Shown here piece after piece: positions 1 to 64,000 of a stretch of 64,000 bases of DNA. The translations under genes were made by a program, and so were the position numbers. Each line of letters begins with the position of its first letter. The first letter of the stretch is position 1. The DNA comes from a virus. Where the stretch lies: positions 1-64,000 of IMG/VR virus record IMGVR_UViG_3300047090_000102; one strand, written 5' to 3'. The notes beneath the pieces are model-generated. The model did no database searches. It was not told the origin of the DNA and worked only from the letters and a program-made list of their open reading frames with translations.

Positions 1-585
1 GCGGACGAAAGCAAGTTCAAACTCGACTTCCTTGATGAACTGGAGTCCCTGAAGCAGCATAAGGCTGTACGCTCTGCCTTGGAAGGATTCCTCGGCGTCA
101 ACGATCTTGAACTGGCTTTTCAGGTCGATTATCCGTGCCCGCTGAGACTCGGCGTCCAGCAATACTAAGTCTGGCTGGCCGGAGATTACCGCCTTGGTTG
201 GATCTTCGTTCGTGTTCATGTCGGCGTCGAGGTAGAGACGGCGCTCCAAGTCGAGTACGTGGTCCGGGTTGATGCTGAAGCCCGGAAGGAAGTCTTCCAG
301 TAACTGGCGTGTGTCCGTTCCGCAGTTCGCGGCGTGGAGTTCGGCCCGCCACCAAGTCTCGTCCTGGCTCAGTCCTTCGTTGACAAGGTGCGCGATGTAT
401 CCGTCCTCACCCAGTAAAAATCTGTGAAACTGCGTACCGCGGCGTCCGGCGATGCTTTCCACTCGCGTGTTGCGGACCGCAGCATACTTGTGAGCGCAGG
501 CGAGGTCAGGCTCAGACGACGGGCGCAACGGTGGAACCGCTACTGCTGTTTCAAGTGCTTCCGTGATACGTAGATCATTGGACAT
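1..585 (-). CDS. PD-(D/E)XK (RecB/Cas4-like) exonuclease, C-terminus cut by window edge
   Basis: Absent from the ORF track because it runs off the left edge. My translation from ATG 585..583 (AAGGAG 6 nt upstream) gives MSNDLRITEALE...GTQFHRFLL...PDLVLLD...RIIDLKS...QGRAY. These are the D, (D/E)xK and QxxxY nuclease motifs. It lies in the same module as the RecT-like gene. Confidence 0.65.
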   Translation of the reverse strand, partial: MSNDLRITEALETAVAVPPLRPSSEPDLACAHKYAAVRNTRVESIAGRRGTQFHRFLLGEDGYIAHLVNEGLSQDETWWRAELHAANCGTDTRQLLEDFLPGFSINPDHVLDLERRLYLDADMNTNEDPTKAVISGQPDLVLLDAESQRARIIDLKSQFKIVDAEESFQGRAYSLMLLQGLQFIKEVEFELAFVR

Positions 586-881
586 TTTCTCTCCTTAAAT
601 GGTGCGTCCCACTGGCAAAGTGTTTGCGCCTTAATCTCCTGGACGGTATCCGTTTTGCAGCCAAATACTAAATATAGCGTCTCGCATTCCAGAGCATTGT
701 CACGGATAATCGGGCGATCGGTGTATGAGTCTTTCCATCTGTCGGGGTGCATGGTGATCATGCCGGTACTGATGAAGCGGATAGGCTTCGGCGGCAATGA
801 TACTCTCACGGGCGGAGGCGTCCACCAGGGAGACCACGGCATCTTGCTCAACGCCCGGATTATCAGGTCAAGAACTTTCAT
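540..881 (-). CDS. hypothetical protein
   Basis: ORF 540..1055 trimmed to ATG 881, which overlaps the upstream stop (ATGA). Its 3' end overlaps the exonuclease start by 46 nt. Confidence 0.45.
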   Translation of the reverse strand: MKVLDLIIRALSKMPWSPWWTPPPVRVSLPPKPIRFISTGMITMHPDRWKDSYTDRPIIRDNALECETLYLVFGCKTDTVQEIKAQTLCQWDAPFKERKCPMIYVSRKHLKQQ

Positions 882-1141
882 GGTATTTCCCCGCTCATAA
901 ACTGCGGCGCTTTGCGGTGCATATACTGTTCCGGCGATCCATAGCGAACTGCTGGCCCACGGCGGAAGTACTGGCGCAGATACCGGGCCTGATTGAAAGT
1001 CCTCCTGCGCGCATTTGGTAGGAAAAACTTGGCATGATCCTTGGGCTGCCGGCACATATCCAAGAACACCTTACGCCAGCGGTTCACAGCGTTCACCAAG
1101 TCCTCGCGCGTCTGCATTCTCCACGGTTCAAGCCAGGTCAT
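878..1141 (-). CDS. hypothetical protein
   Basis: ORF 878..1168 begins with TTG. I trimmed it to ATG 1141, which has GGAG 7 nt upstream and lies 5 nt after the stop of 1146..1499. Confidence 0.5.
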   Translation of the reverse strand: MTWLEPWRMQTREDLVNAVNRWRKVFLDMCRQPKDHAKFFLPNARRRTFNQARYLRQYFRRGPAVRYGSPEQYMHRKAPQFMSGEIP

Positions 1142-1145
1142 CAGA

Positions 1146-1499
1146 TCACTCCAGTTTCTTGAAATCAAATTCTGCGATGCTTATCTTTGCCTTGGCTACT
1201 TGGCATTTGCCGGCGTAGAAATACTTGTTCCAGATGTCTTCATTTTCCGCGCCTTCACCGTGAAGAGTGAACAGTATACCCGGATGCAACTTGGAAAACT
1301 CGCGTAATTCTTCTTCGTGCTGATACCACTTGGAACTATCTTCGCTGCTTCCGTCGGCATCAAGAGAGTATTGCGCTTCATCGTTGGATTCGCGCAACTG
1401 TTTGATGACTTCCAGTAGCGGCGCGGGATCAGTGAGTTCGGCCTTTTTCCCGCCGATCATCAAGTCTAGTTTCAGTGAATATGTTGTGCTATATCCCAT
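1146..1499 (-). CDS. hypothetical acidic protein
   Basis: ORF 1146..1799 trimmed to ATG 1499 (MGYSTTYSL...). GGAGAAAGGAAA lies upstream. The longer N-terminus is R/S-rich and overlaps other genes. Confidence 0.6.
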   Translation of the reverse strand: MGYSTTYSLKLDLMIGGKKAELTDPAPLLEVIKQLRESNDEAQYSLDADGSSEDSSKWYQHEEELREFSKLHPGILFTLHGEGAENEDIWNKYFYAGKCQVAKAKISIAEFDFKKLE

Positions 1500-1516
1500 T
1501 TTAGGTTTCCTTTCTC

Positions 1517-1696
1517 CTAGCGCAGAGTCGTTAATCTGCCGCAGCGTTTGCAGGTCGTTTCGCCGATGTACAGAGTACGCCCGACGAAGTGTAAAACGAT
1601 AGTGCCATGATCCTCGATACGCGGGACCACTGCTACTTTCATGTCCTCGCGCAGTATCGGGTCGTGACCTAACAGCCAGCAGAGGAATCCGTTCAT
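1517..1696 (-). CDS. small zinc-ribbon protein (59 aa)
   Basis: Below the track cutoff. My translation gives MNGFLCWLLGHDP...TCKRCGRLTTLR. The ATG overlaps the stop of 1693..2193 (ATGA). Confidence 0.45.
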   Translation of the reverse strand: MNGFLCWLLGHDPILREDMKVAVVPRIEDHGTIVLHFVGRTLYIGETTCKRCGRLTTLR

Positions 1697-2193
1697 ACGT
1701 CTCCCGCCCGGCGCAGCGCCTCGTCAGCGATGTAAGCAAGGATCTCTTCGACTGAACCGCCGCGCTGTTTGATGCCGTAGCGGACAAGCAGATCGACAAT
1801 GTTTTGTGAGAAACTGCTAGAACGGAAGGACGCCACTACGTCCCGCAGCAGGGGTGCTGCCGCGATGAGGTGGATGTTGCACTGAGCCACACTCTCGGCG
1901 ATCATGAACCCGCCGTAATAGTCGATATTCTCTGAGCCGCTCAGCGCGCCAACTGGCAGAACTTCGGCGACCACAGCACCACGACCATGGTTGTTGGAGC
2001 CTTTGCCTGGATGCCATGGGCCCGGCGTCGATCTTGGTTTGACGTCCGGCTGCGGCAGCAGGTTCTTTTTAAGCCACTTTAAAGCCTCGGCAGAACGCGA
2101 CCCAGAGAATTCTATCTGCTCCAGCGCACACTCCACGCTCCAAAACTCTTCTGGTAACGGCGCGTCTTTGTTTGGTTCGTTATTTTCTGGCAT
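1693..2193 (-). CDS. Ead/Ea22-like phage protein
   Basis: TPGPW motif followed by ...GGFMIAESVAQCNIHLIAAAPLLRDVV. It has the same architecture as 10227..10607. Start chosen at MPENN (AAGGAGA 7 nt upstream). Confidence 0.55.
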   Translation of the reverse strand: MPENNEPNKDAPLPEEFWSVECALEQIEFSGSRSAEALKWLKKNLLPQPDVKPRSTPGPWHPGKGSNNHGRGAVVAEVLPVGALSGSENIDYYGGFMIAESVAQCNIHLIAAAPLLRDVVASFRSSSFSQNIVDLLVRYGIKQRGGSVEEILAYIADEALRRAGDV

Positions 2194-2497
2194 AGCCATT
2201 CTCCTTTCCATACTGCTTCAGCATCCTTCGGCAGTCTATGGGGATGTCCCAGGATGCATCCGCGCTCACCATCTCCGTGTGATGAGGGTTAGCCTTACAG
2301 GCGGCAACGATATCCCTGATGTCTTCGCGGGCAATTAAAGTACGCGGCCCATCGACGCCAACACATACGGATTTCTCCGTGTCGTACTGTTTGCGCCAGT
2401 ACTCGGCTCGCCTCTCCCATCCCATTTCCAACGCAGCAAGAGCAATGATGACGATACCCAAAACGATTAGATGCCCGTACCCTTTACTCCTTGACAT
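2180..2497 (-). CDS. membrane-anchored hypothetical protein
   Basis: ATG with GGAGGA upstream. N-terminal hydrophobic helix HLIVLGIVIIALAALEMGW. Confidence 0.55.
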   Translation of the reverse strand: MSRSKGYGHLIVLGIVIIALAALEMGWERRAEYWRKQYDTEKSVCVGVDGPRTLIAREDIRDIVAACKANPHHTEMVSADASWDIPIDCRRMLKQYGKENGYARK

Positions 2498-2509
2498 GTC
2501 TGTCCTCCA

Positions 2510-2788
2510 TCACGCGAAATCAATTAGCGTTCCAGCGACTTCCTCGGCGAGTTGGAGAACGCGCTCCAACGTTGGGCCGTGAACAACATTGAAGCCAACC
2601 GGTGTGCTTGGATACCAGTGAAGACTCCAGAGACTGTCCGTGCGAATGCACTCTGCTTTGTCCTCTGGCGTCATGTCCGAGTAGTATCCTTGGCTGTCCT
2701 CGGCGAACTCCTGGGCTATGGTTTCATAGTTGTCTTTGTAATCGTTGTGCGTCAACATCAGACTGCACTTGTGCGCAGGGAATTTCAT
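2510..2788 (-). CDS. hypothetical protein
   Basis: ORF 2510..2857 trimmed to ATG 2788, which overlaps the stop of the ATPase gene (ATGA). Confidence 0.55.
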   Translation of the reverse strand: MKFPAHKCSLMLTHNDYKDNYETIAQEFAEDSQGYYSDMTPEDKAECIRTDSLWSLHWYPSTPVGFNVVHGPTLERVLQLAEEVAGTLIDFA

Positions 2789-4077
2789 GCCGACTCTCCC
2801 TTGACATGGCCATCCTCCATCACGATTGCTGCAGGACCGCCCTTTAACATCTCGCACCAGACCTGATAGTCGTGAGTCTCTGCCATCTCCGCGAGCAAGG
2901 CCATGCTCTTGTCGTCCAGCAGGGACCCGTCGCGCACGCGCAGCACTCTCAGTTTAGGATTCGCGGCCATGGCGATCGCGCAGGACACTCTCAACTGCTC
3001 GGCGTCTGAAGCCTGGTCCAGCGGGAGCCCGTTGTACGTCACCGCCTGCTGGCCAAACCCAAGTCCTGGGACCGGCATCTGAGCGCGGGAGATAGCGTCC
3101 ATCTTCTGTTTATCGCGTAAGTACATGCGCCCAGTAATGACCTCGGATTCCTGCTGCTTTGCCTTTACTTGCGCGGCTAACGCATCCCGCTCGGTGCGGC
3201 GACGGATAGAGTCATTCGTCTTCTGCGCCTGCTGCAGTTCTACCTGGAGTACCGCAGTATCGATCTCTTGGTCTGTCGGCTCTTTCAGGTTTGCGAGGGC
3301 TACGCTTAGTTCTTGCGCCTCCAATTCTCTGCTTCCTGCGAGCGAGTCGAGGTGCATCGCTTCTTTACGCAACTCCTCAGCACGTGCGCGGTAATTTAGG
3401 GCGATGTCTTTGGCCGCAGCAATCCCATCAGTGAACTGCTGCTTATTCCGCTTGAACGCCTCGCGGCTCAGTACGATCTCACCGTTAACCTTGCCAGCCG
3501 AAGCGATCTTATCCACCATGGCACCAGTGTCTATCGCTACGGCCGGCAAGTCCTGGGGCAAGTTGAAGCCGGTAAGTTGTCCTTCGATTCGTTTGATTTC
3601 GCGATTCAGGTCGGTACGCGCATCGAAGTCAGTTTTGTTCTGACGGTCGAGCGCTTCTGGGTCAACGTCCAGTTTCACCATTCCGCGCAACGTTTTGAAT
3701 TGCTTGTCGCGGTCCATCCGCATGAACTCCAGTGGGTCAAACGTGAGGTTCCCGGTCAGAGCATCGAGCATCGCCTGGGGACTTGGATACTTGGCTCCAT
3801 CGGCGTTCTCTACGGTGATCGTCGAGCCGGACTTGGTGAAACGCCGCGTCACCTTCAGTTCGCCCAGGTCAAGCTTGACGACGGCCTTCTCCTCGCCTTT
3901 GCGGATTGGCTGATCTTGGATGTTCTTCGTCCCGGCGAGCGCCCAGAAAATGCTATCCAAAACACTGGTTTTCCCTTGGCCATTCGCTCCGCTGATCTCA
4001 ACCATACTGCCAGACGGTTTGATTTCGACTACGCTGATTCTCTTGATGTTGGCGGCGCTAAGACTCAGAATTTTCAT
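2785..4077 (-). CDS. SMC/RecN/SbcC-like AAA ATPase (recombination-associated)
   Basis: Walker A GANGQGKTS at the N-terminus, a long coiled-coil middle, and the Walker B-like LRVLRVRDGSLLDD near the C-terminus. Confidence 0.7.
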   Translation of the reverse strand: MKILSLSAANIKRISVVEIKPSGSMVEISGANGQGKTSVLDSIFWALAGTKNIQDQPIRKGEEKAVVKLDLGELKVTRRFTKSGSTITVENADGAKYPSPQAMLDALTGNLTFDPLEFMRMDRDKQFKTLRGMVKLDVDPEALDRQNKTDFDARTDLNREIKRIEGQLTGFNLPQDLPAVAIDTGAMVDKIASAGKVNGEIVLSREAFKRNKQQFTDGIAAAKDIALNYRARAEELRKEAMHLDSLAGSRELEAQELSVALANLKEPTDQEIDTAVLQVELQQAQKTNDSIRRRTERDALAAQVKAKQQESEVITGRMYLRDKQKMDAISRAQMPVPGLGFGQQAVTYNGLPLDQASDAEQLRVSCAIAMAANPKLRVLRVRDGSLLDDKSMALLAEMAETHDYQVWCEMLKGGPAAIVMEDGHVKGESA

Positions 4078-4104
4078 AAGTTTACTCCCTTTCTTTTTGG
4101 TTAC

Positions 4105-4491
4105 TCACCACGCAGCGTTTCTGTCATTTTCCGTGGCCCAGTACGCTTCCATTTCCGCTTTGAAGTCGAACTTGTAATCAATCGGACCGTACTCTGCCCA
4201 ATCGTCTTTGCTCTGAATTTTAGCTTGAACTATTCCGGCCAGAATGCAGCAAGGACAGTTCCCCGCTAACTTCCGCAGATCGGCCAGCCCGTAATCAGTC
4301 TTGTCATACGTGACACAGGCTTTCAGTTCTTCGATGGGTCGCTGCGGGTCTTCGATGCCGTACTTGTGCAGATTGCAGACTCTCGCCGGATTGCCGACAC
4401 ACCGTGCCTCGTGCGCTTCCATCGAAGACTTGCGGTAGCCGATCTTCTTGCAGAAGTCACAGCCGTACCGGATTACATGTCGTGATCGCAT
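4105..4491 (-). CDS. Cys-rich hypothetical protein
   Basis: ORF track. Multiple CxxC pairs (CDFC, CPCC). Confidence 0.55.
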   Translation of the reverse strand: MRSRHVIRYGCDFCKKIGYRKSSMEAHEARCVGNPARVCNLHKYGIEDPQRPIEELKACVTYDKTDYGLADLRKLAGNCPCCILAGIVQAKIQSKDDWAEYGPIDYKFDFKAEMEAYWATENDRNAAW

Positions 4492-4492
4492 A

Positions 4493-4765
4493 TCAATTCA
4501 TCTGCGCTTTTGCCGCTTGCCGTGCCATCGTTGCCGTGTTCACATCCAGCCACAACTCGGACGGAATGTCTTTCTCGGGGTCAAGCAGCACGTCTCGCGG
4601 CGCGGTACTGAGCCACTCTGCCATTAACCCAGAGGTATCAGGAGGGGTGGAGAAAGCAATGGCCTCACCCTTTGCGACATGAACGCGGATCTTACCTACC
4701 AACTCCTGAAGGCTGTCGGCATCCGTAATCAACACCTTGCCTATGACTGCTACCCAATATGTCAT
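4493..4765 (-). CDS. hypothetical protein
   Basis: ORF track. Tightly packed between its neighbours. Confidence 0.5.
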   Translation of the reverse strand: MTYWVAVIGKVLITDADSLQELVGKIRVHVAKGEAIAFSTPPDTSGLMAEWLSTAPRDVLLDPEKDIPSELWLDVNTATMARQAAKAQMN

Positions 4766-4771
4766 TGCTTC

Positions 4772-6076
4772 TTACCTTTCGAAGAGCGTTCCCTTTGTCT
4801 CTTTCGGTGCGTCGTCTTCTTTGACCTTCGCCAGGTACTGCTCAGCTTTGGCGATCTCCTGCTCCTGGGGTACACGGCCCATTCCCTCGAACTGCTTTAC
4901 TGTCGGCGGTCCTTGCGGGTCGCGGCCAAGCAGGTCTGTCAGCTCTGCCACGATGGACTTGAACTTCTGGATGCGCTCTTCTTTCTCTTTCTGGATGCAG
5001 TCGAAACACTTGGACTTCAGCCGTTCGCAGTTCGGGCATGAAGGCTCGCGGATATCCGCCTTTACTGCGGTGCGCATATCTCTGTACCCGTGTTCTGTCT
5101 TCTGTGGTGGCTGCGTGCTGGCATCTGGTTTTGCTGTTTCTACTGGCGTCTCCTGCGCGACGACTGAGGGGTCTGCCACCTTCGTGTCGTATACCGTGAC
5201 AGAGGTGCGCCTCACCAGTTCTGCTTTGCCGGCGTCGTAGATCCCTTGCAGGTCGGAGGCTGTCCGGCAGGCTCCCAAGAGTACCGCGATCCGCGCGTCG
5301 TTGTACCGCTTGCCGTCGCCGTCTGTCAGCAGTTTCGTTTTGTAGAAGTCCGCGATCTCCGCACGCAACGGTATGAGCGTATCGACAACTTCCTGCGTCT
5401 CATTCTCCGCTTCAATTGTTGGACCAGCGGGGATGTCACGGGCTTCTTCAACTGAGATCAGGCCACAGAGCGCATCAGGAAACTTATCACGGCACCCCCA
5501 TCCCTGAGCCCGCCACTCCAGCATTCTCTCTCCGTACTTGAGCCAGGGGTCCTTCTTGGGATTAAGCCACAGCTCGGCGCGTTTCGCATCAGCCACGCTA
5601 AAAGTCTGAATGTGCAGTTCGTGGCCCTTGCGCTTAATCTCGAATACTCCCTCGCGCTGATCCCCACTCCCCCTGGTGAAGCGCTTGTGATATTCATACT
5701 GCGGATGGTTCATGACAATGGCCAACATCAAGTCGCCCCAAATTGCAGGGCTGCCGTTGACCACCATGAAATGCTTCATCAGTGTGAGCGTAGGGACGCG
5801 CAAGTTAGCGGCGTACTCCATAGCGATGAAGCAGTCCGCCGGCTTATTGCGAAAGCGATCCGGGACGATGGTGCTCTTTGCGAGAGCGTTAGCAAAAGAC
5901 CATGCCTCCTGGAACGTAGTAGGAGTTAAGCCGCCAACGCCAAACGGAATTTGGTTCGCCGTCCCCTTAGCCAATGCCTCTGATTTTTCTGCTATCTGAA
6001 TATCCTGCTTCGGTTCTTCAGGTACGGCAGTCGTCTGCTCCTGCACGTTGTTTTCCGTGATTGCTTTAGTCGCCAT
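4772..6076 (-). CDS. RecT-like single-strand annealing protein with C-terminal zinc-ribbon extension
   Basis: The core ...ALAKSTIVPDRFRNKPADCFIAMEYAANLRVPTLTLMKHFMVVNGSPAIWGDLMLAIV... resembles RecT-family proteins. The C-terminus carries CPNCERLKSKCFDC. Confidence 0.6.
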   Translation of the reverse strand: MATKAITENNVQEQTTAVPEEPKQDIQIAEKSEALAKGTANQIPFGVGGLTPTTFQEAWSFANALAKSTIVPDRFRNKPADCFIAMEYAANLRVPTLTLMKHFMVVNGSPAIWGDLMLAIVMNHPQYEYHKRFTRGSGDQREGVFEIKRKGHELHIQTFSVADAKRAELWLNPKKDPWLKYGERMLEWRAQGWGCRDKFPDALCGLISVEEARDIPAGPTIEAENETQEVVDTLIPLRAEIADFYKTKLLTDGDGKRYNDARIAVLLGACRTASDLQGIYDAGKAELVRRTSVTVYDTKVADPSVVAQETPVETAKPDASTQPPQKTEHGYRDMRTAVKADIREPSCPNCERLKSKCFDCIQKEKEERIQKFKSIVAELTDLLGRDPQGPPTVKQFEGMGRVPQEQEIAKAEQYLAKVKEDDAPKETKGTLFER

Positions 6077-6374
6077 GTTTCTCTCCTTTGAACGGCTTAC
6101 CGCATAGTGTTACGTTTAGACCCTGACTCACAGCTTGTCTAGAAAGTTCATTCGCCCGCTTGGCTGTGTCGATTATTGCCTCTCCGCGCTGGTCCGTGTG
6201 AGTTTCAAGGAATTGGTGGCCATGCCACGTTTCCGCAGTGAATATCCACATATCAGCCCAGGACACGATTTGCAAGTCTACTACTCTCGGCGTGCTCGTC
6301 TTCAGTCCTGCTGCCCGAATCGCATCTTGCAACGTTGACACAAGGAAACTCCTCATCCCCGGCTGCCTGCCCAT
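6066..6374 (-). CDS. hypothetical protein
   Basis: ORF track, ATG start. Overlaps the RecT start by 11 nt. Confidence 0.45.
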   Translation of the reverse strand: MGRQPGMRSFLVSTLQDAIRAAGLKTSTPRVVDLQIVSWADMWIFTAETWHGHQFLETHTDQRGEAIIDTAKRANELSRQAVSQGLNVTLCGKPFKGEKHGD

Positions 6375-6510
6375 TCAGGCTGCCAGAGTCAGTAGTTTTC
6401 AGTTCATAGTACAGACCGCAGTTGCTGCATTCCGCGGCCACTTGTCGGACAGGATGACACAATGTTTCTGTGCAGCATGCGGCGCTATTGGCGCATGCAA
6501 CGAAATCCAT
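6253..6510 (-). CDS. possible Cys-rich small protein (uncertain)
   Basis: ATG 6510 gives MDFVACANSAACCTETLCHP...CSNCG. It overlaps 6066..6374 by about 120 nt. A competing 42-codon ORF starts at ATG 6527 with a strong GGAGG. Confidence 0.25.
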   Translation of the reverse strand: MDFVACANSAACCTETLCHPVRQVAAECSNCGLYYELKTTDSGSLNGQAAGDEEFPCVNVARCDSGSRTEDEHAESSRLANRVLG

Positions 6511-6543
6511 AATGCAATCCAAAACATAGCCTTTCCTCCTTTT

Positions 6544-6759
6544 CTATTTGCTAAGATATTGCTCAAAGATTTTCTGCGCACATTGCTGGCCGCATACCGG
6601 CTGGTCGTTTGCGGTCAACACCAAGTCCTCTATCGGCTCACAGATGAAGCGCCCGTTTACGATCGAGATTACAAACCAGTGGTTGCACTCGCGTTTGACC
6701 GACTCGCAGTGTGGCGCGGAGCATCTCACCGTCTGCACCGTGAACGGGTTGCCGCTCAT
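6544..6759 (-). CDS. Cys-rich hypothetical protein
   Basis: ATGA overlap with the upstream gene. Confidence 0.5.
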   Translation of the reverse strand: MSGNPFTVQTVRCSAPHCESVKRECNHWFVISIVNGRFICEPIEDLVLTANDQPVCGQQCAQKIFEQYLSK

Positions 6760-7046
6760 TGACTCTCTCTGACATTTGTATCGTCTTCCTTGCGACGATA
6801 CTCCCTACGTGACTCCCACAAACGCAAACTGTAGTATCGCAGCCAGCCGCGTAACATCCTCCGCCTTCGCCATGTCGGAACAGTGTGCACGTATTCGCGC
6901 AGTTCTTTAATCTTTAGCGCCTGTGCATCGAGCGCAGAACTATTCTGGCAGAGAGAAATTCCATTCAGCCCGTTCTTGAAACATACATCCATCGCCCATT
7001 GATCATCGACGCGCCGCTCTGCCATGTAATGTCGGAAAATATTCAT
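6756..7046 (-). CDS. hypothetical protein
   Basis: ATGA overlaps at both ends. Confidence 0.5.
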   Translation of the reverse strand: MNIFRHYMAERRVDDQWAMDVCFKNGLNGISLCQNSSALDAQALKIKELREYVHTVPTWRRRRMLRGWLRYYSLRLWESRREYRRKEDDTNVRESQ

Positions 7047-7267
7047 CTCATCACCCTGGCAACAAGAAATCCCAGAATCAAAGCGCCGACACTGAATCCA
7101 ATCGTCACCAGCAAGTTACCGAGTTCGGAGCGCCGAGGTTTTCTCTTGATCTCGACTTTTACTAGAGGCTCGCCGATCTTGGCCATGCCGACGTAGGTCT
7201 CTTGTGCGTACTCGTCTTCGATGAGAAAGCAGCCATCGCCGAGACTGAATGATTTACGACGGCTCAT
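7043..7267 (-). CDS. tail-anchored membrane protein
   Basis: ATGA overlaps at both ends. C-terminal hydrophobic helix LLVTIGFSVGALILGFLVA. Confidence 0.5.
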   Translation of the reverse strand: MSRRKSFSLGDGCFLIEDEYAQETYVGMAKIGEPLVKVEIKRKPRRSELGNLLVTIGFSVGALILGFLVARVMR

Positions 7268-7455
7268 GGCTTGCGCTCCGTTGCCGCTCCTACCAATTCC
7301 GTATACTCGAAATCGTCTCCGTCCGGGCCTCCGCCACGCCCGCCTGAGTTAAGTGCCCGCTCAAGTTCTGGACAATCAACTTCCAGCGTTTCCATGGCGC
7401 TGTGCACGTGTCCGCAATCTCGCGTGACTCGCCGCAAAATCAATGTGATGCTCAT
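7264..7455 (-). CDS. hypothetical protein
   Basis: ATGA overlaps at both ends. Confidence 0.5.
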   Translation of the reverse strand: MSITLILRRVTRDCGHVHSAMETLEVDCPELERALNSGGRGGGPDGDDFEYTELVGAATERKP

Positions 7456-7685
7456 TTACACCCTCGCTCAACTCCGGCGATCAACTCCCGCTGGGTGCGC
7501 CCGCCCTGGGACATCCCGCCGCGACCAAACATCCTGACTTCAAGGTCGAACACCAGTTTCTTCAGGCGTTCTGGCGGAATCTCCGCGATCACCTTCTTCA
7601 AGTCCTCGGTCGCCTGCGCTACTTCCTCGGTCGTCTGCTTCGCGTCGGCGTTCAGTTTATCCAAGCTCTGAATGTTGGGGTCCAT
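7452..7685 (-). CDS. hypothetical protein
   Basis: ORF track, ATG start. Confidence 0.5.
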   Translation of the reverse strand: MDPNIQSLDKLNADAKQTTEEVAQATEDLKKVIAEIPPERLKKLVFDLEVRMFGRGGMSQGGRTQRELIAGVERGCK

Positions 7686-7896
7686 GTTCTTTCACCTCTC
7701 TCGCTAAATGTTGCCGACCCTCGGTTGTGATTGACCAGCCATCAGCTTCAACCGTAACCAACCAACGGCTCTCCATATCAATCGTGGCCAGCGCTATTGG
7801 TGTCATCTCGCCGCCGATATCGCACTTCAAATCAGAGAGCAGCATCGGGTTTATTGCCCCGGCCAGCGCCTTCAGGATGAGCAGATCGAGCAGCAT
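7657..7896 (-). CDS. hypothetical protein
   Basis: ATG directly follows the upstream TAG. Confidence 0.45.
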   Translation of the reverse strand: MLLDLLILKALAGAINPMLLSDLKCDIGGEMTPIALATIDMESRWLVTVEADGWSITTEGRQHLAREVKEHGPQHSELG

Positions 7897-8124
7897 CTAT
7901 CCCTTTCTCTTGCCGTTCAGTTCAAAGTAGGTCACGGTCTTTGTGACTTCGCGCTTCAAACCGAGAAACTCTCGGAGCTTTTTGCCGATCGGAGCACCTT
8001 GGTTGTAGACCGCGTTCAGATGCGGATAGCTCACGCTAAGGTATTTCGCATACTCGGCGACCGTGCGATCCCCTTGTAGGTTTTTCAGCTTCTGTACGAC
8101 TTCTTCTCTTGTAAAGATTTTCAT
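7897..8124 (-). CDS. HTH DNA-binding regulator (Cro/CI-type candidate)
   Basis: First gene of the leftward operon. Helix-turn-helix-like segment TVAEYAKYLSVSYPHLNAVYNQ. Confidence 0.5.
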   Translation of the reverse strand: MKIFTREEVVQKLKNLQGDRTVAEYAKYLSVSYPHLNAVYNQGAPIGKKLREFLGLKREVTKTVTYFELNGKRKG

Positions 8125-8133
8125 ACCGGCCCG

Positions 8134-8162
8134 ATTATGGCCGAGCGCGGAATCTTTGTCAA
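8134..8162 (-). promoter_or_regulatory. sigma70-like promoter for the leftward operon
   Basis: Minus strand reads TTGACA, then 17 nt, then CATAAT. The -10 element ends 9 nt before ATG 8124, so the transcript would be nearly leaderless. Confidence 0.4.
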
Positions 8163-8196
8163 TAGAGATTTACTATATATTTATCTTATTTTCCGA

Positions 8197-8226
8197 TTGA
8201 CGCCGGATTTGTTACGGGTGTATGTT
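8197..8226 (+). promoter_or_regulatory. candidate promoter for the rightward operon
   Basis: TTGACG, then 18 nt, then TATGTT. The -10 element ends 9 nt before ATG 8236. Confidence 0.3.
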
Positions 8227-8235
8227 GATTCCGTG

Positions 8236-8859
8236 ATGGAGAGAAATCACTTTCCGGTTCGCCGCAAGTCCCGTAAGCCGCGCAAGGACCACCAGTACAA
8301 AGACGGACGGCAGTACGTTGCCAAGAAGACGCAGTTGCGGCAGTTCGTGTTTGAACGGAGCGGGGGTCGGTGCGAGAACATGAAGCGGTTATACCATCCG
8401 GAATTTAAGGTATCAGTGGGCATGGCGCGTTGCGAAAACGAGATCACGCTTAATTCCATGCACCTAGCTCATGGCAAACACGGTCAGGGTTTCAGGAACG
8501 ATGTACCGCGTACTCCGCAGAATCCGGACGGATGCATTGCTGCCTGTGAGGACTGCCACCGAAACGGCGATCACGGCTCAAAGTGCACCTATCCTCGGCG
8601 CCCAGGCAAGATCATGAACGCGAAGAAAGCCCAGGAGTACTGGCGCGGCACCATCTGTTTCTGCTCTACCTTGGAACAGGAAATCATGAAGCCGGCGGAT
8701 ACTTCGTTCTGCGAGACCTGTATCGAAAAGTTACCGGCGGCGTTGCGGCACGACATCGAGAACACCGAAGCGGACGACTATCTGAAAACTTTGGCCGAGT
8801 GTGAAACGGCGATCATGCAGTGGAACGTAAACCAGGTTGCCGGAGCGGAGCAGAAATGA
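8236..8859 (+). CDS. HNH-like / zinc-binding nuclease-like protein
   Basis: ORF 8137..8859 trimmed to ATG 8236. Contains FVFERSGGRCEN...C...MHLAHGKHGQG...CEDCHRNGDH, which fits an HNH pattern only weakly. Confidence 0.45.
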   Translation: MERNHFPVRRKSRKPRKDHQYKDGRQYVAKKTQLRQFVFERSGGRCENMKRLYHPEFKVSVGMARCENEITLNSMHLAHGKHGQGFRNDVPRTPQNPDGCIAACEDCHRNGDHGSKCTYPRRPGKIMNAKKAQEYWRGTICFCSTLEQEIMKPADTSFCETCIEKLPAALRHDIENTEADDYLKTLAECETAIMQWNVNQVAGAEQK

Positions 8860-9068
8860 CAGCGGGTGTGCTGAGTGAAGTCCGTCGGATGCCTGGAGGC
8901 CGGCGTCTGTACTTGTCCTAAGAGCGATGTTTGCGAAGTGGAGAAGTGGGAGATGGATAAACCACGAACCCGTACCCCGCAAAATTCATGATTTTGTGGA
9001 GCGCGAAGCAGACTTAATTCGATGGACTTCACTGAACACAGGGCCCAGCGGGGCGAGGGGGAGCGGAG

Positions 9069-9209
9069 ATGAAACGAGAAGATATCGAAAAATGGGAACG
9101 ATATTACGAGGAAGCAGTTCAGCGTGACTTTGCGCGGGAAATTTACAAACGCTGTGCCGAAGAAGATTCACGAGCCGCAGCCCCAGAGCCAGAGGGCGGG
9201 AGCCGATAA
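9069..9209 (+). CDS. small protein (46 aa)
   Basis: Below the track cutoff. Translation MKREDIEKWERYYEEAVQRDFAREIYKRCAEE.... GGGGGAGCGGAG lies upstream. The stop overlaps the next ATG (TAATG). Confidence 0.4.
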   Translation: MKREDIEKWERYYEEAVQRDFAREIYKRCAEEDSRAAAPEPEGGSR

Positions 9210-9541
9210 TGTGTGACTGTGAAATGCCAGAGTTTTTCGACCGCACTTATCCGATTGCGCGGAGAGAGCATAGATGCTGCGAGTGCTTCCAGCCTATTCG
9301 AATCGGCGAAAAGTATTGCCGCAACTCTGGGAAGTGGGACGGAACGATGGGCTGCTACAAAGTTCATGTCGAGTGCGAGGAGTTACGGGCGGAACTGCAA
9401 GCCAATAGCGGAGACTTCTGCGAGTGTATCCCGTTCGGCGGAATCGCGGAGGAAATATCCAATGTTGGATTACCTGAATTGAGCTTGCAGTGGTGGTTAA
9501 CAAAAACTTTACATCGGCCAGAGGGCGGGAGCACAAAATGA
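9209..9541 (+). CDS. Cys-rich hypothetical protein
   Basis: ORF track. Confidence 0.55.
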   Translation: MCDCEMPEFFDRTYPIARREHRCCECFQPIRIGEKYCRNSGKWDGTMGCYKVHVECEELRAELQANSGDFCECIPFGGIAEEISNVGLPELSLQWWLTKTLHRPEGGSTK

Positions 9542-9852
9542 GCAGGTTTTCAAATAAGTTGACCGATGTGGAAGTTGAGCGGCTGTCTTTGCTGCTGGAA
9601 GAATTGGGCGAGGCTCAGCAGGCCATCGGAAAGATCATGCGACACGGCTACGAGAGCGGATGGCAAGGCTCAAATAATCGAGACGATTTAACCGATGAAC
9701 TCGGCCAAGTGCTATTCGCCATTGACCTGCTTGCCGCGAATGGCGATGTTGAGCAGTCGGAACTTTGCGAATATCGGGAGTGTAAATCGGAATCGGTCAA
9801 GCGATTCCTGCACTACAAACACAAGATGCCTAAATTGCCAGGGAAGTCATAG
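9538..9852 (+). CDS. MazG-like nucleotide pyrophosphohydrolase (candidate)
   Basis: ATGA overlap at the start. LLLEELGEAQQAIGKIMRHG...DELGQVLFAIDLL fits the all-alpha NTP-PPase pattern. Confidence 0.5.
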   Translation: MSRFSNKLTDVEVERLSLLLEELGEAQQAIGKIMRHGYESGWQGSNNRDDLTDELGQVLFAIDLLAANGDVEQSELCEYRECKSESVKRFLHYKHKMPKLPGKS

Positions 9853-9891
9853 TGGCCGCGTGGTCACCGAAAGAGCAGCCGGGGAGCGCAT

Positions 9892-10230
9892 ATGACGGTT
9901 CGACAGCTTGAAATCTTGCAGCACGCTTTAGGGCTTGACCGATACGGCAGAGGCCGAGAGACGCGCAATCACTTCTGTGCTGGGTCTGCCGATGAGCCAA
10001 CTTGCCGCGAGTTGATAGCCTTGGGATTCATGCAGCAACATCGCACGACCGAGGTATTCCCCTACTTCAATTGTTCAGTTACGGATGAAGGTAAATCGGC
10101 GGTTCGCCGCGAGAGTCCGAAGCCGCCAAAGTTGACACGCGGGCAGAGGCGATATAGAGCATTCCTGCGGGCCGATTGCGGCTATAGTTTTCTGGAGTGG
10201 CTGAAGTATTACGGAAAGGAAGTCGCATGA
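9892..10230 (+). CDS. hypothetical protein
   Basis: ORF track. Confidence 0.5.
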   Translation: MTVRQLEILQHALGLDRYGRGRETRNHFCAGSADEPTCRELIALGFMQQHRTTEVFPYFNCSVTDEGKSAVRRESPKPPKLTRGQRRYRAFLRADCGYSFLEWLKYYGKEVA

Positions 10231-10607
10231 CACAGGCCGAGAGAGTAGCGGAGATCAAAGAGCGGGCGGAGAAGGCGACGCCGGGGCCGTGGAAGTGGGT
10301 AGAGACACCATCGGCGCATACCTTGGATTCCCCGGCCAATTCTCCAGATAAAGAATGGGACGGAATAACTCCTCTGGAGATATATCACGCTTTTGATAAG
10401 TTGCAAGGGAAGCCAGATAGTGTTCTGTGGGGTAATTGGTGTAATGATTCCACCGCTGACGTGGGAGTAGGGGAGGCTGATGCTGCCTTTATATTTCATG
10501 CCCGCGAAGACGTGCCTTACCTGTTGGCGCTCGTCGCGGATCTTCAAAAGGAAATCAAAGACATGCGGTCAGCCGGCGAGCACGAGCGAGTGAGGAGGCA
10601 CAACTGA
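10227..10607 (+). CDS. Ead/Ea22-like phage protein
   Basis: ATGA overlap at the start. AEKATPGPWKWV...EADAAFIFHAREDVPYLLALV. Confidence 0.55.
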   Translation: MTQAERVAEIKERAEKATPGPWKWVETPSAHTLDSPANSPDKEWDGITPLEIYHAFDKLQGKPDSVLWGNWCNDSTADVGVGEADAAFIFHAREDVPYLLALVADLQKEIKDMRSAGEHERVRRHN

Positions 10608-11560
10608 TGGAGAGAACCAGCGGCGGATACGAAGTCAAATCGGGAAGCACTTTGCAGTACTCGGCTGAAGGCGTATTGCTTGACAGCTATGACGCAACAT
10701 ACTGCGAATTGGAACTCTGGGCGCTGGTGCAGGCCCAGGAGCGGCAACTCGAACTGGAAAACAAGCGCGGCAAAGACAACATGGATGCCGCCCTGGTATG
10801 GCAGAAGCGTGCGATGGATGCAGAGTCTAAAGAACTTGTAAATTCCTCACAGTTGCAGGCCCAGGAGCGGGACGGCTCGTTCGTCAGACAAATACTTGAA
10901 CTGTTGGCGCATGACCGCTGCACCAATCTTATCTGGTGGGAGCGGGACGGGAAGATCGGCGTTGGTGCCGATTGCAGCGATTGTTTCTTCTGGGGAAGTG
11001 CGGACGCGGAAGAGATCACGCCAGACAACCTGAAACTATTCATCGGCACAATCAAGTTCTGCGAAGATATGGAAGCGACCAACGAAGGCGCATGTCCCAC
11101 GGTTTACGCCGATGAACTGTTCGCGGCCAGGATTCGCAAACAACGCCCACAGGGTGCAAGCTATGAGATGTATCCGCCTTGCCTGTGGGCTGCGTTCGAT
11201 GCTTGCGGGCCAGTGAGAGAAACCGGATTAGGGAATCCGCACAAGCAGCCAGCCAGCCTAGAGGACGTGCCGGATAGGTTCAAGGCGAAACGTGCTCCAA
11301 CTTATGAGGAAATGCGGGCCAAGTTGCAGGCCCAGAAGGAGCTAACCGAGAAGTTCCGCATAGACTGGGCGATGGCAGAGAAGGAGAAATTGGCCCAGGA
11401 GGAGCGGATACTCCTTTTGCTCGGCGCGGCGAAGGATGAATTGCCGACGCTGTTTAAACCTCGCGGGCCATGCCAGAAAGGCTTAGTGACTCGCTGCGTC
11501 TGTCATGATTGCAGAAAAGAGCGGCTGCGGGCCGCAATAGTAGAAGCAGAGAAGCCATGA
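10607..11560 (+). CDS. coiled-coil protein, paralog of 12202..12648
   Basis: TGATG coupling at the start. Shares ELELWALVQAQE and a LRAAIVEAEK C-terminus with 12202..12648. Confidence 0.6.
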   Translation: MERTSGGYEVKSGSTLQYSAEGVLLDSYDATYCELELWALVQAQERQLELENKRGKDNMDAALVWQKRAMDAESKELVNSSQLQAQERDGSFVRQILELLAHDRCTNLIWWERDGKIGVGADCSDCFFWGSADAEEITPDNLKLFIGTIKFCEDMEATNEGACPTVYADELFAARIRKQRPQGASYEMYPPCLWAAFDACGPVRETGLGNPHKQPASLEDVPDRFKAKRAPTYEEMRAKLQAQKELTEKFRIDWAMAEKEKLAQEERILLLLGAAKDELPTLFKPRGPCQKGLVTRCVCHDCRKERLRAAIVEAEKP

Positions 11561-11766
11561 GGCGAGTGAGCCGATATGCTGCGATCATGCAGGTGGTAGA
11601 TAGGATGCATGAAGGCGAGGTGCACCGGCACGTCATGAACGCAGCCGAGCGGGTTAATCCCCATCGCACCATGGCCGGAATAGGAAACCATCTGCGGAGT
11701 AAGTTTGGCTCAGCCGTAGCACTCAAAAGGTTTGAGCACATCATTGTGATTCGGAAGGAAGAGTAA
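11557..11766 (+). CDS. hypothetical protein
   Basis: ORF 11509..11766 trimmed to the ATGA-coupled ATG 11557. Confidence 0.5.
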   Translation: MRRVSRYAAIMQVVDRMHEGEVHRHVMNAAERVNPHRTMAGIGNHLRSKFGSAVALKRFEHIIVIRKEE

Positions 11767-11769
11767 GCC

Positions 11770-12180
11770 GTGAAGTGCAAGCACCCCAAGGTAGACGCGA
11801 GCAAGCGGTGTAAGACGTGCCGGGAGCTGGTAGACCTGACGCAGAAGCGGAACAAACTCAGAAATAAGCCGGTCTGGTTGGACGGAATCAGGTTCGCATC
11901 AGGCCGGGAAGGCAAGCGCTATCTGGAACTGAAGGCGCTAGCTCAGGCGGGCAAGATTTTCAAGCTGGAATTGCAGCCGGAGTTTGAGATTGATTTCAAC
12001 GGAGTGCTTATCTGCAAGGTGCGCCCCGATTTCGCGTATCAGGTGATCGATACCAACGGCGGAGCATTCGCCACCTCGCGGAAGATAGTCGAAGATAGCA
12101 AGGGGTTCCGCACCGATGTGTTCATTCTGAAAAAGAAGTTGATGTTGGCCCGCTATAACATCGACGTGCAGGAAGTATGA
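11770..12180 (+). CDS. DUF1064-like PD-(D/E)XK nuclease
   Basis: GTG start. IRFASGREGKRYLELKALAQAGKI..LELQPEF...PDFAY...VEDSKGFRTDVFILKKKL matches the DUF1064 pattern. Confidence 0.6.
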   Translation: MKCKHPKVDASKRCKTCRELVDLTQKRNKLRNKPVWLDGIRFASGREGKRYLELKALAQAGKIFKLELQPEFEIDFNGVLICKVRPDFAYQVIDTNGGAFATSRKIVEDSKGFRTDVFILKKKLMLARYNIDVQEV

Positions 12181-12201
12181 GCGCGGGGAGGACAGAGGCT
12201 A

Positions 12202-12648
12202 ATGGACAGGACACCGAATGGTTTTTCAATCGACGGATGTGACAGAGTAAGCACTACTGACTGCCGAAATGGCATGAACAGTCCATGGGGAGCTACTGCA
12301 TTTGAACTGGAGCTGTGGGCGCTGGTGCAGGCCCAGGAGGAACAGATAGAGCAATTGGAAGTGCGCCTTAAAACATCAAAGGAAGGCCTATCTCAGCAGT
12401 TAGATTCAGCGCTAGAGGATAAGGGGATGGCGAATCTCTCTTGGAGGGCAACGGATAAGAAATGGAGAGACGCCATCGCACGGCTGGCGGGGCTGCTCAG
12501 CGCGGCGAAACTCGGCAGGAAGCTTTGCCCGCTTCTTGGCGGCTTGAATCATCGGCCATCATGGTTCACTGAGGATGACGCATGGGAAGCATGGGTCAAT
12601 TTGGATGAAGCTTTGCGGGCCGCAATAGCAGAGGCGGAGAAAATTTAA
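12202..12648 (+). CDS. coiled-coil protein, paralog of 10607..11560
   Basis: Shares a 24-nt identical block (12316-12339 = 10718-10741) and the C-terminus LRAAIAEAEK with 10607..11560. Confidence 0.6.
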   Translation: MDRTPNGFSIDGCDRVSTTDCRNGMNSPWGATAFELELWALVQAQEEQIEQLEVRLKTSKEGLSQQLDSALEDKGMANLSWRATDKKWRDAIARLAGLLSAAKLGRKLCPLLGGLNHRPSWFTEDDAWEAWVNLDEALRAAIAEAEKI

Positions 12649-14258
12649 CGGCGTCTGCCGCGTAACCGACTGACGTTGTATGCTCCGCGGCGTCCCATAG
12701 CTACCGGTTTCGGCTTGGCTTCTTCGATCGCCTTCTGGTAAAAGACCATGCGCGAGGTGACGTCCTCTTTCGGGATGCCCTTGATTGCCTCCATCGCCCT
12801 TTCGTGCGCCGGCATCTCGCCAACATTGGTGAAGGAATAGAGCCCGTACCCAGCGCAGTCCATTGCGTCATCCAGCGGATCCCCGATTACCTTGATGATG
12901 TCCCCAGTCTTTTTGGGGTCGTGCATGCGGCTCGGGATAGCGTCACACAGCTTCGGACAGGTGTCTGCTACTGCCCAGTTGCCGGTCTTGAGGTCCGTGT
13001 ACATCAACTGCCACCGGCCCGCGCGATCGTTTGATGCCCGAATCACTCCGATATTGTATGACGCGAACTGGTCCTGGAGTTGGTCGGCTATCGTATGGCC
13101 ATCGCCAATGTCCTTGAAGTTAGATGGATCCAAGAACACAGCACATACGCGGCGTTGCTGGCCCTGGTAGAGAGGCTTGACGAAAGCATCGGCCACCATT
13201 TTACCGAAGTCTACGGCCGGCACTTTGGACTCAACGATCTCGGCGATCGTCCGTATCTGCCCAGTTTGTAGTCTAACGTGCAAGTAGGCGGCTGCCGAGC
13301 TCTTCCCGAAACCATAGTCGATCGAGATAAAATGTGTATCCCACCAGTGTTCCTGAATTGAAGCGTAAGGAATAATCATCTTATTTTGGTCCCAGTGTGA
13401 GAAGTAGGCTCCCTCGAGCTTGCACCAGCAGCCCTGCTCCATGGCTTTGGCTAGGCCACCAGACATCATGCGCAGGCGATAGACGTACTTCTCGTCGAGA
13501 AGGTTGTGATCGGTTAGACGACCAGGGATAAACGCGATCGAGAATCCATGGCCGTCCTTGTCGCGGAGAGGATACTTGTCTGATGGCCAGACAGCATCGT
13601 AGTAGAGCCGACCCGATACCGCGCATTTATCTGGTTCGTGAACCGGGCAAGCACCACGAAGAAACATCTTCTTGTGGAATGCAGCTCCAACATGTCCGGG
13701 GTTAGATGCGAGACGCATGCGTAAACGTAAGCGCTTGTCGGTGGACGCCAGACGGCCCAGGATATTGCGAATCTGGTATTCAGTGTGGAAGGTACTTTCA
13801 TCGAACCCAATCCACGAATATCGAGGGCCCAAATATTTATCCACGGCACCGTCATTATCCATGATCGCCAGCCGTATGGTTCCCCCAGATGGAAACGTCC
13901 ACATCCAGTTTGGCTGTCCGACATAGCGCGCACCCATTGGCAAGTACAGTTTGCGCGTTTTATCCACGATGTCAGTCATCTCCGTGAATGCTTGCCGGAA
14001 GATGATGCCGCGTAGATTTGGGTTGTCACGCTCCATTGCCGCATCGACTAGGAGAGATTCAGTTTTTAGGCTACCTGCGCTGCCTCCTAGAAATAGGATA
14101 TCGGCCATACACTGAAGGGCCTCTTCCTGCATCTTGGTATTTGGATACCAACCAACAGGCAGTCCGCTCCCAAGGCCAGGAAGTAATGCAGTTTCTCCCA
14201 TCTGTTGTTCTGCCATGCGCGCGGCGGCTGCGCGCTGTTCAAGGCTGTAGGTCGACAT
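12645..14258 (-). CDS. terL: terminase large subunit
   Basis: Walker A-like GGSAGSLKTES and Walker B-like WIGFDEST. RNaseH-like nuclease half with ISIDYGFGKSS...DPSNF...DDAMDC. Preceded by a small-terminase-like gene. Confidence 0.8.
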   Translation of the reverse strand: MSTYSLEQRAAAARMAEQQMGETALLPGLGSGLPVGWYPNTKMQEEALQCMADILFLGGSAGSLKTESLLVDAAMERDNPNLRGIIFRQAFTEMTDIVDKTRKLYLPMGARYVGQPNWMWTFPSGGTIRLAIMDNDGAVDKYLGPRYSWIGFDESTFHTEYQIRNILGRLASTDKRLRLRMRLASNPGHVGAAFHKKMFLRGACPVHEPDKCAVSGRLYYDAVWPSDKYPLRDKDGHGFSIAFIPGRLTDHNLLDEKYVYRLRMMSGGLAKAMEQGCWCKLEGAYFSHWDQNKMIIPYASIQEHWWDTHFISIDYGFGKSSAAAYLHVRLQTGQIRTIAEIVESKVPAVDFGKMVADAFVKPLYQGQQRRVCAVFLDPSNFKDIGDGHTIADQLQDQFASYNIGVIRASNDRAGRWQLMYTDLKTGNWAVADTCPKLCDAIPSRMHDPKKTGDIIKVIGDPLDDAMDCAGYGLYSFTNVGEMPAHERAMEAIKGIPKEDVTSRMVFYQKAIEEAKPKPVAMGRRGAYNVSRLRGRRR

Positions 14259-14773
14259 CAGTTCACCGTGGGCTTGTTGTTCTCATGCATGAACCGATGG
14301 AGCTCTTCGGCGTTGACCGGATCACGGCCAAAGAATGCGATGAACTTGAGTTCGTCGGGAGATTTCCCGCGTAACTCTTTGGTGATGTCGTTGACTTCGA
14401 TCTTGTTGGTGATGTGGCCGGCAATCTTCGCCGCTAGTTCATAGGCTGCCACCTGGCCGTTCATGCGGTCCCCGGTCTGGGAGATCGGGATGCGCGCCAG
14501 GGCCAGAAGTTCGTCGACAAAGTCAGACTTGGCAAGATCTTTGCCTTGCTTCATGCCGGCCGCGGCCGCGAAGCGCTCAAGCTTGCGCTCGATGAGTTTG
14601 CGAACGATCGGCTTTTTGAGCGCGCGATAGGCGAATACTGTTTGGTTCTTTTTCGCTCTGGCTGGGGTGTCGCCGGTAACGCCTATCTCTACTGCGGTTG
14701 CGGGTCCGTCGCCCATGTACTTCGCGACGAACGCCAACTCCAGCGGTGTGGGGTATTTTTTAGGTACTGCCAT
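14258..14773 (-). CDS. terminase small subunit (candidate)
   Basis: 171 aa, directly coupled (TGATG) to terL. The N-terminal helical segment ELAFVAKYMGDG...A is typical of small terminases. Confidence 0.5.
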   Translation of the reverse strand: MAVPKKYPTPLELAFVAKYMGDGPATAVEIGVTGDTPARAKKNQTVFAYRALKKPIVRKLIERKLERFAAAAGMKQGKDLAKSDFVDELLALARIPISQTGDRMNGQVAAYELAAKIAGHITNKIEVNDITKELRGKSPDELKFIAFFGRDPVNAEELHRFMHENNKPTVN

Positions 14774-14842
14774 ACTTCTGTACTCCGTGTTATTTTGATT
14801 TTACTTCTTTGCTTCATACACTCTACCCGGACCAACTCTCCG

Positions 14843-14874
14843 CCAAAAACGAAAGGAGCCTGATTAAGGCTCCC
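14843..14874 (-). terminator. rho-independent terminator
   Basis: Minus strand reads GGGAGCC-UUAAUCA-GGCUCC followed by UUUCGUUUUUGG. It lies 23 nt after the stop of 14897..15139. Confidence 0.55.
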
Positions 14875-14896
14875 TTCTTTCTTCTCTGTATGTCTG

Positions 14897-15139
14897 TTAG
14901 CGCCCCAGATTGTAGACGGCGTCGGACCAAGCGCGCTGAGCTTGAGAAAACTTGCACCGGTCGCAGATTTTCTCTGAGTGCCCGTCGAGGAACACGTGCG
15001 TCACGGTTATCAGACCAGCATCCACCGTGGTCACAATGGGGTCAACTTTGGGAAGGCCGTCATCGGCGCGGACAGAGGGTTGCGGTGCAACGGCCAACAT
15101 CAGGCCAAGCATCAAAACTGCAAAAACTAACTTCTTCAT
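14897..15139 (-). CDS. small secreted protein (Sec signal)
   Basis: MKKLVFAVLMLGLMLAVAPQPSVRADD signal-like N-terminus. AAAGGAAAAA lies upstream. Confidence 0.6.
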   Translation of the reverse strand: MKKLVFAVLMLGLMLAVAPQPSVRADDGLPKVDPIVTTVDAGLITVTHVFLDGHSEKICDRCKFSQAQRAWSDAVYNLGR

Positions 15140-15187
15140 ATGTTTTTCCTTTCAGGACTTCTGTACTGCTCCAGGAAATGATACCAC

Positions 15188-15367
15188 TTAGCTGGTGCTC
15201 CCATCGCGGATAAGCCTGCATCCCTTTTGCGGAACCGGAGGGAAACTCCATTCCTTTGCCATCTGGCAACCGCATTCAGCGCAGCGCACATCGCTATTCC
15301 AGTCGAACGTGTCTGGATTCTCAGGCTCGAACGTCTTCCCGCAGTGACACCTATATGGCCAAACCAT
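15188..15367 (-). CDS. small zinc-ribbon protein (59 aa)
   Basis: Below the track cutoff. MVWPYRCHCGKTFEPENP...VRCAECGC. Confidence 0.4.
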   Translation of the reverse strand: MVWPYRCHCGKTFEPENPDTFDWNSDVRCAECGCQMAKEWSFPPVPQKGCRLIRDGSTS

Positions 15368-15683
15368 TACGTCTCCGCTCGTACATATCGACGTGCGCAG
15401 CTATCGCCTTCCGCGCCTCTTCTTGAATCTTGGCTACCATTGCCTCGGTCTCCGGCGGATAGGTGGGTCTTATCAATGGTCCGCCAGGGATAAACGTAAC
15501 AGTGAATGTGCTCCGCGCGTAAACATCGTTGATGAGAGCATGGAACGGTTCGGCGATCTTCTGGCACTCGTACTGCAGCTGGACGTGCTCGCGGATCAGG
15601 TTCTCCATCCGCCGGTTGCGGTCGTCTCTCGCCATTGCTTCGATTGCCGTCATACTTTTCTTGCCATACGCGACGATACCCAT
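15351..15683 (-). CDS. hypothetical protein
   Basis: ORF track. Confidence 0.55.
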   Translation of the reverse strand: MGIVAYGKKSMTAIEAMARDDRNRRMENLIREHVQLQYECQKIAEPFHALINDVYARSTFTVTFIPGGPLIRPTYPPETEAMVAKIQEEARKAIAAHVDMYERRRNGLAI

Positions 15684-15838
15684 TTGTGGACGGTGCCTGC
15701 AGCGCCTTCAATCTCCAGTTTCAACTCACCGTATTCAAATGGATGGTCGTCAATTTCCACGACCTTACCCATGAGTGGAAAAGGGAACTCTGTAGTTGGT
15801 ACCAGGACTTGGTCGCCAAGTTTTATTCCGTTCGTCAT
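15650..15838 (-). CDS. hypothetical protein
   Basis: Trimmed to the ATGA-coupled ATG 15838. Confidence 0.5.
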   Translation of the reverse strand: MTNGIKLGDQVLVPTTEFPFPLMGKVVEIDDHPFEYGELKLEIEGAAGTVHKWVSSRMARKV

Positions 15839-15963
15839 GACTTCTCCATCGGCTCCAGAATAGACTCTCCCAGGTACACCAGCCCGCGCTCTGTCCACTG
15901 ATACCAACCGGACGGCGCACTCATTGGATCATTCACCCGCGTCCAGTAAAAGGGGCGGCTCAT
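15835..15963 (-). CDS. hypothetical small protein
   Basis: Trimmed to the ATGA-coupled ATG 15963. Confidence 0.45.
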   Translation of the reverse strand: MSRPFYWTRVNDPMSAPSGWYQWTERGLVYLGESILEPMEKS

Positions 15964-16178
15964 CTGCTCACATCCAATAGATCGTAGTCGTACCCGTTGT
16001 CCTCGATGCACCAGCAGCATTTCTCGCAACGGCGCTTCTTGTCATCGCCAAACATGATCCGGTGACGAGTACAGTTTGGGCAAGCATCGGCGGTGTAGTC
16101 TCCGCACTTCGCCCGCTGGCGTTCCAGGAATTCCGCGCGCTCTTCCTGGTCCTTCGTCATTGACTCGCCCAAAGTCAT
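15960..16178 (-). CDS. Cys-rich small protein
   Basis: Trimmed to the TGATG-coupled ATG 16178. Contains CPNC...CEKCCWC. Confidence 0.5.
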   Translation of the reverse strand: MTLGESMTKDQEERAEFLERQRAKCGDYTADACPNCTRHRIMFGDDKKRRCEKCCWCIEDNGYDYDLLDVSR

Positions 16179-16534
16179 CAGAACACCGGCGCCTGTCTGG
16201 TTTCGTCCATCTCCGGAGTCCACGGTACCGGCAACCCACGCTCCGCCCGTTCGACATCCGTGGCCTCATAGTGGATTGTGCCGTCACGATGGTCCTGGAC
16301 GACTTTGTTGTAGGGGTTCCAGTACACGGGATTTGCGGGCGGCTTAGCGTCGGTATCAACTTCCGCGACGAAAAAACCAGAGCCATCAGGCAGCCGCTGC
16401 AAAGGCAACCGGCCTTCACGCGCGGCCCGCTCTTTGCTCAAGTAGCTTGTGGCGAGACCACCAGGACACTTCAGATTCCGCCAATGGTGATATGCCAAGT
16501 CTTTTCCGCATTGAACGCAAAGCTCTTCTTTCAT
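16178..16534 (-). CDS. hypothetical protein with N-terminal CxxC
   Basis: ORF track. Confidence 0.55.
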   Translation of the reverse strand: MKEELCVQCGKDLAYHHWRNLKCPGGLATSYLSKERAAREGRLPLQRLPDGSGFFVAEVDTDAKPPANPVYWNPYNKVVQDHRDGTIHYEATDVERAERGLPVPWTPEMDETRQAPVF

Positions 16535-16652
16535 GTTGTCAGTCTCCTGATTATGCCTGTGTTCTCAATGGCTACTTGGACTCTGCGAGGAAGTAATTCG
16601 AGGGTCTCCCTTTTAATTGATTTACGAGAGAAGTAGGCAATCCATTTTCTTT

Positions 16653-17174
16653 TCAACACTTCTGTCTCCTCATCAACTCCGCACCGGCAGCTGTTCGTGA
16701 CGATCCCGCGTCAGTGCCAAACATCGCTGGCTGCACGCCGGTCAGTACCGCCATCTCGTCAGCCATCTTGTTCAGGTACGCAAAGATATCTTTCGGGACC
16801 GGCGACGGGCCTTTCCCTTCGTGCCAGATTGGCTCCGGTGGCGGATGCAAGACATTCTTGCCCAGCAGATAAACGCGGTCGAGCGGGGCGGCCTTGCTGG
16901 TGATGATCTTCTGCACAATATTCGCGGCCTTTGCCGCTTTGACATCATCTTGATTGTTTGGGTCATGAGCAGACCACTTGAACAACGTGTCACCGTCACT
17001 GGCGATGAAGTAGTGCTCGTGCATCACGACGAACGGGTTGGCAAAACCATAGTCAATGCCGAGGATGTAGTGCAGCTCACTCGGAAAGCTGTAGGTCCTG
17101 AATGGCCACACACGCCGCGTTGCTTCTCCGGCAAGAGCCAATGCTGCGAGTTTGAAGAAGCTACGCCGGTCCAT
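16653..17174 (-). CDS. protein with twin-arginine (Tat)-signal-like N-terminus
   Basis: Trimmed to ATG 17174. MDRRSFFKLAALALAGEATRRVWPFRTYSF. Paralogous N-terminus to 17161..17430. Confidence 0.55.
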   Translation of the reverse strand: MDRRSFFKLAALALAGEATRRVWPFRTYSFPSELHYILGIDYGFANPFVVMHEHYFIASDGDTLFKWSAHDPNNQDDVKAAKAANIVQKIITSKAAPLDRVYLLGKNVLHPPPEPIWHEGKGPSPVPKDIFAYLNKMADEMAVLTGVQPAMFGTDAGSSRTAAGAELMRRQKC

Positions 17175-17430
17175 TGAAACTCCGCAGGTCAAGCGTGTCG
17201 CCGCCAGTCGGGTACGGATTCTTGTTCACAAATTGGTCGTACCAGAACGGTGCTTCTTTCCACTGTACCTTACCCCAAGTCTTTAAGTTGATCACGTCAA
17301 TCCGCGCCATGTCTGGGATGAACAGGCGGCGAGCGGGCGCAAAGCTGAATGTGCGGAACGGCCAGACGCGCTGCAACACAGGAGTCGCTGCGGCCAGTCC
17401 GAGCATCTTGAGAAAATTTCGCCTATTCAT
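17161..17430 (-). CDS. protein with Tat-signal-like N-terminus and a capsid-C-terminus-like tail
   Basis: Trimmed to the ATGA-coupled ATG 17430. MNRRNFLKMLGLAAATPVLQRVWPFRTFSF. The C-terminal IDVINLKTWGKVQWKEAPFWY resembles WDLINVKSWGKVKWGNPPFWF in the capsid protein. Confidence 0.55.
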   Translation of the reverse strand: MNRRNFLKMLGLAAATPVLQRVWPFRTFSFAPARRLFIPDMARIDVINLKTWGKVQWKEAPFWYDQFVNKNPYPTGGDTLDLRSFNGPA

Positions 17431-17837
17431 GCTTTCGTCCAGCGGCCCAGCCATGAAGCCGGGAATAGTGATGCAGGAAGTCTCAGCCAGCCAATCAGTT
17501 TTCCGAACTTGGTGACTCGCCAGAATAGGAACTGATCGCCGCGCCAGAATTCAGCCGCCCGATACAGGACGATGGTTGGACGGTCAAAGCCCCAATCTAC
17601 TCCAATCAGCACCGTATCAAGATCAACGCGGCATCCATCACCATAGATCGCTTCCACGAATGGCGCATCAAGCGGATGCGAATAAATCACTAAAGGCTTT
17701 GGCGTTTTGCCGAGATCCGCGATGCACTGATCGGTAAAGGTGCGAAACATTTCGCGGGTGAGGCAGCCACTTGATTCAATCACGTTAGGCGCGGGCGGAA
17801 ATGCGGTGCGGCTTATGTCTGCCCAAGTCTCGCCCAT
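17427..17837 (-). CDS. hypothetical protein
   Basis: ATG start. Shares LIGVDWGF..P......F....D..LFW with 16653..17174. Confidence 0.5.
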   Translation of the reverse strand: MGETWADISRTAFPPAPNVIESSGCLTREMFRTFTDQCIADLGKTPKPLVIYSHPLDAPFVEAIYGDGCRVDLDTVLIGVDWGFDRPTIVLYRAAEFWRGDQFLFWRVTKFGKLIGWLRLPASLFPASWLGRWTKA

Positions 17838-17840
17838 GCT

Positions 17841-18050
17841 CTACCTCACTCCCGGGATAAACACGCTCTTGCGCGCCCATGTCCAGGGCTTCCACCAGAC
17901 GCGGCGACGGACGACAAAACCAAATAGTCTTTCGTTCCACATCATGTAGATGTTGTTTATTTCCTGCTGGAGCCGTAGTACGTCCGCAGAAATAGGAGAC
18001 GGATAAAGCCCTATATCTTGTACGTTGCCGTTCTCGTCAAAGCAGGTCAT
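17841..18050 (-). CDS. hypothetical protein
   Basis: ORF track, ATG start. Confidence 0.45.
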   Translation of the reverse strand: MTCFDENGNVQDIGLYPSPISADVLRLQQEINNIYMMWNERLFGFVVRRRVWWKPWTWARKSVFIPGVR

Positions 18051-18233
18051 AGGTGCAAGTCTTCCGTTACTCCGATTGTAGGCGTGAAGTGACGCCTCGT
18101 TATCTCACGGCAGGAGAGGAGTTCAGGCCCCTCTCCGTTCGCCGTTTCTCGCAATCACATACATTCCGCCTCCCATTGCGATCTCTTCGGAGTAATACAC
18201 GAGGGAAGCCTACCACCAAAAAATAGCCGCCGT

Positions 18234-21200
18234 CTACTGAAATACGCCGTCCCGCAAAGCCTCGGAGCGTTTTACCGGGTCTTTTAACGTCTGTATCTCC
18301 TTCTGAATGTAGATCGGCATGATGACTACCCGCTCCGCCGGCGTGCTTTCCGCCATGACTTTCTTGATCTGGCCCAGAGTGAACCTCGGCAGCATCCGCT
18401 TGAATTCATTGGTCCGCATCTTGAAAAGGATCTTCTTAACATCAGCCTGGGTCAAGTGTCCGCTCGCGATTCTGGCCTTGTTGTCCGTGTACTCCTGCTG
18501 CTCTTCTGGCGTCCGTGGTGGCATCGCCTGTCCTGCGAACCGGTGCATCAGAATCTCTGCCGGGCTCATGCTCTCTGACTTCGGGAACTTGGTGCCCAGT
18601 AGAAGCCGCAGCGCTTCTCTCTTGCCCGCGCCTGGCTCGGTGTCACGCTCGTATTGCTCGTACTGCATCAGTGGGCCGATAGAACTCTTGCCCATGTGCT
18701 CGCCGATCTGTTTCGCTTTCGTCACAGCACTTCCCTCCGGGTTGTAAACAAAGTCGTTCTTGTAGTCACGGTTCTCGATCACATCATGCGCCGCGCGGAT
18801 CAACGTCGACGGCGTGAATTGGGACTGTGCCAGAGAGGAGAACGAACGCTCACCCTTGGCAGTCTCGATCATCTCCGCCGGCAGCTTTGAAAGTCCGAAT
18901 CTGGGCGACTTGGCATTCGGTTCGTTTGTAACTTTCTTCATGAATTGGTCGTAGGCTCCGTATCCCACAGCCACTAGAAGTCCTAACATCGCCAGCATGC
19001 TGAGTGCGTGCCCGCGAGCCTGATCGTCCACTCCGGACTTGAATGCTCCCTCGAAGATGTTCTTGTACGCCTTGAAGCGCCCGAGGTGGTATCCGTTGAA
19101 CCAGGTCAGCCACCGGGTCCGCATGATGTCGCCTAGGAGTTTGGAATCGAGCGGCCGCGTCGGAACTTGGTAGTCGGGGAAAATCTTGTTCGTCTCCCGG
19201 ACCGCTGCCTCCATGCTCATGCCGTCGGCGATCTTTTCATGCACTGACTGCATATACAGAATATCGTTCGAAACGAAAGCTGCGGCGTGACTTGCCCGGC
19301 GGATCGCCTGTACCGGGTCATCGCCCTGACGCAATCCCATGTAGTCCCGCATCTTCTCTTTGAACGGCTTGTTATTTTCCATCATCCCGGTCATCAGTTC
19401 GACGAAGTGCTTATTCAGGTCGGACACGTATTGCTTGTGACTCATCAGGTGGGCGCCCGCGTCCAACGCTCGGATGTAGTCGGCGTCTTTTGTCACTGCG
19501 GACTTTATGGCTTTAGCCATTGTCGACGTTACATTGCCTAAGCCAAGAACGTTGGCGTTTGCCACTGCACCACGGCTGACTACGGCGAAGTCTGCCATGT
19601 TGAGAACATGGAGTAACGGATTCAGCAGGATCGACGTTTGCGCCACGTCCGCGAGTTTGCCCAGAATGCTTGGCGCGTTTTCTTTGTTCAGTTTGTCGGC
19701 GAATCTCTGAAGCACCTCGGCGGTCCTGGGCTCGAACTGGTAGCCTCTGAACTGCGGCAGGTTCGCGATCTCTTTCCATCCGCGAGGGGCATATAGTCCT
19801 TTCTCTGGCAGCATGGCGACACTCGCGAAGGCCGGCGAGGACTTCCACGCATCAAGGAACCGCTTGGCTTCTACGGCCCGGGTGAGTTGCAGGAAATCCG
19901 CCATCGTCGTGGCTACTGGATCCCGGAAATAGGTCAAACCGGTATTTTCCTCAATTTCGTCCTTGGTCGCTTGGGTGATTGACCACTCGCCACGATTATC
20001 GTCAATAAATCGTTTTCCGACAGTAAAGCCCGATGGAGCCTCGCCCGACATAGGAGTAGGCTGGCCGCCGTCCCATCCGGTCACCTGGCCGTCTTTGAAT
20101 GACACTACCCGTCTGGTGCCCTCGCCGTCGTCCAGGGAGTACATGACGCGCTGTTTTAGAGACGCGGCAGTCTTACTGAGTACATTTCCCCGTCCGCTGC
20201 CTCTGGAGCCCTCTGTGGCACGCTGGAGCTGGTTCTGGCGATCGCGGACCACCCGGTGGAGGTACGTGGGGTCAAAGTCTGCCGGGATGTTGGCCTCGCG
20301 CAATTCCTCGTAAAGCGCCTGATTGGCCTCGCGCAGAGGAGTCACGTACTGATCAAGGATTCTCTGCTGCTCTGGGCTGAGCGACGTTGGGCCTGCCTGG
20401 GGAACCAGCAAGGAATCGATATGGCGGTCCACGGCCAGCCGGTCAGCGACCGTGGTGTCTTTGCCGACCTCCTGGAGAGTCTTCGCTGCGGTAATCGCCG
20501 ACCCTTCAAACTTGCGGTCCAGGTCTAAAAGGTTCGTTTCAAGGTTACGGGACTTGGCGAGGTTCTCTTTCCGCTCTGCCCGCGCTTGCCACTTTGATGG
20601 CAGTACGTGGGACTGGATCAAGTCGCGGACAGGTGCTGCCGCTTTGGCTATGGCTTCTACCAGTGGTCTGACGAGAGCGCCGGCTCCGCGTTCAATGACT
20701 GGTGTCGCGTGAGACAGGACTGCTGGTACGTTGAGATTGGCGAATCCACGCTCTCCTTTGCGCTCATCCTCTTTGAGTGAGTACGCTGGCGGTTCTACTG
20801 TAGGCTTTTGGCCTTCTCCGCCCGCATTTTCCTGATCTCGTCCGCGATTGCCCGGCGGCGCGATACCGGTCGGGCCTGCTGCGCTACCTTCGCCAGCCGC
20901 TGTAAGCCCTCGCGTACCTTCTCCGGGTCGGACTGAAAGGGCTGCTCTGTTGGTTTGGAGTCTGACGATTGAGAGTTCATGGAGCTCCTTTGCTCGGTCA
21001 AACATGCCATTCATAATCTCGGCGATCTTTGCGGGACCGTGATGGCGTTCGAGTTCGTTGTAATATTCGGTGAACCAGTCGGCGGCGTCTTCTGGTGATA
21101 GAGTGTTTTCGTCTGCTGCGATCTTGGCTGCCATCTCCGCGACTTTCATGTAATCCGGGTAGGCTTGATAGTAGGAATGCTTCAGTGCTGTGCCGAGTAG

Positions 21201-24200
21201 CTTCTTGGCGACCGGGTGATTCAGTAATCGCGGATAGGCGTCTTCCGGCAGATGCTCGGCAATCTTTCCGGCTCCCAACTCACGTTGTACTCCACCGTGG
21301 AATACCTCTTCTTGGAAGATATGTTCATCCCTCGCGCCAGTGAAGAAGTTCACGCCTTTGGTCTTTGCCTGGGGAGACTTTGCCGCTTGGTCGAAAGCAC
21401 TGGCCAGTGACTCCATGTCCTGCCGTACTTTTGCGTCTGTGGCCATTGGAGCAAAGTTACGCAGGTTCTGTGCAGTTCTTGCGGCCTGTGTGACGCTTAG
21501 ATTGGCTCCAACGATTCCATGCGGCGCACCGATGGCGGAACGTGCCATATCAAACGCGGCAGAGGACAACTCGACGGTCGGCGGAATCGAGCCTACCGAG
21601 GGCCGATACACGGCTTTGATCTCGGTAACTTCAGGAGCGTTCTCTCCAGTACTCTCCCATCCGCTTGGCGATTGCAGCGAGTAGGCTGGCTCTTCCTCCT
21701 CACCTCCCTTCGTCTCTACTTCCGCCGGGTATGTCTTCAGCACCTTGTCGAGGATATTGGCGGCATTGAATCTCTCTGTCCCGCTCATTGGCAGATAGTA
21801 GATCGGCTGTAACCCCTTCTCGTAGACAACACCCATGCTCTTGAGTTGCTCGCCCATTCCATGCCCTGACGGTATGAACTGCACAACCCTGTCACGGCCA
21901 ACACGCCCGCGCACGATTCGAGTCCCGCCCTCCAGCCGATATGGTGTGTTGTTTTCGAGAACATCCTTGATGATCTGGGAGGAGTTGACCGCGCTCTTGT
22001 TGCCGGTGATCTTCGCCAGGAGTTGGGCAATCTGCTCTTTCGGAATCGCCACTCCGACCACGCGCTGGCCGGACTTTGAGTCAACGACGGTGTAGACTTC
22101 AAGCCTCTGGGTCGAATCGTGGATGGCATTCCACCAGTGCATAACCGCGCCGCCGATCAGATGGTTGGGAGTCGTGTTGTGGGCCGGTGCCGCCTCGTAT
22201 TGTTTGCCCCACTCCTCTTTACCCCATGCAATCGGGTCCTTGGTAGCCGCTTCGCTATCGGCCAAGCTCTTCTGCGCACGCTCGAGAGCTTCCTCTTTTT
22301 CCTTGATCGACTCCTCTGTGTAGTATTGCGGATAACGCTCGCGGGATTCCTTGGTGGACTTCAGACTCCACTCTGCCGACTGAACAGAACTCTTCGCCTT
22401 GTCTATGGTCTTCTTGGACCACTCTGATATCTCTTCGAATCCAGGTATGTACGCTGGTTTCTGGTCAGCGCCGTGACCCCATTTACCAATCTCAAGTTTG
22501 TGATTTGCAACCTTTTCCCACTTGCCGTAGTCCGGATACACGACATAAGAGGCTGGCTCCCTGTGGCCGTCTGCTCGTATGATGTCTTTCGCGTCCACTA
22601 CGAACGCCAGTTTCCCATCACCGTTTCGCAGGATGCGCGGATTGAGTTTAGAATCCTGCTTCATCTTCTTTTCAAGTTGCGCGACCGAGAGCCGTTCAGT
22701 ACGAACATCGGCGTCCACTGGATAATAGAATGTCTCGGCCCCGGTCTTAGGATCACGTGCGATCACACGCTGCTCTTTAACAGTGAAAGTGTCTCCGGGC
22801 ATCTGCTTGACGCCGGTATCGAGCGTTCCGTTCTCAATCGCGTCCTTTACCGCTGCTTCAAATATGTCATAGAAATAGTTGTAGGCTCCGTTCTGAACAT
22901 CAGGGTCAAGAGCCAGGAGACGATTGAGCAAGCGGGTCACGTTGACCATGTCGGCGTCGGGCACGGTCGGCGCACCGCCTTGCCCAGTCTTCAACACCTT
23001 TAGGTCTTCCAGTATCTGCATCCCGGTAAGGTTCTTGCCTTTCGATTCTTTAGTCGCGGTCTCCGGCACCTCTGTGTTCTTCAGGAGACTTTGATAAAAC
23101 GCCCTGGTCGCGGCCTTACCCTGGTCGGTCTCGAAGTTGACTTTGTCCATCATCTCCGTGCCTTCGTTCGTCTTGGTCTGGCCTTTGGACAAAGCTTCGA
23201 GGGACCCCAGACGTCGGGCAATGGTCGAGATGAACCGGCTCTCGCCTCCCATATTGGTCTTGAGTAAGGCATATTCTGGAGGTTGAACCTGATTGCTTCG
23301 ATGTGTGCGACCCAGCATCTGCATCGCGCGGTCAGCGCTCCAGCCGACTTGCAAAGTGATATGCAGCCGTTTCTGCTGGTTCTTCATGTCCTTACCAGCA
23401 TGGAGCGAGATCCCGGTACCGCCGGCAGTTGACAGAATTGCTACGCGCTTCTTGCCAGCGTTGAAGTTTCCTTCCTCCACTTTGTTGATCTTGTCGCGCG
23501 CTACACCCGGGTCACCACGAGAGACGAACTTGCTCGTCGTCGGATCGAAGCGTTCTTTGCGTCCGGTGATCTCTGCGACCTTACTGTGACCACCCAGAGA
23601 TTCAACGAGGATATCTAGTGGGTTCGCTGGCATCTGTAGGTTTTGCTTCAGTTCTTTGATGAGTGCATCGCGCTCGGCTACGGCCTGCGGGTTGACCACG
23701 GGAATATCACGCCCGCTTTCGTCCTTCTGTGTCGCCAGAACCTTGATCGGTTTGCCTTCCGAGTCCACATCATCAATCCATTGCTGGGTTGGATAGTGCT
23801 CTTGCACCAAGTCCATCAGCATTTCAGCCGGCCCAAAGTCGTAGTCCGGTATCTCGTCCGTATCCTCGAGTCCCTTAAACTTCAGTTTCTCTCGGTTCTG
23901 TGCGGCCTCGTTCGTGTTGACAAGGCTGATAACGACACTCTTGCCATCGCCCAGCGCCTTGTTAGCTTGCTCGACCGCCGTAGGTATCTTGAGAGTTGTG
24001 AGCAGGACGTTGAAGAACCGTTGCTGGCTCGCGTAGAAGAGAGACATGAAGCGGGATTTCGCGCGACTGCCGCCATTCACCGTGTTCTGGATCGTATCTT
24101 CTACACGCTGTGATACCAGTTTCCACGCCTTGACCGCGCTGCGGTACAAGTCCTTCTGCTCGTCGTTAACCGTGTGCTCGATCTCGGAATACTGCACACC

Positions 24201-27200
24201 TTTATAACTCAAAGTCCGCGATACGTACTTGCCCTGCGACTTCAGTTCTCGCGCGATCATCTCCATGGCACTCATGCCGCCGGCAGAAATCTTAGCGTTG
24301 AACTCTTCAAAGCCACCAGGGAACGGTGTGCCAGCACCCCAGATGCCGAGCCGGTCCATGTATCCCAGGTTTGTCACGTCTGTCGCTGGCGTTGCTGAAA
24401 GGAAGAATGTCCTTAGCTTGGGATTACGTTCGAGGAACTTTTTAACTGTGTCGCCGGTCAGCGACACCTCTTGTTGGCTTCTGGCTACGGCGTTTTTTAA
24501 AGCTTGACAGTTATGGACTAGGAGACCGCCAGCGAAGTAGTTTCTGGTTGCAGTCTCGATATTGTGCACTGTACGGCAGACTCTACGGTTTCCAGGGAAT
24601 CCAGTATCTCCTGGTTCTTGAATCTCATTACAGTCCAGCCTACAGATTGGAGGAACACCTCTTTGCGCCGATCTGCCAGTTTCACCTTTATCGCTTGGTG
24701 TCCCTCTCCGTCCACCTCTATCGCTAACTTCAGTGACGGTTGCGAAATATCCAGTTTGTAGTGAGTCGGCAGTCCAGTCCCGCGATGTGTGTTGGTCGTT
24801 ACCACGAACTCCGTTGGCCACCCCAGCTTCTCTGCCAGCATTCGCTGCCGCAAGGACAGCGGCGTTCCGTTCCCGCCATTGAGATGAGCGAATCCTTTCT
24901 TGCGTGAAGCTTCTAGCGCTACGGCCCTGACTGCTGGACTGCGTAATGGATTCGTTGGGCCGTAAAGATGCTGCTGCATTTTCTCTTGAACGTCCGGGCG
25001 CTTGCGGACTTCTTGAAGAATTGCAGACCACTTCTGCTTTCCTTCTGGAGTTATACGCCTTTTGGCTTTCAATTCCTGATTGTTCATCCGCCACTGTGCC
25101 GAGCACTTCTTCGTACAAAAACGACGTTTTATCGTCCCCCTGATACTGTGAGTAGTACTCCGCTTCGCTACAAATGGCTGCTGGCACAAAGCACAAATGA
25201 GGTTGAAGGGCATCAGGTACAAAGTCTAATAGCGCGACGGTGTCATCGCAAGCCAATTCGTCCGAAGGAACGTATCCACGATTGGCAGTCCAGACTGGGT
25301 GATTGCCGGTCATCGGCGTTTCGTGCACGATTGTAAAATCATTTACGGTCTCACGTCGGAATAGATAAAGTACTGGCGTAGCCTCTATTTCCCCGGTGTC
25401 GTGATTAAATCCCCAAACGCTATCTCCTATGTGTAGTTGCTCGATTGGTACAGGACCGGATGGGGTTTCTATCTTCGTACCAGCAGGAACGCACTCATCG
25501 AAGATAACGTGTGCACCCTCACCCTCATCATTGCCGCGTATCCACTTCTCCAATTGAGCAATGCGCTTGTTGCCTTTTTTGTCCTCGGAACGAAGCAACG
25601 CATACGTAGAAAACATGATCCCTTCATGATCAATCGGAGTTGTGGCCGGCTGCTTCATAAAAGGCTTGATCGTCTTGGAAAGGGTCGTCGCGCCGATACC
25701 GTCGAGGTCGCGGATGGCGTCCTGCATCAAATCCCACTTCTCTGATACCCACACAAGACGGCGTCGCCCTTGGCGCCAATTGTCGAATAACACACCGGCT
25801 GCTTCTCTGCCCTTGCCAACCCCGGTGCCGTCGGAACTAGCGGCTGCGGCACGATGACCGCTTGGCAAAATGATCTGGTTCTGCTGCCCGGCGAGAGCGA
25901 TCGGCTCCATCTGGACTGCGGAAATGCGCCCCTCGGTAACTACAGACTGCGGCAAGCGCGGCTGATATGTAATCTCTGGCAGTGAGACAGTCGCCATAGA
26001 TTTACTTTCGACTATCGGGCCAGGGTGTGTAGAGCCTTTGAGTGTTGGGCGATACGAAACAAAAGCAGACGTGTCCTCAGTCTCCGCTTGTTGCTCGCGG
26101 GCCTCGCGTTCGAGTTGCAGTCCTTGTTTCTCTGCTTCTGTTGCTGGTGGGGCTTTGGGCTTGCCTTCGATGGGCTTACCCAGAAGCGAGGACACTTCCT
26201 GGTGGACTACTTCGAGGTACGGCCGCGCCCATTCGCCCAGGTCGGCGATCATCTTCTTGGACCATGGGTCAAACTGGATTATTCCTTGCTGGAAGTGAAA
26301 TCCGCCGACATCGACCATGTCGTTGATGTCTTCGGGCGTGAGTTCTTTTTCGCCGCCTTCTTCCAAACTGTATGCCGGTGGCTCTTCTCCTTCTGGCTGC
26401 ACCTCACCGCGGCGTGCACGCAGCCGCTTCAGTGCTTCCTCGCGATTGTCGGCCGTGAAGCGTTCGGCAGGTTTGGGCTTCGGAGTTGCAGGCTGTATCG
26501 CGCGGGGTTTCTTGGCCTCTAGTTGCGCCAGTTTCTGTTTTAGCGCTTCGTACTCTGGGCTGCCTGGCTGTGGCTGACCTTCTATTTTCTTGCCGAGCCT
26601 TTCTCCTGCTGCTTTGCGAATTTGTTCGCGGAGTTTTTCGGCTGCACTTACTGTAGACGGTCGTTCAGCGTTGACTGCCGGAGTAGAGCCTCCAGCACCT
26701 CCAGCGGTTTGCACTGGTGTACGAGGTCCTGTTGCAGGTTGAACTTGGGATTGCTGTAGTGGAACTGGTTGATTGCCGACTCCGGCTGCGACTCCTCCAG
26801 GTTGGCCAGGAACTCGTTCAGGTCCACCTGTAGGTTGAATTTCTGCGCCAGTGCCTCGCTCTCCTCGTAGTGGTTGTCCACTGCCTGCTGTGCCAGGAGC
26901 TTTAGATTCTCCCACACCAGTTGCGGCGATTTCTTGCCCAGTGCCTGCTGTGCGGGCGGTTCGAGTCGGGACTGGCCTTGTTTCTGCAACATTCTCAAGG
27001 AGAGTATACGCCTGTTCGAGTGTACTAACATTGCCCTGTACAGTAGAATCCCAGTTTTTTAGGTCACCGCGGTTTGCTTCCCTTTTGAGATAGGCCAGAC
27101 GCCAGCTAGGCTTCCCCTGCAATTCTTGTATTTCATCGGTTATCCGCTTACGGCCGAGCGAGCCCATTCGGGACGGCGTAGAACCGTCCTTGTCGATCAC

Positions 27201-30200
27201 GATGATTCTGGTAGCAAAGCTTGTGCCGTACTTGGCGTACTCCTTGCCAGCAATACGGATGTTGGCGCGAACATTGTACTTTTCGGCTATCTTGTCGAAC
27301 CACCTGCCGGCGCCACCCGGGGCCGTGAGTGCCGCTCCGCCGTTGGCATCGTCTGCGCGTCCACCGCCCAGAATGGTGACAAGACGCCCGCCAGGAGCCA
27401 GACGCTGCAATGCGGAATCTACGTGATTGAATCCATAGACGTTGCGGTTTTTGACCGCCTGCCCTTCTGCGCCTTTTAATGCGCCAGCGGAAAACGGCGG
27501 GTTCATGATGATCACTGTCGGCTGGACAGAACTCTTGAGCAGGGAGTTGATGATCTCGCCGTCGTGGGAAGTGATGTTATCGAACCCAACGTGCTTGAGC
27601 ATCGCCTGTCTGCGCGTCGAGATCTCGTTAACGTGAACCTCGGCGCCAACCGCTTTGGCGAATATTGCCAGACCACCGTTACCGCCGGATGGCTCCAGAA
27701 CCACGTCATCGGGTTTTATGCCAGCGACTTTGGCCACGGTGTAGGCCTCGGTTGGCGGAGTCGAGAACTGCTGGCCCTTCAGTTGCTCATCTGTGCGCGT
27801 GCTCTGCGTTGGCAGACGGTTCATGAGGTTCTCGCGCAACATCGCCAGACCTTCGATCGCTGGCATGCCCATCAGGTTTTCGCCGGCGTCGAGCAGGTAT
27901 TTGTTGACACCTGCCTCCATGGCGTCGGTCGCGTCTTTGGGTGTCCACTCGCCCGAAACCCGCGAGGATCCAAAGTGCTCGGCAGCCAAGCGCTCGAACT
28001 GCGGCATATTTCCGAGGGATTCTCCAGTTATGAGCTTCTTATAGACTGCGTCTGCCAGTTTAGCGGCAGGGGTTGCCTCTGGCTCTTTATCGACCGGAGT
28101 GACTTCGCTCTTGAGTGCCCAGCCCTCTATCCGCTCATGAGTTTTGGGGTCTTGTAGGCGAACCCTGTTTCCCTGCTCGAAACCTACTTCGTACTGCTTT
28201 CCGCGATATTCTACCAGATCACCAATTCTGTAAGTTAGCGGGCCGGGAGGTTGAGGCTCATATCCTGGCAATGGCTGCGCGGCGTATCCCTTCCGGCGAA
28301 TCTGTTCATCCCTGATTTTTTGCAGTTGTTTATTCAACGCTGGAGTTGCGCCGCCGTATGTTCCGCCTGTAGTCTTGTTTGCCTCTAGTGCCTTTTCGAG
28401 TTGGGTTACGCGCTCGGCCAGTGTCTGATCTGAAGCCTCACGTATTTCTGCTGGCTCTGATACACGAGTTTGAGGGCGCGCTTCGTAGCTTCCTTCTTCT
28501 GTTGGAACAACGTCGGCTTTCTTGATTGTAAATTTCGGCTCTGCCTTAGTCGCCTGCTTGAGTTCGTGTACTTCCGGCGCCGTCAGTGGCTTTGCTTCCG
28601 CCTCACGGTTTGGCGCTTCATCGGATGGGTGGACTTCCCACTGATCAACACCAGACCACCGGGACCACAAGTCCTGACCCCATGCTTTGGCCGCTTCTTC
28701 TGTGGGGAAGCGTAGAGCGTTGTAGGCCCAGTTGGCATCGCCTTTGCCTTTGACGCCGACCTTGAAGCTCTGCTGTGGGCCCGGTGGCGTGGCGGTCTCA
28801 GCGGCCTTGTTGAGCCAATATCCTGGTCCGGTGTTGGCGGCAATATTCTCGCCGAAATCTTGGAAGGTAAGGGGTTCGTGGTCTGGCTTATCGAGATATT
28901 CCGAGTAAGCCTTTTTCATCTCATCGAGAGTCGGTATTCTTCCACCCTGGTTTTTGCCGCGCTTTTCGAATGTTGGCTGGAGTACGTGCTTCAGTTGCTC
29001 CTGGTACCACTTATCGTCATATCCACTTCCGATACCACTAAGCCATTGGCTTCCTTCCGAACTAGTCTCTTTCTTATTGGCCTGCGACCTATCATCCATC
29101 CATTTGTTGGTAGCGTCGGTCTCGATCTGGAAACTGTTTATTTTACGTTGAGCATCCGCGATCGCCTTTTCGCGACTTTCGTTCATCCTTGAAATTGAAT
29201 AGCCGTCCTGGTCGTTTACCTGCCAGAGCTTTCCACTCTTGCCGGCTGAATACTCAGTGACAGTCCAGCCTTTCGGTAAATCGGGCGCTTCATCCGCGCG
29301 GAACTTAGCGATCTCCTGCTTGTCTGGCATGGTCGCGTGGTTACGCACACGCTCGCCTTTGATCCGGTTGCCGTCCTTGTCGACGGCTGCTACGTCTACA
29401 TTCCATCCGTTCTTTGGCCAATTGGCTCCAGGTTCAGGTGGATGGAACGCAATGACTTCGTCCCTCTGGCCGCCGTATCCATTGACGATACGGCCGGGCT
29501 TGAAGAACCGCGGCAGCTCTTCATCACTCAAATAGTTTGGACTGGTCTTCGCTGGCGGCGTCTTTTTGGCTGGGGCGGCCGCGGGAGTGGCAGGTGCGCC
29601 TTCCAGGATTGCCAGCCTCTCTGCCTTGCCTTCTGCGGACAGGTACGGCGTGTTGCGCACGACCTGCGTCATTTTGACACGCTGCTCTGGCGTCATCTTG
29701 TCGAAGTTGACGCGCCACTGGTCAGTTATGAGATCAGACTTTACCTCGGTCGGGGCTCGCTCGCCTTTGGTGTCGATGACGAACGTGCGGCCATCGCGGC
29801 GAATTACTTTGTCTCTCGATGGATCGAAGTCTGATATCTGTTGGGCATCCAGCTTCGGTCCACCGCGGCTTTGAGGCGGAAGCTTCAGCAGTTTGGCGTC
29901 CCTCTTGGCCTCTATCTCCGCGAGCCTCTTCTTGAGATCTTCGTACTCGCGGCTGCCTGGGCCGGGCTGACTAGGCTTTGTAGTTGCCGCCGCTTGAGGT
30001 TCAGGTGCTTTCTCTTCCTCCTGTGCCTTCCACTCTTTCACGTCTTCCCGGTGTCCGATCTTCTGCATAAACATGGAATCGCCGAGATACCCGGGCGTGG
30101 CGCTCAGATCGTTTTCATCGACACCATATAACTCGAGTCCGTCCTGGCCGCCACCTACGATCTGGTTGACAACAAACCGTTGCCGCTTATCCCCGTATCC

Positions 30201-33200
30201 AGTATTGATCGTTTCGAGCACATCGCCGACGCCGACATCCATCGCTTTGAGTTTTCCGTTCTTGTCCCACTCTGCTTGGAGTTCAGCTTTACGCTCACTG
30301 GCCTCTTTCTCCGCGTCGTCTGCACGCTGCTTTTCCGCTGCCTTCTTGGCCTCCTCGCGCCGCTTGATCTCCGGATCGTTCTTCACGGTCCAGTTCTGAT
30401 CGGCCGGGTAGGTCTTGCCAACGGATGAGGTGCTTCCAATCAGAGACGCGGAGCCGGTAACGCGCACACGCAGCTCGCCCTTGCGGTTCGTCTCGACTTT
30501 TCCGTTGATGTACGCGATCGATCCGCCGAAGCCTGGGACTGCCTGGTAGACCTCGTCGCCATCCTTGGATTTCATGCGGCCATCGGCCCATGTGTCAGTA
30601 GCAGCCGCGCCAAGAAATTGCTTTATCTTGGCATCAAACTTTTGTTTGCCATTCTGCTGTAGCAGCTTAATGGTGCCATCTAGGGTCCGCTGCTCGGTGC
30701 TGTGTTGATGGATTTCAGTGAAGAGACGCGCACCGGTGGTTATCTCATAGGAAGACCATCCCTGTTTGTCGTGTTTTGCGATACTTCCGCGCGGCGGCAC
30801 GACGGCGATACGGTATTCCTCGAATCCAGGCAAGAGGTATTCGGTTCCCTTGAGGTGGAGTTTTTCGCCACCATGGAGAGGATTAGTGAACTCCACTCCA
30901 CGCTTGAGAACCAATGGCTGTGCAACCTGCGGTGGGTTATCGCGCTTGAATGTTGGAACCTCCGGAGACTTGGCAGAAGGGGCCGGTTTAGCGATTGCGC
31001 CTGTAGCCCTATCAACAATTTCCCCGATTTCCTGCCTGATTTGGTGCAGTAATACCGCTTCATGTCCGGGGATTTTCTTTCGTCCAGCAATCAAATCACG
31101 TTCGGCGGCGCGCAGAGCTTCGAGTTTTACGCCCTCTTCCGAGTCTGCTGGTATGCGGGCCGGGCTACGCTTCTCCTGCGCTTTTTGGGCGGCGCGAACA
31201 GGCTCGGCTGCTCCAACTCCCTGGCCAGTTGAACCTGATCCCTGACCTTGGCCGGGAGTCTCTGGAGTACGAGTTTGAGCTTGTCCTGCATCTGTGGATA
31301 AACCTGTTGAAATTGTACCACCAAGCGGTATCGTCTCCTGGCTCCCGTCCTTCTTTGATACGACGATATGGTCTACTGGGACATTTTGGCCTTCAAGTTG
31401 CCTTCCGCCTTTGTATTGTGCGGCGACCTCTGGCTTTACGTATCCAATCGTCAAATGCGGGCGATAGGAGTCGAACGTGTCTTTGTGGAAGCTACCTGCG
31501 CCTTCTACAGCCTTACGCAGCGCCAGCAACTCAGGAGTGCTCTCCAGTGGCGCAATAACCGGTACAGCGCCGTCAGAGTGCTCGCTGGCAGGGAATGTAT
31601 CGGTCGGCCCAATAGGGACCTCGAACGGGGCGATCTTTGACGCCGCTTCTTTGATCTTCTCGACCGCTGCCGGACTGTCATCCTTCAGGCCATACCGCAG
31701 GGTCAAATGGGGGTGATCCTCCCGGCCCTTTGGATTCCCGCCGAAGTCAGTCGGCATCAGGTGCTCGTCTGGGATGGACGCCGCGGCTGCCGCGTGAGCC
31801 TGACCGAGTGCGCTCTCTGGCGCGATATTGATCTGAGTCGAGCCTTTCTTGAACTCCTGCTCTTCTGTCCCGGTACGCTCGCGGAACTGCTGGACCGCTG
31901 CTTCGTGGAATCGTGCTGCCTCATCCCAGTACTTCTTGCGCTCTGCTGACCCTTCAGGAAACTCCCGGCCCGAGGTGTACAGCCGGTGTGTTTGGTCTGT
32001 GATTGCCTGTATCTCAGGGATTACGATCTGGATTTCAGCACTCAAGCCTGATGGCATCTGAGCCTGAACATTAGCACTTGCGTATCCTGCCTTGTTTTCA
32101 CGCGGTTGCAGGAAGTTGTCTTCGACTCCAAGGACGTTGTACCGCTGCTTCAGCGCGGCGATGATCTGGTCTTTGGCTTCGACCGTGTCCGCTACGATCT
32201 GGCTGGCCAAGTAGTCGCCAATGGTGTTCGGCGGCTTGTCGTCTTCTGTCTTCTCGCCCAGGCGTTCCAAGTTCTTTTGCGGTCTGAGTCGGCCGCCGTG
32301 GGCTTCGTCAAAGTGGGCTCCTTGGACGCTCGCCGCGATCTCAGAGAGCCCGGCTGCCAGTTCTGGCGCCGCTTCTGCCGCGAGCCGTTCGTTCTCAATC
32401 TCGCTACCTGACGGCTGGACTATCTGACGGCCGGCTTCGTGGTCGTAGTCTCCAACCTTGGCTACGGCTACTTCTGAAGGCTCCTTGGCTGGCTGCGCGA
32501 GTTTCGCGGCATCGGCTGGAGATTCGTCTTTTACTTCTACCCGGGGAACCTGGCCCGGTGCAAGTTGGGCCTCCTGGTGTACCTTCTGTACCGCCGGTGA
32601 ATCGGTGGTCATTGCTCGTCCCATAGCAGGGACATCGCCAGCGTTCGGTAACTGTGGTGCTCCAGTCTGACCTTTGGTGCGTTCTGCCTTTATCCGGGTA
32701 GCTTCGGCTGAGATAGCGGGCGAGTAGTCGGCGTTCGCCGGTAGTCCCAGGTTCTTCTTGGCCTGCATCCAGTCGTCGGTTTCGTTCTGCGCCACGGTGG
32801 CGGATGTTGCTGCGGTCTCTGGTTTGGCGGGTGGTTCGCCTATCCATGTAGGCGGACGTGAGGGATTGGCCGCGTCTCTCTTGATGAGTCCATCCTGTTC
32901 CATTCTATCAATGAGGTGTGTGGCCTCTGCGTAACCAATATTGAGGCGGCGCTGCAAGAGAGATGTTGATGCCTTGCCGAATTCAGCCGAAGCCTGCTTT
33001 GCCTGTTCGTATTTGTCGCTCACTGCCGGTGATTCCGGCGTAGGTGTCGATGGTTTCGGCTTGCCGCGGTCAATCACCCGCTGTACAGCCGCTGCAGGCT
33101 TTGTTGCAGGCGTTGCAGGTTTATCTGCCGCTTTGGCCGCTGCCTCCTGCGCCTTGTTGTGCCCCTGGACGGCGTCATTTATCAACGTCTGCGCGAGCTT

Positions 33201-34928
33201 CTCTGCCTGCTCTGGCGTTTTCGCTATGTGCAGGGTTCCATCCGGACCAACAAACCTCCCGCCAGACTGCTGGATCGCATTGATTAGGTAGTCGTGCGCG
33301 TGAAGGATCAGTTGCGGGCGCTGTGCGGGCGAGGCTGCGGCGATCTTGGTCGCCAAATCGTTCAGATGATCAGGGTGAAGCTCGGCGGGATGAGCCTGCG
33401 GCGTGGATCCAGTTGCTGGAGGTTGCGCGGCGGCGGTTGCTGCCTCTGTCTGCTGCTTACCAAAGGTATCCACCTGCCGGTTGATCATGTCCAGTGCCAA
33501 CTTCGCGGCTGTCTTAAGGTCGGTCGCGGTCTCTACGTGCCCGGTAGTTGGATCGGTGAATGTTCCCATCGGGCGGGCCAGTATCCACTTTGTCAGGTTC
33601 CAGTATCCTTCTTTCATTAGCGCTTCACGCGCCATTGGATCCGGAGCCTTGGCGATTGCTCTCGCGACAGTGTCAAGTACTTCTGGAGTAAGCGACGGCG
33701 GGCCTGGCGGCGGTGGAGGAGGAGCCTTTGGCACTTCTCCAGTTCCTTGAAGATAATGCATCATCGATTGCGTTGCTTCATCGATGACCGGCGCACTACG
33801 TGGCGGAACACTTACCTCAAATGGACCTACCTTGCCTCGAAATGTCGTTCCTTCTGCCGTTTGCGCTACTCCGGCAGCAACCTTGCCACCAAACACTGAA
33901 CCACCAGAAAATTTCCCCCTTGGCGTTTCTACAGATCCAGTCTTGAGGCCAGTTATGACTCCAAGAGCGGATGGCAGGAAGAATGCCGCTGACCGTATAA
34001 GCTCTTCGTCTTCTGGCGAAACATGACCATGAACTGCCGAACCAGTCCCTTCGCTAGCCAACATTCCTGCTCCATACCCAGCAGCAACCTTGAGCGGCGA
34101 AGTAAGCGCACCAGCAACCGCCAGCGGTTCCATGAGTTCACCAGATCCCTGTAGAATCTCAGCGGCACCCAATGAACGCTGCCTGCGCCTTTTCTCCTCA
34201 TCTTCAACAGCAGATCCCTTTGCAAAATTAGTGAGCATCTTAGCCTCGTCTTCGGGCGTAAGGTGCATATCTCCGGTAGGAAGGCTATGGGGATGCTCCG
34301 GCCTGCTCGTTGATTCTTCTGGCACATCTCGATAATGTGCTGGCCCTATAGTATTAGGGTCATCAGGAACCATCGTTTGTTTATGCACAAACAGCGGAGC
34401 ATGTGTCTGCGCTTGGTTCTCGCTGATGCGGCTTATGCCAGTCGCCAGCGGCTCAGCTCCAACCCATGCATCAAGGACAGGAATACGATCAGCCTCCGGA
34501 ACAAGAGGTTCCTGATAAGGTGTTCCGGTTTTTGCATGATACAAAATTGGTTGATCGAGTTGAGGGTCATGTGGCTTCCCTGTTGGTTCTGCTACGGGCT
34601 GCCCAGACGCTGCACGAGCTGCACCTGTTGGCGTCTGCGTGCGATACGCGCCGGGATAAGCTGTGGGGCCACGCGGTACATCCACGTGAGAAGGCATCGA
34701 CTCAAATAGGCTGGGTTGTTTCGGACGATAGCCGACGGACCCTGGCCCAAGAGGATTGCCGAGACGGTCAAACTCTTGGTCAGCCTGAGTTTTAGTGAGT
34801 GATGGAGTGGAAGGCGCGGAGCCCTCTAATTCAAAGCCGGGAGGGAGCGTTAGAGCGGGAGAGGGAGAGGAATCTTGGCCCTCAAGTTCAAAGCCTGGAG
34901 GGAGAGCAACTGCGTTTTTGTCTGCCAT
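18234..34928 (-). CDS. giant polyvalent internal-virion-slot protein (5,564 aa) with FtsK-gamma-like, RelA/SpoT-like, 2H phosphoesterase, N6-adenine methyltransferase and intein-interrupted Sbno/SNF2-like helicase modules
   Basis: Uninterrupted 16,695-nt ORF with an ATG start. Catalytic motifs were read directly (see the domain features). It occupies the T7 gp16-equivalent position between internal-virion-like genes and the terminase. Confidence 0.85.
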   Translation of the reverse strand: MADKNAVALPPGFELEGQDSSPSPALTLPPGFELEGSAPSTPSLTKTQADQEFDRLGNPLGPGSVGYRPKQPSLFESMPSHVDVPRGPTAYPGAYRTQTPTGAARAASGQPVAEPTGKPHDPQLDQPILYHAKTGTPYQEPLVPEADRIPVLDAWVGAEPLATGISRISENQAQTHAPLFVHKQTMVPDDPNTIGPAHYRDVPEESTSRPEHPHSLPTGDMHLTPEDEAKMLTNFAKGSAVEDEEKRRRQRSLGAAEILQGSGELMEPLAVAGALTSPLKVAAGYGAGMLASEGTGSAVHGHVSPEDEELIRSAAFFLPSALGVITGLKTGSVETPRGKFSGGSVFGGKVAAGVAQTAEGTTFRGKVGPFEVSVPPRSAPVIDEATQSMMHYLQGTGEVPKAPPPPPPGPPSLTPEVLDTVARAIAKAPDPMAREALMKEGYWNLTKWILARPMGTFTDPTTGHVETATDLKTAAKLALDMINRQVDTFGKQQTEAATAAAQPPATGSTPQAHPAELHPDHLNDLATKIAAASPAQRPQLILHAHDYLINAIQQSGGRFVGPDGTLHIAKTPEQAEKLAQTLINDAVQGHNKAQEAAAKAADKPATPATKPAAAVQRVIDRGKPKPSTPTPESPAVSDKYEQAKQASAEFGKASTSLLQRRLNIGYAEATHLIDRMEQDGLIKRDAANPSRPPTWIGEPPAKPETAATSATVAQNETDDWMQAKKNLGLPANADYSPAISAEATRIKAERTKGQTGAPQLPNAGDVPAMGRAMTTDSPAVQKVHQEAQLAPGQVPRVEVKDESPADAAKLAQPAKEPSEVAVAKVGDYDHEAGRQIVQPSGSEIENERLAAEAAPELAAGLSEIAASVQGAHFDEAHGGRLRPQKNLERLGEKTEDDKPPNTIGDYLASQIVADTVEAKDQIIAALKQRYNVLGVEDNFLQPRENKAGYASANVQAQMPSGLSAEIQIVIPEIQAITDQTHRLYTSGREFPEGSAERKKYWDEAARFHEAAVQQFRERTGTEEQEFKKGSTQINIAPESALGQAHAAAAASIPDEHLMPTDFGGNPKGREDHPHLTLRYGLKDDSPAAVEKIKEAASKIAPFEVPIGPTDTFPASEHSDGAVPVIAPLESTPELLALRKAVEGAGSFHKDTFDSYRPHLTIGYVKPEVAAQYKGGRQLEGQNVPVDHIVVSKKDGSQETIPLGGTISTGLSTDAGQAQTRTPETPGQGQGSGSTGQGVGAAEPVRAAQKAQEKRSPARIPADSEEGVKLEALRAAERDLIAGRKKIPGHEAVLLHQIRQEIGEIVDRATGAIAKPAPSAKSPEVPTFKRDNPPQVAQPLVLKRGVEFTNPLHGGEKLHLKGTEYLLPGFEEYRIAVVPPRGSIAKHDKQGWSSYEITTGARLFTEIHQHSTEQRTLDGTIKLLQQNGKQKFDAKIKQFLGAAATDTWADGRMKSKDGDEVYQAVPGFGGSIAYINGKVETNRKGELRVRVTGSASLIGSTSSVGKTYPADQNWTVKNDPEIKRREEAKKAAEKQRADDAEKEASERKAELQAEWDKNGKLKAMDVGVGDVLETINTGYGDKRQRFVVNQIVGGGQDGLELYGVDENDLSATPGYLGDSMFMQKIGHREDVKEWKAQEEEKAPEPQAAATTKPSQPGPGSREYEDLKKRLAEIEAKRDAKLLKLPPQSRGGPKLDAQQISDFDPSRDKVIRRDGRTFVIDTKGERAPTEVKSDLITDQWRVNFDKMTPEQRVKMTQVVRNTPYLSAEGKAERLAILEGAPATPAAAPAKKTPPAKTSPNYLSDEELPRFFKPGRIVNGYGGQRDEVIAFHPPEPGANWPKNGWNVDVAAVDKDGNRIKGERVRNHATMPDKQEIAKFRADEAPDLPKGWTVTEYSAGKSGKLWQVNDQDGYSISRMNESREKAIADAQRKINSFQIETDATNKWMDDRSQANKKETSSEGSQWLSGIGSGYDDKWYQEQLKHVLQPTFEKRGKNQGGRIPTLDEMKKAYSEYLDKPDHEPLTFQDFGENIAANTGPGYWLNKAAETATPPGPQQSFKVGVKGKGDANWAYNALRFPTEEAAKAWGQDLWSRWSGVDQWEVHPSDEAPNREAEAKPLTAPEVHELKQATKAEPKFTIKKADVVPTEEGSYEARPQTRVSEPAEIREASDQTLAERVTQLEKALEANKTTGGTYGGATPALNKQLQKIRDEQIRRKGYAAQPLPGYEPQPPGPLTYRIGDLVEYRGKQYEVGFEQGNRVRLQDPKTHERIEGWALKSEVTPVDKEPEATPAAKLADAVYKKLITGESLGNMPQFERLAAEHFGSSRVSGEWTPKDATDAMEAGVNKYLLDAGENLMGMPAIEGLAMLRENLMNRLPTQSTRTDEQLKGQQFSTPPTEAYTVAKVAGIKPDDVVLEPSGGNGGLAIFAKAVGAEVHVNEISTRRQAMLKHVGFDNITSHDGEIINSLLKSSVQPTVIIMNPPFSAGALKGAEGQAVKNRNVYGFNHVDSALQRLAPGGRLVTILGGGRADDANGGAALTAPGGAGRWFDKIAEKYNVRANIRIAGKEYAKYGTSFATRIIVIDKDGSTPSRMGSLGRKRITDEIQELQGKPSWRLAYLKREANRGDLKNWDSTVQGNVSTLEQAYTLLENVAETRPVPTRTARTAGTGQEIAATGVGESKAPGTAGSGQPLRGERGTGAEIQPTGGPERVPGQPGGVAAGVGNQPVPLQQSQVQPATGPRTPVQTAGGAGGSTPAVNAERPSTVSAAEKLREQIRKAAGERLGKKIEGQPQPGSPEYEALKQKLAQLEAKKPRAIQPATPKPKPAERFTADNREEALKRLRARRGEVQPEGEEPPAYSLEEGGEKELTPEDINDMVDVGGFHFQQGIIQFDPWSKKMIADLGEWARPYLEVVHQEVSSLLGKPIEGKPKAPPATEAEKQGLQLEREAREQQAETEDTSAFVSYRPTLKGSTHPGPIVESKSMATVSLPEITYQPRLPQSVVTEGRISAVQMEPIALAGQQNQIILPSGHRAAAASSDGTGVGKGREAAGVLFDNWRQGRRRLVWVSEKWDLMQDAIRDLDGIGATTLSKTIKPFMKQPATTPIDHEGIMFSTYALLRSEDKKGNKRIAQLEKWIRGNDEGEGAHVIFDECVPAGTKIETPSGPVPIEQLHIGDSVWGFNHDTGEIEATPVLYLFRRETVNDFTIVHETPMTGNHPVWTANRGYVPSDELACDDTVALLDFVPDALQPHLCFVPAAICSEAEYYSQYQGDDKTSFLYEEVLGTVADEQSGIESQKAYNSRRKAEVVCNSSRSPQAPGRSRENAAASLRPNESITQSSSQGRSARSFTQERIRSSQWRERNAAVLAAANAGREAGVANGVRGNDQHTSRDWTADSLQTGYFATVTEVSDRGGRRGTPSDKGETGRSAQRGVPPICRLDCNEIQEPGDTGFPGNRRVCRTVHNIETATRNYFAGGLLVHNCQALKNAVARSQQEVSLTGDTVKKFLERNPKLRTFFLSATPATDVTNLGYMDRLGIWGAGTPFPGGFEEFNAKISAGGMSAMEMIARELKSQGKYVSRTLSYKGVQYSEIEHTVNDEQKDLYRSAVKAWKLVSQRVEDTIQNTVNGGSRAKSRFMSLFYASQQRFFNVLLTTLKIPTAVEQANKALGDGKSVVISLVNTNEAAQNREKLKFKGLEDTDEIPDYDFGPAEMLMDLVQEHYPTQQWIDDVDSEGKPIKVLATQKDESGRDIPVVNPQAVAERDALIKELKQNLQMPANPLDILVESLGGHSKVAEITGRKERFDPTTSKFVSRGDPGVARDKINKVEEGNFNAGKKRVAILSTAGGTGISLHAGKDMKNQQKRLHITLQVGWSADRAMQMLGRTHRSNQVQPPEYALLKTNMGGESRFISTIARRLGSLEALSKGQTKTNEGTEMMDKVNFETDQGKAATRAFYQSLLKNTEVPETATKESKGKNLTGMQILEDLKVLKTGQGGAPTVPDADMVNVTRLLNRLLALDPDVQNGAYNYFYDIFEAAVKDAIENGTLDTGVKQMPGDTFTVKEQRVIARDPKTGAETFYYPVDADVRTERLSVAQLEKKMKQDSKLNPRILRNGDGKLAFVVDAKDIIRADGHREPASYVVYPDYGKWEKVANHKLEIGKWGHGADQKPAYIPGFEEISEWSKKTIDKAKSSVQSAEWSLKSTKESRERYPQYYTEESIKEKEEALERAQKSLADSEAATKDPIAWGKEEWGKQYEAAPAHNTTPNHLIGGAVMHWWNAIHDSTQRLEVYTVVDSKSGQRVVGVAIPKEQIAQLLAKITGNKSAVNSSQIIKDVLENNTPYRLEGGTRIVRGRVGRDRVVQFIPSGHGMGEQLKSMGVVYEKGLQPIYYLPMSGTERFNAANILDKVLKTYPAEVETKGGEEEEPAYSLQSPSGWESTGENAPEVTEIKAVYRPSVGSIPPTVELSSAAFDMARSAIGAPHGIVGANLSVTQAARTAQNLRNFAPMATDAKVRQDMESLASAFDQAAKSPQAKTKGVNFFTGARDEHIFQEEVFHGGVQRELGAGKIAEHLPEDAYPRLLNHPVAKKLLGTALKHSYYQAYPDYMKVAEMAAKIAADENTLSPEDAADWFTEYYNELERHHGPAKIAEIMNGMFDRAKELHELSIVRLQTNRAALSVRPGEGTRGLTAAGEGSAAGPTGIAPPGNRGRDQENAGGEGQKPTVEPPAYSLKEDERKGERGFANLNVPAVLSHATPVIERGAGALVRPLVEAIAKAAAPVRDLIQSHVLPSKWQARAERKENLAKSRNLETNLLDLDRKFEGSAITAAKTLQEVGKDTTVADRLAVDRHIDSLLVPQAGPTSLSPEQQRILDQYVTPLREANQALYEELREANIPADFDPTYLHRVVRDRQNQLQRATEGSRGSGRGNVLSKTAASLKQRVMYSLDDGEGTRRVVSFKDGQVTGWDGGQPTPMSGEAPSGFTVGKRFIDDNRGEWSITQATKDEIEENTGLTYFRDPVATTMADFLQLTRAVEAKRFLDAWKSSPAFASVAMLPEKGLYAPRGWKEIANLPQFRGYQFEPRTAEVLQRFADKLNKENAPSILGKLADVAQTSILLNPLLHVLNMADFAVVSRGAVANANVLGLGNVTSTMAKAIKSAVTKDADYIRALDAGAHLMSHKQYVSDLNKHFVELMTGMMENNKPFKEKMRDYMGLRQGDDPVQAIRRASHAAAFVSNDILYMQSVHEKIADGMSMEAAVRETNKIFPDYQVPTRPLDSKLLGDIMRTRWLTWFNGYHLGRFKAYKNIFEGAFKSGVDDQARGHALSMLAMLGLLVAVGYGAYDQFMKKVTNEPNAKSPRFGLSKLPAEMIETAKGERSFSSLAQSQFTPSTLIRAAHDVIENRDYKNDFVYNPEGSAVTKAKQIGEHMGKSSIGPLMQYEQYERDTEPGAGKREALRLLLGTKFPKSESMSPAEILMHRFAGQAMPPRTPEEQQEYTDNKARIASGHLTQADVKKILFKMRTNEFKRMLPRFTLGQIKKVMAESTPAERVVIMPIYIQKEIQTLKDPVKRSEALRDGVFQ
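24510..25493 (-). mobile_element. intein (328 aa) inserted in helicase motif II
   Basis: Begins CVPAGTKIETPSG (Cys1 codon 25491..25493). TGNHPVW block B. Ends ...VHNIETATRNYFAGGLLVHN, followed by the +1 Cys (24507..24509). Confidence 0.85.
24518..25222 (-). CDS. DUF559/Vsr-like (PD-(D/E)XK) homing-endonuclease-like ORF, nested in the +1 frame inside the intein
   Basis: 234-codon ORF with TTG at 25222 and the first ATG at 25213. N-terminal zinc-finger-like CALCQQPF...RFCTKKC. Core LRQRMLAEKLGWPTEF...YKLDIS..SLKLAIEVDGEGHQ...ADRRKEVFLQSVGWTVMRFKNQEI. Its stop lies 5 nt before the intein's terminal Asn codon. Confidence 0.6.
   Translation of the reverse strand: MYLMPFNLICALCQQPFVAKRSTTHSIRGTIKRRFCTKKCSAQWRMNNQELKAKRRITPEGKQKWSAILQEVRKRPDVQEKMQQHLYGPTNPLRSPAVRAVALEASRKKGFAHLNGGNGTPLSLRQRMLAEKLGWPTEFVVTTNTHRGTGLPTHYKLDISQPSLKLAIEVDGEGHQAIKVKLADRRKEVFLQSVGWTVMRFKNQEILDSLETVESAVQCTISRLQPETTSLAVS
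26648..27031 (-). CDS. candidate overprinted +1-frame ORF (127 aa) inside a linker of the giant ORF
   Basis: ATG start. The helical, non-repetitive product (...LVWENLKLLAQQAVDNHYEESEALAQKFNLQVDLNEFLANLEES...) uses CTG/GAG/AAC/CAG/TTC codons. The giant frame here is a G/P/T/A linker with atypical GGA/CCT/CAA/CGA codons. Confidence 0.35.
   Translation of the reverse strand: MLVHSNRRILSLRMLQKQGQSRLEPPAQQALGKKSPQLVWENLKLLAQQAVDNHYEESEALAQKFNLQVDLNEFLANLEESQPESAINQFHYSNPKFNLQQDLVHQCKPLEVLEALLRQSTLNDRLQ
27249..27941 (-). other. N6-adenine DNA methyltransferase domain (within the giant ORF)
   Basis: QQFSTPP, SAM motif VLEPSGGNGG (27672..27701) and the catalytic NPPF (27492..27503). Confidence 0.8.
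31329..31811 (-). other. 2H phosphoesterase (LigT/Acb1-type fold) domain (within the giant ORF)
   Basis: Two HxT motifs 84 residues apart. HPHLTLRYG has HLTL at 31698..31709. RPHLTIGYV has HLTI at 31446..31457. Confidence 0.7.
31899..32351 (-). other. RelA/SpoT (RSH)-like nucleotidyltransferase motif region (within the giant ORF)
   Basis: RLRPQKNLERLGEK...IGDYLASQIV...NKAGYASANVQAQMPSGLSAEIQIVIPEIQAITDQTHRLY resembles the R.K...eK / D..g.Ri / GY.s.H / EiQirT / H..YK layout. Eye-level match only. Confidence 0.4.
32829..33011 (-). other. FtsK-gamma-like winged-helix domain (within the giant ORF)
   Basis: KASTSLLQRRLNIGYAEATHLIDRMEQDGLIKRD matches the S.S.LQRrl.IGYnRA..li..mE..GiV pattern of FtsK gamma. 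Confidence 0.6.
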
Positions 34929-34941
34929 GAGATGTCAGTGT

Positions 34942-35103
34942 TCACGCGATTTTGTAGCCAGCATCAAGGAACTGGCGTTCAGCGGTAGCGTACGGGATGC
35001 GGAGTTCTTCGGCAAGTTCTTCGACTTCATTGCGCTGCACAGTCTTCTTGCTTGAGTCTGGAGTTCCTTCGAGAGTGAAACCAGGAGGAAGAGTGGGGTT
35101 CAT
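34942..35103 (-). CDS. small protein (53 aa) carrying the LPPGFTLEG motif
   Basis: Below the track cutoff. MNPTLPPGFTLEGTPDSSKKTVQRNEVEELAEELRIPYATAERQFLDAGYKIA. TAAATG junction with the upstream gene. Its stop lies 13 nt before the giant ORF ATG. Confidence 0.5.
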   Translation of the reverse strand: MNPTLPPGFTLEGTPDSSKKTVQRNEVEELAEELRIPYATAERQFLDAGYKIA

Positions 35104-35421
35104 TTACGAATCCAGTATCTTTTGCAGTTCGGCCTCGGTCGGCAGAGGGTCTCCATCTTTGCGTCCACCAAGAGACAGAGCCGCACATTCAGCGCATGAC
35201 TCTGTAGCACAATCTCTTCCGTGAATGCAACGCGGATACCATTCGCCAAGCTCAGGCCAGCGGTGGGCCATGTACTTACGGAGATACTTGCCGGCTTTAT
35301 TGTAACCAGGGCAACCCGGCTCGCGCGAGTACCCGTAGCCGTCAGTTACACCATTGTGATAAGCAGAGATGCACGACACTACGGCGAAGAGCGTCACGAC
35401 GATTAAAAGGATTTCCATCAT
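35104..35421 (-). CDS. membrane-anchored Cys-rich protein
   Basis: N-terminal helix MMEILLIVVTLFAVVSCISAY followed by several Cys residues. Confidence 0.55.
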   Translation of the reverse strand: MMEILLIVVTLFAVVSCISAYHNGVTDGYGYSREPGCPGYNKAGKYLRKYMAHRWPELGEWYPRCIHGRDCATESCAECAALSLGGRKDGDPLPTEAELQKILDS

Positions 35422-35428
35422 AGCGACT

Positions 35429-35584
35429 TCACCAAGCCAGCAAGCGCTGCTGCTTTTTCATGAGCCCACGATCAGTAAGGTGTTGTAGAGAACAGCTGAA
35501 AAAAGAATACTCCTGCCCTGGCTGCATTGTTCGTAGCACTCGGCATTGTTTTTCGACGGCCTCGTTTGCGTAGGTGATCTTCAT
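35429..35584 (-). CDS. possible small protein (51 aa)
   Basis: Below the track cutoff. MKITYANEAVEKQCRVLRTMQPGQEY.... GAGG lies 11 nt upstream. The evidence is weak. Confidence 0.25.
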   Translation of the reverse strand: MKITYANEAVEKQCRVLRTMQPGQEYSFFSCSLQHLTDRGLMKKQQRLLAW

Positions 35585-35666
35585 TCAGGTTAGCCTCTAC
35601 CCGACAGGCCTTGATCTACTTTCCTGCCGGGCTTCGGCTCTCGTCGTGGGTTTAAAGGATTACGTG

Positions 35667-35700
35667 ACTCCCTTTTGCTCGCCCAGCAAAACAGGAGTCT
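35667..35700 (-). promoter_or_regulatory. strong RNA hairpin in a 340-nt intergenic region
   Basis: Minus strand reads GACUCCUGUUUUGC-UGGGCGA-GCAAAAGGGAGUC. That is a 13-bp stem with one bulge. No U-tract follows. Confidence 0.4.
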
Positions 35701-35763
35701 CGTAAGCCGTTAAAACAATTGCACATCATCCTGCCACAGCCGAAGAATAGCCGCAAGGGAAAT

Positions 35764-37536
35764 CTATCTCAACGGTTGACCGGTCTTGATGTCGACCCAG
35801 GTCTTACCGTCGTCAGAACCTACCCTCTGGCCTGATTTTCCCTTGGCAACGTATTGGTAATATTGCCCTTGCTTGTTCTTTACGCCCTCAGGATTGTGCG
35901 CTGGCGGCTTACTGGTTGGCGCTTGCTGCTGGGGTGTTGCCGGTTGCTGTACTGGCGCCGAAGTTGCCGCTGGTGCCGTTTGCGGTCTCCGTTTGACTAT
36001 CTCTTGTTCGATTGTCTGCTTCTGACCTTCGAGTTTATTAACCTCATCCTCGGCGGCCTTGAGCGCGTTCTCCGCGAAAGTCTTAGTCTGCTGTGATTGA
36101 GAATCCGTTGCTGGCTGGGCGATAATTGCCTTGTAATCGTTCGCATTCTTCTCGGCTGCCTGAATCTGCCGATCGATACCTGATGTCCGCCGATTGTACT
36201 CGCTGCGTTCAGCCGAATTGACGAATGTCTCTCCACCTGATGGCTTCCTCCCCTGTGCTTCATCGAACTGCTGCTTGCTCATGTTTTTCACAGCTTCGTC
36301 AGCAGTCTTCCCTGGAATCTGGTGGTCTCGGGCATAGGCCATGATGTTCGCTTCGTCCACCTTGCTCCACTTCGAGCCTTCGCCGGTATGGACATGGATG
36401 TTCGGATTGTTCTTGTTCTCCGACATTGCCGCACGTGTGTAGGGCCCAGCCTTAACGAGTTTGCCGTTGGCGTCGTACGTCGTGAGCCCGTTCGCGATCT
36501 CCCAGCTCCAGCCTTCATCGTTGTTCTTTGGCGCGATCGTTGCATCCCCAGCCATGAACTTGCCTGTCTGAGAGTTGAACGTCGGCGCCTGCATGGACTT
36601 CTTGAGATCTTCCGCCTGCTGCCGCACTTGGTTGGTCTTCGCGCGCTCGGCGTCAATGGCTTGATCTTTGCTCGTCCGCTCGGCGAGTACGTCTTGCTGC
36701 GCGGCGGTCTTTGCTTCGTCGCGATATTGCGTGTTCTTGTTCTGGAAGTCGCGTTCTTGAAGCGCTGCTTCTTTGTCGAGCGCCGATTCCTGTTCCGTGC
36801 CACCCTTCAATCTTGCTTGGCGAGCCGCTTCATCTCTGGTGTACCTGGAGTTCACTGCCCCTGATCCAATGTAGTTCGGATCATTCGGATTCGATGTCAC
36901 CTCGGCCAATCCTGGGAGTCCATGTCCCAGAGTAGCGGCAGCGCCCATCAGTATCCGGCGTCCCAATCCCATTTTGTACTGAGGCAGAGTGTTGCCTTGG
37001 GCATCGACCTTAGCGGTAGGGACAGACGCTTGGGAGATAGTGTCGATAGCTGCCGCTCGCCGCGGATCCGCTTCTGGTGCTGATGGCGCTGGCGGAAGAG
37101 CCGAAACCATTGACGGACGCTGGATCACATTCGGTATCTGTAACGTTGGGCGTTTGGCTATTCCGGGCGAAACAGTGATGTCTGTCGCCGCGTCGGTTCC
37201 TGTTGATGCTGCCGGGCCACGTTCATGCAGTGTCGGCCTGGGCGTAACCATTGACACCGGTTGTTGCATGCGGCGTGGGCCCGAATCTGAGCCATTGCCG
37301 TTCTGCTTAGCTTGATCGACTGCCTGATCGGCCTGCTGGAGTAGTGTCGGCCTTGGCTTGAATCCAACATCGTCAGTGCTCGGTCTGCCGCGGTACTGCC
37401 CCATAGTCATCGGCGGGGCTTGAGCAGTTTCGTCCGGGCCACCGAGATCACGATCGCGCAACGGAGCAAGCAGACGTCGTCCTACTGAGTTGTCATCATC
37501 ATCGTATCCGTCGTCGCCGTCGTAATAAGGGGCCAT
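35764..37536 (-). CDS. internal-virion/ejection-like protein (low complexity, Q/A/K-rich coiled coil)
   Basis: 590 aa with an acidic N-terminus and a long coiled-coil-like middle. Positioned between the tail-tube-like genes and the giant ORF. Confidence 0.6.
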   Translation of the reverse strand: MAPYYDGDDGYDDDDNSVGRRLLAPLRDRDLGGPDETAQAPPMTMGQYRGRPSTDDVGFKPRPTLLQQADQAVDQAKQNGNGSDSGPRRMQQPVSMVTPRPTLHERGPAASTGTDAATDITVSPGIAKRPTLQIPNVIQRPSMVSALPPAPSAPEADPRRAAAIDTISQASVPTAKVDAQGNTLPQYKMGLGRRILMGAAATLGHGLPGLAEVTSNPNDPNYIGSGAVNSRYTRDEAARQARLKGGTEQESALDKEAALQERDFQNKNTQYRDEAKTAAQQDVLAERTSKDQAIDAERAKTNQVRQQAEDLKKSMQAPTFNSQTGKFMAGDATIAPKNNDEGWSWEIANGLTTYDANGKLVKAGPYTRAAMSENKNNPNIHVHTGEGSKWSKVDEANIMAYARDHQIPGKTADEAVKNMSKQQFDEAQGRKPSGGETFVNSAERSEYNRRTSGIDRQIQAAEKNANDYKAIIAQPATDSQSQQTKTFAENALKAAEDEVNKLEGQKQTIEQEIVKRRPQTAPAATSAPVQQPATPQQQAPTSKPPAHNPEGVKNKQGQYYQYVAKGKSGQRVGSDDGKTWVDIKTGQPLR

Positions 37537-38336
37537 CAGTCAATCTCCTCAAGGGCACTATTCAGAGCACGAACAAAGAGCGGGCGGAGTATAGCGCGCA
37601 CCATCGCCGAACGCCGGGCAAGTGCCGCCACCTGCCGCCCGAACGTGCGATAAAACCACATGACCACAGATCCAAACGGACTCTTGGCAAACGAGTGATT
37701 CAACCATGCGCGCAAGATGAACACACGAATGTCGGTCGGAGACCAGAGAGCCTCAGCAATCCAGCAGCCCATCTTTGCATAGTCCGCACCACCCTGCGCG
37801 GCGTAGTTCAATGCCGTCTGCCACCATGGCGGTTGGTTCTCTGCTTTCTGTGCGGTGTTCAGAGAATTGTCAGAGGCTCCGAGAGACGTACCATAAGCCC
37901 CTTCCCACATCTGCGGAACTTTGCCTTCTTCGCCCACAACGTACTGATTTCCCTTGTCCAGTTGCTCGGTATCCAGTTGCTGCTCTTTGGCGTTGAAAGA
38001 AGTAAGATCACGCGCGCCGGCCCGGGCTGCTTCAGCTTCTACTGCTGGAGCATTCGCCGTGTTATATCCGGTACGCTGCGCATCCCTCGAAACCGTATCC
38101 TCAAAGCCTTTCTGGTTTGCTTGTGAAACGTCATTCGCCATAACGCCGGCGTTATTCATGAAGCTTCCACCTGGACCATACGTGCTATTCAACCAGTTCG
38201 AATAGTTTCCGATCCCGCTCTGGAAGTCAGTGATGCCTTTACCGACACCGGCAAATGCGGTCCCGGCGTTCGCCTGGTCCTGCTTAGAGTTGGCTTCCGC
38301 CTGCTGTCCGATTCGTTTTTGGTCAGATTTTCCCAT
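37536..38336 (-). CDS. internal-virion-like protein
   Basis: ATG with GAGGAG upstream. Q/N/G/A-rich, with a hydrophobic C-terminal part. Assignment is positional. Confidence 0.55.
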   Translation of the reverse strand: MGKSDQKRIGQQAEANSKQDQANAGTAFAGVGKGITDFQSGIGNYSNWLNSTYGPGGSFMNNAGVMANDVSQANQKGFEDTVSRDAQRTGYNTANAPAVEAEAARAGARDLTSFNAKEQQLDTEQLDKGNQYVVGEEGKVPQMWEGAYGTSLGASDNSLNTAQKAENQPPWWQTALNYAAQGGADYAKMGCWIAEALWSPTDIRVFILRAWLNHSFAKSPFGSVVMWFYRTFGRQVAALARRSAMVRAILRPLFVRALNSALEEID

Positions 38337-38343
38337 GATCTCC

Positions 38344-38769
38344 TCAGAGCATCCGGCGGTAATGAATAAGTCCGGTTGGCTTCAATTTGGCCTTGTCCAG
38401 ATGACGTTCGTTAGCTTTTTCCCACGGGCCGGGCATCACAAAGGCATGCAGCCAGCGTGCACCGGCCTTACTGGCTAGGGCGAATACCACTTCCTGGAAG
38501 TCGATGGTTTCTTTCAATGCCTCTGGATCAATTCCGGCCAGATTCCATTCGATACAAAGTTCAAGATAGAAAGGCAAAACTATCTCGCCATCACGCTCTA
38601 CGACCCAGTAGAAGACGGCCGGATTGCGTTTCAATTCGCCAGAGCCGTCCTCGATCATCATCTCCGGAAGATCCATCTGCCCTGGTTCCCGTCCGATCTT
38701 CTCCTCAAGTTGTGCCTGACAACGGACGATTGCTGGCCAGTCTTCCGGAAGCGCCTCGCGAATACTCAT
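38344..38769 (-). CDS. GNAT-like acetyltransferase (weak)
   Basis: MSIREALPEDWPAI... N-terminus and a VVERDGEIV strand typical of GNAT proteins. No clear Q/RxxGxG motif. Confidence 0.4.
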   Translation of the reverse strand: MSIREALPEDWPAIVRCQAQLEEKIGREPGQMDLPEMMIEDGSGELKRNPAVFYWVVERDGEIVLPFYLELCIEWNLAGIDPEALKETIDFQEVVFALASKAGARWLHAFVMPGPWEKANERHLDKAKLKPTGLIHYRRML

Positions 38770-39239
38770 GGCGTTGGTGAAAGGAAGCCTACTGAAGGAC
38801 TGTCATCACCAAAGTTTTGGCCGCCATCAACAGATGCGGATACTTTAAAAAACAAGCCCGCCGGACCAGGAATGGTGAATATATGCTGTGTGCCGAAGCC
38901 GTAGTCCTTTACGTTATTTTGGAAATTTATGTCCGTCGAAGACACCAGGTGGTAAGTCAATAAAAATCCCTGAGCATTCGTTGCTGGCGCTGTAATTGTC
39001 ACAGTGTAGAAACCGGTCGTGGCATCATATTGAACAATCAGTCCGGGAGGATTTGCCGGTGGAGGATTTTGAGGCACAGGCGGATTCTTCTGAGAGTCAA
39101 CCATGGTCAATGGGTTGGCACCTGTGATGGACTCAAGAAGTAATAAGCGATCATGGACCGCTCCCAGAGCACGGTGCATGGCATCGTGTACGTTCTGGTC
39201 TTCAATCCCGTCGGCGTACATTCTTAGATCAGATGGCAT
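38766..39239 (-). CDS. structural-module hypothetical protein
   Basis: ATGA overlap with the upstream gene. Confidence 0.6.
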   Translation of the reverse strand: MPSDLRMYADGIEDQNVHDAMHRALGAVHDRLLLLESITGANPLTMVDSQKNPPVPQNPPPANPPGLIVQYDATTGFYTVTITAPATNAQGFLLTYHLVSSTDINFQNNVKDYGFGTQHIFTIPGPAGLFFKVSASVDGGQNFGDDSPSVGFLSPTP

Positions 39240-39242
39240 AGG

Positions 39243-41876
39243 CTATATATTTGGACGGCTCCCAGAAATTTTCCTGGCGTAAATGGCCGCCCATTGGACG
39301 TCTGCCGAGGCATCTGGCGTTCTATTGTTGTGAATTCTCAGACGGAATCGTTCGTTCTGTCCGCTTGCTCCGCACGAATAACCAACAGGGGAAGTGGTGG
39401 CATTCCATGTTCGAGACAGCTGCCGAAACAGTTTAGGGTCCCTCCCGCCTGATTCAGGACTTACGCTGCGTCCAAACAGTACTTCCACGAAAATATCTCC
39501 AGTGGTAGTACCGTTAGTCTGTACGCCGCCTAACTGACTTACGGCCATGAGTTCCTCGTGTGTAGCGGTTTCTACTACGAAATCGATACCACCGCCGTTG
39601 TCGTTATAGACGTAGGGTACGATCACATTCACGATGCCGTCGAAGTTGGAAGTGCCGAACATGAGCTGAGTATTCAGAATGCTTGCGTCCAACAATGGGG
39701 CCGGATTCACTAATGTGCGCTCGACTCGGAATATTACATTCGCCGCGATGTCATCAATATTCCACTTCCTGGCGATAGGAGAGGCCACAAGTTTACCGCT
39801 AAAACTCATGTGGAACGGTGCTGCAAACTCTTCGTTCAGGGTAGGATCATGCGATTGGCGATAGTTGCATTTCAGCACCACATTGTTCTGTGTGCTTAAA
39901 TCCAATGGGACTGCGATACGAATCTCTTTTTCCTCGTCGTCAATGTGGACAACAATGTTTTGCGCGAACTTCCAGTTGATGCGTGCCCATAGTTTGCTGA
40001 TTTCTCGTGTGATCGGATACGGCTGGTTGCCTTGATAAATATAGAGCCCGCTACGGTGGGCATAAGCCATAAATCTGGTGCAGACATCGACCGCCCGCGG
40101 GCCACATGGACCTGACCCTATCCAGCGTTCCTGCACTGCCCATGTTGAGGGATCGGAACCTCCTGGACTCATAACATAGCCGGCGCGTTCTTTGAAGAGA
40201 TACACCTGGCCGCGCCACTCGCGCGCAGTAATCGCCCTCATGCCATTACCCTGAGCGACGATTACTAATCCGGTGTCGCCAAATACTCCTTCTGGATTGT
40301 TCTGCAAAGATACGTACCAGCCATCGGGAATGATGTCGGCTTGATAGAGTAACCTGCCGACTGAACGCACAAACTGGATGTCGGAACAACCGGGAAGTTG
40401 AATAAGGCGAAAATTGTCAGTGACGTTTGCATTTCCGATAAGCGCCTGCAGATAAGTATCAGTGAAGTTGAAAGTTGCTGTCGTGGTGACGTTATCGTTG
40501 ATTACCGTCGTGGTGATCGCCACACCGTTGGATACATCATTTGCCGGGATATAGAAGTATGGCCCAGCAGAGGATGCGCCTGCAGGCGTAAGCGCTACGA
40601 TCCGTTGTGCAGTATGGGGAGTAGGGCCGAGCGGAATTTTGAGGGCAAATAATTGTGCAGCAGTCGCAGTTCCGCCAGAAATATTCAACTGGACCACGCT
40701 AGGCGATGTCATGCCAGAGATATAGCCATTGCGATTCACGAAAAGCACGACCGCCCAACGTCTTCCTGCAGGAACGTTCCCTGTAGTGCTAATGATCAGG
40801 GCACTGTTCGTAGCCAAAGGCTGTGCTGATACTGGAGTGCTATTCACTGACACAAAAGTTCCCGCAACAAGAGCGAACGGGCCGCCAGGATATTTATTGA
40901 ACGCTGTTAAGGCTGGCTGTGCTGCGCCGGTTGCAACATCTACCACATATATGTTCCAGTTAGTCGGTGGATTCGTCAGACCTGTAACCCATGCGCGCAA
41001 GCCATTGGGTGTCTTCACGGTAATGTTCACCAGATCATTGAGTGCCGTGTTTTTAACTGCCAGCGCGACTAAAGGGTCTGATTCACCATTTGCGTTAAGC
41101 AATGTAATAGCGACCCATACGTCTCGGTTGGCGGGGAATGCCCCGGCACCGGCAACTACGGTTGCGGCAAGCGAAAAGCCAGAGGTCGGAACATCGGGTG
41201 AGACTGTGGCAAAAACTCCGCCTGCTGCTGTCAAACCAGTCGGTGCAGGAACTGCAGTGCTGAAAATTAACGTGTTCTCAGTCCAGACAACGGTACCGTC
41301 ATTCGTTGTAGCACTGTCGCCTACATTCCATGCTGGTTCTATATTCCCGCTTTTACCAGCAGTCGTACACCGGAAAACTTTGCCAAGCGCAGGAGTACTT
41401 GCCGAGCATACACATTCGCCGACAACATAGTTCGTTGCAGCCTTCCATGGGTCGCCGACCGGACGAAGACTCAAGGGATCAAGATTCCCAGTTGTAAGGT
41501 TATAGACAGCAGGAACGGACGTAGAGCGGATCAGATTGGTTAGCGCAAGATACGCACCAATAAATGCCGGCGCGATTTGCATTGAACCTGGCACCAAAGA
41601 TACAGTCGGGTTTGATACAGAAACCAGTGTACCGCTTCCGGCCGGAGACTCGATCCAGAGGTTGCCTTGTGAGTCAAATATCATCGGCACCTGCTGGAGC
41701 GTCTGAACATTAACGAGAGACGCTCCGCCGGTTATCGGGTTGAGTTTGCCAGTGCTGATCCCCCACTGCCTGGAGAGGCCGTCGCGAGTACGCACGCTGC
41801 TCCCGTGATAGCGTACATTTCGCATGATTGGAGACAGACCAACCGGAATTTTCGTTACATCCTCTTCGTCAAACAT
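39243..41876 (-). CDS. large tail/nozzle-like structural protein (T7 gp12-position)
   Basis: 877 aa, beta-rich composition. Assignment is by position and size only. Confidence 0.6.
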   Translation of the reverse strand: MFDEEDVTKIPVGLSPIMRNVRYHGSSVRTRDGLSRQWGISTGKLNPITGGASLVNVQTLQQVPMIFDSQGNLWIESPAGSGTLVSVSNPTVSLVPGSMQIAPAFIGAYLALTNLIRSTSVPAVYNLTTGNLDPLSLRPVGDPWKAATNYVVGECVCSASTPALGKVFRCTTAGKSGNIEPAWNVGDSATTNDGTVVWTENTLIFSTAVPAPTGLTAAGGVFATVSPDVPTSGFSLAATVVAGAGAFPANRDVWVAITLLNANGESDPLVALAVKNTALNDLVNITVKTPNGLRAWVTGLTNPPTNWNIYVVDVATGAAQPALTAFNKYPGGPFALVAGTFVSVNSTPVSAQPLATNSALIISTTGNVPAGRRWAVVLFVNRNGYISGMTSPSVVQLNISGGTATAAQLFALKIPLGPTPHTAQRIVALTPAGASSAGPYFYIPANDVSNGVAITTTVINDNVTTTATFNFTDTYLQALIGNANVTDNFRLIQLPGCSDIQFVRSVGRLLYQADIIPDGWYVSLQNNPEGVFGDTGLVIVAQGNGMRAITAREWRGQVYLFKERAGYVMSPGGSDPSTWAVQERWIGSGPCGPRAVDVCTRFMAYAHRSGLYIYQGNQPYPITREISKLWARINWKFAQNIVVHIDDEEKEIRIAVPLDLSTQNNVVLKCNYRQSHDPTLNEEFAAPFHMSFSGKLVASPIARKWNIDDIAANVIFRVERTLVNPAPLLDASILNTQLMFGTSNFDGIVNVIVPYVYNDNGGGIDFVVETATHEELMAVSQLGGVQTNGTTTGDIFVEVLFGRSVSPESGGRDPKLFRQLSRTWNATTSPVGYSCGASGQNERFRLRIHNNRTPDASADVQWAAIYARKISGSRPNI

Positions 41877-41962
41877 GGAACCGAAGATTTCGAACGGCCT
41901 AGGAGTGAATCCTTCAAAATTGATGGGGCACCGGCCTTTTTAAAAGCGGAGGGAAAGAAGTT

Positions 41963-42071
41963 GCTGGTGTCTTGCCATTAGACGACTCTCCGCCTGGGGC
42001 CATACACCATAAGAGCGGCTCATGGGAGAGGGCTTGCGCAGAGAACCAGGACTCGAACCTGGATTTCCAGC
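41963..42071 (-). ncRNA. circularly permuted tRNA-like element (3' half, 45-nt linker, 5' half)
   Basis: Minus strand 42071->42038 reads GCTGG AAAT CCAGG TTCGAGT CCTGG TTCTCTG C. Minus strand 41992->41963 reads CGGAGAG TC GTCT AATGGCA AGAC A CCAGC. The acceptor stem pairs 7/7 (2 G-U). The anticodon stem pairs 5/5. U8, A14, G18G19, A21, G53:C61 and the T-loop are canonical. No canonical anticodon loop is present. Confidence 0.5.
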
Positions 42072-42108
42072 CACGTTCATTATGCTATCGCACACTGGGC
42101 GAATCGGT

Positions 42109-42504
42109 CTACGTGCCAGTCTTCCAGGTCAACGAGATGACGAGTTGCATGCCGCCGACACCGTTGAAGTTGGCAAGAGTAATAGCCTGGCTGGCATAAC
42201 TGGCTCCAGTAAATTCCGCTCCGCCACCTGTGTAGAACTTCATCTTAAAGGTAGAGAGCGTTGCCGCCGTAATGATACCGGTGTAAACGCCACCCATTTC
42301 CTCAAGATAGATACCAGGAGGAATCAAAGGCACACGGCTTGGTATCGGGTGAGCGATGAAGTTTGGATTCGCCGGACTCGTTGCGCTGGCGAAGTTTATG
42401 ATATCTCCCCCAACGGTGTAGAGGCCACTCGGCAGGACGCTTATATAAGTGGTTGTCTGAGTACCGCCCTGCTGGACATCAATAACGGAAAGAGCTAGAG
42501 GCAT
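42109..42504 (-). CDS. structural-module hypothetical protein
   Basis: ORF track. Confidence 0.6.
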   Translation of the reverse strand: MPLALSVIDVQQGGTQTTTYISVLPSGLYTVGGDIINFASATSPANPNFIAHPIPSRVPLIPPGIYLEEMGGVYTGIITAATLSTFKMKFYTGGGAEFTGASYASQAITLANFNGVGGMQLVISLTWKTGT

Positions 42505-42526
42505 TGTTTTTCTCCTAATGAAAAAT

Positions 42527-43207
42527 TTAGCGCGGATTTACTGAACGGCGACGTCGACCGGCATGCATCCTTCCAACGCGCCTTATCTTTTTCTGGTTCT
42601 GCCGTGACAGGAACTGCGCCACGTCATCAAATGAATCGTCTGCTTTCTTGCTGTATGCCTGAATCCATCCTTGGTTCCCGCGAACCACGCCGATCAGCGC
42701 AGCGACTCCGTACGCAAGCACGACACCGAAGTTGTTTGTGATCCGCACCACATCTTGCTCGTTTGCCAGCGGCGCGAACATGAATTCACCAGTAACGCGA
42801 ATGTCCATTGCGAGAGTAGACGGCGTTAAGAAGATTACGCCTGAGCGCCACTCCCAGTCTGTGATCAACTGCCCGGGCGTCACGTCGCTAACTTTGTCCA
42901 CGAACTCTGCTTCCTGATAACTGACCCTAGATAGTCCATTCTGTTTGTATTCAAGGATGCGCGGCTGAAACATGAGTTCCAAGGGCTTACCAGATACTTG
43001 GAATGAACTCAGGTCCGTCGTCTGGGCAGGGACATTGATAAGTTCGACCTGTTTGCGTTCGAAGGAGCCATCGGCGGCAAGCAGTTTGTTGGCGCTTTCT
43101 TCGTAAATTTGCGCGACAAGGGGATTTAGGAAAGCATCGGACGTGTAAGTTCCGTCCGCGTCGTCACAGAGTCCTCGGATTCTAGCTTTAAGGTCGGAGT
43201 AAAACAT
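42527..43207 (-). CDS. head-tail adaptor / tail-tube-A-position protein (candidate)
   Basis: 226 aa. Assignment is positional only. Confidence 0.55.
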   Translation of the reverse strand: MFYSDLKARIRGLCDDADGTYTSDAFLNPLVAQIYEESANKLLAADGSFERKQVELINVPAQTTDLSSFQVSGKPLELMFQPRILEYKQNGLSRVSYQEAEFVDKVSDVTPGQLITDWEWRSGVIFLTPSTLAMDIRVTGEFMFAPLANEQDVVRITNNFGVVLAYGVAALIGVVRGNQGWIQAYSKKADDSFDDVAQFLSRQNQKKIRRVGRMHAGRRRRSVNPR

Positions 43208-43785
43208 TGTGTCCAGGTTTTATTAGTACAGATTCTCCAAATTTGTCCGCGTGTAATTCCAAATACTGCGGTTATTTCTTTGCGGGTTTTACCTTCTTGC
43301 ACCATTGCCTTTATTTTGGCGATGTCCTCTGATTTTAGTTTGCACTTCGGATTTTCAGTAGCACGCCAATGTGTACGGCGACCTTTTGCCGCACAGTCAC
43401 GCATATTTTCAATGTGCGTCCCAGTCCAGAGATGATCTGGATTTACACACGGAGGATTGTCGCAATGATGAAGAACCCCATGTCCATCTGGGATCGGTCC
43501 TTTAGTAAGTATCCATGCGACTCTTTGAGCTTGCTGCGTAGTCCATTTGCCGGAAATTTTAGTGCGGAATGTGCCATATCCATCACGCTTCTTGCAGCAA
43601 CCAGTCCAAACCCAGCAGGGCCCAAGTTCAGGCCGATGCGCAGGCACCGGCCCATCCTTGTTTACCTTTTTCCAGAATAACTCGCAGAGTGGCCTTCTAC
43701 GTTTTTCTGCCGTTGCTGCTGCGGCAGCAGATGCTTTAATAGCGTGAGTGCGCCGTTCTTCTGGAGTTTCTCCCATGCCATGCAA
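43126..43785 (-). CDS. free-standing HNH homing endonuclease with C-terminal HTH
   Basis: PCWVWTGCC..RDGYG...AQRVAW......GHGVLHHCDNPPCVNPDHLWTGTHIENM plus KTRKEITAVFGITRGQIWRI. TTG at 43785 and ATG at 43776. Confidence 0.7.
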   Translation of the reverse strand: MHGMGETPEERRTHAIKASAAAAATAEKRRRPLCELFWKKVNKDGPVPAHRPELGPCWVWTGCCKKRDGYGTFRTKISGKWTTQQAQRVAWILTKGPIPDGHGVLHHCDNPPCVNPDHLWTGTHIENMRDCAAKGRRTHWRATENPKCKLKSEDIAKIKAMVQEGKTRKEITAVFGITRGQIWRICTNKTWTQCFTPTLKLESEDSVTTRTELTRPMLS

Positions 43786-43803
43786 TATAGCATGGCACCA
43801 TGT

Positions 43804-44844
43804 CTACTTCTCGTCCTTTTCCTTCCCGGTCTTCGGTTTGGCTTTCTTGCCTGCTTCGCCGTCGCTGCGGGCCAGATCACGTTGCGCTTTTATTTCATTG
43901 GCCTCAGCCCATTGTTCGGACGTCATGCGGTCCATCGCGAGATCGCCGTACGGGATGAGGGCCATTTTGTAAGCCCGCAGAGGGTCGTACACAAAGCCGC
44001 AGGTCTTGCACTGTGCAAAACGCTTCTCTGGAATCTCGCCGCAGTTAGGACACGGTTCCGTGTTCTGGCCGAGCAGGATGGGTCCGGCTACCAGCCATTC
44101 AGGCTTACGGCTGATGAGCTTCAGGTGCAGAGCCATCGCCGCGGCATCCCGGTGGTGGTTCACGACTTCGATTCTCCGGTTCGGCATACCCCAAATGGCA
44201 TCGGCAACCTGGCACTGAGCGACAAGGTAGCGATTCCGTGCCTGTTCCGCTTCCTGAAGTTTGTGCTTCAGCCCAGAACTTGAATCCGGCGGAGCCTCAC
44301 CCTCGTACGCCATTACTCCCCAGTGGGCACCGTCAATGAACTCATGAATGTAGTCTTCCGCCAACTTCTTTGGGATCCATGGAATGGACGAGAAGTTGTC
44401 GATGTTGTCGAATCCGGCGCCAAGGTCTTTCACATCCCAATGGACTTCGCCGAGGACCTTCTGGACATATGGCGAACCGATGGTACATGCCGGGATCTGG
44501 TTGCCATTGACCGCGATCCGAGAGTGGATCACGCCGTTGACATTCAGCGGGTAGGGCATGAGATTGACTACGCTCCAAGGGAACCAGCGCATGTCCTTGA
44601 GCATGTCCTGCATTTCTGTGCGCGTGCGGTGAAGACGTCTGACTGACTCGCCGGCATTCTTGTCGTTGAATACCGCGTCTGGTGTTGCTCCGGGGATATG
44701 TATCGGCTTTCCCTGGTCGTCATAACCAGTGCCTGATGTCCTTTGGATGATGCGTTGCTGCTCTGCTTGCCATTCGCGGTCGGTCGGTGGAACTACTGGA
44801 ACTGCGAGGTCTACTCCGTATCTTACTTCTGTATCTCCTGCCAT
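43804..44844 (-). CDS. structural-module protein with C-terminal zinc ribbon and Lys-rich tail
   Basis: ORF track. Contains CPNCGEIPEKRFAQCKTCG. Confidence 0.6.
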   Translation of the reverse strand: MAGDTEVRYGVDLAVPVVPPTDREWQAEQQRIIQRTSGTGYDDQGKPIHIPGATPDAVFNDKNAGESVRRLHRTRTEMQDMLKDMRWFPWSVVNLMPYPLNVNGVIHSRIAVNGNQIPACTIGSPYVQKVLGEVHWDVKDLGAGFDNIDNFSSIPWIPKKLAEDYIHEFIDGAHWGVMAYEGEAPPDSSSGLKHKLQEAEQARNRYLVAQCQVADAIWGMPNRRIEVVNHHRDAAAMALHLKLISRKPEWLVAGPILLGQNTEPCPNCGEIPEKRFAQCKTCGFVYDPLRAYKMALIPYGDLAMDRMTSEQWAEANEIKAQRDLARSDGEAGKKAKPKTGKEKDEK

Positions 44845-44987
44845 TTGTTACTCCTTTTGCTGCTTGTTTTTTACTTCTGGACTGCTAAACTTATGGACGT
44901 TCTTGCATGTTAGGCATTGGGGTGCGCGCCCTCTGTACTGATCCAGTCCTGCTAAGTTTCATGCAAGAAAGAGGGCAATTTGATTTC

Positions 44988-45248
44988 ATGAGCAACCTTC
45001 TGCCATCGGCCTACCGCCCGCCCTACGACGCTTACCACCGGCCAATGTTAGGTCGTTACCACCGGCTGAGCACACGGGTTGAAGAACGAATCACCCAATG
45101 CAAAACCGAGCACCGGCGACTGCAACTCATGACGTTGAACTTTCATTGCATGGTGATGGCCGGGATCATCGTGCTTGAAGATCGTTTCATCCCGGAACCT
45201 ACGGAGTTTGCTTTGAAACTTAGAGCCGCGATTGGAGCACCACTATGA
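44988..45248 (+). CDS. hypothetical protein (start uncertain: 44907, 44961 or 44988)
   Basis: First gene of the opposite-strand island. ATGA-coupled to the next gene. Confidence 0.4.
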   Translation: MSNLLPSAYRPPYDAYHRPMLGRYHRLSTRVEERITQCKTEHRRLQLMTLNFHCMVMAGIIVLEDRFIPEPTEFALKLRAAIGAPL

Positions 45249-45562
45249 GCGAATCGTCCTTGAATCATGCCGGGAAAATACCTGGAATCGTCTTGATGTT
45301 CTGCCCTCTGTGCGGCGTTAAACTGACAGCCCACGAGAACTACACGTCCATCATCGGCGTTGATCGAAAATACGAGTGCATCCCTTGCGGCGTCCTTTTC
45401 TACTCGCATTGCTGGGATAACAAAGTTTTGTGGTACCCGACGGCCAGCAAAGCCAGGCCATGGTTTGACCCGATGTGCCAAGGAGAACCTGTTCTCCGCG
45501 CAGAAGTTGAAGCGCTCAAGTGCGGCATGACCGATATGCGCCCGCGCGACAACTTGACTTAA
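45245..45562 (+). CDS. zinc-ribbon protein
   Basis: CPLCG...CIPCG. Confidence 0.5.
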   Translation: MSESSLNHAGKIPGIVLMFCPLCGVKLTAHENYTSIIGVDRKYECIPCGVLFYSHCWDNKVLWYPTASKARPWFDPMCQGEPVLRAEVEALKCGMTDMRPRDNLT

Positions 45563-45571
45563 AGGAGCTTC

Positions 45572-46039
45572 ATGCAAATCCGTAGAGCCCAACCCAGTGA
45601 AACTCGCGTCCTGAAAGACTGGATCGCCGCAAGCCATTACCTTCAATCGTGCCCTCCTGGTTTTGTTCACCTGTACGAGTTCATCGAAGGCAAGGAATTG
45701 ATTGGTGGCATGTTGCTTGGTAGGCCGTCCGCCAAGCAATATGACCCTGACAAAATACTTCAACTACACCGTGTTTTTTTCATTGACGATACTGCTCATT
45801 GCGTTGAAAGCCAGGGACTCGCCCAGATGCGTAAGCATGTTCGTATTTGGCTTCCGAACATTCGCGGACTGCTGTCTTACTCCGACCCGACCATCGGTCA
45901 TCAAGGAACGATCTACGAAGCCGACATGTGGTGCCCGCTCGGTTTGACTGATGAACATTGGGGTTATGGATGGAAGTCGAGAGGTGGAAGACGCGATCAA
46001 CGAATAAGCCGAAAGATGCGCTGGTTCCGCACGCCGTAA
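45572..46039 (+). CDS. GNAT-fold (Mom-like) acyltransferase candidate
   Basis: The pattern ...SHYLQSCPPG...LIGGMLLGRPSAKQYD...LQLHRVFFIDD....ESQGLAQMRKH...LLSYSDPTIGHQGTIYEA..W resembles the Mom/GNAT-like prophage family. Eye-level match only. Confidence 0.4.
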   Translation: MQIRRAQPSETRVLKDWIAASHYLQSCPPGFVHLYEFIEGKELIGGMLLGRPSAKQYDPDKILQLHRVFFIDDTAHCVESQGLAQMRKHVRIWLPNIRGLLSYSDPTIGHQGTIYEADMWCPLGLTDEHWGYGWKSRGGRRDQRISRKMRWFRTP

Positions 46040-46051
46040 AGGAGATTCATC

Positions 46052-46258
46052 ATGCCGCCCAAAAGTCATAAGCGCTGCCGCGCTGTCGTAGAAGGCCATA
46101 TCCGAAAGGCTGCTTACGCTCTCTACTGCATCAAGATTTTTCATGCCGATGGCTGCAAGGAATCTGGAGTCACTGACGAGATCAAAGAACTTGTCGAGAA
46201 AGCGGAGACGATCTTGTCCGACATACGATACAAAGGCGAGTACAAGGCCAGCACCTAG
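46052..46258 (+). CDS. hypothetical small protein
   Basis: ORF track. Last gene of the island. Confidence 0.45.
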   Translation: MPPKSHKRCRAVVEGHIRKAAYALYCIKIFHADGCKESGVTDEIKELVEKAETILSDIRYKGEYKAST

Positions 46259-46953
46259 TTTCCAACGTGGACCATGATGCCCAACTTCTCGGCGCGCTTC
46301 GTTCTGATCCGTCCCGCCGTCAGCGTGTTACTCCGCAGGTAGCTCGTCAGATCGTTCGCCTCAAGCACGAAGTCTGTCACCAGCGCTTTCTCGCGCCGAC
46401 GCTCCTCATAGATCGCGTTGTTGTACGTATCGAGAACTCTCTGCTCAATCGACGCGCTCCGTACGCTCAACGCTGTCCAGTAGGCATTCAGCAAGCTTCC
46501 AAGTTCGTTCTGTGATGGAATGCGCATCATTGGCGGATGAGTGCACTCGTAGTCACCATTCTCTGGGTACGGCCCAAGTTTCGGCGTTCCATCCGGCATC
46601 AGGTTCTGCGGCGAGAACCAGTGGTGCTTTGGGTAGAACGCAGGCGACTTCCACACCTGGAGCAACCAACCATCGCAATGCGGAAACTTCAGGCGCTGTA
46701 CCAGTTGGCCGTAGTCGTCGCGCAGCGGCCGCGCATTCGGATTCATCACTCCACCACGCTCGGCCAGAGTCAGGTTATCGTCCCAAACTTTTCCGCCGGC
46801 AATCATCCAGACAACGGACTTCGCCCAGACAAGTCGCCAGCGCGGTTCGTTGTACGGGTTGTATCCGCCGACCTGCGCGAGAAACCGGTTGAGATGCTTC
46901 GGCGTTGGATCCGGCCGCTTGATGTCCCGCCGATCAAACCTGGGCTTTATCAT
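46255..46953 (-). CDS. hypothetical protein
   Basis: ORF 46255..47085 trimmed to ATG 46953 (MIKPRFDRRD...). The longer N-terminus is S/R-rich. Confidence 0.55.
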   Translation of the reverse strand: MIKPRFDRRDIKRPDPTPKHLNRFLAQVGGYNPYNEPRWRLVWAKSVVWMIAGGKVWDDNLTLAERGGVMNPNARPLRDDYGQLVQRLKFPHCDGWLLQVWKSPAFYPKHHWFSPQNLMPDGTPKLGPYPENGDYECTHPPMMRIPSQNELGSLLNAYWTALSVRSASIEQRVLDTYNNAIYEERRREKALVTDFVLEANDLTSYLRSNTLTAGRIRTKRAEKLGIMVHVGN

Positions 46954-47416
46954 CTTCCTTCTCCGGCGGCCCGCCAACGATGAAACTGATTTCCTGCTCA
47001 TGGATCTGAAATAGCAGGTGCTCACCGATCTTGACTTTCTCGGAAACGTACTTCGAGAAATGCACGAAGTTGCCAGGGTAGACATTCAGTGGGATGTACT
47101 TCCCGCCTTCGAGATGTCCATCGCCAACCGCGACGACAATCCCGACACACTGATCCTCTTTTGCGTTATCCGGCAGGTGGATCACGCCTTGGCGATCATC
47201 AGGTGGCAAAGGCAGAATCAGAACCTTAGCTCCGAGCGGACGCCCTTGAATGGCGCGGAGGATCGATACGACCTCCATAGCCTGTGGATGCCTCAGAACC
47301 TGCGCGCGCTGAATTGCAGGGATACTCCGGTCGGTGAGATCGGCCTCGGTGAGTTGACGTACAGGTGTAAGTGGACTTCTCTTTCTTACTGCAAGTGCTG
47401 TCGATGTTTTTGCCAT
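46934..47416 (-). CDS. GroES/Cpn10-like co-chaperonin with ~70-aa N-terminal extension
   Basis: RPLGAKVLILPLPPDDRQGVIHLPDNAKEDQCVGIVVAVGDGHLEGGKYIPLNVYPGNFVHFSKY..EKVKIGEHLLFQIHEQEISFIV aligns by eye along the whole GroES sequence. ATG 47416 has GGAG upstream. Confidence 0.7.
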   Translation of the reverse strand: MAKTSTALAVRKRSPLTPVRQLTEADLTDRSIPAIQRAQVLRHPQAMEVVSILRAIQGRPLGAKVLILPLPPDDRQGVIHLPDNAKEDQCVGIVVAVGDGHLEGGKYIPLNVYPGNFVHFSKYVSEKVKIGEHLLFQIHEQEISFIVGGPPEKEDDKAQV

Positions 47417-47433
47417 GCTTCTTTGCTCCAATT

Positions 47434-47465
47434 GAAAACGGGCGCGACAAATACTGACCGCGCCC
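47434..47465 (-). terminator. rho-independent terminator after the capsid gene
   Basis: GGGCGCG, a 12-nt loop, then CGCGCCC followed by GUUUUC. It lies 24 nt after the capsid stop. Confidence 0.65.
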
Positions 47466-47488
47466 TTTTAAAGTTAAATAACTACAGG

Positions 47489-48760
47489 CTAGTTGCCGCT
47501 TGGAACTTTTGCACTTGAGATGGTTGATACTGCTTTTGGATTGTCCAGATAAAACTGAACAGCATCAACCAGATAGCTCTTCTCAATAGTCTTCGGGTTC
47601 CCAGTATTGGTATCGTATGCCTGGAAGACGGTCTGTCCACCGCGGTTCTTGAACCAGAAAGGCGGGTTGCCCCACTTCACTTTGCCCCAGGACTTGACGT
47701 TGATCAGGTCCCAGCGTGTCTGGTCGGCGTGAACGTTGGTGAGAACTTCGCGTCCGTCGATGGTGAACTTTCCGGCGAAGAGACCGTCAAAGTCCTTGGC
47801 TTTGCCACCTTCAAGCGGCAGGAACTGGAGTTGGAATCCCAACTCTTCGTATGCCTGACGTTGTGATGGGTTGGTGTGCCACAACTGGTCTTTGAGTCCT
47901 TCGGGGCCCAAGGCGATTTCCACCTGGGTCTGAGAAAGACGGAAGAGAGGCAGTGTGACCTGGGCGTTTGCGGCGTTCACTCCGTTGGCTACCACATAGG
48001 ACTGCGTACGCGGGATACCCATAAGGGTTCCTGCCTGCGAGGTCGAGTGGAAGACTGGAATGCCGTTGATGAACGGATCCTGGCCGGTTGCTACACCGTC
48101 TACCACGATTACGTCTGTGGCGATGGTGCCGGCTGGGACGATGTCAACCTGGATGGTCTGCGTTGCGCCGAGTGCATTGAACAGAGAGTTGATCGTGGCC
48201 GATCCGCGAGCGATGGTCTGCGCCGCGTTCATCACGGTTACTTTCTGTCCAATATGCAGCAGGCGTCCACCGAATGGGGTAGACGACAGAATGATCGGGT
48301 TGGCACCGCCACCGGCGTACGTGGCGTCAACCGTACCGATTACTCCGAAGCCGGCCGTCTGCAGGAAGATGTCACGCATACGCTGAATGTAGATCGCAGC
48401 GTCGGCGATGGTCTTCGATACCGGGTTGAGGGTTGCAACGTCGTTCGGTTCTCCGACAAGGTCGGCCAAACGGGTGTACTGGATAGGAACGGCATAGGCC
48501 AGAGGGGTCAGAGTGAACTGGTCCCACTGTGAACTGCCGCCATCAGGAAGCGAGCTTCCATCCAGGCCGATCTTTGCTACCGTGCCGGTGAGTGCGAACT
48601 GGATCCGCACGCGGTACGATTTGGTCGAAACACGATTGGACCGACCATTGTCCTTGATACGAGCATCGAGTGCGTTTGTCTTTTCCACGAGCAACGGGAT
48701 AATGTCATTGACATCTTCCAGTTGCAGTGGCGCCGAGGATGCTCCAGTAAGTGTAGGCAT
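47489..48760 (-). CDS. major capsid protein (candidate)
   Basis: 423 aa. AGGAA upstream of the ATG. Lies between a scaffold-like gene and a strong terminator, the T7 gene-10-like context. Confidence 0.65.
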   Translation of the reverse strand: MPTLTGASSAPLQLEDVNDIIPLLVEKTNALDARIKDNGRSNRVSTKSYRVRIQFALTGTVAKIGLDGSSLPDGGSSQWDQFTLTPLAYAVPIQYTRLADLVGEPNDVATLNPVSKTIADAAIYIQRMRDIFLQTAGFGVIGTVDATYAGGGANPIILSSTPFGGRLLHIGQKVTVMNAAQTIARGSATINSLFNALGATQTIQVDIVPAGTIATDVIVVDGVATGQDPFINGIPVFHSTSQAGTLMGIPRTQSYVVANGVNAANAQVTLPLFRLSQTQVEIALGPEGLKDQLWHTNPSQRQAYEELGFQLQFLPLEGGKAKDFDGLFAGKFTIDGREVLTNVHADQTRWDLINVKSWGKVKWGNPPFWFKNRGGQTVFQAYDTNTGNPKTIEKSYLVDAVQFYLDNPKAVSTISSAKVPSGN

Positions 48761-48813
48761 GAGATTGTTCCTTACGCGGAGTATGCCGCGCTCATTCGTT
48801 TACAACCGATCCG

Positions 48814-50406
48814 TTAACTTGCGCGTGTGCCTTTTTGGGCTTGCTTGAGCTTCGCGAACCGCTCAATGACCTTTTGCATTTCACCCTGCCCCGGTTTGTA
48901 TCCAATTTCTGCTGCTATCTCGTTTTCTGCTTGTGTGTACAACTGCTCTGCGGTTTGCTGCGGTACTGCGGTAGAGGCTGGTCCAGCAGTGCTACGTGGC
49001 TCTGTGGCCCGGGTGGTGGCTTCCTGGGCGCGTACCCTGGCCGTTTTGTCGGCGGCCTGTGCAATGAATCCCTTGGAGGCTTCGGCAAGTACTCTCTTGA
49101 CGACCGGACCAGCTACACCCTGAACCTGTCCAACAACCAATTGCTTGATGCGCTTCTGGGTATCGGCGGAAGGTGGCAGTGCATAAAGCTCGGCAAGTCG
49201 TGACTGAAAGAATCGGTTGCTCTCCAGACTCTCAGCGATGGCTTTTCCAATCTTGTCTTGGGCGGCCTCCGCTAGAAACGTGGAGAGGTTAGCTTTTGCG
49301 AGTACCGGGGAAACGAGGGCATCGATCGATGTGTCGATGTCTGTTTCGACGGCGGCATCAAAGTGCTGACGTGCTTGCGTTTGCCTCTGACTGTCTTCGC
49401 GGACAATTTCTTGCTCACGAGCAGCTAGTTTAGCTTCACGCTGTTTGATGTGCTCGGGGACTTCATCATCATTGACTGACGGGCTGGCGGCTCCCGCAAT
49501 ACGCGCCTTGACAACTTTGATTGCATCCATGAGCTCGAGATCGTTACGCGCCTGTGCTCCGGTGAGCATGGCGTCGATTTGGCTGTCACGCACCCTCTGG
49601 AGAATGATTCCAAAGGACGGAACCATTTCGTAAACTGGCTGGCCGTTGTGCATGGCTGGCCTGTTGTTGGCATCCAGTTTGGGAATTTTGTTGCCCTGTT
49701 CGTCGACGTAAGTGGCCTGCTGTGCCCAGAAATTCAGCACATCGTTGACGCCTTCGGGAGTAGTCGCGGCCAGAAACCGGCGGTCAACTTCTACCCAGGT
49801 CGAGGCATTCTGTACCGCTGACTTGGCTCCTTCGATACCATCGGCACCGAATAATTCTTCATACGGTGCTGCCTTTTCTGCCAGGCGGGCGTTCCGGAAG
49901 AGAGCGCCTTTCAGTTCGGGATCGGCCTTGACCAGAGCGTCCAGTGCGGGATTGGCCTTCAGTTTCTCATTCAACTCCTGCGCGGTCAGTCCGCCTTGCA
50001 GATCAAGTCCTTCTGGGGCCTTCGTGAGATCCTCTTCCGCCGGCGCTGCTTCAGCCTCTGGCGGTTTGACATCCTCGTCGCCTGCTGGCGCTACGTCTTC
50101 AGGACGTTGGCCCTCGGGAGCGGCTTCAACGGCTGGCGGCTCGGTCGCTGGTGCGGCTGTTTCTTTCGCGCGCTCTTCCCGCTTCCACTTGCCGTACGCT
50201 TCTACGTAAGCAGGGGTATCGCCTGCAAAGTCCGCGATATTAGGCGCAACGCTCTGTGCTGGGGCCGCAGGCGTAGAGACCGGCGCTGCCGTAGATGCTG
50301 GCGTAGGAGTGGCAGGTGCTGCCGGGGTTGACGTGCTTACTGGTGCTGCTGGCGGCAGGGCCGCTGCGGAGGTTGCTACTGCTGCTGGGGTCGCGTCTGT
50401 ACTCAT
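48814..50406 (-). CDS. scaffolding protein (candidate)
   Basis: A/P/T-rich N-terminus and an acidic, helical remainder. Positioned between the portal-like and capsid genes. Confidence 0.5.
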   Translation of the reverse strand: MSTDATPAAVATSAAALPPAAPVSTSTPAAPATPTPASTAAPVSTPAAPAQSVAPNIADFAGDTPAYVEAYGKWKREERAKETAAPATEPPAVEAAPEGQRPEDVAPAGDEDVKPPEAEAAPAEEDLTKAPEGLDLQGGLTAQELNEKLKANPALDALVKADPELKGALFRNARLAEKAAPYEELFGADGIEGAKSAVQNASTWVEVDRRFLAATTPEGVNDVLNFWAQQATYVDEQGNKIPKLDANNRPAMHNGQPVYEMVPSFGIILQRVRDSQIDAMLTGAQARNDLELMDAIKVVKARIAGAASPSVNDDEVPEHIKQREAKLAAREQEIVREDSQRQTQARQHFDAAVETDIDTSIDALVSPVLAKANLSTFLAEAAQDKIGKAIAESLESNRFFQSRLAELYALPPSADTQKRIKQLVVGQVQGVAGPVVKRVLAEASKGFIAQAADKTARVRAQEATTRATEPRSTAGPASTAVPQQTAEQLYTQAENEIAAEIGYKPGQGEMQKVIERFAKLKQAQKGTRAS

Positions 50407-50420
50407 TTGTCTGCTCCAAT

Positions 50421-50445
50421 AGAAAAGGCCCGCACTTGGCGGACC
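50421..50445 (-). terminator. hairpin plus U-tract (terminator/attenuator) just upstream of the scaffold gene
   Basis: GGUCCGC-CAAGU-GCGGGCC followed by UUUUCU. The scaffold SD follows 6 nt later. Confidence 0.45.
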
Positions 50446-50477
50446 TTGATTTTTTGCTACTTCTGATTTACTTCAAT

Positions 50478-50759
50478 TTACGAGATGATCGGGCACCATC
50501 CGGTCTTGTTTTCGGATGGGATGTCTTCCCGTTTGGCGTACCTGTGCTGATAAGTCTTGATTACAGCCTGAAACCGCTCGCACTTACATCCTGGGGCGGT
50601 ACAACCAAGAAGCGCCTCGCCTTCGTGTTTGTGACGTGAAGCGTAGTGGCCGCATCCGCGCTCGCTACAGCATTCATTCTCAGGAACGGTCTGCGGGCAC
50701 CATCCTTCTTGCTTTGTATGCGGGCCGACCGACCATGTGCAGTTGCAGAGCTCAGCCAC
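50478..50759 (-). CDS. Cys-rich hypothetical protein
   Basis: ORF track. 13 Cys in 93 aa. Confidence 0.5.
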   Translation of the reverse strand: MAELCNCTWSVGPHTKQEGWCPQTVPENECCSERGCGHYASRHKHEGEALLGCTAPGCKCERFQAVIKTYQHRYAKREDIPSENKTGWCPIIS

Positions 50760-51228
50760 GCGATAGTCCTTTCAGGATTTCTGCGTTTTCTTGGCGAATC
50801 TGATCCCAGTGTGTCCGTAGTTTTTTCATGCCTGTTTCAAGCAATGCGACATCCTGGTACATGGTCATACGCGACTTCGCTCCGCAGACGCGACAGTCAT
50901 TCAAGCCTTTCATAATTCCGTCGCCGAACTCAACGACCTTTCCGCGATTACAGAGCGCGCAACGATAAACCGTGCCGTGCACTTTCTGCATGTCGGTAGA
51001 CAGGAAATCATAGCCTTGGCACTCATGCCAAACGCCAGCGCGCTCAACTTCCACCAACCACTGCCCCATATAGTTGGATCGTGGTGTCTCTTTTAGCCCA
51101 TCGAGATAGTCCACTGGGAGGTATGGATTGTCTAACGTGGACTTCGCCGGCACCAATCCCATGAGCGGTTTCACGGCCAGGGCAATGATCGTACCGAAAA
51201 ACCATTTGAATAGTTCGCGTCGTTTCAT
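50752..51228 (-). CDS. protein with Tat/signal-anchor-like N-terminus and a zinc ribbon
   Basis: MKRRELFKWFFGTIIALAVKPLMG..., then CALCNRG...CRVCG. Confidence 0.55.
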   Translation of the reverse strand: MKRRELFKWFFGTIIALAVKPLMGLVPAKSTLDNPYLPVDYLDGLKETPRSNYMGQWLVEVERAGVWHECQGYDFLSTDMQKVHGTVYRCALCNRGKVVEFGDGIMKGLNDCRVCGAKSRMTMYQDVALLETGMKKLRTHWDQIRQENAEILKGLSRG

Positions 51229-51232
51229 GCGG

Positions 51233-51379
51233 TTATTGTCTCACGTTGATGAGCCGATCCAACTCGCCGACCGTCAATTTCTCCAAATCACTGCCAGCCT
51301 CAAGACTCAGGCCGATCGTCTCAGCCTTTGCCAGCAGGTCGATTACTTCCTCTTCGGAGTATAGGCGCTCGTCACTCAC
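51233..51379 (-). CDS. small acidic protein (48 aa)
   Basis: Below the track cutoff. GTG start overlapping the upstream stop (GTGA). VSDERLYSEEEVIDLLAKAETIGLSLEAGSDLEKLTVGELDRLINVRQ. Confidence 0.35.
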   Translation of the reverse strand: MSDERLYSEEEVIDLLAKAETIGLSLEAGSDLEKLTVGELDRLINVRQ

Positions 51380-52179
51380 TGTACCGTCTTCGATCCTTCC
51401 TCGCTGGCGATCTTGGCCGCAGCCTGGGTTTGGTACTCACGGTACGCGAAGATGGAATCGTCGAGCCTGCCCGCCAGATTGTTGTCCCGTAGCCATTTGT
51501 CTCCGGCAGCAACGTCTGCCTCGAAGTCATCAGGCATCTGCATGATTGCCGCATGATCTTCTGGCTTCAACTCTTTGCGCTCGGCGATCTGCTTCTCAGC
51601 CATGTACGCGGCGATCGCTTTCTCTTTGTAGAACAGTTTGTCCTGCCCGGGTGCCGATGGCATGTGCAACTCTACGCCGCGGTATGCCTTGTCCGGTGGG
51701 AATAGAAGTTTCAGCACCGCGATCTGCGGAGACGGAACATTCTGCGCTGGAATGTCTGTGCGGACTACTGGCGCTGGTTCCTCGATAGCAACGCTCTGCG
51801 GAGGAACGTCCTCGCCTTCGTTCAGATAGAACCCGCCGGGCTTCACCATAAACCCCGTTGACTCGTGTTTCGTCACCAGACCCAAGGCAGGCATCCCCGG
51901 AACAGGTACATGACTCTTCTCCTGGACCGCCGTCTTTGCCTCAAAGGGAGCATGTGCCGGATGGCTTGCGTGTGTGCAATCGTATACCACCTTCATCGCT
52001 CCAGTGACGTTCCCGCGCATCAGTTCGCTCTCCAGTTCCTTCGGGAAGTAGAGTAGCGTCACACGCGGCTCTTCCAGCGGCTCGCCGAAGTCTGCGCCGT
52101 CACGGAAAGAGATGCTCACGGCTTGGTGGACGATGTAGTTCGTGTCTACGAATCGGAGAGGTTTATGCTCTATTTTCAT
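51376..52179 (-). CDS. hypothetical protein
   Basis: ORF 51376..52236 trimmed to ATG 52179 (AAGGAAA upstream). Confidence 0.55.
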   Translation of the reverse strand: MKIEHKPLRFVDTNYIVHQAVSISFRDGADFGEPLEEPRVTLLYFPKELESELMRGNVTGAMKVVYDCTHASHPAHAPFEAKTAVQEKSHVPVPGMPALGLVTKHESTGFMVKPGGFYLNEGEDVPPQSVAIEEPAPVVRTDIPAQNVPSPQIAVLKLLFPPDKAYRGVELHMPSAPGQDKLFYKEKAIAAYMAEKQIAERKELKPEDHAAIMQMPDDFEADVAAGDKWLRDNNLAGRLDDSIFAYREYQTQAAAKIASEEGSKTVQ

Positions 52180-52190
52180 GCGGTTTCCTT

Positions 52191-52640
52191 TTACGCAGCG
52201 ATGAACGCCGCAATCTTCTTTCTGAATGTGGCCCACGTGCGGTCGGCGATTTCTATGATTGGCCAGGGGACGCGCCGTCCAGTACGTACTGCTTCCTCAC
52301 GTTGAAGTTGAAGCATCTTGGCCGCGAAGCCGTCGAGTATTGATCCGAGCTGCACAGGGCCGTAGTCGCGGTCTTGGATGACTGGCAAAGTGGCGGCATA
52401 CCAGCCATTGTCATTGCAGCCAGAGATTGCAAGAGGCTGGGGAAATGCACCGCCGTCCATGAATGTGGAACGACCCCATCCCTCCAGAATCAAACAGCAA
52501 ACTTGAGTAACTTTTGGCAGGCCAGTGACATCGTACCACTGGAAAAGACGTTCGCTGCCACGATTGCAGAACACGCGGATATGTGGATGCTTGTACTTCT
52601 CAAGAAAGTCCTTCACGTCGAACTGGCGGCTCTCGCTCAT
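52191..52640 (-). CDS. hypothetical protein
   Basis: ORF track. Confidence 0.55.
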   Translation of the reverse strand: MSESRQFDVKDFLEKYKHPHIRVFCNRGSERLFQWYDVTGLPKVTQVCCLILEGWGRSTFMDGGAFPQPLAISGCNDNGWYAATLPVIQDRDYGPVQLGSILDGFAAKMLQLQREEAVRTGRRVPWPIIEIADRTWATFRKKIAAFIAA

Positions 52641-52978
52641 TCCTGCGCTCCCTGTGGTAAGCGTGTGCCTTTTGTGGCACCAAAGAGACCGTTCATGAGG
52701 TTAATTACCAAGGCGTCTGGATCAAAGTCAACGATTCTGCCATTGCATGTAGCGCTCTTTATGGCATGGCGTAATACCTGCTTGACCTGCTCGGCAGTAT
52801 CCATATTGAATATTGCGGATGCAAAAGGAGATGTTGGATCGTCTTGAGTTTCCTGGTATAACCAATGATCCTTGGGCAAGGGCATGGACATGGTTGCACC
52901 AAATTCACTGACTGACTCAATCTTGCCTCCAACCGCGTCTGCAATCGTGCTCAAAACTTCCGGAATGTTGCCGCTCAT
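52637..52978 (-). CDS. hypothetical protein
   Basis: Trimmed to ATG 52978, which overlaps the portal stop (ATGA). Confidence 0.5.
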   Translation of the reverse strand: MSGNIPEVLSTIADAVGGKIESVSEFGATMSMPLPKDHWLYQETQDDPTSPFASAIFNMDTAEQVKQVLRHAIKSATCNGRIVDFDPDALVINLMNGLFGATKGTRLPQGAQE

Positions 52979-55389
52979 TGTGCTCCTCCCTGTGGTAACT
53001 GAGGCTGCCCGCCCTGCGGCGGTGGCCCCTGTGCTGCCTGCTTCTTCTGTGCTTCTTCCATTCCCCACTGATAGGCCAAACGGTAGTAGCTTAACAGATT
53101 TTGCCACCCATTTGGATTTTCCTGTTCCTTTTCCCAATACTTTTGCGCCCAGCGCTTTACTGTCTTTACCGTTACATCGAGCTCGTCCAACTCCCGATTC
53201 GGCATGACGCTCGGCATCATGATCTGCTTGGCCATCGGCGGCTGTCCTGGCTGCCCTCCTGGTATCGGTACAGTCGTCCGAATCGGCTTGCCCTGCATCA
53301 ACTTGTCGATCTGCTGTAGAACCTTGTTCCGCATATCGCGGCCCGGTACGATCATGCCCGGTGTCGCGGTCCAGGTAGCAATCTCCTCCTGGTTCTCGGG
53401 CTCGTCCATGATCGCGTTGATGTACGGGTTCTTTCCGCTTTCGTTCGCCATGATCAGCTTTTCCCAGAATGCCTTGATCTCGGCATAGGTCATTGGGAAG
53501 CCCTGGTCGGTCTCCGGGTAGGCGTGGACGTTGCCTTTCATCTCGTCCAGTCGAACGTAGTTGTTGCGATACTGCTTGCTTTCGTCTGTTACGACCGATA
53601 TCCAGTCGTCAGTCATGTTCCGCGCCGCGCATTTCACTGAGAGTTCCGCGGCGTCCGCATTCTCCTGGCGAATGTTGTCCCAGAACAGCCCCAGTTTGCC
53701 CATGGCGGTGGTTAACTGCTGCTCCTGCCCGCCTTTGGTCTGGATATTGGGGTCCCCGGAGCCACCATAAATCTGCGGCGGTGTGCCGACCAGCATCTGT
53801 GCGGTAAATACCAGTTTCTCCTGATAGGTGTACATCGCGGAGTCGATCTCAGCCTTGATCTGGACGATTGCGTCCTCAAGCTTATTGCCCTGCGCGGACG
53901 CTACCTGCTTCATCTTCAGCCCAGTTAACCGGCCGGGCACGAATGGCGTACCGTCCAAACTCTCCCCGTCGATCAAATTCGAGTTGTAGAGCACCATCCC
54001 GCAGGCGATACGGTCCATGTACTCGTGTACGATATTGGCAACGTCGTTGATACGGTCCTGGACCGGGATCGCTGCATCGCCAACCGCCGGCGGGAACAGG
54101 CCAAAGATTTCCTCAACAGTGCCGGCCCAAGTCCATTCCTCGGTAAGCTTTGCCGATGTAGCACTCAGGAACAGGTCTCCGACATTGATCAGCAGAAGGC
54201 CTTTGGGGAACAGCCGACGCAGTTTTTTAGCCGTAGCCTGATCATCGATCTTGTTGAGCGCGAACGGCTGTATCCAGGTTCTGGAGAGGGTCGGCTGCAT
54301 GTCCTGAATGAAGTTCGAACGCGAGCCGGACTCGGAGTACACATACTGGCGCATCTGCCTCTCCATCTGGTTATCGGCATTGATTGGCCCGAGGGAGGTA
54401 GCCAGTTCTTTCCACTTGCCCGGAAACATCTCGCGTAGTGCTGCCAGGTCTACTTCTTCTTCGACGCTGAGAATCGGTGTCTCGCTAAGGGTCTTTGCCC
54501 ACGGCGCCGCGTCCACCATCAAAGCTGAGTACAGGGTATGAGCGACCATCCCGTTTGGAACGTCTTCGCTTCCTTCAACTGATGGCAATTCCGCTTCCTC
54601 TGCCGGGTAGAAGTCGTTTCCTCCCATCTGCGTACCGCAATTGGGGCAGCGCATTCCAGCCTGGTCAACCTTCTTACCATCGATCGGCACCAGCGAAGCG
54701 CATCCTGGACAGATAAACCGGTCAGGGAAGATGATCTGAGTCTTGAGTTTGATTACCGGCTCTTTGTGCGTCCCGGCGCGATCGGCGTCGACCACGTACC
54801 TGACATGGCGGAAGTAGGACCCGGCCATCCACAGAAAGAGCAGGCCTTGTTTGTGAAGGCTCTTGATCTTGTTTTGCCGTTGGATGATCTCCTGAATCCG
54901 GCTGGAGGCCTTGGCGGTCGCTATGTCCTCTTCTTCCTCGGCGTTCTCCGGCAGGAACTGGGTCTTCGGCAGTTGCGTTGACAGGGCGGAGACGAACGCG
55001 AAGCCGAACATCTGGTAGAAGTTGGTCGCAAACTGGTAGAGGTCGAGGTCTTCATTCTCCGCGCCTGCTTGCTGGCTGAACATCGCGTCCAGGGCATCGA
55101 ACCATTGGAAGCTTTCTGGGTCGAAGCTGATGAAGTGATTGCCCTTGAAGAACTCATACGCTTTCAGGATGCGGCGAAGGATCATGCGGCGGCGCAGGAA
55201 CCATGACTGCTTATACTGACGGACAACACTAATCAACTGCTGTTGGTCGGCTTCAGTCAACTGATCGGGCGCTCCGCCGGCCGCAGGAGTCTTGAGTGGG
55301 TCGTCTTTGGTGACTTCCTCACCGTGTTGACGAGGCTCCGGCTTCCCTGCTGACATGTCGATGTTCAGGGCGTTATTGATTGCTGCCAT
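52975..55389 (-). CDS. portal protein (candidate) with an inserted zinc ribbon
   Basis: 804 aa, upstream of the scaffold and capsid genes. N-terminal KQSWFLRRRMILRRILKAYEFFKGNHF is portal-like. CPGC...CPNCG insertion. Confidence 0.55.
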   Translation of the reverse strand: MAAINNALNIDMSAGKPEPRQHGEEVTKDDPLKTPAAGGAPDQLTEADQQQLISVVRQYKQSWFLRRRMILRRILKAYEFFKGNHFISFDPESFQWFDALDAMFSQQAGAENEDLDLYQFATNFYQMFGFAFVSALSTQLPKTQFLPENAEEEEDIATAKASSRIQEIIQRQNKIKSLHKQGLLFLWMAGSYFRHVRYVVDADRAGTHKEPVIKLKTQIIFPDRFICPGCASLVPIDGKKVDQAGMRCPNCGTQMGGNDFYPAEEAELPSVEGSEDVPNGMVAHTLYSALMVDAAPWAKTLSETPILSVEEEVDLAALREMFPGKWKELATSLGPINADNQMERQMRQYVYSESGSRSNFIQDMQPTLSRTWIQPFALNKIDDQATAKKLRRLFPKGLLLINVGDLFLSATSAKLTEEWTWAGTVEEIFGLFPPAVGDAAIPVQDRINDVANIVHEYMDRIACGMVLYNSNLIDGESLDGTPFVPGRLTGLKMKQVASAQGNKLEDAIVQIKAEIDSAMYTYQEKLVFTAQMLVGTPPQIYGGSGDPNIQTKGGQEQQLTTAMGKLGLFWDNIRQENADAAELSVKCAARNMTDDWISVVTDESKQYRNNYVRLDEMKGNVHAYPETDQGFPMTYAEIKAFWEKLIMANESGKNPYINAIMDEPENQEEIATWTATPGMIVPGRDMRNKVLQQIDKLMQGKPIRTTVPIPGGQPGQPPMAKQIMMPSVMPNRELDELDVTVKTVKRWAQKYWEKEQENPNGWQNLLSYYRLAYQWGMEEAQKKQAAQGPPPQGGQPQLPQGGAQ

Positions 55390-55398
55390 TTCTCTTAA

Positions 55399-55659
55399 CT
55401 ATGATTCCTTGTTCGGTTCTTTGGTGCCGTTTGGCGGTTGCAGAGTTTGCGGTAATTGTGGAAGTTGGCCTAACTGCCCAACAGCTTTACCGGCGCTATA
55501 GCCGAGGATTCCAGAGAGCACTTGAGATGCTAGATTCTGCCCCCAATCTCGTGCTGCATCGTCTCCGTTGTGGATTAGATGAATGTCCACACACACTAAG
55601 AACACGAAGATTAGCATCAGAGATATTTTGTCCCAGTGTGCTTCCCAGAAATCTTTCAT
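55399..55659 (-). CDS. small membrane protein
   Basis: Hydrophobic helix ISLMLIFVFLVCVDIHLI. Confidence 0.5.
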   Translation of the reverse strand: MKDFWEAHWDKISLMLIFVFLVCVDIHLIHNGDDAARDWGQNLASQVLSGILGYSAGKAVGQLGQLPQLPQTLQPPNGTKEPNKES

Positions 55660-55665
55660 TGGCTT

Positions 55666-55875
55666 TTAGGCGCGTCGGCCTTTACTTTTGTCGACGCTCG
55701 AATGGAAGAAGCCGCCCATGCTGCCGGAGGTCATCTTGTCGTACTGCTCCTGGGTCATCGGGTAGATCCAGGTATCGCCACTCTTACGGAATTTCAAGTA
55801 AACCTCTTGGTTCTGCTCATCGAATCCGTAATGAGAGAAGGCCTTCGAATCTGTCTCTTGCATCTGTGGTGTCAT
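55666..55875 (-). CDS. KTSC-domain-like small protein
   Basis: YGFDEQNQEVYLKFRKSGDTWIYPMTQEQYDKMTSGSMGGFF fits the KTSC pattern. Confidence 0.5.
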   Translation of the reverse strand: MTPQMQETDSKAFSHYGFDEQNQEVYLKFRKSGDTWIYPMTQEQYDKMTSGSMGGFFHSSVDKSKGRRA

Positions 55876-56060
55876 GCTGGATCGTCGTTATTAAAGGTTG
55901 CAGGTTTGAAGTTGTGATCCATGCTGACATCTCCGCGAGCTGCTTCAGGTGTATGGGCACTCTTGGGTTCTCCACACATGATCAGGCCATCCACGTGAGC
56001 ACATGCGACATTCTCCGGCGTGCAAACACTCTTGCCATTCTTATCTTGAACAAACAACAT
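55872..56060 (-). CDS. hypothetical small protein
   Basis: ATG with GGAG upstream. Confidence 0.45.
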   Translation of the reverse strand: MLFVQDKNGKSVCTPENVACAHVDGLIMCGEPKSAHTPEAARGDVSMDHNFKPATFNNDDPA

Positions 56061-56072
56061 TCGCGTCTCCTC

Positions 56073-56318
56073 TCATGCTGCGCTCTGATCGCTGCCCCAG
56101 ACAAACCGGAATCGCCCGGTTCCAAGTCGGATCATCCGATAACGGTGCCCGGGACTCTTCTCGTCCAGTTTGTCTTTTACGCCCTTAACCGCGGCGTCGA
56201 TGCTTTCCTGCGTGAAGTGCTTGCCGCGCTTCGCCGTGATAGGAAACCGTTGGGCGATCTTATGGTTCCCATGATCCATGAATTCAAAGACGATCCTACT
56301 GCACTGTGGTTGTGACAA
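56073..56318 (-). CDS. hypothetical protein
   Basis: TTG start with GGAGAGGA 8 nt upstream. Confidence 0.45.
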   Translation of the reverse strand: MSQPQCSRIVFEFMDHGNHKIAQRFPITAKRGKHFTQESIDAAVKGVKDKLDEKSPGHRYRMIRLGTGRFRFVWGSDQSAA

Positions 56319-56712
56319 TGATCTGATCCTCTCCGAGATTCGCGCTCATCAGGATTTCCTTGCGACACTCGCGCTCGACTTTGTCCAAGTAACCCGTTAC
56401 GTCCTTGCGGTGCCTGTACTGCGGAAGCGGCCACGAGTTGAACTTGGTGCTCGGCGTTACCCCAATGAACCCCATCGGCCTTCCGCCGTTCCGGATCAGC
56501 GCGTTCATTGCAGCCAGTCGCGCAACTGGATCACCGTCGCCAGCGAATATCAGTTCTGTGCCCTTCCCATCGTCAATCAGGAACACCAAGGCCACGGCCA
56601 GATAGTTCAGCCGCTGCTGGCGGTCAAGCTCGTCGAACAGGCCACCAGTCGAGGTGATGGGTTCTGCCGGCCGATCAGAAGCCACTGGCCCCTCCTCCTG
56701 CTCCTCCTGCAT
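56296..56712 (-). CDS. hypothetical protein
   Basis: ORF track, ATG start. Confidence 0.5.
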   Translation of the reverse strand: MQEEQEEGPVASDRPAEPITSTGGLFDELDRQQRLNYLAVALVFLIDDGKGTELIFAGDGDPVARLAAMNALIRNGGRPMGFIGVTPSTKFNSWPLPQYRHRKDVTGYLDKVERECRKEILMSANLGEDQIIVTTTVQ

Positions 56713-57061
56713 TATCGTCTGGAGTCGAGCCTATCCCAAGCTTCTGTTTGATGGCCTCCAGGCTATCCTCGATTGCCTCCATGCGGGCTGGTAGACCTGC
56801 CATGGCTCCCTGGTCTGGATGGTCGGCAGAGGGCATGTCCAATGGCATACTGGACTCTTTAGGTGGCATCGACTCTTCTGGTTGTGGACCGCGCGCGCCA
56901 GCCAGGATACGCTTACCAATCCCGCCAACCTTCGGTGCAACGGACGGAGTTGAAGGCAATGGAGCATCGTCACTCTCACCAACACTCGGCGCAGGCTTGC
57001 TGCCCATAATGGCGCGGCGGTTAAACTTGTTTGGCGGAGTTGAAGTAGCTGGTTTGAACAT
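56675..57061 (-). CDS. hypothetical P/S/G-rich protein
   Basis: Trimmed to ATG 57061. Confidence 0.45.
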   Translation of the reverse strand: MFKPATSTPPNKFNRRAIMGSKPAPSVGESDDAPLPSTPSVAPKVGGIGKRILAGARGPQPEESMPPKESSMPLDMPSADHPDQGAMAGLPARMEAIEDSLEAIKQKLGIGSTPDDNAGGAGGGASGF

Positions 57062-57065
57062 TGTT

Positions 57066-57527
57066 TTATCCTGCCTTTTTGTCATTCTGGCTTTGATGGA
57101 CTTCGGCCTCCACCTGGTCAAACTGTCTTAGTACGATCTCGCGCTCTTCAGCCCCAGGATTGCGCCGTTTGTTCATGTTATCGAATGCCTGGCGCGTCAT
57201 TCGGTTAACGATCTGACTTGGGCGCCGCGTCATCGGGTGCGACTGGCGAGATGGCGTGGGCTCTTTAACTTCCGCGTCGGACTGTGGTAGCCGTGGCGCA
57301 GGTTCAGGCTTTGAGAAGAGAGCCCCACCGAGTCCATGCTCCGCCAATCGATCAAGTAGTAATCGGCGCTCGGCCTCGACTTCTGTAAGTCTATCCTTGA
57401 GATCATTGAATCGTGCTCGGCTTACAAAAGGAAAAAGAAACAAGCAGCGTACCCCTTCCTCATCATCGTGATGATCTTTGAGCCAAGCTTCTGGCGATCG
57501 TCCTTCTTCGGCAACTTTCCGTCCCAC
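57066..57527 (-). CDS. hypothetical coiled-coil protein (start uncertain)
   Basis: ORF track. Overlaps 57422..57751 by 106 nt. Confidence 0.4.
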   Translation of the reverse strand: MGRKVAEEGRSPEAWLKDHHDDEEGVRCLFLFPFVSRARFNDLKDRLTEVEAERRLLLDRLAEHGLGGALFSKPEPAPRLPQSDAEVKEPTPSRQSHPMTRRPSQIVNRMTRQAFDNMNKRRNPGAEEREIVLRQFDQVEAEVHQSQNDKKAG

Positions 57528-57751
57528 TTCTTCTTGTCATTCAGCGAAAGGAATTCATTACAACACTCGCGTGGGCGAGCCATGATGTGTCCATTCGCCA
57601 GAAGTCTATTCTTGTAGTCAGGAATGCTCTTGTCCTCGGCCACCTCTTTGTCGTAGCACACGCCGTCCTGCCACTTCTGACAGTTTGAACAAAGAAATGG
57701 CCCGAGGTCTTCCGTTGCGAATCCGACTTTTTCAGATCCAGAGGATGCCAT
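57422..57751 (-). CDS. Cys-rich hypothetical protein
   Basis: ORF track. Confidence 0.45.
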   Translation of the reverse strand: MASSGSEKVGFATEDLGPFLCSNCQKWQDGVCYDKEVAEDKSIPDYKNRLLANGHIMARPRECCNEFLSLNDKKKWDGKLPKKDDRQKLGSKIITMMRKGYAACFFFLL

Positions 57752-57756
57752 AGAAA

Positions 57757-58035
57757 TTATAGGGCGATATTTGGGCCGATCAGGAAAACGTCGGTGAAAG
57801 ACGTGGACGTTCCATAATTTGCATCCACGTAATTAGAAACTTGCGTTGCAATGGATATGTTGAATAGAAGTGCAGATATCAAGTTGGGTGCGGTGATCAC
57901 GACTGGGAAGCTGGCGATATTTACAGCTCCAGTGCCTGGGAGGTCGAATGAGATGTTCACAGGGATGTCTATTTCGTAAACACCCCCGACGATTTGGCTG
58001 GACATCTGGCTGTTAGTCTGCACGAATAATTTCAT
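57757..58035 (-). CDS. hypothetical protein
   Basis: ORF track, ATG start. Confidence 0.5.
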   Translation of the reverse strand: MKLFVQTNSQMSSQIVGGVYEIDIPVNISFDLPGTGAVNIASFPVVITAPNLISALLFNISIATQVSNYVDANYGTSTSFTDVFLIGPNIAL

Positions 58036-58045
58036 ATATCCCCTT

Positions 58046-61000
58046 TCAATTCTGCACGATCTCTATGATTGCGTTGGTGAAGGTGCTCGTCGTGGTCGTA
58101 GCCGCACTCTTGTAGGCAAGGCTGAATATACCGCTTGCCGTGGTCGTGTTGAACGCTGTACCTGCGACGGACTTCACGTTTGGCGTAGCCACGATGCCGA
58201 TGTTTCCGTCCGACACAATCTGCATCATGCCTTGGCTAGTTGCCGCCGCACCAGCAGTTCTTACGGTCAAATCTATCTCTGTACGGAACCCGTTATTAGT
58301 ACCGGATGCTGCTGCAACACTGCTTGCGAATGCCGCAACCGTGCCGTCTGCCGTCGTTCCATTCGTGCCCCAGCGTAACGTAAATGTGCTGACATTGGCT
58401 ACCGTCGATGTGCAGGTGCCGTCCAGAATGATACGGATGTGCGTCCCGGCGTTGATCCGATTCGCCGCCAGAGATGGAGTCTTTACGATGACGGTCTCAG
58501 TGGTATTGATGGCTCCGGAACTGGCAACGATATCCGCCTGCCCGGTCTTGTTTGGCCCCGTGTCGGCAATCGACATCATCACGTTGCCGACCGAATCGTC
58601 TAACTGGGTCGGAGTTGCGCTGGTGTTGTTGCGAATTACCGCACTACGTGCTGCTACTCCCGCAAATCCACCGCCACCGGTGATCGGCTGCCATGCCTGA
58701 AGCGCGTTCAGCGGAAAAGTTGCAGTCGTGTCACCGGGGAGGCCGAGCGTGGGATTCACTGCGATATCGATGAACGTACACTGGCGCTTCGCTGCATCCG
58801 TCTGCGCGGTCTGGCCTTCGGAACCGACGCTCCATGCAGGCTGACAGAATATCTGGTCGGCATTGATGAAGAGTTGGCCGCGCTGCCGCCACTGGCATGC
58901 TGTCACGTTGCAGGTATGCGCATTCACCGTGCGAACCGCGATCGTCGTATCGCTTAATCTGCACCAGTGGCCCAGCACAGGACTGCCACCGCAGGCGAAT
59001 CCATCACCCACGAGAGTCTCCTCAACCGTGTTGCCACCTGCCGGGTCGGTGATTGTGATGCTGACAGCGCACCCTCCCTGGAAGGCCGTGGTGCACCAGT
59101 CCGTGACCGTACTCAGAGTGATCGTAGTGATGGTGTTCGCTACGATATTCGTAGAGGAAGTTTCAACCTCGGCGACCGTCCCGACGTGTTGGTCTGCAGC
59201 GCCTATCGACTTTTCGTTGAGATCGTTGCCTTTGATGAAGGAGCCTGACGCTGGCATCGGGCGGACTTCCGTGTAGACGTACATACGCCCGTAAGTGCTG
59301 CCACCGCCAGAATCGGTCGAGAATCCGAATATACGCTCAGTCGCTCCGCCAGATGTACCGTGCAACAGACCGAATTTCAATTGACCCACGCCGACGCCTG
59401 CACGTAAATCAAGCAGCAATGAACCAACTGATTGAGTCGTTGGATTGGTCGTCGGCTCATTGTCGAATGGGATGATCCCGAACGAGTTCACGCCACCATC
59501 TGTCGCACACTGCGTTGCCTGTGCTCCTGTGTTTGCTCCGGTGGCCTGCGAGCAATCGCGGATCATCGTATTTCCATGAACACGGGCGACCACCGCGCCT
59601 GTTCCGGAATTGAACTGAATGTATTCGTGTAAATCGGTGGGGTTGTCACGGAGCCGCCAGATTCCACTCAGTCCGACAGATGGAGCTGAGTACCAGATAT
59701 ACCCGTACGGCGATGCCTGGGACGTGAAGTACGGCTGATTCGTGGTCGAGCCGCTGACGTCGATGTTGAGAAGATTCGTTCCACCCGTGGTCGCATACTG
59801 CACACCGCTCTTAAGCACAGGATTGCTTTGGAGCACAACCGGAGTTCCTGTACTGCCGGTTGTCGTCCGCCACACTGGAGCCGCAGATACCGCGCCTGTA
59901 CCGATCTGAGAGAGGATAGCGTCGGTCGCGGAAGTGCTACCAGAGAGCTTCGTCCACTTCGGCGTAGCGTTCGCGAATATCGTGTCTCCGAGTACAGGCG
60001 TCTGCGCTACTACATCACTGAAGTCAGTAGTATTAAGAAATGGCTGCGGCGGAAGTGCGACCGTCACTGTACCAGGAATGCCGATCTGGAGGATTCCGGT
60101 ATTGTCGGTCTTGAGAGAGCGTACTGCTGCTCCGTCCCATCCACCACCCACCACGGGATTAGGCTGCGTTGCACTCGCGGCTGCCTGTGTACCCTGCACC
60201 AGAGGATCCGGCAAAGCATCCTGTTGGGTAACCGCTCTCATGCCAGCCGTTGCTGTGCCTGATGTGTACGGATTTACCCGCACTCGAACATGAGACGCCC
60301 CACCAGGGACCTGGATGTTGTAGGCCAGATTACTCGAGCTTACGGCCACGGATGCCGCCCATATTCCCGAGGGTGTAGCTGGGCGAATCACACTGGCCTG
60401 CCAAGTCGTGCCGCCGTCTGACGAGCTTTCAGGAAGCAGGGTGCCGATCAGGTTATTGCCGGCTGGCAAAGTAACCGAGGCCGAGTTTGTGCCGGCCATT
60501 GGAATATTCACTGTAGCGTCTAGTGATCCAAGCGCGCCGCTGGCTGTAGTATCTGCCGCGGCCCCTCCGCATCCTGAATCACAGTTGACATGCAGGTTCG
60601 CGCCAGAGGATTGGGTAGCAATAGTAGAGCTATCGGAGGACACAGTTACCCGGGGAATCCCGGCGCCACTTGTGCCTGTCCCTGTAACGACGTTGCTTCC
60701 GCCAAACTGTGTCACGTTGACACTGGAACTGCCACAGCCGGAGTCACAAACGATATGAAGGTTCGTTCCAGTGGCCTGGACTACCGTGAAGTTCCCCGAT
60801 CCTAGCGCCGTAACGGAGTCAGTGCCGGAATTCAGCGTCCACGTGCGCCCAGTCGTCCAGGATCCAGATTGCGTCACAGCGAGCGTAGAGTTGTTGATTG
60901 TCAGACCGGCTGGAACGGATACAACAAAACAGTTTGTATTTGCAACACAATTAGCAATAACTGATGCTGTCGCCGATGTCGTGGTGCCAGGAACCGGACC

Positions 61001-61330
61001 ACGTACAACGACGCTTGTCTGGGCATGCAACTTCACCGGCAGGAGCAGAAGCAGGACCAGCGCAAAAAGCACCAGCACAATACCCCAAGTGATCTTTTCG
61101 AGACGGCTTACACGGGTATGGACTGGTGTTAATCCCTTGCAGTGCTTGTCCCAGATCATGAAGTAGGCCGCCCGGTCATGCAGTTCCTGCGGCGATTCGT
61201 TGGCGTGGGACAGTGACTTGCTGAACTGAGCCACAACTTTCGCATGCTCTTGGGCATCAATTTCATGCTCGTGATCGAGGCCGTGCTTACTGAGGTGCCC
61301 GGCGATATCTGATGGAGGGATGTATTTCAT
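58046..61330 (-). CDS. fibre/adhesin-like beta-rich protein with N-terminal signal anchor
   Basis: 1094 aa, S/T/G/A/N/V-rich. TM helix ITWGIVLVLFALVLLLLLPV at about aa 80-100. NLH[IV]xCDSGCG motif occurs twice (60731..60763 and 60566..60598). Confidence 0.65.
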   Translation of the reverse strand: MKYIPPSDIAGHLSKHGLDHEHEIDAQEHAKVVAQFSKSLSHANESPQELHDRAAYFMIWDKHCKGLTPVHTRVSRLEKITWGIVLVLFALVLLLLLPVKLHAQTSVVVRGPVPGTTTSATASVIANCVANTNCFVVSVPAGLTINNSTLAVTQSGSWTTGRTWTLNSGTDSVTALGSGNFTVVQATGTNLHIVCDSGCGSSSVNVTQFGGSNVVTGTGTSGAGIPRVTVSSDSSTIATQSSGANLHVNCDSGCGGAAADTTASGALGSLDATVNIPMAGTNSASVTLPAGNNLIGTLLPESSSDGGTTWQASVIRPATPSGIWAASVAVSSSNLAYNIQVPGGASHVRVRVNPYTSGTATAGMRAVTQQDALPDPLVQGTQAAASATQPNPVVGGGWDGAAVRSLKTDNTGILQIGIPGTVTVALPPQPFLNTTDFSDVVAQTPVLGDTIFANATPKWTKLSGSTSATDAILSQIGTGAVSAAPVWRTTTGSTGTPVVLQSNPVLKSGVQYATTGGTNLLNIDVSGSTTNQPYFTSQASPYGYIWYSAPSVGLSGIWRLRDNPTDLHEYIQFNSGTGAVVARVHGNTMIRDCSQATGANTGAQATQCATDGGVNSFGIIPFDNEPTTNPTTQSVGSLLLDLRAGVGVGQLKFGLLHGTSGGATERIFGFSTDSGGGSTYGRMYVYTEVRPMPASGSFIKGNDLNEKSIGAADQHVGTVAEVETSSTNIVANTITTITLSTVTDWCTTAFQGGCAVSITITDPAGGNTVEETLVGDGFACGGSPVLGHWCRLSDTTIAVRTVNAHTCNVTACQWRQRGQLFINADQIFCQPAWSVGSEGQTAQTDAAKRQCTFIDIAVNPTLGLPGDTTATFPLNALQAWQPITGGGGFAGVAARSAVIRNNTSATPTQLDDSVGNVMMSIADTGPNKTGQADIVASSGAINTTETVIVKTPSLAANRINAGTHIRIILDGTCTSTVANVSTFTLRWGTNGTTADGTVAAFASSVAAASGTNNGFRTEIDLTVRTAGAAATSQGMMQIVSDGNIGIVATPNVKSVAGTAFNTTTASGIFSLAYKSAATTTTSTFTNAIIEIVQN

Positions 61331-61623
61331 TGCTCGATTACGTCGAAGTTGACAGATCCAGTGACGGCCTTTAAAAATCCCAAAGTCTGGCCAGGCAGAA
61401 ACTGCGCGCCAAGGTTGTTATTCGGCCCCGGCTGAGTAAACGGGAAACTGCTGCCTGCGGGCATAGTTGCTGGCCCACTGCTAACGAGCGGCGTAGCCAC
61501 AAGATAGTCTGTGCTCGCTGCCTGATTGGACTCACGTACCGTTACCATATTGCACCTGGTCACAGCTATGATCTGCGTGAAGCCCGCGGTGTTGACGTTG
61601 ACCGGTGCTTGAGTCAGAGGCAT
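61327..61623 (-). CDS. small protein preceding the fibre-like gene (paralog-like to 63234..63590)
   Basis: ATGA/TAAATG coupling on both sides. Confidence 0.5.
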   Translation of the reverse strand: MPLTQAPVNVNTAGFTQIIAVTRCNMVTVRESNQAASTDYLVATPLVSSGPATMPAGSSFPFTQPGPNNNLGAQFLPGQTLGFLKAVTGSVNFDVIEQ

Positions 61624-63237
61624 TTAGAACGTTGGTAGCGTCCCGCTAAGATGGTTGACGTTGTAAGTGATCGTGTACGAAGTGGGTGTCGCCATATTCA
61701 CTAGCGTACAAGTTGCTTGCAAGAGTGCCGGATTAGCTCCGGTCAATGCGAAGGTACAGACGTTTGTCAGCGTCACCGTGCAGGCTGTCGCGTTGGTTCC
61801 GATCACGCTCGTATTGACTACAAACACGCCTGCTGAGTTCTCGCCGGAGTATTCAACCGTGCCAGAGGTAGAGCAGTTCAGGTGGTTGACGGTATCGGTC
61901 GCCAGCGCCGAGAAACTAACCGTTCCGCCTGCGGTCTGATCCGCTGCGAGTGGAATACTGAGAATTGTAGCCGCTACGCCACTCGTTATATTTTTGGTAT
62001 CGCCAATTGCAAGACGGTCGATGTCATTGACTGTATTGCGAATCAAAAACCCGGTCGCAACGTTCTCGAAGATGTTGTGTTCTTCTGTGCCAGATATGCA
62101 AGTGATCGGAGTACGGCTATTGCTACATCCAACCACCGTATCCCCGCTGGCGTTCGACGTGAGGATGTCCAAGTCCTGCGCAGCAGATGGACTAACGGCA
62201 GCAAGACTGCCATTACTCAAAAGGAATGCTGGCCCATTGCGCGCCCCGCCCGCCGTACTCACGAAAGTCAAACCGCCGCCCGCATCAAGCGAGAGAGCGC
62301 CAGCGCTGTTGATGCACAAAAGCTGCTCAATATTTCCGCCCGCCGAGATGCCATCAAACGTAGACGATGTTGAGCTACAGGAGGCTCCATTGGGAAGCAG
62401 AAATCTATTTGCCTTGAGCGTTCCGCCAACTTCCACGCCGTTCGTCACGTTCAAACTGCCGATTGTCTCGGCTGCAGAGGATGAGTTGCCAACGAATGGG
62501 GTAGCGGTGCTGGTCGTAGTCGAGGGGAATGCGATTACGAAGAGTGCGGAGTCGTTAGCATTGGCCGATCCTGCCAACGTATATCCCATCTTCACCGCTG
62601 GCGACGTGCCAGTCCCCCAGGGCAACCATCCCAAGAAAGAATCGCTGGATTGTGCGATCTTGTTGACGTTACCGGGCACGTTCACCCAATTTAACGCACC
62701 AGAAGATTGCGCGCTTAAAACTAAAAATAGATCATTTGCAATTGCCGGAGTGAATGTCGTAGCTGTGAGCGTCGAAGCATTGCCAGAGGCTGTGCCGATT
62801 CCATCTGTAGCACAACTTGTACTTAAGAGATTAACCATCCAGGCCACTGCCGTGTTGGTATTGTTGTTCCAATTGACGATATAGTTCCCAGATTCCGCAT
62901 TGGCGACTTTACAGCCCACTGCCGCTTGCATCTTCGCGCTTCCGACAGAACTTAATGTGGTGCCAAGTTGCGTAAATCCAGCCGGGAAGGTGACAGTTTC
63001 GCTGTTCGCGCCGGATATGGCGATGAAGATTACCAGTGCGTTGCCGTTAACGATTGAGGCTGGAGCCGTAATGGTCAACGTTGTCCCAGCGCCAACTATT
63101 GCCGCCGCGCTATTAGTAGAAAACGGTGGCGTGATGTTGAACGACCCTGCGGGAGCGCCACTAGCAAGGGTGCCGCCAACGCTTTGTCCGAAGCCTTGGG
63201 CCGAGATCAACAATAAGAGAGCGATAATCTTTTTCAT
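61624..63237 (-). CDS. fibre/adhesin-like beta-rich protein with a cleavable-type signal peptide
   Basis: MKKIIALLLLISAQGFGQS N-terminus. 537 aa, S/T/G/A/N-rich. Confidence 0.65.
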   Translation of the reverse strand: MKKIIALLLLISAQGFGQSVGGTLASGAPAGSFNITPPFSTNSAAAIVGAGTTLTITAPASIVNGNALVIFIAISGANSETVTFPAGFTQLGTTLSSVGSAKMQAAVGCKVANAESGNYIVNWNNNTNTAVAWMVNLLSTSCATDGIGTASGNASTLTATTFTPAIANDLFLVLSAQSSGALNWVNVPGNVNKIAQSSDSFLGWLPWGTGTSPAVKMGYTLAGSANANDSALFVIAFPSTTTSTATPFVGNSSSAAETIGSLNVTNGVEVGGTLKANRFLLPNGASCSSTSSTFDGISAGGNIEQLLCINSAGALSLDAGGGLTFVSTAGGARNGPAFLLSNGSLAAVSPSAAQDLDILTSNASGDTVVGCSNSRTPITCISGTEEHNIFENVATGFLIRNTVNDIDRLAIGDTKNITSGVAATILSIPLAADQTAGGTVSFSALATDTVNHLNCSTSGTVEYSGENSAGVFVVNTSVIGTNATACTVTLTNVCTFALTGANPALLQATCTLVNMATPTSYTITYNVNHLSGTLPTF

Positions 63238-63590
63238 TCGTCCTCGGTAACCCTAACCTTGGTTGTAGCAGCAGTCGCCGACGTTGCCTTGAGCAGTGGG
63301 TCCGCTGTATGGAAATTGAAAGCGCCGGCAGAGTTCTGTGCGGGGATTCCAAGCAATGCGCCGATCGCACCGCCCTGTCCTGTTGGGTTCCCAAGGATCA
63401 CGGGCTCAGTCTGTGGTGCAACCTGGAAAGTAGTCGTGAAGTTGTCCTTCATGCTGGTGAATATCAGTCCGGTGGGGACGGCAATCGATCCGTCTTCGAT
63501 GATCTCGCATCGCCGGGCCGGGATCGAAGAGGAGATGGTTACGATTGCGCCGCCTGCGGCATTGAGAGCTACAAGCCTGACGTTCGACAT
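63234..63590 (-). CDS. small protein preceding the fibre-like gene
   Basis: Coupled on both sides. Confidence 0.5.
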   Translation of the reverse strand: MSNVRLVALNAAGGAIVTISSSIPARRCEIIEDGSIAVPTGLIFTSMKDNFTTTFQVAPQTEPVILGNPTGQGGAIGALLGIPAQNSAGAFNFHTADPLLKATSATAATTKVRVTEDE

Positions 63591-63904
63591 CAGTTGCCTC
63601 CTGACAGAAAGGCTTCAAGGTCGGAAGCTCGAACGCAGTGAACCTCCGCGCCTTGTTTGTGGACCTCTTTGTGATCGTGCGGCCAGACTCTGTGCCCATT
63701 GCTGACGAGACTGGACTTTCTGGCAATCACAAAGTCGATGAGTTTCTTGAAGCGCGTCGGGCCGATTTCGGCCTCAACCTCGTCCACATCAAAGCTGTCA
63801 TAAAAGCCGTGGGAGTGCTCTGCCGGATTGGTCTTGAGCACAGAGCATGCGCCGTACTGCTGGTGGAAGAGTCTGAGAAGATCTTTCTTGTCTTGGTCTT
63901 TCAA
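63590..63904 (-). CDS. hypothetical protein
   Basis: TTG start with GGGAGGG 4 nt upstream. Confidence 0.5.
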   Translation of the reverse strand: MKDQDKKDLLRLFHQQYGACSVLKTNPAEHSHGFYDSFDVDEVEAEIGPTRFKKLIDFVIARKSSLVSNGHRVWPHDHKEVHKQGAEVHCVRASDLEAFLSGGN

Positions 63905-63905
63905 T

Positions 63906-64000
63906 CTACCCTCCCTGGTTTCTGCGGGCCATGGCCAGTACGCGCGCGCCTACGCCACGCTTCTTCGGCTTGGCTGGTGGCTGATAGTCTTTCTTGCCGC
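63906..64000 (-). CDS. C-terminal fragment of an upstream gene (cut by window edge)
   Basis: My translation gives ...GKKDYQPPAKPKKRGVGARVLAMARRNQGG, with a stop at 63906..63908. Confidence 0.3.
   Translation of the reverse strand, partial: GKKDYQPPAKPKKRGVGARVLAMARRNQGG

Follow-up and report, generated by a model that had tools for sequence, protein, structure and literature searches.

Results

Reading frame and genomic neighbourhood

The window analysed here is the 64,000-nt stretch of viral DNA given by positions 1 to 64,000 of IMG/VR record IMGVR_UViG_3300047090_000102. The giant ORF that it carries lies between a block of large genes and the terminase genes, all on the same strand:

35764..41876, minus strand: conserved upstream neighbours g47, g45, g44 and g43 (877, 141, 266 and 590 aa), kept in synteny with the giant ORF throughout the clade
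18234..34928, minus strand: whole ORF of the predicted polyvalent protein, 5,564 aa from an ATG start, without internal stops
14258..14773, minus strand: candidate small terminase subunit (TerS), by position only; overlaps the start of TerL
12645..14258, minus strand: terminase large subunit (TerL), phrog_979 at 1.2e-33 and tblastn against phages

The uninterrupted 16,695-nt frame described in the sequence-only reading was reproduced from its ATG with zero internal stops, and the product has a calculated mass of 606.5 kDa (~607 kDa). Likewise, recomputation from the translation returned every motif at the coordinates first reported (HLTL, HLTI, NPPF, GVGKG and QMLGRTHRSNQ). Along the whole ORF the main frame shows a coding-like codon-position composition, the exceptions being Pro/Ala/Gly linkers and the middle of the intein described below. 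The fused layout, with end modules and cargo in one polypeptide, recurs in independent assemblies (loci L002 and L004; proteins P0003–P0005 and P0059).

TerL, 4 kb from the giant ORF in the window, is syntenic downstream of it in 11 loci, and a homolog of the candidate TerS comes after the giant ORF in L025 and L066; family searches with this candidate gave no match. The order g47-g45-g44-g43-[giant]-TerS-TerL is kept in many viral contigs of 57–80 kb, the giant ORF forming the end of the conserved large-gene block directly before TerS-TerL. The neighbours had been labelled portal-, scaffold-, capsid- and tail-tube-like. Searches of Pfam, PHROGs and PDB sequences and tblastn against phages supported none of the assignments except TerL, and g47 gave a weak partial 'head decoration' PHROG match and nothing more. 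Elsewhere in the family, a stand-alone homolog (P0002) is located between capsid/tail genes and holin/endolysin genes. In two distant relatives (L038 and L048) a 933W-type 'head closure Hc3' protein (phrog_578, 2.9e-43), which also weakly matches 'internal virion protein', is encoded 2–3 genes upstream of the C-terminal module; phrog_578 was not found among the giant ORF's own neighbours in the window.

The proposed correspondence of this gene order to T7 gp8–gp19, with the ORF in the place of gp16, did not survive profile comparison. Against T7 gp8–gp17, hhalign probabilities were below 1.5% for both end modules and for the neighbours, and for the two modules they stayed below 1% against gp13–gp17. 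Similarity to T7 gp14/gp15 was not detected in the flanking genes, nor was a lytic-transglycosylase (SLT) domain found in the giant protein with Pfam. T7 gp16 does resemble the giant protein in being large and encoded late, upstream of terminase genes, and its destination on ejection is the host envelope; it is not known to carry cytoplasmic effector enzymes. In the T7 record gp16 (1,318 aa) carries an endolysin domain and is listed as an internal virion protein. With these hhalign values and no lytic transglycosylase found, a T7 gp16-like identity by homology is not supported, and the Bcep22/933W-type giant proteins are the better comparator.

Enzymatic modules

The segments between the conserved ends, and the motifs read from their translation, are as follows:

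32865..33017, minus strand: FtsK-gamma winged helix-turn-helix (wHTH), aa 638–688 (Pfam PF09397; phrog_13700)
31863..32471, minus strand: divergent RelA/SpoT-homolog (RSH) nucleotidyltransferase fold, aa ~820–1022 (AF2 and Foldseek; homologs with PF04607)
31347..31748, minus strand: 2H phosphoesterase, aa 1061–1194 (Pfam PF13563 and PF02834; HLTL and HLTI motifs)
31698-31709, minus strand: 2H motif HLTL, aa 1074
31446-31457, minus strand: 2H motif HLTI, aa 1158
28089..31241, minus strand: middle region, aa ~1230–2280, with short stretches common to P0005, P0025, P0030 and P0059
27177..27974, minus strand: N6-adenine DNA methyltransferase (MTase), aa 2319–2584 (motif I VLEPSGGNGG, motif IV NPPF; phrog_6263)
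27492-27503, minus strand: MTase motif NPPF, aa 2476
25494..26105, minus strand: Strawberry-notch (Sbno) helicase, N-extein part, aa 2942–3145 (AAA_34; Walker A GVGKG; terminates ...FDE)
25809-25823, minus strand: Walker A GVGKG, aa 3036
22725..24479, minus strand: Strawberry-notch helicase, C-extein part, aa 3484–4068 (Helicase_C_4 at aa 3769–4041)
23289-23321, minus strand: helicase motif VI QMLGRTHRSNQ, aa 3870
20790..22724, minus strand: post-helicase region, aa 4069–4713, between the Strawberry-notch C-extein and the C-terminal module

All modules named in the sequence-only reading are real: FtsK-gamma, RSH fold, 2H, N6-adenine MTase, Strawberry-notch helicase, intein and a C-terminal part with one hydrophobic helix. 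In profile-HMM searches, FtsK_gamma, 2H, AAA_34 and Helicase_C_4 gave clear matches, whereas the MTase, RelA_SpoT and Hint_2 models stayed below their Pfam cutoffs. The FtsK_gamma match (54.8 bits, cutoff 30.6; E=7.9e-15) agrees with the proposed wHTH. For the 2H module, 2_5_RNA_ligase2 (PF13563) matched aa 1069–1194 at E=1.2e-14 (55 bits against 27), and both H-x-T/S motifs are where they had been reported.

The RelA_SpoT score of the giant protein is sub-threshold (18.7 bits against 27; 23.5 bits in the relative P0004), though 455-aa homologs with 47–51% identity have a precomputed PF04607 assignment. The fold itself was borne out by modelling: the AF2 model has a pLDDT of 70–92, and the top 50 Foldseek matches in the PDB were RSH synthetases without exception (50/50; SpoT, Tas1, RelP/Q and CapRel included), with E down to 3e-6 and a TM-score of ~0.55 against small alarmone synthetases. 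At the level of the predicted structure, the RSH synthetase fold of aa ~820–1022 is confirmed. By eye in the alignment, the motifs depart from the canon (DxxAxR reads DYLASQ, GYxSxH reads GYASAN and EIQIRT reads EIQIVI); the acidic D of DYLA and E of EIQI are retained and several basic residues are replaced. From these substitutions the domain may be inactive or of other chemistry.

The MTase region matched the PHROG 'DNA methyltransferase' family phrog_6263 at 2.8e-12 and is 42% identical over 272 aa to plasmid MTase-Sbno proteins, which upholds its assignment as an N6-adenine methyltransferase despite MTS/N6_Mtase matches that lie only below the Pfam cutoffs. The Strawberry-notch helicase was recovered strongly, AAA_34 at 289 bits in two stretches and Helicase_C_4 at 262 bits, with its motifs at the expected positions; over 619 aa it is 35% identical to an Sbno protein from a plasmid. 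For the core as a whole (aa 2319–4068), the nearest relative in sequence is a 3,236-aa protein of a Methylomonas sp. LL1 plasmid (35–42% identity), the gene of which adjoins TraI/T4CP/TraD. This is likewise a polyvalent protein and belongs to a transfer module; unlike the giant protein it is associated with conjugative delivery and has neither the intein nor the common end modules, the homology covering the core only. As judged from these comparisons, the helicase of the giant ORF is of a plasmid type that is absent from deposited phages, and the core may be read as a record of anti-restriction machinery moving between plasmids and phages. Pfam and PDB searches returned no match for the middle region or for the post-helicase region.

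An intein with a nested endonuclease

The helicase is split by an intein that contains a second ORF:

24480..25493, minus strand: intein, aa 3146–3483 (Cys1, TGNHP block B, terminal HN, +1 Cys)
24518..25222, minus strand: nested +1-frame ORF, 234 aa (Zn-ribbon and DUF559/Vsr-like PD-(D/E)xK endonuclease)

Comparison with the intein-free Methylomonas plasmid homolog shows that the insertion interrupts the DE/AH box exactly (FDE/C...HN/CQALKN against FDEAHSMGN, slashes marking the junctions). Class 1 intein features are present (CVPAGT..., TGNHP and ...LLVHN/C). The Hint_2 match, at 25.4 bits against 28.4, covers the N-terminal 35 residues only; the splicing blocks and the exact extein junction carry the assignment, from which splicing is predicted.

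The nested ORF, which matches DUF559 at 43.9 bits (cutoff 20.6), occupies the gap between the splicing blocks. Codon-position GC in this region is coding-like in the +1 frame only, and just 14 of 200,000 synonymous shuffles left the main frame open across the nested ORF (p ~7e-5). Dual coding of the intein and a DUF559 homing endonuclease (HEN) is under selection. The same HEN site between splicing blocks, with an endonuclease encoded out of the host frame, which itself remains free of stops, is found in the out-of-frame and antisense HEN inteins of Gosselin, Arsenault & Gogarten (bioRxiv 10.1101/2025.01.02.630785) and in the ShiLan element (PMC11855218). The forms reported by Gosselin, Arsenault & Gogarten are antisense LAGLIDADG, antisense VSR-like and frame-3 EndoVII-like, whereas the present enzyme is DUF559/Vsr-like and encoded on the sense strand in the +1 frame; unlike the reported HEN-intein hosts, the host gene is a Strawberry-notch helicase within a polyvalent protein. 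The intein thus offers a clean case, with statistical support, of a homing endonuclease in another frame, an architecture missed by routine annotation.

Conserved end modules and the family they define

Both ends of the giant protein are conserved among relatives:

33069..34757, minus strand: conserved N-terminal region, aa ~58–620 (BLAST to P0003, P0004, P0006–P0008, P0016, P0020, P0023 and others)
18234..20789, minus strand: conserved C-terminal module, aa 4714–5564, the family-defining 'anchor' (~825 aa conserved)

The N-terminal region, for which Pfam and PDB searches gave no match, contains a hydrophobic segment at aa 310–328 (by hydropathy), a poly-Pro linker and two helical repeats of ~90 aa. 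The C-terminal module is mostly alpha-helical with a small beta-domain. The hydrophobic helix noted earlier in this ~850-aa part is there as one clear TM-like helix (aa 5308–5326). Relatives of the module were found in 59 IMG/VR loci and in 955 representative clusters, always at the C-terminus, in proteins of ~650–4,200 aa, the short ones barely exceeding the module (P0002, 835 aa; L038, 839 aa). It has no Pfam or PHROG model and no member among 50,697 deposited phages. On these searches the family defined by the two end modules is new, confined to metagenomes and linked to Acidobacteriota.

Across the family the ends are conserved and the cargo between them varies. Among 14 large relatives, 2H occurs in 10, and His_Phos_1, SNF2/ResIII, Eco57I MTase, RelA_SpoT, Sbno, ART-PolyVal and HATPase_c are also present; by its domain assignments this cargo is the canonical polyvalent set.

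The AF2 model of the C-terminal module is of moderate confidence (pLDDT 67) and had no match in the PDB. In BFVD, Foldseek matched it to the last segments of LPD/polyvalent proteins (best E=7.9e-25), among them segment 3 of Ralstonia phage Alix (E=1e-7). This segment is a Bcep22-type, LPD38-bearing C-terminal region, 68% identical to Bcep22 gp75 aa 3203–4600. Matches including the Alix C-terminal third and LPD38-annotated proteins had a probability of 1.0, yet their TM-scores were low (0.2–0.3; 0.2–0.4 over the BFVD targets). Sequence and profile comparisons of the module with LPD38, with the C-termini of Bcep22, phi24B and BKO1 and with T7 gp13–16 were negative (hhalign 0.2–0.5%), and LPD38 was not found in the giant protein nor in 32 family members. 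The predicted module resembles the Bcep22-type C-terminal region at the fold level only.

Discussion

A polyvalent protein comparable to giant virion proteins

By its domain content the product of the giant ORF is a phage polyvalent protein, as had been proposed. Iyer, Burroughs, Anand, de Souza & Aravind 2017 (PMC5512222) described such proteins as holding 2–15 functionally disparate effector or DNA-binding domains per polypeptide, listed among these domains the MTase-SNF2 dyad (with a Strawberry-notch variant), 2H, RelA/SpoT and the FtsK wHTH, and gave a general rationale for delivery in the virion. The giant ORF shares with them several unrelated effector domains of this repertoire in one phage polypeptide and a gene next to late/virion genes. 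The LPD, MuF and ArdC Pfam models, common but not obligatory in the class, had no match in the giant protein, even at E<=1 on unassigned segments; the end modules, as far as Pfam shows, are absent from the domains described in 2017. The suggestion that the combination is undescribed was overstated, since all of its domains are in PMC5512222 and giant virion-associated DarB-like podovirus proteins have been published. Current concepts are not overturned; a known theme is extended into new sequence space.

Among the published giants, JC1 gp69 (Bcep22-type, 4,515 aa) was found in CsCl-purified virions by mass spectrometry with 51 unique peptides (PMC9144972), and phi24B gp47 (2,807 aa), abundant in virions by mass spectrometry and invisible by cryo-EM, was proposed to be an ejection protein that forms a conduit. 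Further members are Bcep22 gp75 (4,602 aa), the proteins of Ralstonia phage Alix (3,164 aa) and Vibrio phage D96a (3,066 aa), and, in GenBank, gp55 of Bacteroides phage BKO1-TP3 (5,553 aa). Like these Bcep22/933W-type proteins, the giant protein is a single polypeptide that takes up about 1/5–1/4 of a ~60-kb genome at the end of the late/structural block, combines an MTase + SF2-helicase dyad with further effector domains, and has a conserved alpha-helical C-terminal module of ~800–1,000 aa with a hydrophobic helix ~250–350 aa from the end (~257 aa in the giant ORF, 343 aa in Bcep22 gp75 and 332 aa in BKO1 gp55). The differences are considerable. The C-terminal modules share no detectable sequence or profile homology, and LPD38, LPD3 and LPD5 are missing from the giant ORF; its helicase is of the Strawberry-notch type (AAA_34/Helicase_C_4) rather than SNF2_rel/ResIII as in Bcep22 gp75. 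Neither the SLT domain of Bcep22 gp75 nor the MuF_C of phi24B gp47 is in its product; Pfam found no cell-wall-degrading or peptidase domain in the giant protein, and SLT in 1 of 32 short family members. Conversely, the FtsK-gamma, RSH and 2H modules, the intein and a different conserved N-terminal module are extras of the giant ORF. It is followed by TerS-TerL, the Bcep22/933W-type genes by lysis genes, and its family has no cultured members, unlike theirs.

The analogy drawn earlier to P1 DarB is apt in that an MTase + helicase fusion is present. At about 2,250 aa, P1 DarB is by far the smaller protein. It is a capsid-packaged fusion of this kind that shields incoming DNA from type I restriction (PMC5512222). 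It differs in its helicase family and comes from a myovirus with dedicated Dar packaging partners; P1 was absent among the tblastn matches at E<=1e-10. The giant ORF represents a new branch, so far without cultured members, of a class already known: giant polyvalent proteins packed by short-tailed phages and delivered with the DNA so as to disarm the host. Its product is probably delivered in the same way.

Proposed mode of action and alternatives

We favour the reading, with a probability of about 0.6, that the giant ORF specifies a 'polyvalent' effector delivered in the virion; the phage itself probably has a short tail and probably has Acidobacteriota as hosts. Delivery in the virion is suggested by the conserved ends with variable cargo, the adjacency to terminase, the relatives in structural modules and the Bcep22-type likeness of the C-terminal fold; counting against it, a 607-kDa polypeptide would be a heavy load for a capsid with a genome of ~64 kb or more. 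The protein would be synthesized late, along with the structural genes, and brought into the capsid by its N- and C-terminal modules, each with one hydrophobic helix. On infection it would exit via the tail before or with the DNA, and the end modules may assist in forming or crossing an envelope conduit. The enzymatic cargo between the ends would then work in the first minutes of infection. Intein splicing would restore the DExH box of the Strawberry-notch translocase, and together with the fused N6-adenine methyltransferase the translocase could methylate the incoming genome in cis, for a DarB-like protection from restriction, with the FtsK-gamma wHTH as a possible DNA tether. The 2H phosphoesterase may destroy immune signals made of 2'-5' or cyclic (oligo)nucleotides or mend cleaved RNA ends, and the divergent RSH domain may synthesize an alarmone-type nucleotide or pyrophosphorylate a target, by which the host would be shut down or reprogrammed.

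An assembly or annotation artefact, in which adjacent genes were joined by indel errors or by chimeric metagenome assembly, would fit the exceptional length of the ORF, the possibly metagenomic source and the low-complexity look of the mid-intein in the main frame. Against this, a stop-free frame of 16.7 kb is essentially impossible by chance, the coding signature is that of the main frame throughout, save linkers and nested endonuclease, and codon choice keeps that frame open across the endonuclease (p ~7e-5, as above). Module junctions recur in independent contigs, relatives of 2,400–4,200 aa have the same end-to-end layout, and cultured phages encode comparable proteins. The main-frame coding signal, with the same fused layout in independent assemblies, therefore makes an artefactual fusion very unlikely, to the point of being negligible.

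Virion delivery itself has two competitors. The protein could serve anti-defence or host takeover as a polyvalent protein without being packaged: it would be translated during infection, off the late operon or by read-through from it, and act inside the cell; it may then protect replicating or progeny DNA, its end modules serving membrane localization or oligomerization. The neighbours without identifiable virion functions in the searches, the nearness of the MTase-Sbno core to plasmid proteins and the hydrophobic helices, which fit membrane anchoring, all agree with this. We nevertheless consider it rather unlikely. Anti-restriction methylation of incoming DNA needs an enzyme arriving with the DNA, and a late-made cytoplasmic enzyme would come too late; moreover, the gene closes the large-gene block beside terminase, its relatives lie inside structural modules, and the characterized giant DarB-like proteins are all virion-associated. 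A shade more doubtful is a mainly structural ejection or conduit protein in the manner of T7 gp15/gp16 or the P22 E-proteins, with a trans-envelope channel built by the N- and C-terminal modules as its essential job and with enzymes that are dispensable, partly decayed passengers. Conserved ends around a freely exchanged middle, members that are hardly more than the module (P0002 and L038), the TM-like helix near the C-terminus as in Bcep22 gp75 and BKO1 gp55, the conduit role proposed for phi24B gp47 and the diverged RSH motifs speak for such a protein. The catalytic motifs, however, are intact in 2H, MTase (NPPF), Walker A and helicase motif VI (QMLGRTHRSNQ), and the absent homology to T7 gp14–16 weighs against it as well. 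The intein has been kept splicing-competent, as predicted, in a frame held open by selection, which argues that the helicase is in use.

Should the giant protein be packaged, as in the favoured reading of virion delivery, a short-tailed soil phage would deliver a 607-kDa toolbox alongside its DNA. The family would then amount to a natural catalogue of first-minute counter-defence enzymes (so far 2H, histidine phosphatase, RSH, ART, MTase-helicases and GHKL ATPases), stemming from Acidobacteriota, a phylum with almost unknown phage biology, and the end modules would be candidate packaging or ejection signals, usable for loading foreign proteins into capsids.

A further-reaching proposal, which we hold only tentatively, is that the N- and C-terminal modules form an unrecognized, widespread effector-delivery chassis of soil phages (at least 955 clusters, Acidobacteriota-enriched), distinct from the LPD38/MuF chassis, on which cargo is swapped like polymorphic-toxin tips. 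Here a plasmid-derived Strawberry-notch methylation machine would form part of the 607-kDa load, as would an RSH/2H pair that pre-emptively manipulates nucleotide-based immunity. As part of the same proposal, three EPPAYSL motifs at the junctions might be processing sites that free separate enzymes after ejection:

26364..26384, minus strand: junction motif EEPPAYSL, copy 1, aa 2849–2855
21675..21695, minus strand: junction motif EEEPAYSL, copy 2, aa 4412–4418
20775..20795, minus strand: junction motif VEPPAYSL, copy 3, aa 4712–4718, directly before the C-terminal module

An uninterrupted reading frame for a 606.5-kDa protein

The giant ORF (18234..34928 (-)) comprises 5,564 codons from its ATG with zero internal stops, begins 14 nt after the small ORF ahead of it, and encodes a product with a calculated mass of 606.5 kDa. 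The codon-position composition of the main frame holds along the entire ORF, except in Pro/Ala/Gly-rich linkers and in one intein stretch of ~700 nt. There is thus no sign of a fusion artefact, and the single uninterrupted ORF described in the sequence-only reading is borne out by the stop-free translation as well as by the codon-position composition; the motif coordinates of that reading were exact when recomputed from the translation. Consequently, an artefactual origin of the ORF is considered highly improbable. Two short repeats were observed within the protein, in both cases with diverged codons between the copies: the very N-terminus carries two copies of LPPGFELEG (aa 9-36; window 34820-34904 (-)), and a PGSxEYExLKxxLAxxEAK linker is found at aa 1659-1682 and again at aa 2790-2813.

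Domain content

Three of the modules proposed from the sequence, FtsK-gamma, 2H and Strawberry-notch, were each recovered above their Pfam cutoffs in profile searches:

aa 638-688: FtsK_gamma, 54.8 bits
aa 1069-1194: 2H phosphoesterase, 55 bits, with two HxT motifs present
Strawberry-notch (Sbno) ATPase: AAA_34, 289 bits in two pieces, plus Helicase_C_4, 262 bits, aa 3769-4041

The 2H phosphoesterase superfamily also includes Acb1, a phage anti-CBASS nuclease. The proposed N6-adenine methyltransferase (MTase) contains motif I (VLEPSGGNGG) and motif IV (NPPF) and, though it stays under the Pfam cutoffs, is backed by a match to the PHROG 'DNA methyltransferase' (2.8e-12) and by the MTase portion of plasmid MTase-Sbno proteins, to which it is 42% identical. 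For roughly half of the protein (aa 1-630, 1230-2280, 2600-2940 and 4070-4710), searches of Pfam, PHROGs, NCBIfam and the PDB sequences gave no match, and PDB sequence searches with ~2,460 aa of these matchless regions likewise returned nothing.

The RelA/SpoT-like (RSH) region required a fold search, as its Pfam score was 18.7 bits against a cutoff of 27 and a shallow RSH profile found no solved RSH among PDB sequences. Homologs of ~455 aa that are 47-51% identical to the module carry PF04607. An AlphaFold model of aa 800-1215 reached a pLDDT of 70-92 over the RSH half, and the best 50 Foldseek matches of this model in the PDB were all RSH synthetases (SpoT, the T6SS effector Tas1, RelP/RelQ and CapRel). 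The RSH fold claimed from the sequence is therefore corroborated despite the sub-cutoff Pfam score. The 2H half of the same model was unusable (pLDDT <50, not covered by the alignment). By eye, the acidic catalytic residues of the RSH module are retained and several basic motif residues are substituted, so that its product or target may differ from that of canonical RSH enzymes. One stand-alone 455-aa homolog (GCA_009772515.1, contig WNFD01010823.1) is encoded in a conflict island of a bacterium, where its neighbours are Imm48, AbiEii and another RelA_SpoT gene; this setting suggests a toxin-type RSH as the ancestor of the module.

A protein family with conserved ends and variable cargo

The C-terminal module (aa 4714-5564) defines the family. 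A word-indexed search with the C-terminal 1,165 aa returned two relatives when run as a single sequence and one (P0001) when run with a profile, and an exhaustive HMMER search (query aa 4740-5564) was needed to recover the family. This search yielded 955 representative clusters, 393 of them with E<=1e-30; the proteins are ~650 to 4,201 aa long, and the module almost always forms their very C-terminal end. It is C-terminal also in 59 IMG/VR contigs, where the ORFs bearing it range from 836 to at least 4,156 aa; the window protein is the longest seen in the family. The notion that P0001, from contig L002, represents the module as a separate gene was rejected, as its frame is open up to the contig edge.

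Many relatives also have the N-terminal region (aa ~58-620) in common. Three of them (P0003, P0004 and P0005) share the entire FtsK-gamma/RSH/2H block at ~50% identity, and a further one, P0059, additionally carries an MTase and a helicase. Among 14 large relatives, Pfam detected 2H in ten, and the other cargo comprised His_Phos_1, ResIII/SNF2, Eco57I-type MTase, RelA_SpoT, Sbno, 'ART-PolyVal' and GHKL ATPase domains, which is the textbook repertoire of polyvalent proteins. Family members in species-representative genomes stem mostly from Acidobacteriota MAGs; one, located 1.8 Mb into a contig of 2.97 Mb, probably belongs to a prophage. Neither the whole ORF, the C-terminal module nor the family consensus had a match in 50,697 deposited phages by megablast and tblastn.

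A short motif, E-[E/P]-P-A-Y-S-L, recurs at module boundaries of the window protein:

26364-26384 (-): first copy
21675-21695 (-): second copy
20775-20795 (-): third copy

Each copy is encoded by different synonymous codons, and a DNA repeat or recombination scar was rejected on these grounds. The closest relative, L004, retains the motif as EPPAYSI, and L002 reads GQPLFSL. A family-wide occurrence of EPPAYSL was likewise rejected (2 matches vs 4.5 expected). The motif may serve for processing or for docking.

Genomic context

The identity of TerL is certain (phrog_979, 1.2e-33). Searches with the other neighbours of the giant ORF against Pfam, PHROGs, PDB sequences and deposited phages gave no match, nor did megablast and tblastn of the 'portal' and 'capsid' candidates against 50,697 phages; the portal, scaffold, capsid and tail-tube labels initially assigned to these genes thus remain guesses. 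The gene order itself, with four conserved upstream neighbours of 877, 141, 266 and 590 aa (g47-g45-g44-g43) followed by the giant ORF, (TerS) and TerL, is kept in many viral contigs of 57-80 kb. In more distant relatives the C-terminal module is found inside structural regions. A stand-alone homolog, P0002, is flanked by capsid/tail genes on one side and by holin and endolysin genes on the other, and in two further loci (L038 and L048) a 933W-type 'head closure Hc3' protein (phrog_578, 2.9e-43), which also displays a weak 'internal virion protein' match, is encoded 2-3 genes upstream of the module.

The giant ORF is not directly followed by a terminator-like site. A strong terminator-like hairpin (14851-14877 (-); 11-bp stem with 6 GC pairs, T-run) is present just upstream of the candidate TerS start. 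Besides TerL, the giant ORF and one AAA_23-type ATPase, nearly all genes of the window lack a match in Pfam, PHROGs, PDB sequences and deposited phages, and the phage looks like a member of a deeply divergent soil-phage lineage. The ATPase (2785-4077 (-)) is a 430-aa protein with an AAA_23/SMC_N-type N-terminus and is conserved in L004.

Relation to known systems and proposed function

Homology to T7 was rejected, as hhalign gave <1.5% for both end modules and all neighbours against gp8-gp17, and the 'gp16-like' slot of the sequence-only reading is at most a positional analogy. The novelty attributed there to the combination of modules was also overstated: the adenine-MTase/SWI2-SNF2 dyad (with a Strawberry-notch variant from Methylomonas), 2H, RelA/SpoT and FtsK wHTH domains are all listed for polyvalent proteins, which in phages adjoin late genes (Iyer et al. 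2017, PMC5512222). What stands of that reading is the observation itself and the assignment to the polyvalent class. By sequence, the MTase-Sbno core (window 21729-28091 (-)) is closest to proteins found on 659 plasmids, 320 of which are conjugative, including one protein of 3,236 aa encoded beside TraI/T4CP/TraD, and none of the 50,697 deposited phages matched the Sbno helicase at E<=1e-10. Judged by these sequence matches, the core looks like a plasmid-to-phage acquisition.

The best functional comparators are the giant DarB-like proteins of podoviruses. JC1 gp69 (4,515 aa, 22% of the genome) is encoded by the last gene of the morphogenesis module, and CsCl-purified virions yielded 51 unique peptides from it (PMC9144972). 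phi24B gp47, abundant in virions and not visible by cryo-EM, has been proposed as an ejection protein. Bcep22 gp75 (4,602 aa) combines SLT, Eco57I MTase, SNF2/ResIII and LPD3 domains with a C-terminal LPD38. The 'DarB-like' gp55 of the cultured gut Bacteroides phage BKO1-TP3 (PQ571269.1, 2667-19328) adjoins the portal gene and combines a Bcep22-type C-terminal region with InPase, ddrB-ParB and SNF2 domains; at 5,553 aa it is nearly equal in size to the window protein, the size of which is therefore not unique, but essentially unrelated in sequence.

A C-terminal region of ~900-1,000 aa is common to the giant DarB-like proteins and present in 337 deposited phages. Homology to LPD38 by sequence was rejected, since the window C-terminal module has no detectable sequence or profile homology to the Bcep22-type region, and a by-eye match (TPAP...NRDFF.G..IY vs AAPT...NENFMGAQIY) fell below significance. 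The AF2 model of the module (pLDDT 67) gave only noise against the PDB with Foldseek, mainly transporters. Against BFVD, the same model matched many 'large polyvalent protein associated domain' proteins in their final segments (best E=7.9e-25); among these matches is segment 3 of the giant protein of Ralstonia phage Alix, a segment that is the Bcep22-type C-terminal region. The hydrophobic helix is 257 aa away from the C-terminal end in the window protein; in Bcep22 this distance is 343 aa, and in BKO1 it is 332 aa.

The analysis establishes the domain identities, the family layout, the genomic context and the fold resemblance; packaging and every activity are inferred. The most likely reading, at a probability of roughly 0.6, is that of a virion-packaged, ejected polyvalent effector. 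The end modules would then mediate virion incorporation and exit, or conduit formation, and intein splicing would complete the helicase. The MTase-Sbno pair may methylate the entering genome in cis, with FtsK-gamma binding DNA; the 2H domain might clear nucleotide immune signals or heal RNA ends, and the RSH domain could disturb host physiology.

A cytoplasmic protein that is not packaged is a reading we regard as unlikely; the location of the C-terminal module within structural regions of more distant relatives, and its fold resemblance to the Bcep22-type C-terminal region, speak for the virion. A protein that is in essence a structural conduit, its enzymes being passengers, would fit conserved ends around a variable middle; with motifs retained in the MTase, 2H and helicase modules, this possibility appears quite improbable. 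The packaged effector thus remains the preferred reading.

An intein with a nested endonuclease

The intein suspected from the sequence was confirmed at aa 3146-3483 (window 24480-25493 (-)). Alignment of its junctions (FDE|C...LLVHN|CQALKN) to an intein-free plasmid homolog (FDEAHSMGN) places it inside the DExH box. The space between its splicing blocks is occupied by a second ORF:

24518..25222 (-): nested ORF in the +1 frame, 234 aa

Pfam identifies the product as a DUF559, Vsr-like endonuclease (43.9 bits vs a cutoff of 20.6). Its N-terminal part (CALC...CTKKC) resembles a Zn-ribbon by eye, and Pfam gave a non-significant Ogr_Delta zinc-finger match there (E=0.36). No obvious Shine-Dalgarno sequence precedes its ATG at 25213. 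Coding-like composition in this stretch is limited to the +1 frame. When codons were shuffled synonymously with the endonuclease sequence and codon usage fixed, the host frame stayed open in 14 of 200,000 shuffles, and none of the 54 endonuclease codons starting with AA, AG or GA is preceded by a T-ending codon. In combination, these results indicate dual coding under selection, and the shuffle test rejects two compensating sequencing frameshifts as the origin of the nested frame. Antisense or out-of-frame endonucleases have recently been reported in rare inteins (bioRxiv 10.1101/2025.01.02.630785), and the sense-strand, +1-frame Vsr-like endonuclease is a further variant of these.

The TerL of L004 (IMGVR_UViG_3300019879_000029, about 7543-8088), 92% identical to that of the window, carries a mini-intein of ~180 aa (CVARGT...LINQN|S) at a position equivalent to window ~13812-13819, where the window TerL has none. 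Inteins thus seem mobile within this phage lineage.

What the first reader, a model, noticed from the sequence alone, without database searches (positions are those of the whole stretch)
20795..31324. Low-complexity linkers of the giant ORF look dual-coding: +1-frame ORFs coincide with a collapse of third-position G+C
At three G/P/T/A/Q-rich linkers, a same-strand +1-frame ORF stays open and reads like an ordinary helical protein.
- 31127-31324: ...MQDKLKLVLQRLPAKVRDQVQLARELEQ...
- 26648-27031 (ATG start): ...LVWENLKLLAQQAVDNHYEESEALAQKFNLQVDLNEFLANLEES...KPLEVLEALLRQ.
- 20795-21010 (weaker): ...DPEKVREGLQRLAKVAQQ...IADEIRKMRAEKAKSLQ. Its stop abuts the VEPPAYSL motif.

I counted third-position G+C in the giant frame by hand.
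- About 65% over 100 codons of the methyltransferase domain.
- About 20-25% over 26650-26925.
- About 20-25% over 31197-31322.

In the two linkers, GGA, CCT, CAA, CGA and ACT/ACA replace the GGC, CCG, CAG and CGC used elsewhere in the gene.

The Gly/Pro/Ala/Gln-rich composition automatically raises GC3 of the +1 frame. It does not explain why the giant frame abandons its own codon preference. Constraint from a second reading frame would explain it. Together with the intein-nested endonuclease this suggests two possibilities. The giant ORF may have been stitched across formerly separate small genes. Alternatively, frameshifting into the +1 frame may yield C-terminally distinct truncated products.
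Basis: seen in the sequence. Interest (0 to 1): 0.7.

Follow-up and report, generated by a model that had tools for sequence, protein, structure and literature searches.

The report
Hidden genes inside giant phage protein
Two floppy "linker" stretches of a 5,564-residue phage protein are read in a second frame as well, and in the clearer case that frame encodes a conserved, well-folded small protein of unknown function, which is why the giant gene's codon usage looks wrong there.

Summary
The giant ORF (18234-34928, minus strand) and the three +1-frame ORFs exist. Third-position G+C is 0.22 over 26925-26650 and 0.21 over 31322-31197, against 0.67 in the methyltransferase domain.

Linker 2 (+1 ORF 26648-27031) is truly dual-coding.
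- Eight independent metagenomic loci, including this window, show the same layout.
- The +1 translations are clearly homologous. The giant-frame translations are not.
- dN/dS is about 0.27 in +1 and about 1.5 in frame 0.
- The +1 protein has 71 database relatives and folds at pLDDT 90. It has no known family or fold neighbour.
- Frame 0 is kept open by selection (P = 0.001-0.085 per locus by chance).

Linker 1 (31127-31324) gives the same signal, but from one relative only. Differences fall 13/5/2 on frame-0 codon positions 1/2/3, and +1 dN/dS is 0.15. Constraint returns to frame 0 downstream of about 31208.

Linker 3 (20795-21010) has no significant GC3 dip and no homologue, so it is untestable and probably chance.

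Other GC3 dips evolve as ordinary single-frame coding, so a dip alone is not diagnostic.

The low GC3 is simply the A/T-rich second codon position of the nested helical protein. Expression is most likely by internal initiation. Frameshifting is not excluded.

The parts
18234..34928 (-). Giant host ORF (5564 aa), a polyvalent-type phage protein. Its parts are an FtsK-gamma domain, a LigT/2'-5' RNA ligase domain, a methyltransferase, and a Strawberry-notch helicase split by an intein.
   Evidence: Phage context comes from terminase and RecT hits.
26648..27031 (-). Nested +1-frame gene in linker 2 (127 aa from the ATG at 27031). An alternative ATG at 26992 gives 114 aa. The conserved domain runs from about 26968 (RLEPP) to 26651, with the stop at 26648-26650. 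It encodes a folded all-helical small protein of an unannotated family.
   Evidence: +1 translations are homologous across loci, z = 7-24. Eight called homologues score E 1e-27 to 1e-35. There are 71 representatives. dN/dS is 0.27-0.28. AF2 gives pLDDT 90, pTM 0.82.
26649..26972 (-). Frame-0 reading of the same DNA, giant aa 2653-2760. It is a G/P/A/T/Q/E/R-rich linker between the methyltransferase and the next module. It has no amino-acid conservation but is kept free of stops.
   Evidence: Frame-0 SW z is -0.5 to 4.5. Frame-0 dN/dS is about 1.5. P(open by chance) is 0.0013 in the window and 0.004-0.085 in four relatives. GC by codon position is 0.78/0.67/0.27.
31127..31324 (-). Nested +1-frame ORF in linker 1 (65 aa from a TTG; an internal ATG lies at 31291). 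The part under +1 constraint is about 31319-31209. The basic C-terminal tail (31208-31130) overlaps a stretch where frame 0 is the constrained frame.
   Evidence: This is the only place in 1871 aligned codons versus L003 where an alternative frame is better conserved than frame 0. Differences by frame-0 position are 13/5/2, with +1 dN/dS 0.15 and frame-0 4.87. The pattern then reverses. The +1 stop position is conserved. Only one relative is available.
20795..21010 (-). Third +1-frame ORF (71 aa) in linker 3. It is not verified as coding.
   Evidence: Frame-0 GC3 is 0.48, z = -1.8. There are no Pfam or PHROG hits. No fetched homologue aligns with giant aa 4413-5374.
24510..25493 (-). Intein (giant aa 3146-3473) inserted at helicase motif II (FDE|C...VHN|C). 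It is absent from all relatives examined.
   Evidence: Sequence. Pfam Hint_2 scores E = 1.5e-4, below the curated cut-off. Alignments with relatives jump from aa 3146 to 3469-3472.
24518..25222 (-). A +1-frame DUF559/Vsr-like endonuclease ORF (234 aa) nested in the intein. It serves as a positive control for a true nested gene in this ORF.
   Evidence: Pfam DUF559 E = 2.4e-11. NCBIfam DUF559 E = 2e-7, far below the curated cut-off. Frame-0 GC3 z = -4.4. P(frame 0 open by chance) = 0.0003.
26973..27791 (-). Methyltransferase domain (giant aa about 2380-2652; EPSGGNGG and NPPF motifs). Its last residues (LEQAYTLLENVAETRP) overlap the start of the nested gene.
25482..26027 (-). N-terminal part of the Strawberry-notch helicase (AAA_34), downstream of linker 2 and of a window-specific insert.

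Best explanation
A real small gene is nested, on the same strand and in the +1 frame, inside the flexible linker that joins the methyltransferase and helicase modules of a giant phage 'polyvalent' protein. A second, shorter nested ORF probably sits in the linker after the LigT domain.

In these stretches the +1 frame carries the amino-acid information. In linker 2 it encodes a roughly 105-residue all-helical folded domain. The giant frame only has to stay free of stops, and it reads the same DNA as a low-complexity G/P/A/T/Q/E/R peptide.

The frame arithmetic explains the composition.
- Frame-0 position 3 is the nested gene's position 2. That position is A/T-rich in a helical protein rich in Leu, Glu, Gln, Lys, Asn and Asp. 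Hence frame-0 GC3 of 0.2-0.3.
- Frame-0 position 1 is the nested gene's position 3. It is pushed to G/C because a T there can create a frame-0 stop. T-ending nested codons are only 3-8%.

Shown:
- purifying selection on the +1 frame;
- selection for openness of frame 0;
- family membership and foldability of the +1 product.

Inferred:
- that both products are made;
- that the small protein is translated by internal initiation at an ATG at the end of the methyltransferase domain;
- that the arrangement arose when a pre-existing small gene came to lie inside the host ORF, by insertion into the linker or by read-through, in the way a free-standing endonuclease gene sits out of frame inside this gene's intein.

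The function of the small protein is unknown. My guess is a partner, chaperone or regulator of the methyltransferase-helicase module with which it is always co-encoded.
For: - Same layout in independent assemblies. Eight loci share it: the window, L006, L007, L008, L009, L010 (partial), L014 and L015. Each has the methyltransferase end (..LEEAY.LL..V..SRP), then a low-complexity frame-0 linker, then the helicase N-domain (..DSSAYV.Y.PTLKG). An open +1 ORF lies over the linker. L010 is truncated and lacks the helicase.
- Smith-Waterman scores against composition shuffles: z = 7-24 for the +1 frame, -0.5 to 4.5 for frame 0, and -1.1 to 6 for +2.
- NG86 dN/dS for window vs L011: +1 0.28, frame 0 1.48, +2 1.17. 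For L007 vs L009, both embedded: 0.27, 1.53, 1.30. Differences peak at nested-codon position 3.
- A profile of four +1 translations finds eight gene-called proteins of 110-160 aa at E 1e-27 to 1e-35.
- phmmer of the window's ORF finds 71 cluster representatives at E <= 1e-3. The best is 68% identical.
- Some relatives are domains of longer genuine proteins.
- The two stand-alone members examined differ. One (L012) has ordinary GC3 (0.63) and stops in the -1 frame. The other (L013) has GC3 0.73 and an open -1 frame.
- AlphaFold2 with 24 sequences gives pLDDT 90.0, pTM 0.82 and seven helices.
- Given each nested protein and host codon usage, frame 0 stays open with P = 0.0013, 0.085, 0.004, 0.022 and 0.018. 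It is open in all five loci.
- An ATG lies 16-24 codons upstream of the conserved ALG motif in five embedded loci. Across seven embedded loci, five have a Shine-Dalgarno-like duplex of -5.8 to -12.1 kcal/mol at proper spacing.
- Linker 1.
- Positive control: the intein-nested DUF559 ORF gives the same compositional signature.
Against: - There are no expression data of any kind.
- In the window itself, and in L006, the candidate start codons have weak ribosome-binding sites (-4.0/-2.7 and -0.2 kcal/mol). Internal initiation is therefore less secure here than in the relatives.
- Linker 1 rests on a single pairwise comparison of about 37-50 codons. A single-sequence model is only pLDDT 64.
- A genome-wide negative correlation between GC1+2 and GC3 exists in 20 other genes of the window (rho = -0.36). 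Part of any linker's GC3 deficit is therefore generic.
- Function is unknown. There is no Pfam, PHROG or NCBIfam hit and no structural neighbour.
Confidence: 0.8

Rival explanations
1. Programmed ribosomal frameshifting. Ribosomes translating the giant ORF shift into the +1 frame at the start of a linker and terminate at the +1 stop. This would give truncated products: N-terminus through the methyltransferase plus the helical domain for linker 2, and N-terminus through LigT plus a helix-hairpin and basic tail for linker 1.
For: - The +1 domain starts immediately after a folded domain of the host protein.
- The window's own start codons have weak ribosome-binding sites.
- In other proteins the family occurs as a C-terminal domain fused to unrelated N-terminal domains, so a fused form is plausible.
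- Linker 1 has no convincing start. It has a TTG with AGGAG 11 nt upstream, and an ATG without an SD.
Against: - Every embedded locus keeps an ATG just upstream of the conserved domain. Five of seven have a good SD.
- In L007 a +1-frame stop lies only 4 codons before that ATG, which leaves about 17 codons for any shift site.
- Gene-called and orphan family members start at the equivalent position.
- No conserved shift-prone motif was seen. The only slippery heptamer nearby (A_AAA_AAC at 27060) is of the -1 type, leads into the +2 frame, and is not conserved in L003.
Confidence: 0.12
2. No second coding function. The GC3 dip would be compositional compensation in G+C-rich low-complexity codons. 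The +1 frame would be open only because linkers lack hydrophobic residues, which are the ones with T at codon position 2.
For: - GC1+2 and GC3 are negatively correlated along the giant gene (rho = -0.44) and in 20 other genes (rho = -0.36).
- The +1 frame stays open in 8-24% of synonymous resamples.
- Several GC3 dips (aa 101-160, 261-420, 2141-2180) evolve as normal single-frame coding.
- This is the most likely reading for the third ORF, 20795-21010 (z = -1.8).
Against: - For linker 2 this is excluded by the +1-frame homology, dN/dS, family size and fold confidence.
- Low-complexity windows in other genes only fall to GC3 of about 0.50, not 0.2.
- For linker 1 the 13/5/2 distribution of differences cannot arise from frame-0 coding.
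Confidence: 0.03
3. Relic. The +1 ORF is the fossil of a formerly independent gene that the giant ORF now reads through. It is no longer expressed.
For: - Stand-alone family members exist.
- An orphan copy (L011) lacks methyltransferase and helicase flanks.
Against: - Two embedded copies that have diverged to synonymous near-saturation (pS 0.60) still show +1 dN/dS of 0.27.
- The +1 ORF is intact, with an ATG, in seven of the eight embedded loci. The eighth, L010, is cut by the contig end.
Confidence: 0.04
4. Assembly or sequencing artefact. Paired indel errors would put a truly in-frame helical domain out of frame.
For: One relative (L009) has evident frameshifts in its methyltransferase region.
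Against: - The same frame relationship appears in eight assemblies from at least seven samples and at least three data sources (JGI, ENA, Logan). The window's own source is not known.
- Frame 0 is open and continuous with both flanking domains in each.
- No in-frame copy of the domain occurs in 120 methyltransferase-helicase homologues.
Confidence: 0.01

Closest known systems
Same-strand nested or overprinted virus genes in which an ordered protein overlaps a disordered region of a larger protein. Examples are paramyxovirus P/C (PMC3934983) and the nodavirus polymerase C-terminus with B2 (PMC4263755). In phages, lambda Rz/Rz1, with Rz1 embedded in the +1 frame of Rz (my own knowledge).
   Same: - Two same-strand frames are both used.
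- One product is folded and conserved. The other frame reads as a fast-evolving disordered segment.
- Codon composition in one frame is skewed by the other.
   Different: - The host here is an interdomain linker of a 5,564-aa multi-enzyme phage protein, not a small viral gene.
- The folded protein appears to be the older partner and the disordered host frame the newer reading.
- Up to three nested ORFs lie in one host ORF.
- Expression is untested.
[quoted passage not shown]
   Same: - A free-standing gene sits inside a tolerant, non-essential stretch of a host ORF.
- The host frame stays open through it.
- This window's intein (24510-25493), with its +1-frame DUF559/Vsr-like ORF, fits this pattern. 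It has the same compositional signature as the linkers.
   Different: - In the linkers there is no intein, so the read-through peptide stays in the mature host protein.
- The nested linker-2 protein is not a recognisable nuclease.
- That preprint reports Vsr-like endonucleases on the antisense strand and an EndoVII-like one in frame 3. Here the Vsr-like ORF is same-strand, +1.
Polyvalent proteins of phages and conjugative elements, with the DNA methylase-helicase dyad (Iyer et al. 2017, PMC5512222).
   Same: - Many effector or enzyme domains lie in one polypeptide of a phage.
- The methyltransferase plus SWI2/SNF2 (Strawberry-notch type) pair is present (for the paper's description).
   Different: That paper's text has no occurrence of the words linker, low-complexity, frameshift, overlapping or intein.

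Membership tests
Same-strand nested overlapping gene pair | Two ORFs open over the same DNA in different frames of one strand. | tested here: met
   The same holds in seven other loci.
Same-strand nested overlapping gene pair | Purifying selection on the nested frame, shown independently of the host frame. | tested here: met
   Linker 2: +1 dN/dS 0.27-0.28 against 1.5 in frame 0, and SW z = 7-24 against at most 4.5. Linker 1: 0.15 against 4.87, from one pair.
Same-strand nested overlapping gene pair | The host frame is maintained through the overlap beyond chance. | tested here: met
   P(open) is 0.0013-0.085 per locus, and the frame is open in all five tested. T-ending nested codons are 3-8%.
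Same-strand nested overlapping gene pair | The nested ORF has its own start codon and ribosome-binding site. | tested here: inconclusive
   An ATG is present in all embedded loci. The SD duplex is -5.8 to -12.1 kcal/mol in five of seven loci, but only -4.0/-2.7 in the window and -0.2 in L006.
Same-strand nested overlapping gene pair | Both products are actually made. | not testable with these tools
   This needs Ribo-seq, proteomics or reporter fusions.
Programmed +1 ribosomal frameshift site | A conserved shift-prone motif with a stimulatory element upstream of the +1 ORF. | tested here: inconclusive
   No conserved motif was seen. The A_AAA_AAC at 27060 is of the -1 type and is not conserved. 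No systematic search for +1 motifs was possible with so few close relatives.
Polyvalent protein (Iyer et al. 2017) | Several unrelated effector or enzyme domains in one polypeptide of a phage or conjugative element. | tested here: met
   FtsK-gamma, LigT, methyltransferase motifs, AAA_34 and Helicase_C_4 are present. The same window carries terminase, RecT and head-decoration genes.
Polyvalent protein (Iyer et al. 2017) | Delivery into the host with the DNA (virion packaging). | not testable with these tools
   No virion proteome is available.
Intein with an out-of-frame homing endonuclease | Splicing junctions (Cys1, terminal His-Asn, +1 Cys) and precise absence of the insert from homologues. 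| tested here: met
   The junctions read FDE|CVPAG...LLVHN|CQALKN. Relatives read FDESHNLKNAV with no insert. The Hint_2 Pfam hit is only E = 1.5e-4, below the cut-off.
Intein with an out-of-frame homing endonuclease | An endonuclease ORF in a frame other than the intein's. | tested here: met
   The +1 ORF 24518-25222 hits DUF559 at E = 2.4e-11.
Unannotated small helical protein family (P0121-P0197) | Significant full-length sequence similarity of the window's +1 ORF to family members. | tested here: met
   71 representatives at E <= 1e-3 and 16 at E <= 1e-10. The profile search gives E 1e-27 to 1e-35.

The most novel reading that the evidence does not exclude
The nested small genes may be selfish or semi-autonomous cassettes that colonise tolerant linkers of giant phage proteins out of frame, as free-standing endonuclease genes colonise inteins. 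Host frames would then be reshaped to read through them. Alternatively, or in addition, the linker-2 protein may be a dedicated regulator, immunity factor or chaperone of the injected methyltransferase-helicase weapon, with its dose hard-wired by nesting.

The orphan copy L011 hints at cassette-like movement. It is 75% identical at the nucleotide level over the ORF only, its GC3 is 0.89 in a 0.55-GC locus, and its flanks are unrelated.
Probability: 0.2. Interest if true: 0.8.

Novelty: new variant of a known kind. Interest (0 to 1): 0.66.

Why it matters
Gene callers allow one frame per locus, so genes nested in long ORFs of dsDNA phages are systematically missed. This case gives three things.

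- It is a clean, comparatively validated example of a conserved, confidently folded protein of unknown fold hidden in what would be annotated as a disordered linker of a giant anti-defence-type protein. The arrangement recurs in at least eight environmental phage-like loci.
- It suggests that some 'low-complexity linkers' in polyvalent proteins are not selected as linkers. They may be the passive read-through of another gene.
- It offers a practical detector. A frame-0 GC3 collapse together with G/C-forced first positions ranked the two best-supported nested genes first and second among 44 candidate ORFs. It also produced false positives, which a comparative test removes.

The small protein is always co-encoded with a methyltransferase-helicase module thought to act in phage-host conflict, so it is a candidate new player in that system.

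Tried and rejected
- Close DNA relatives in isolate phages and plasmids: none by megablast. None by tblastn of the nested protein either.
- IMG/VR scans with the nested protein or sub-family profiles: nothing. The full 24-sequence alignment was too divergent to seed a scan.
- The closest relative of the giant gene (L003, 85% nt identity in the methyltransferase) ends just before linker 2. It could serve only for the N-terminal half and linker 1.
- A single-sequence word-indexed search with the nested ORF found nothing. Only the profile search and the exhaustive phmmer search worked.
- My first simple identity comparison looked equivocal: 33% in +1 against 32% in frame 0, with flat per-position identities. 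The cause was low-complexity frame-0 sequences aligning by composition, with many gaps. Composition-controlled scores and dN/dS resolved it.
- Hypothesis that the helical domain is in frame in other methyltransferase-helicase proteins: rejected. There is no hit in 120 homologues.
- Hypothesis that all GC3 dips mark nested genes: rejected. The N-terminal dips and the +1 ORF 33953-34327 (z = -3.9) show normal position-3-dominant divergence.
- -1 slippery heptamer A_AAA_AAC at 27060: not conserved, and it leads to the wrong frame.
- Function by family or fold: no Pfam, PHROG or NCBIfam hit, and no Foldseek neighbour in PDB or BFVD.
- Exact-sequence look-up of the window's proteins: not in the collection.
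- Linker 3: no homologue was available, so it was not resolved.

Full report
**1. The observation**

The minus strand carries an uninterrupted ORF at 18234-34928 (5564 aa). Its recognisable parts are:
- an FtsK-gamma domain;
- a LigT/2'-5' RNA ligase domain;
- a methyltransferase (EPSGGNGG and NPPF motifs);
- a Strawberry-notch helicase (AAA_34 and Helicase_C_4) interrupted by an intein.

Other genes in the window are phage genes: large terminase, RecT and head decoration. The protein is of the 'polyvalent protein' type (PMC5512222).

The hand-counted GC3 values are right:
- 0.22 over 26925-26650;
- 0.21 over 31322-31197;
- 0.67 in the methyltransferase domain.

I resampled synonymous codons from the gene's own usage.
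- The linker-2 piece has z = -6.7. It is the most extreme of 44 same-strand alternative-frame open pieces of at least 60 codons.
- The intein-nested endonuclease ORF is second (z = -4.4).
- Linker 1 is at -2.2 to -2.8 over the whole piece, with a much lower core.
- Linker 3 is at -1.8, which is not significant.

Openness of the +1 frame is weak evidence on its own. Linkers poor in hydrophobic residues have few T at codon position 2, and the +1 frame stays open in 8% (L2) and 24% (L1) of resamples.

There is also a generic negative relation between GC1+2 and GC3. It holds along the giant gene (rho = -0.44) and in 20 other genes of the window (rho = -0.36). Low-complexity windows elsewhere only fall to a GC3 of about 0.50.

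**2. Linker 2 (26648-27031) is a real nested gene**

No close relative of the window covers this linker. Homologues with 50-56% protein identity do, and I fetched their DNA.

In every one, the methyltransferase ends with LEEAY.LL..V..SRP. A low-complexity frame-0 stretch of 130-140 residues follows, and the helicase N-domain begins at ..DSSAYV.Y.PTLKG. In every one the +1 frame is open over the linker, and its translation is visibly conserved. Examples:
- SPQLVWENLKLLAQQAV / SPQLAWEQVKTLAAQSV / KPPVVAEQVKVLVQQAF
- PLEVLEALLRQSTLNDRL / PLKMLEAVIHTLLTNDRL / PLKVLEAVVKFLTESDRY

A naive identity count was equivocal, because low-complexity frame-0 sequences align by composition. Composition-controlled Smith-Waterman scores are decisive:

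| Frame | z range |
|---|---|
| +1 | 7 to 24 |
| 0 | -0.5 to 4.5 |
| +2 | -1.1 to 6 |

Nei-Gojobori estimates agree:

| Pair | +1 | frame 0 | +2 |
|---|---|---|---|
| window vs L011 | 0.28 | 1.48 | 1.17 |
| L007 vs L009 (both embedded) | 0.27 | 1.53 | 1.30 |

Differences peak at the nested gene's third codon position.

Database and structure evidence points the same way.
- A profile of the four +1 translations retrieved eight gene-called proteins of 110-160 aa at E 1e-27 to 1e-35.
- An exhaustive phmmer search with the window's ORF found 71 cluster representatives. The best is 68% identical.
- Context look-ups added L009, L010, L014 and L015 with the same embedded layout. That makes eight loci in all.
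- AlphaFold2 with a 24-sequence alignment gives pLDDT 90.0 and pTM 0.82, with seven helices.
- Nothing similar exists in PDB or BFVD.
- No Pfam, PHROG or NCBIfam model matches.

**3. Frame 0 is also under selection, but only to stay open**

I held each nested protein sequence fixed and drew its codons from the host gene's usage. Frame 0 then remains stop-free with these probabilities:

| Locus | P(frame 0 open) |
|---|---|
| window | 0.0013 |
| L006 | 0.085 |
| L007 | 0.004 |
| L008 | 0.022 |
| L009 | 0.018 |

It is open in all five. The nested genes avoid T-ending codons (3-8%). Their GC3 is above expectation in four of the five loci. The excess is large only in the window (0.79 against 0.62); in L009 there is none (0.75 against 0.74).

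The two stand-alone family members I examined differ. L012, a domain of a 352-aa protein, has GC3 0.63 and many stops in its -1 frame. L013, a domain of a 504-aa protein, has GC3 0.73 and an open -1 frame. So both frames matter, and this is dual coding in the strict sense.

**4. Why GC3 collapses**

Frame-0 positions 1, 2 and 3 are the nested gene's positions 3, 1 and 2.
- A helical protein rich in Leu, Glu, Gln, Lys, Asn, Asp and Val has an A/T-rich second position (GC2 0.28-0.35). This appears as frame-0 GC3 of 0.2-0.3.
- Stop avoidance forces G/C at frame-0 position 1.
- The resulting [G/C][G/C/A][A/T] codons are GGA/GGT, GCA/GCT, CCA/CCT, CAA, GAA, CGA and ACA/ACT.
- They spell Gly, Ala, Pro, Gln, Glu, Arg and Thr.

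The 'linker' composition is therefore largely a by-product of the nested gene.

**5. Linker 1 (31127-31324)**

Only one relative (L003) is alignable here. I scanned all 1871 gaplessly aligned codons between the window and L003. The only place where an alternative frame is clearly better conserved than frame 0 is aa 1204-1248, window 31319-31185. There, +1 identity is 0.48-0.68 against 0.28-0.44 for frame 0, and GC3 is 0.16-0.40.

The substitution pattern switches within the ORF:

| Interval | Differences at frame-0 pos 1/2/3 | Frame-0 dN/dS | +1 dN/dS |
|---|---|---|---|
| 31274-31209 | 13/5/2 | 4.87 | 0.15 |
| 31208-31125 | 5/6/13 | 0.27 | 2.04 |

The +1 stop is at the same position in both sequences.

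A single-sequence model shows two helices over the constrained part and a disordered basic tail over the part where frame 0 takes over. Its confidence is low, with pLDDT 64.

I read this as a second, shorter nested coding segment. The evidence comes from a single pair.

**6. Linker 3 and the other dips**

- The ORF 20795-21010 has no significant GC3 deficit and no family hits. No fetched homologue aligns with giant aa 4413-5374. Chance is the most likely reading.
- The dips at aa 101-160, 261-420 and 2141-2180 include the 124-aa +1 ORF at 33953-34327 (z = -3.9). They diverge from L003 mostly at frame-0 position 3, as ordinary coding sequence does.
- A GC3 dip is therefore a useful flag but not proof.

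**7. How the nested protein is made (inferred)**

- Each embedded locus has an ATG 16-24 codons before the conserved ALG motif, at or just after the end of the methyltransferase fold.
- Five of seven have a Shine-Dalgarno-like duplex of -5.8 to -12.1 kcal/mol at the right spacing. The window (ATGs at 27031 and 26992) and L006 do not.
- In L007 a +1 stop lies four codons before the ATG.
- Gene-called family members begin at the equivalent Met.

Internal initiation is therefore the best guess. A +1 (or -2) frameshift giving a methyltransferase-plus-domain fusion cannot be excluded, particularly for linker 1. The one slippery heptamer nearby is of the -1 type, is not conserved, and leads to the wrong frame.

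**8. Origin (inferred)**

- In 116 methyltransferase-helicase homologues the NPPF-to-P-loop spacing has a median of 285 residues and a minimum of 218. The proteins known to carry the nested gene are among the longest (341-359) and have the most low-complexity spacers. The linker is thus an insertion of about the size of the nested gene.
- The family also occurs as a domain of unrelated stand-alone proteins in integrase- or transposase-bearing contexts.
- An orphan copy (L011) is 75% identical at the nucleotide level to the window over the ORF only. Its GC3 is 0.89, and its -1 frame is open exactly over the ORF, with unrelated flanks.

The folded protein is probably the older partner and the host-frame linker the newer reading. 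It also parallels the intein of the same ORF, which carries a DUF559/Vsr-like endonuclease gene in the +1 frame. Inteins with out-of-frame endonucleases were recently described in actinobacteriophages (bioRxiv 10.1101/2025.01.02.630785).

**9. Comparison and novelty**

Ordered-over-disordered overlapping gene pairs are known in RNA viruses: paramyxovirus P/C (PMC3934983) and nodavirus polymerase/B2 (PMC4263755). Embedded +1 genes are known in phages; lambda Rz/Rz1 is my own recollection.

I found no description of genes nested in linkers of polyvalent proteins. The defining paper's text has no occurrence of the words linker, low-complexity, frameshift, overlapping or intein. I rate this a new variant of a known kind.

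**10. Caveats**

- There are no expression data, and function is unknown.
- Linker 1 rests on one pair.
- The loci are metagenomic.
- The relatives used for linker 2 are distant, so synonymous sites are near saturation and the dN/dS values are approximate.

Noticed in passing
window 24510-25493 (intein) and 24518-25222 (+1 ORF): The Strawberry-notch helicase is split at motif II (FDE|C...VHN|C) by an intein that all relatives examined lack. The intein's interior in frame 0 is Arg/Ser/Gly-rich filler. A DUF559/Vsr-like endonuclease (E = 2.4e-11) is encoded in the +1 frame. This matches the 'non-canonical intein' architecture of a 2025 preprint, but with a same-strand Vsr-like ORF.
   Followed up: partly
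window 18234-34928 (giant protein): All nine cysteines of the 5564-aa protein lie in the intein or are the +1 extein Cys (aa 3146-3474). After splicing, the protein of about 5236 aa would contain a single Cys.
   Followed up: no
window 26364-26384, 21675-21695, 20775-20795: The motif E(E/P)PAYSL occurs three times (aa 2849-2855, 4412-4418, 4712-4718), each after an acidic or Gly-rich run. Homology with L007 and L009 stops at aa 4402-4413, just before the second copy. The stop of the third +1 ORF abuts the third copy. These may be processing or docking sites at module boundaries.
   Followed up: no
L011 (ENA ERZ1758404 scaffold, 2197 nt), 902-1234: This is an orphan copy of the nested gene, 68% aa and 75% nt identical to the window over the ORF only. 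It has no methyltransferase or helicase flanks. Its GC3 is 0.89 in a 0.55-GC locus, and its -1 frame is open exactly over the ORF. It looks like a cassette derived from an embedded copy.
   Followed up: partly
L003/L001 and L004/L002 (contig ends): Two independent metagenome contigs carrying relatives of the giant gene both end shortly after the methyltransferase domain. L003 ends at the equivalent of aa 2630, just before linker 2. This may be an assembly break at a hypervariable dual-coded stretch, or coincidence.
   Followed up: no
window 33669-34688 (giant aa about 80-420): This long N-terminal stretch has low frame-0 GC3 (0.28-0.40) but evolves as ordinary frame-0 coding against L003. Part of it is very conserved (position 1/2 differences 0.05-0.25). 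It may be a compositionally distinct module, perhaps of different origin.
   Followed up: partly
window 26073-26648 (giant aa 2761-2952): Between linker 2 and the helicase N-domain the window has an extra module of about 190 aa that is absent from L006-L009, L014 and L015. It includes an EPPAYSL motif and a conserved-looking DINDMVDVGGFHFQQGIIQFDPWSKKMIADLGEW segment.
   Followed up: no
L009 8000-9000: The methyltransferase region of this relative is spread over three frames. These are probably indel errors of a long-read assembly, or a decaying gene. Meanwhile the nested small gene and the helicase ORF are intact.
   Followed up: no
window, 20 other genes: There is a genome-wide negative correlation between GC at codon positions 1+2 and GC3 in 30-codon windows (rho = -0.36, p = 7e-10). 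Ala/Pro/Thr-rich N-termini, for example in 48814-50406, have GC3 of about 0.47-0.50.
   Followed up: partly
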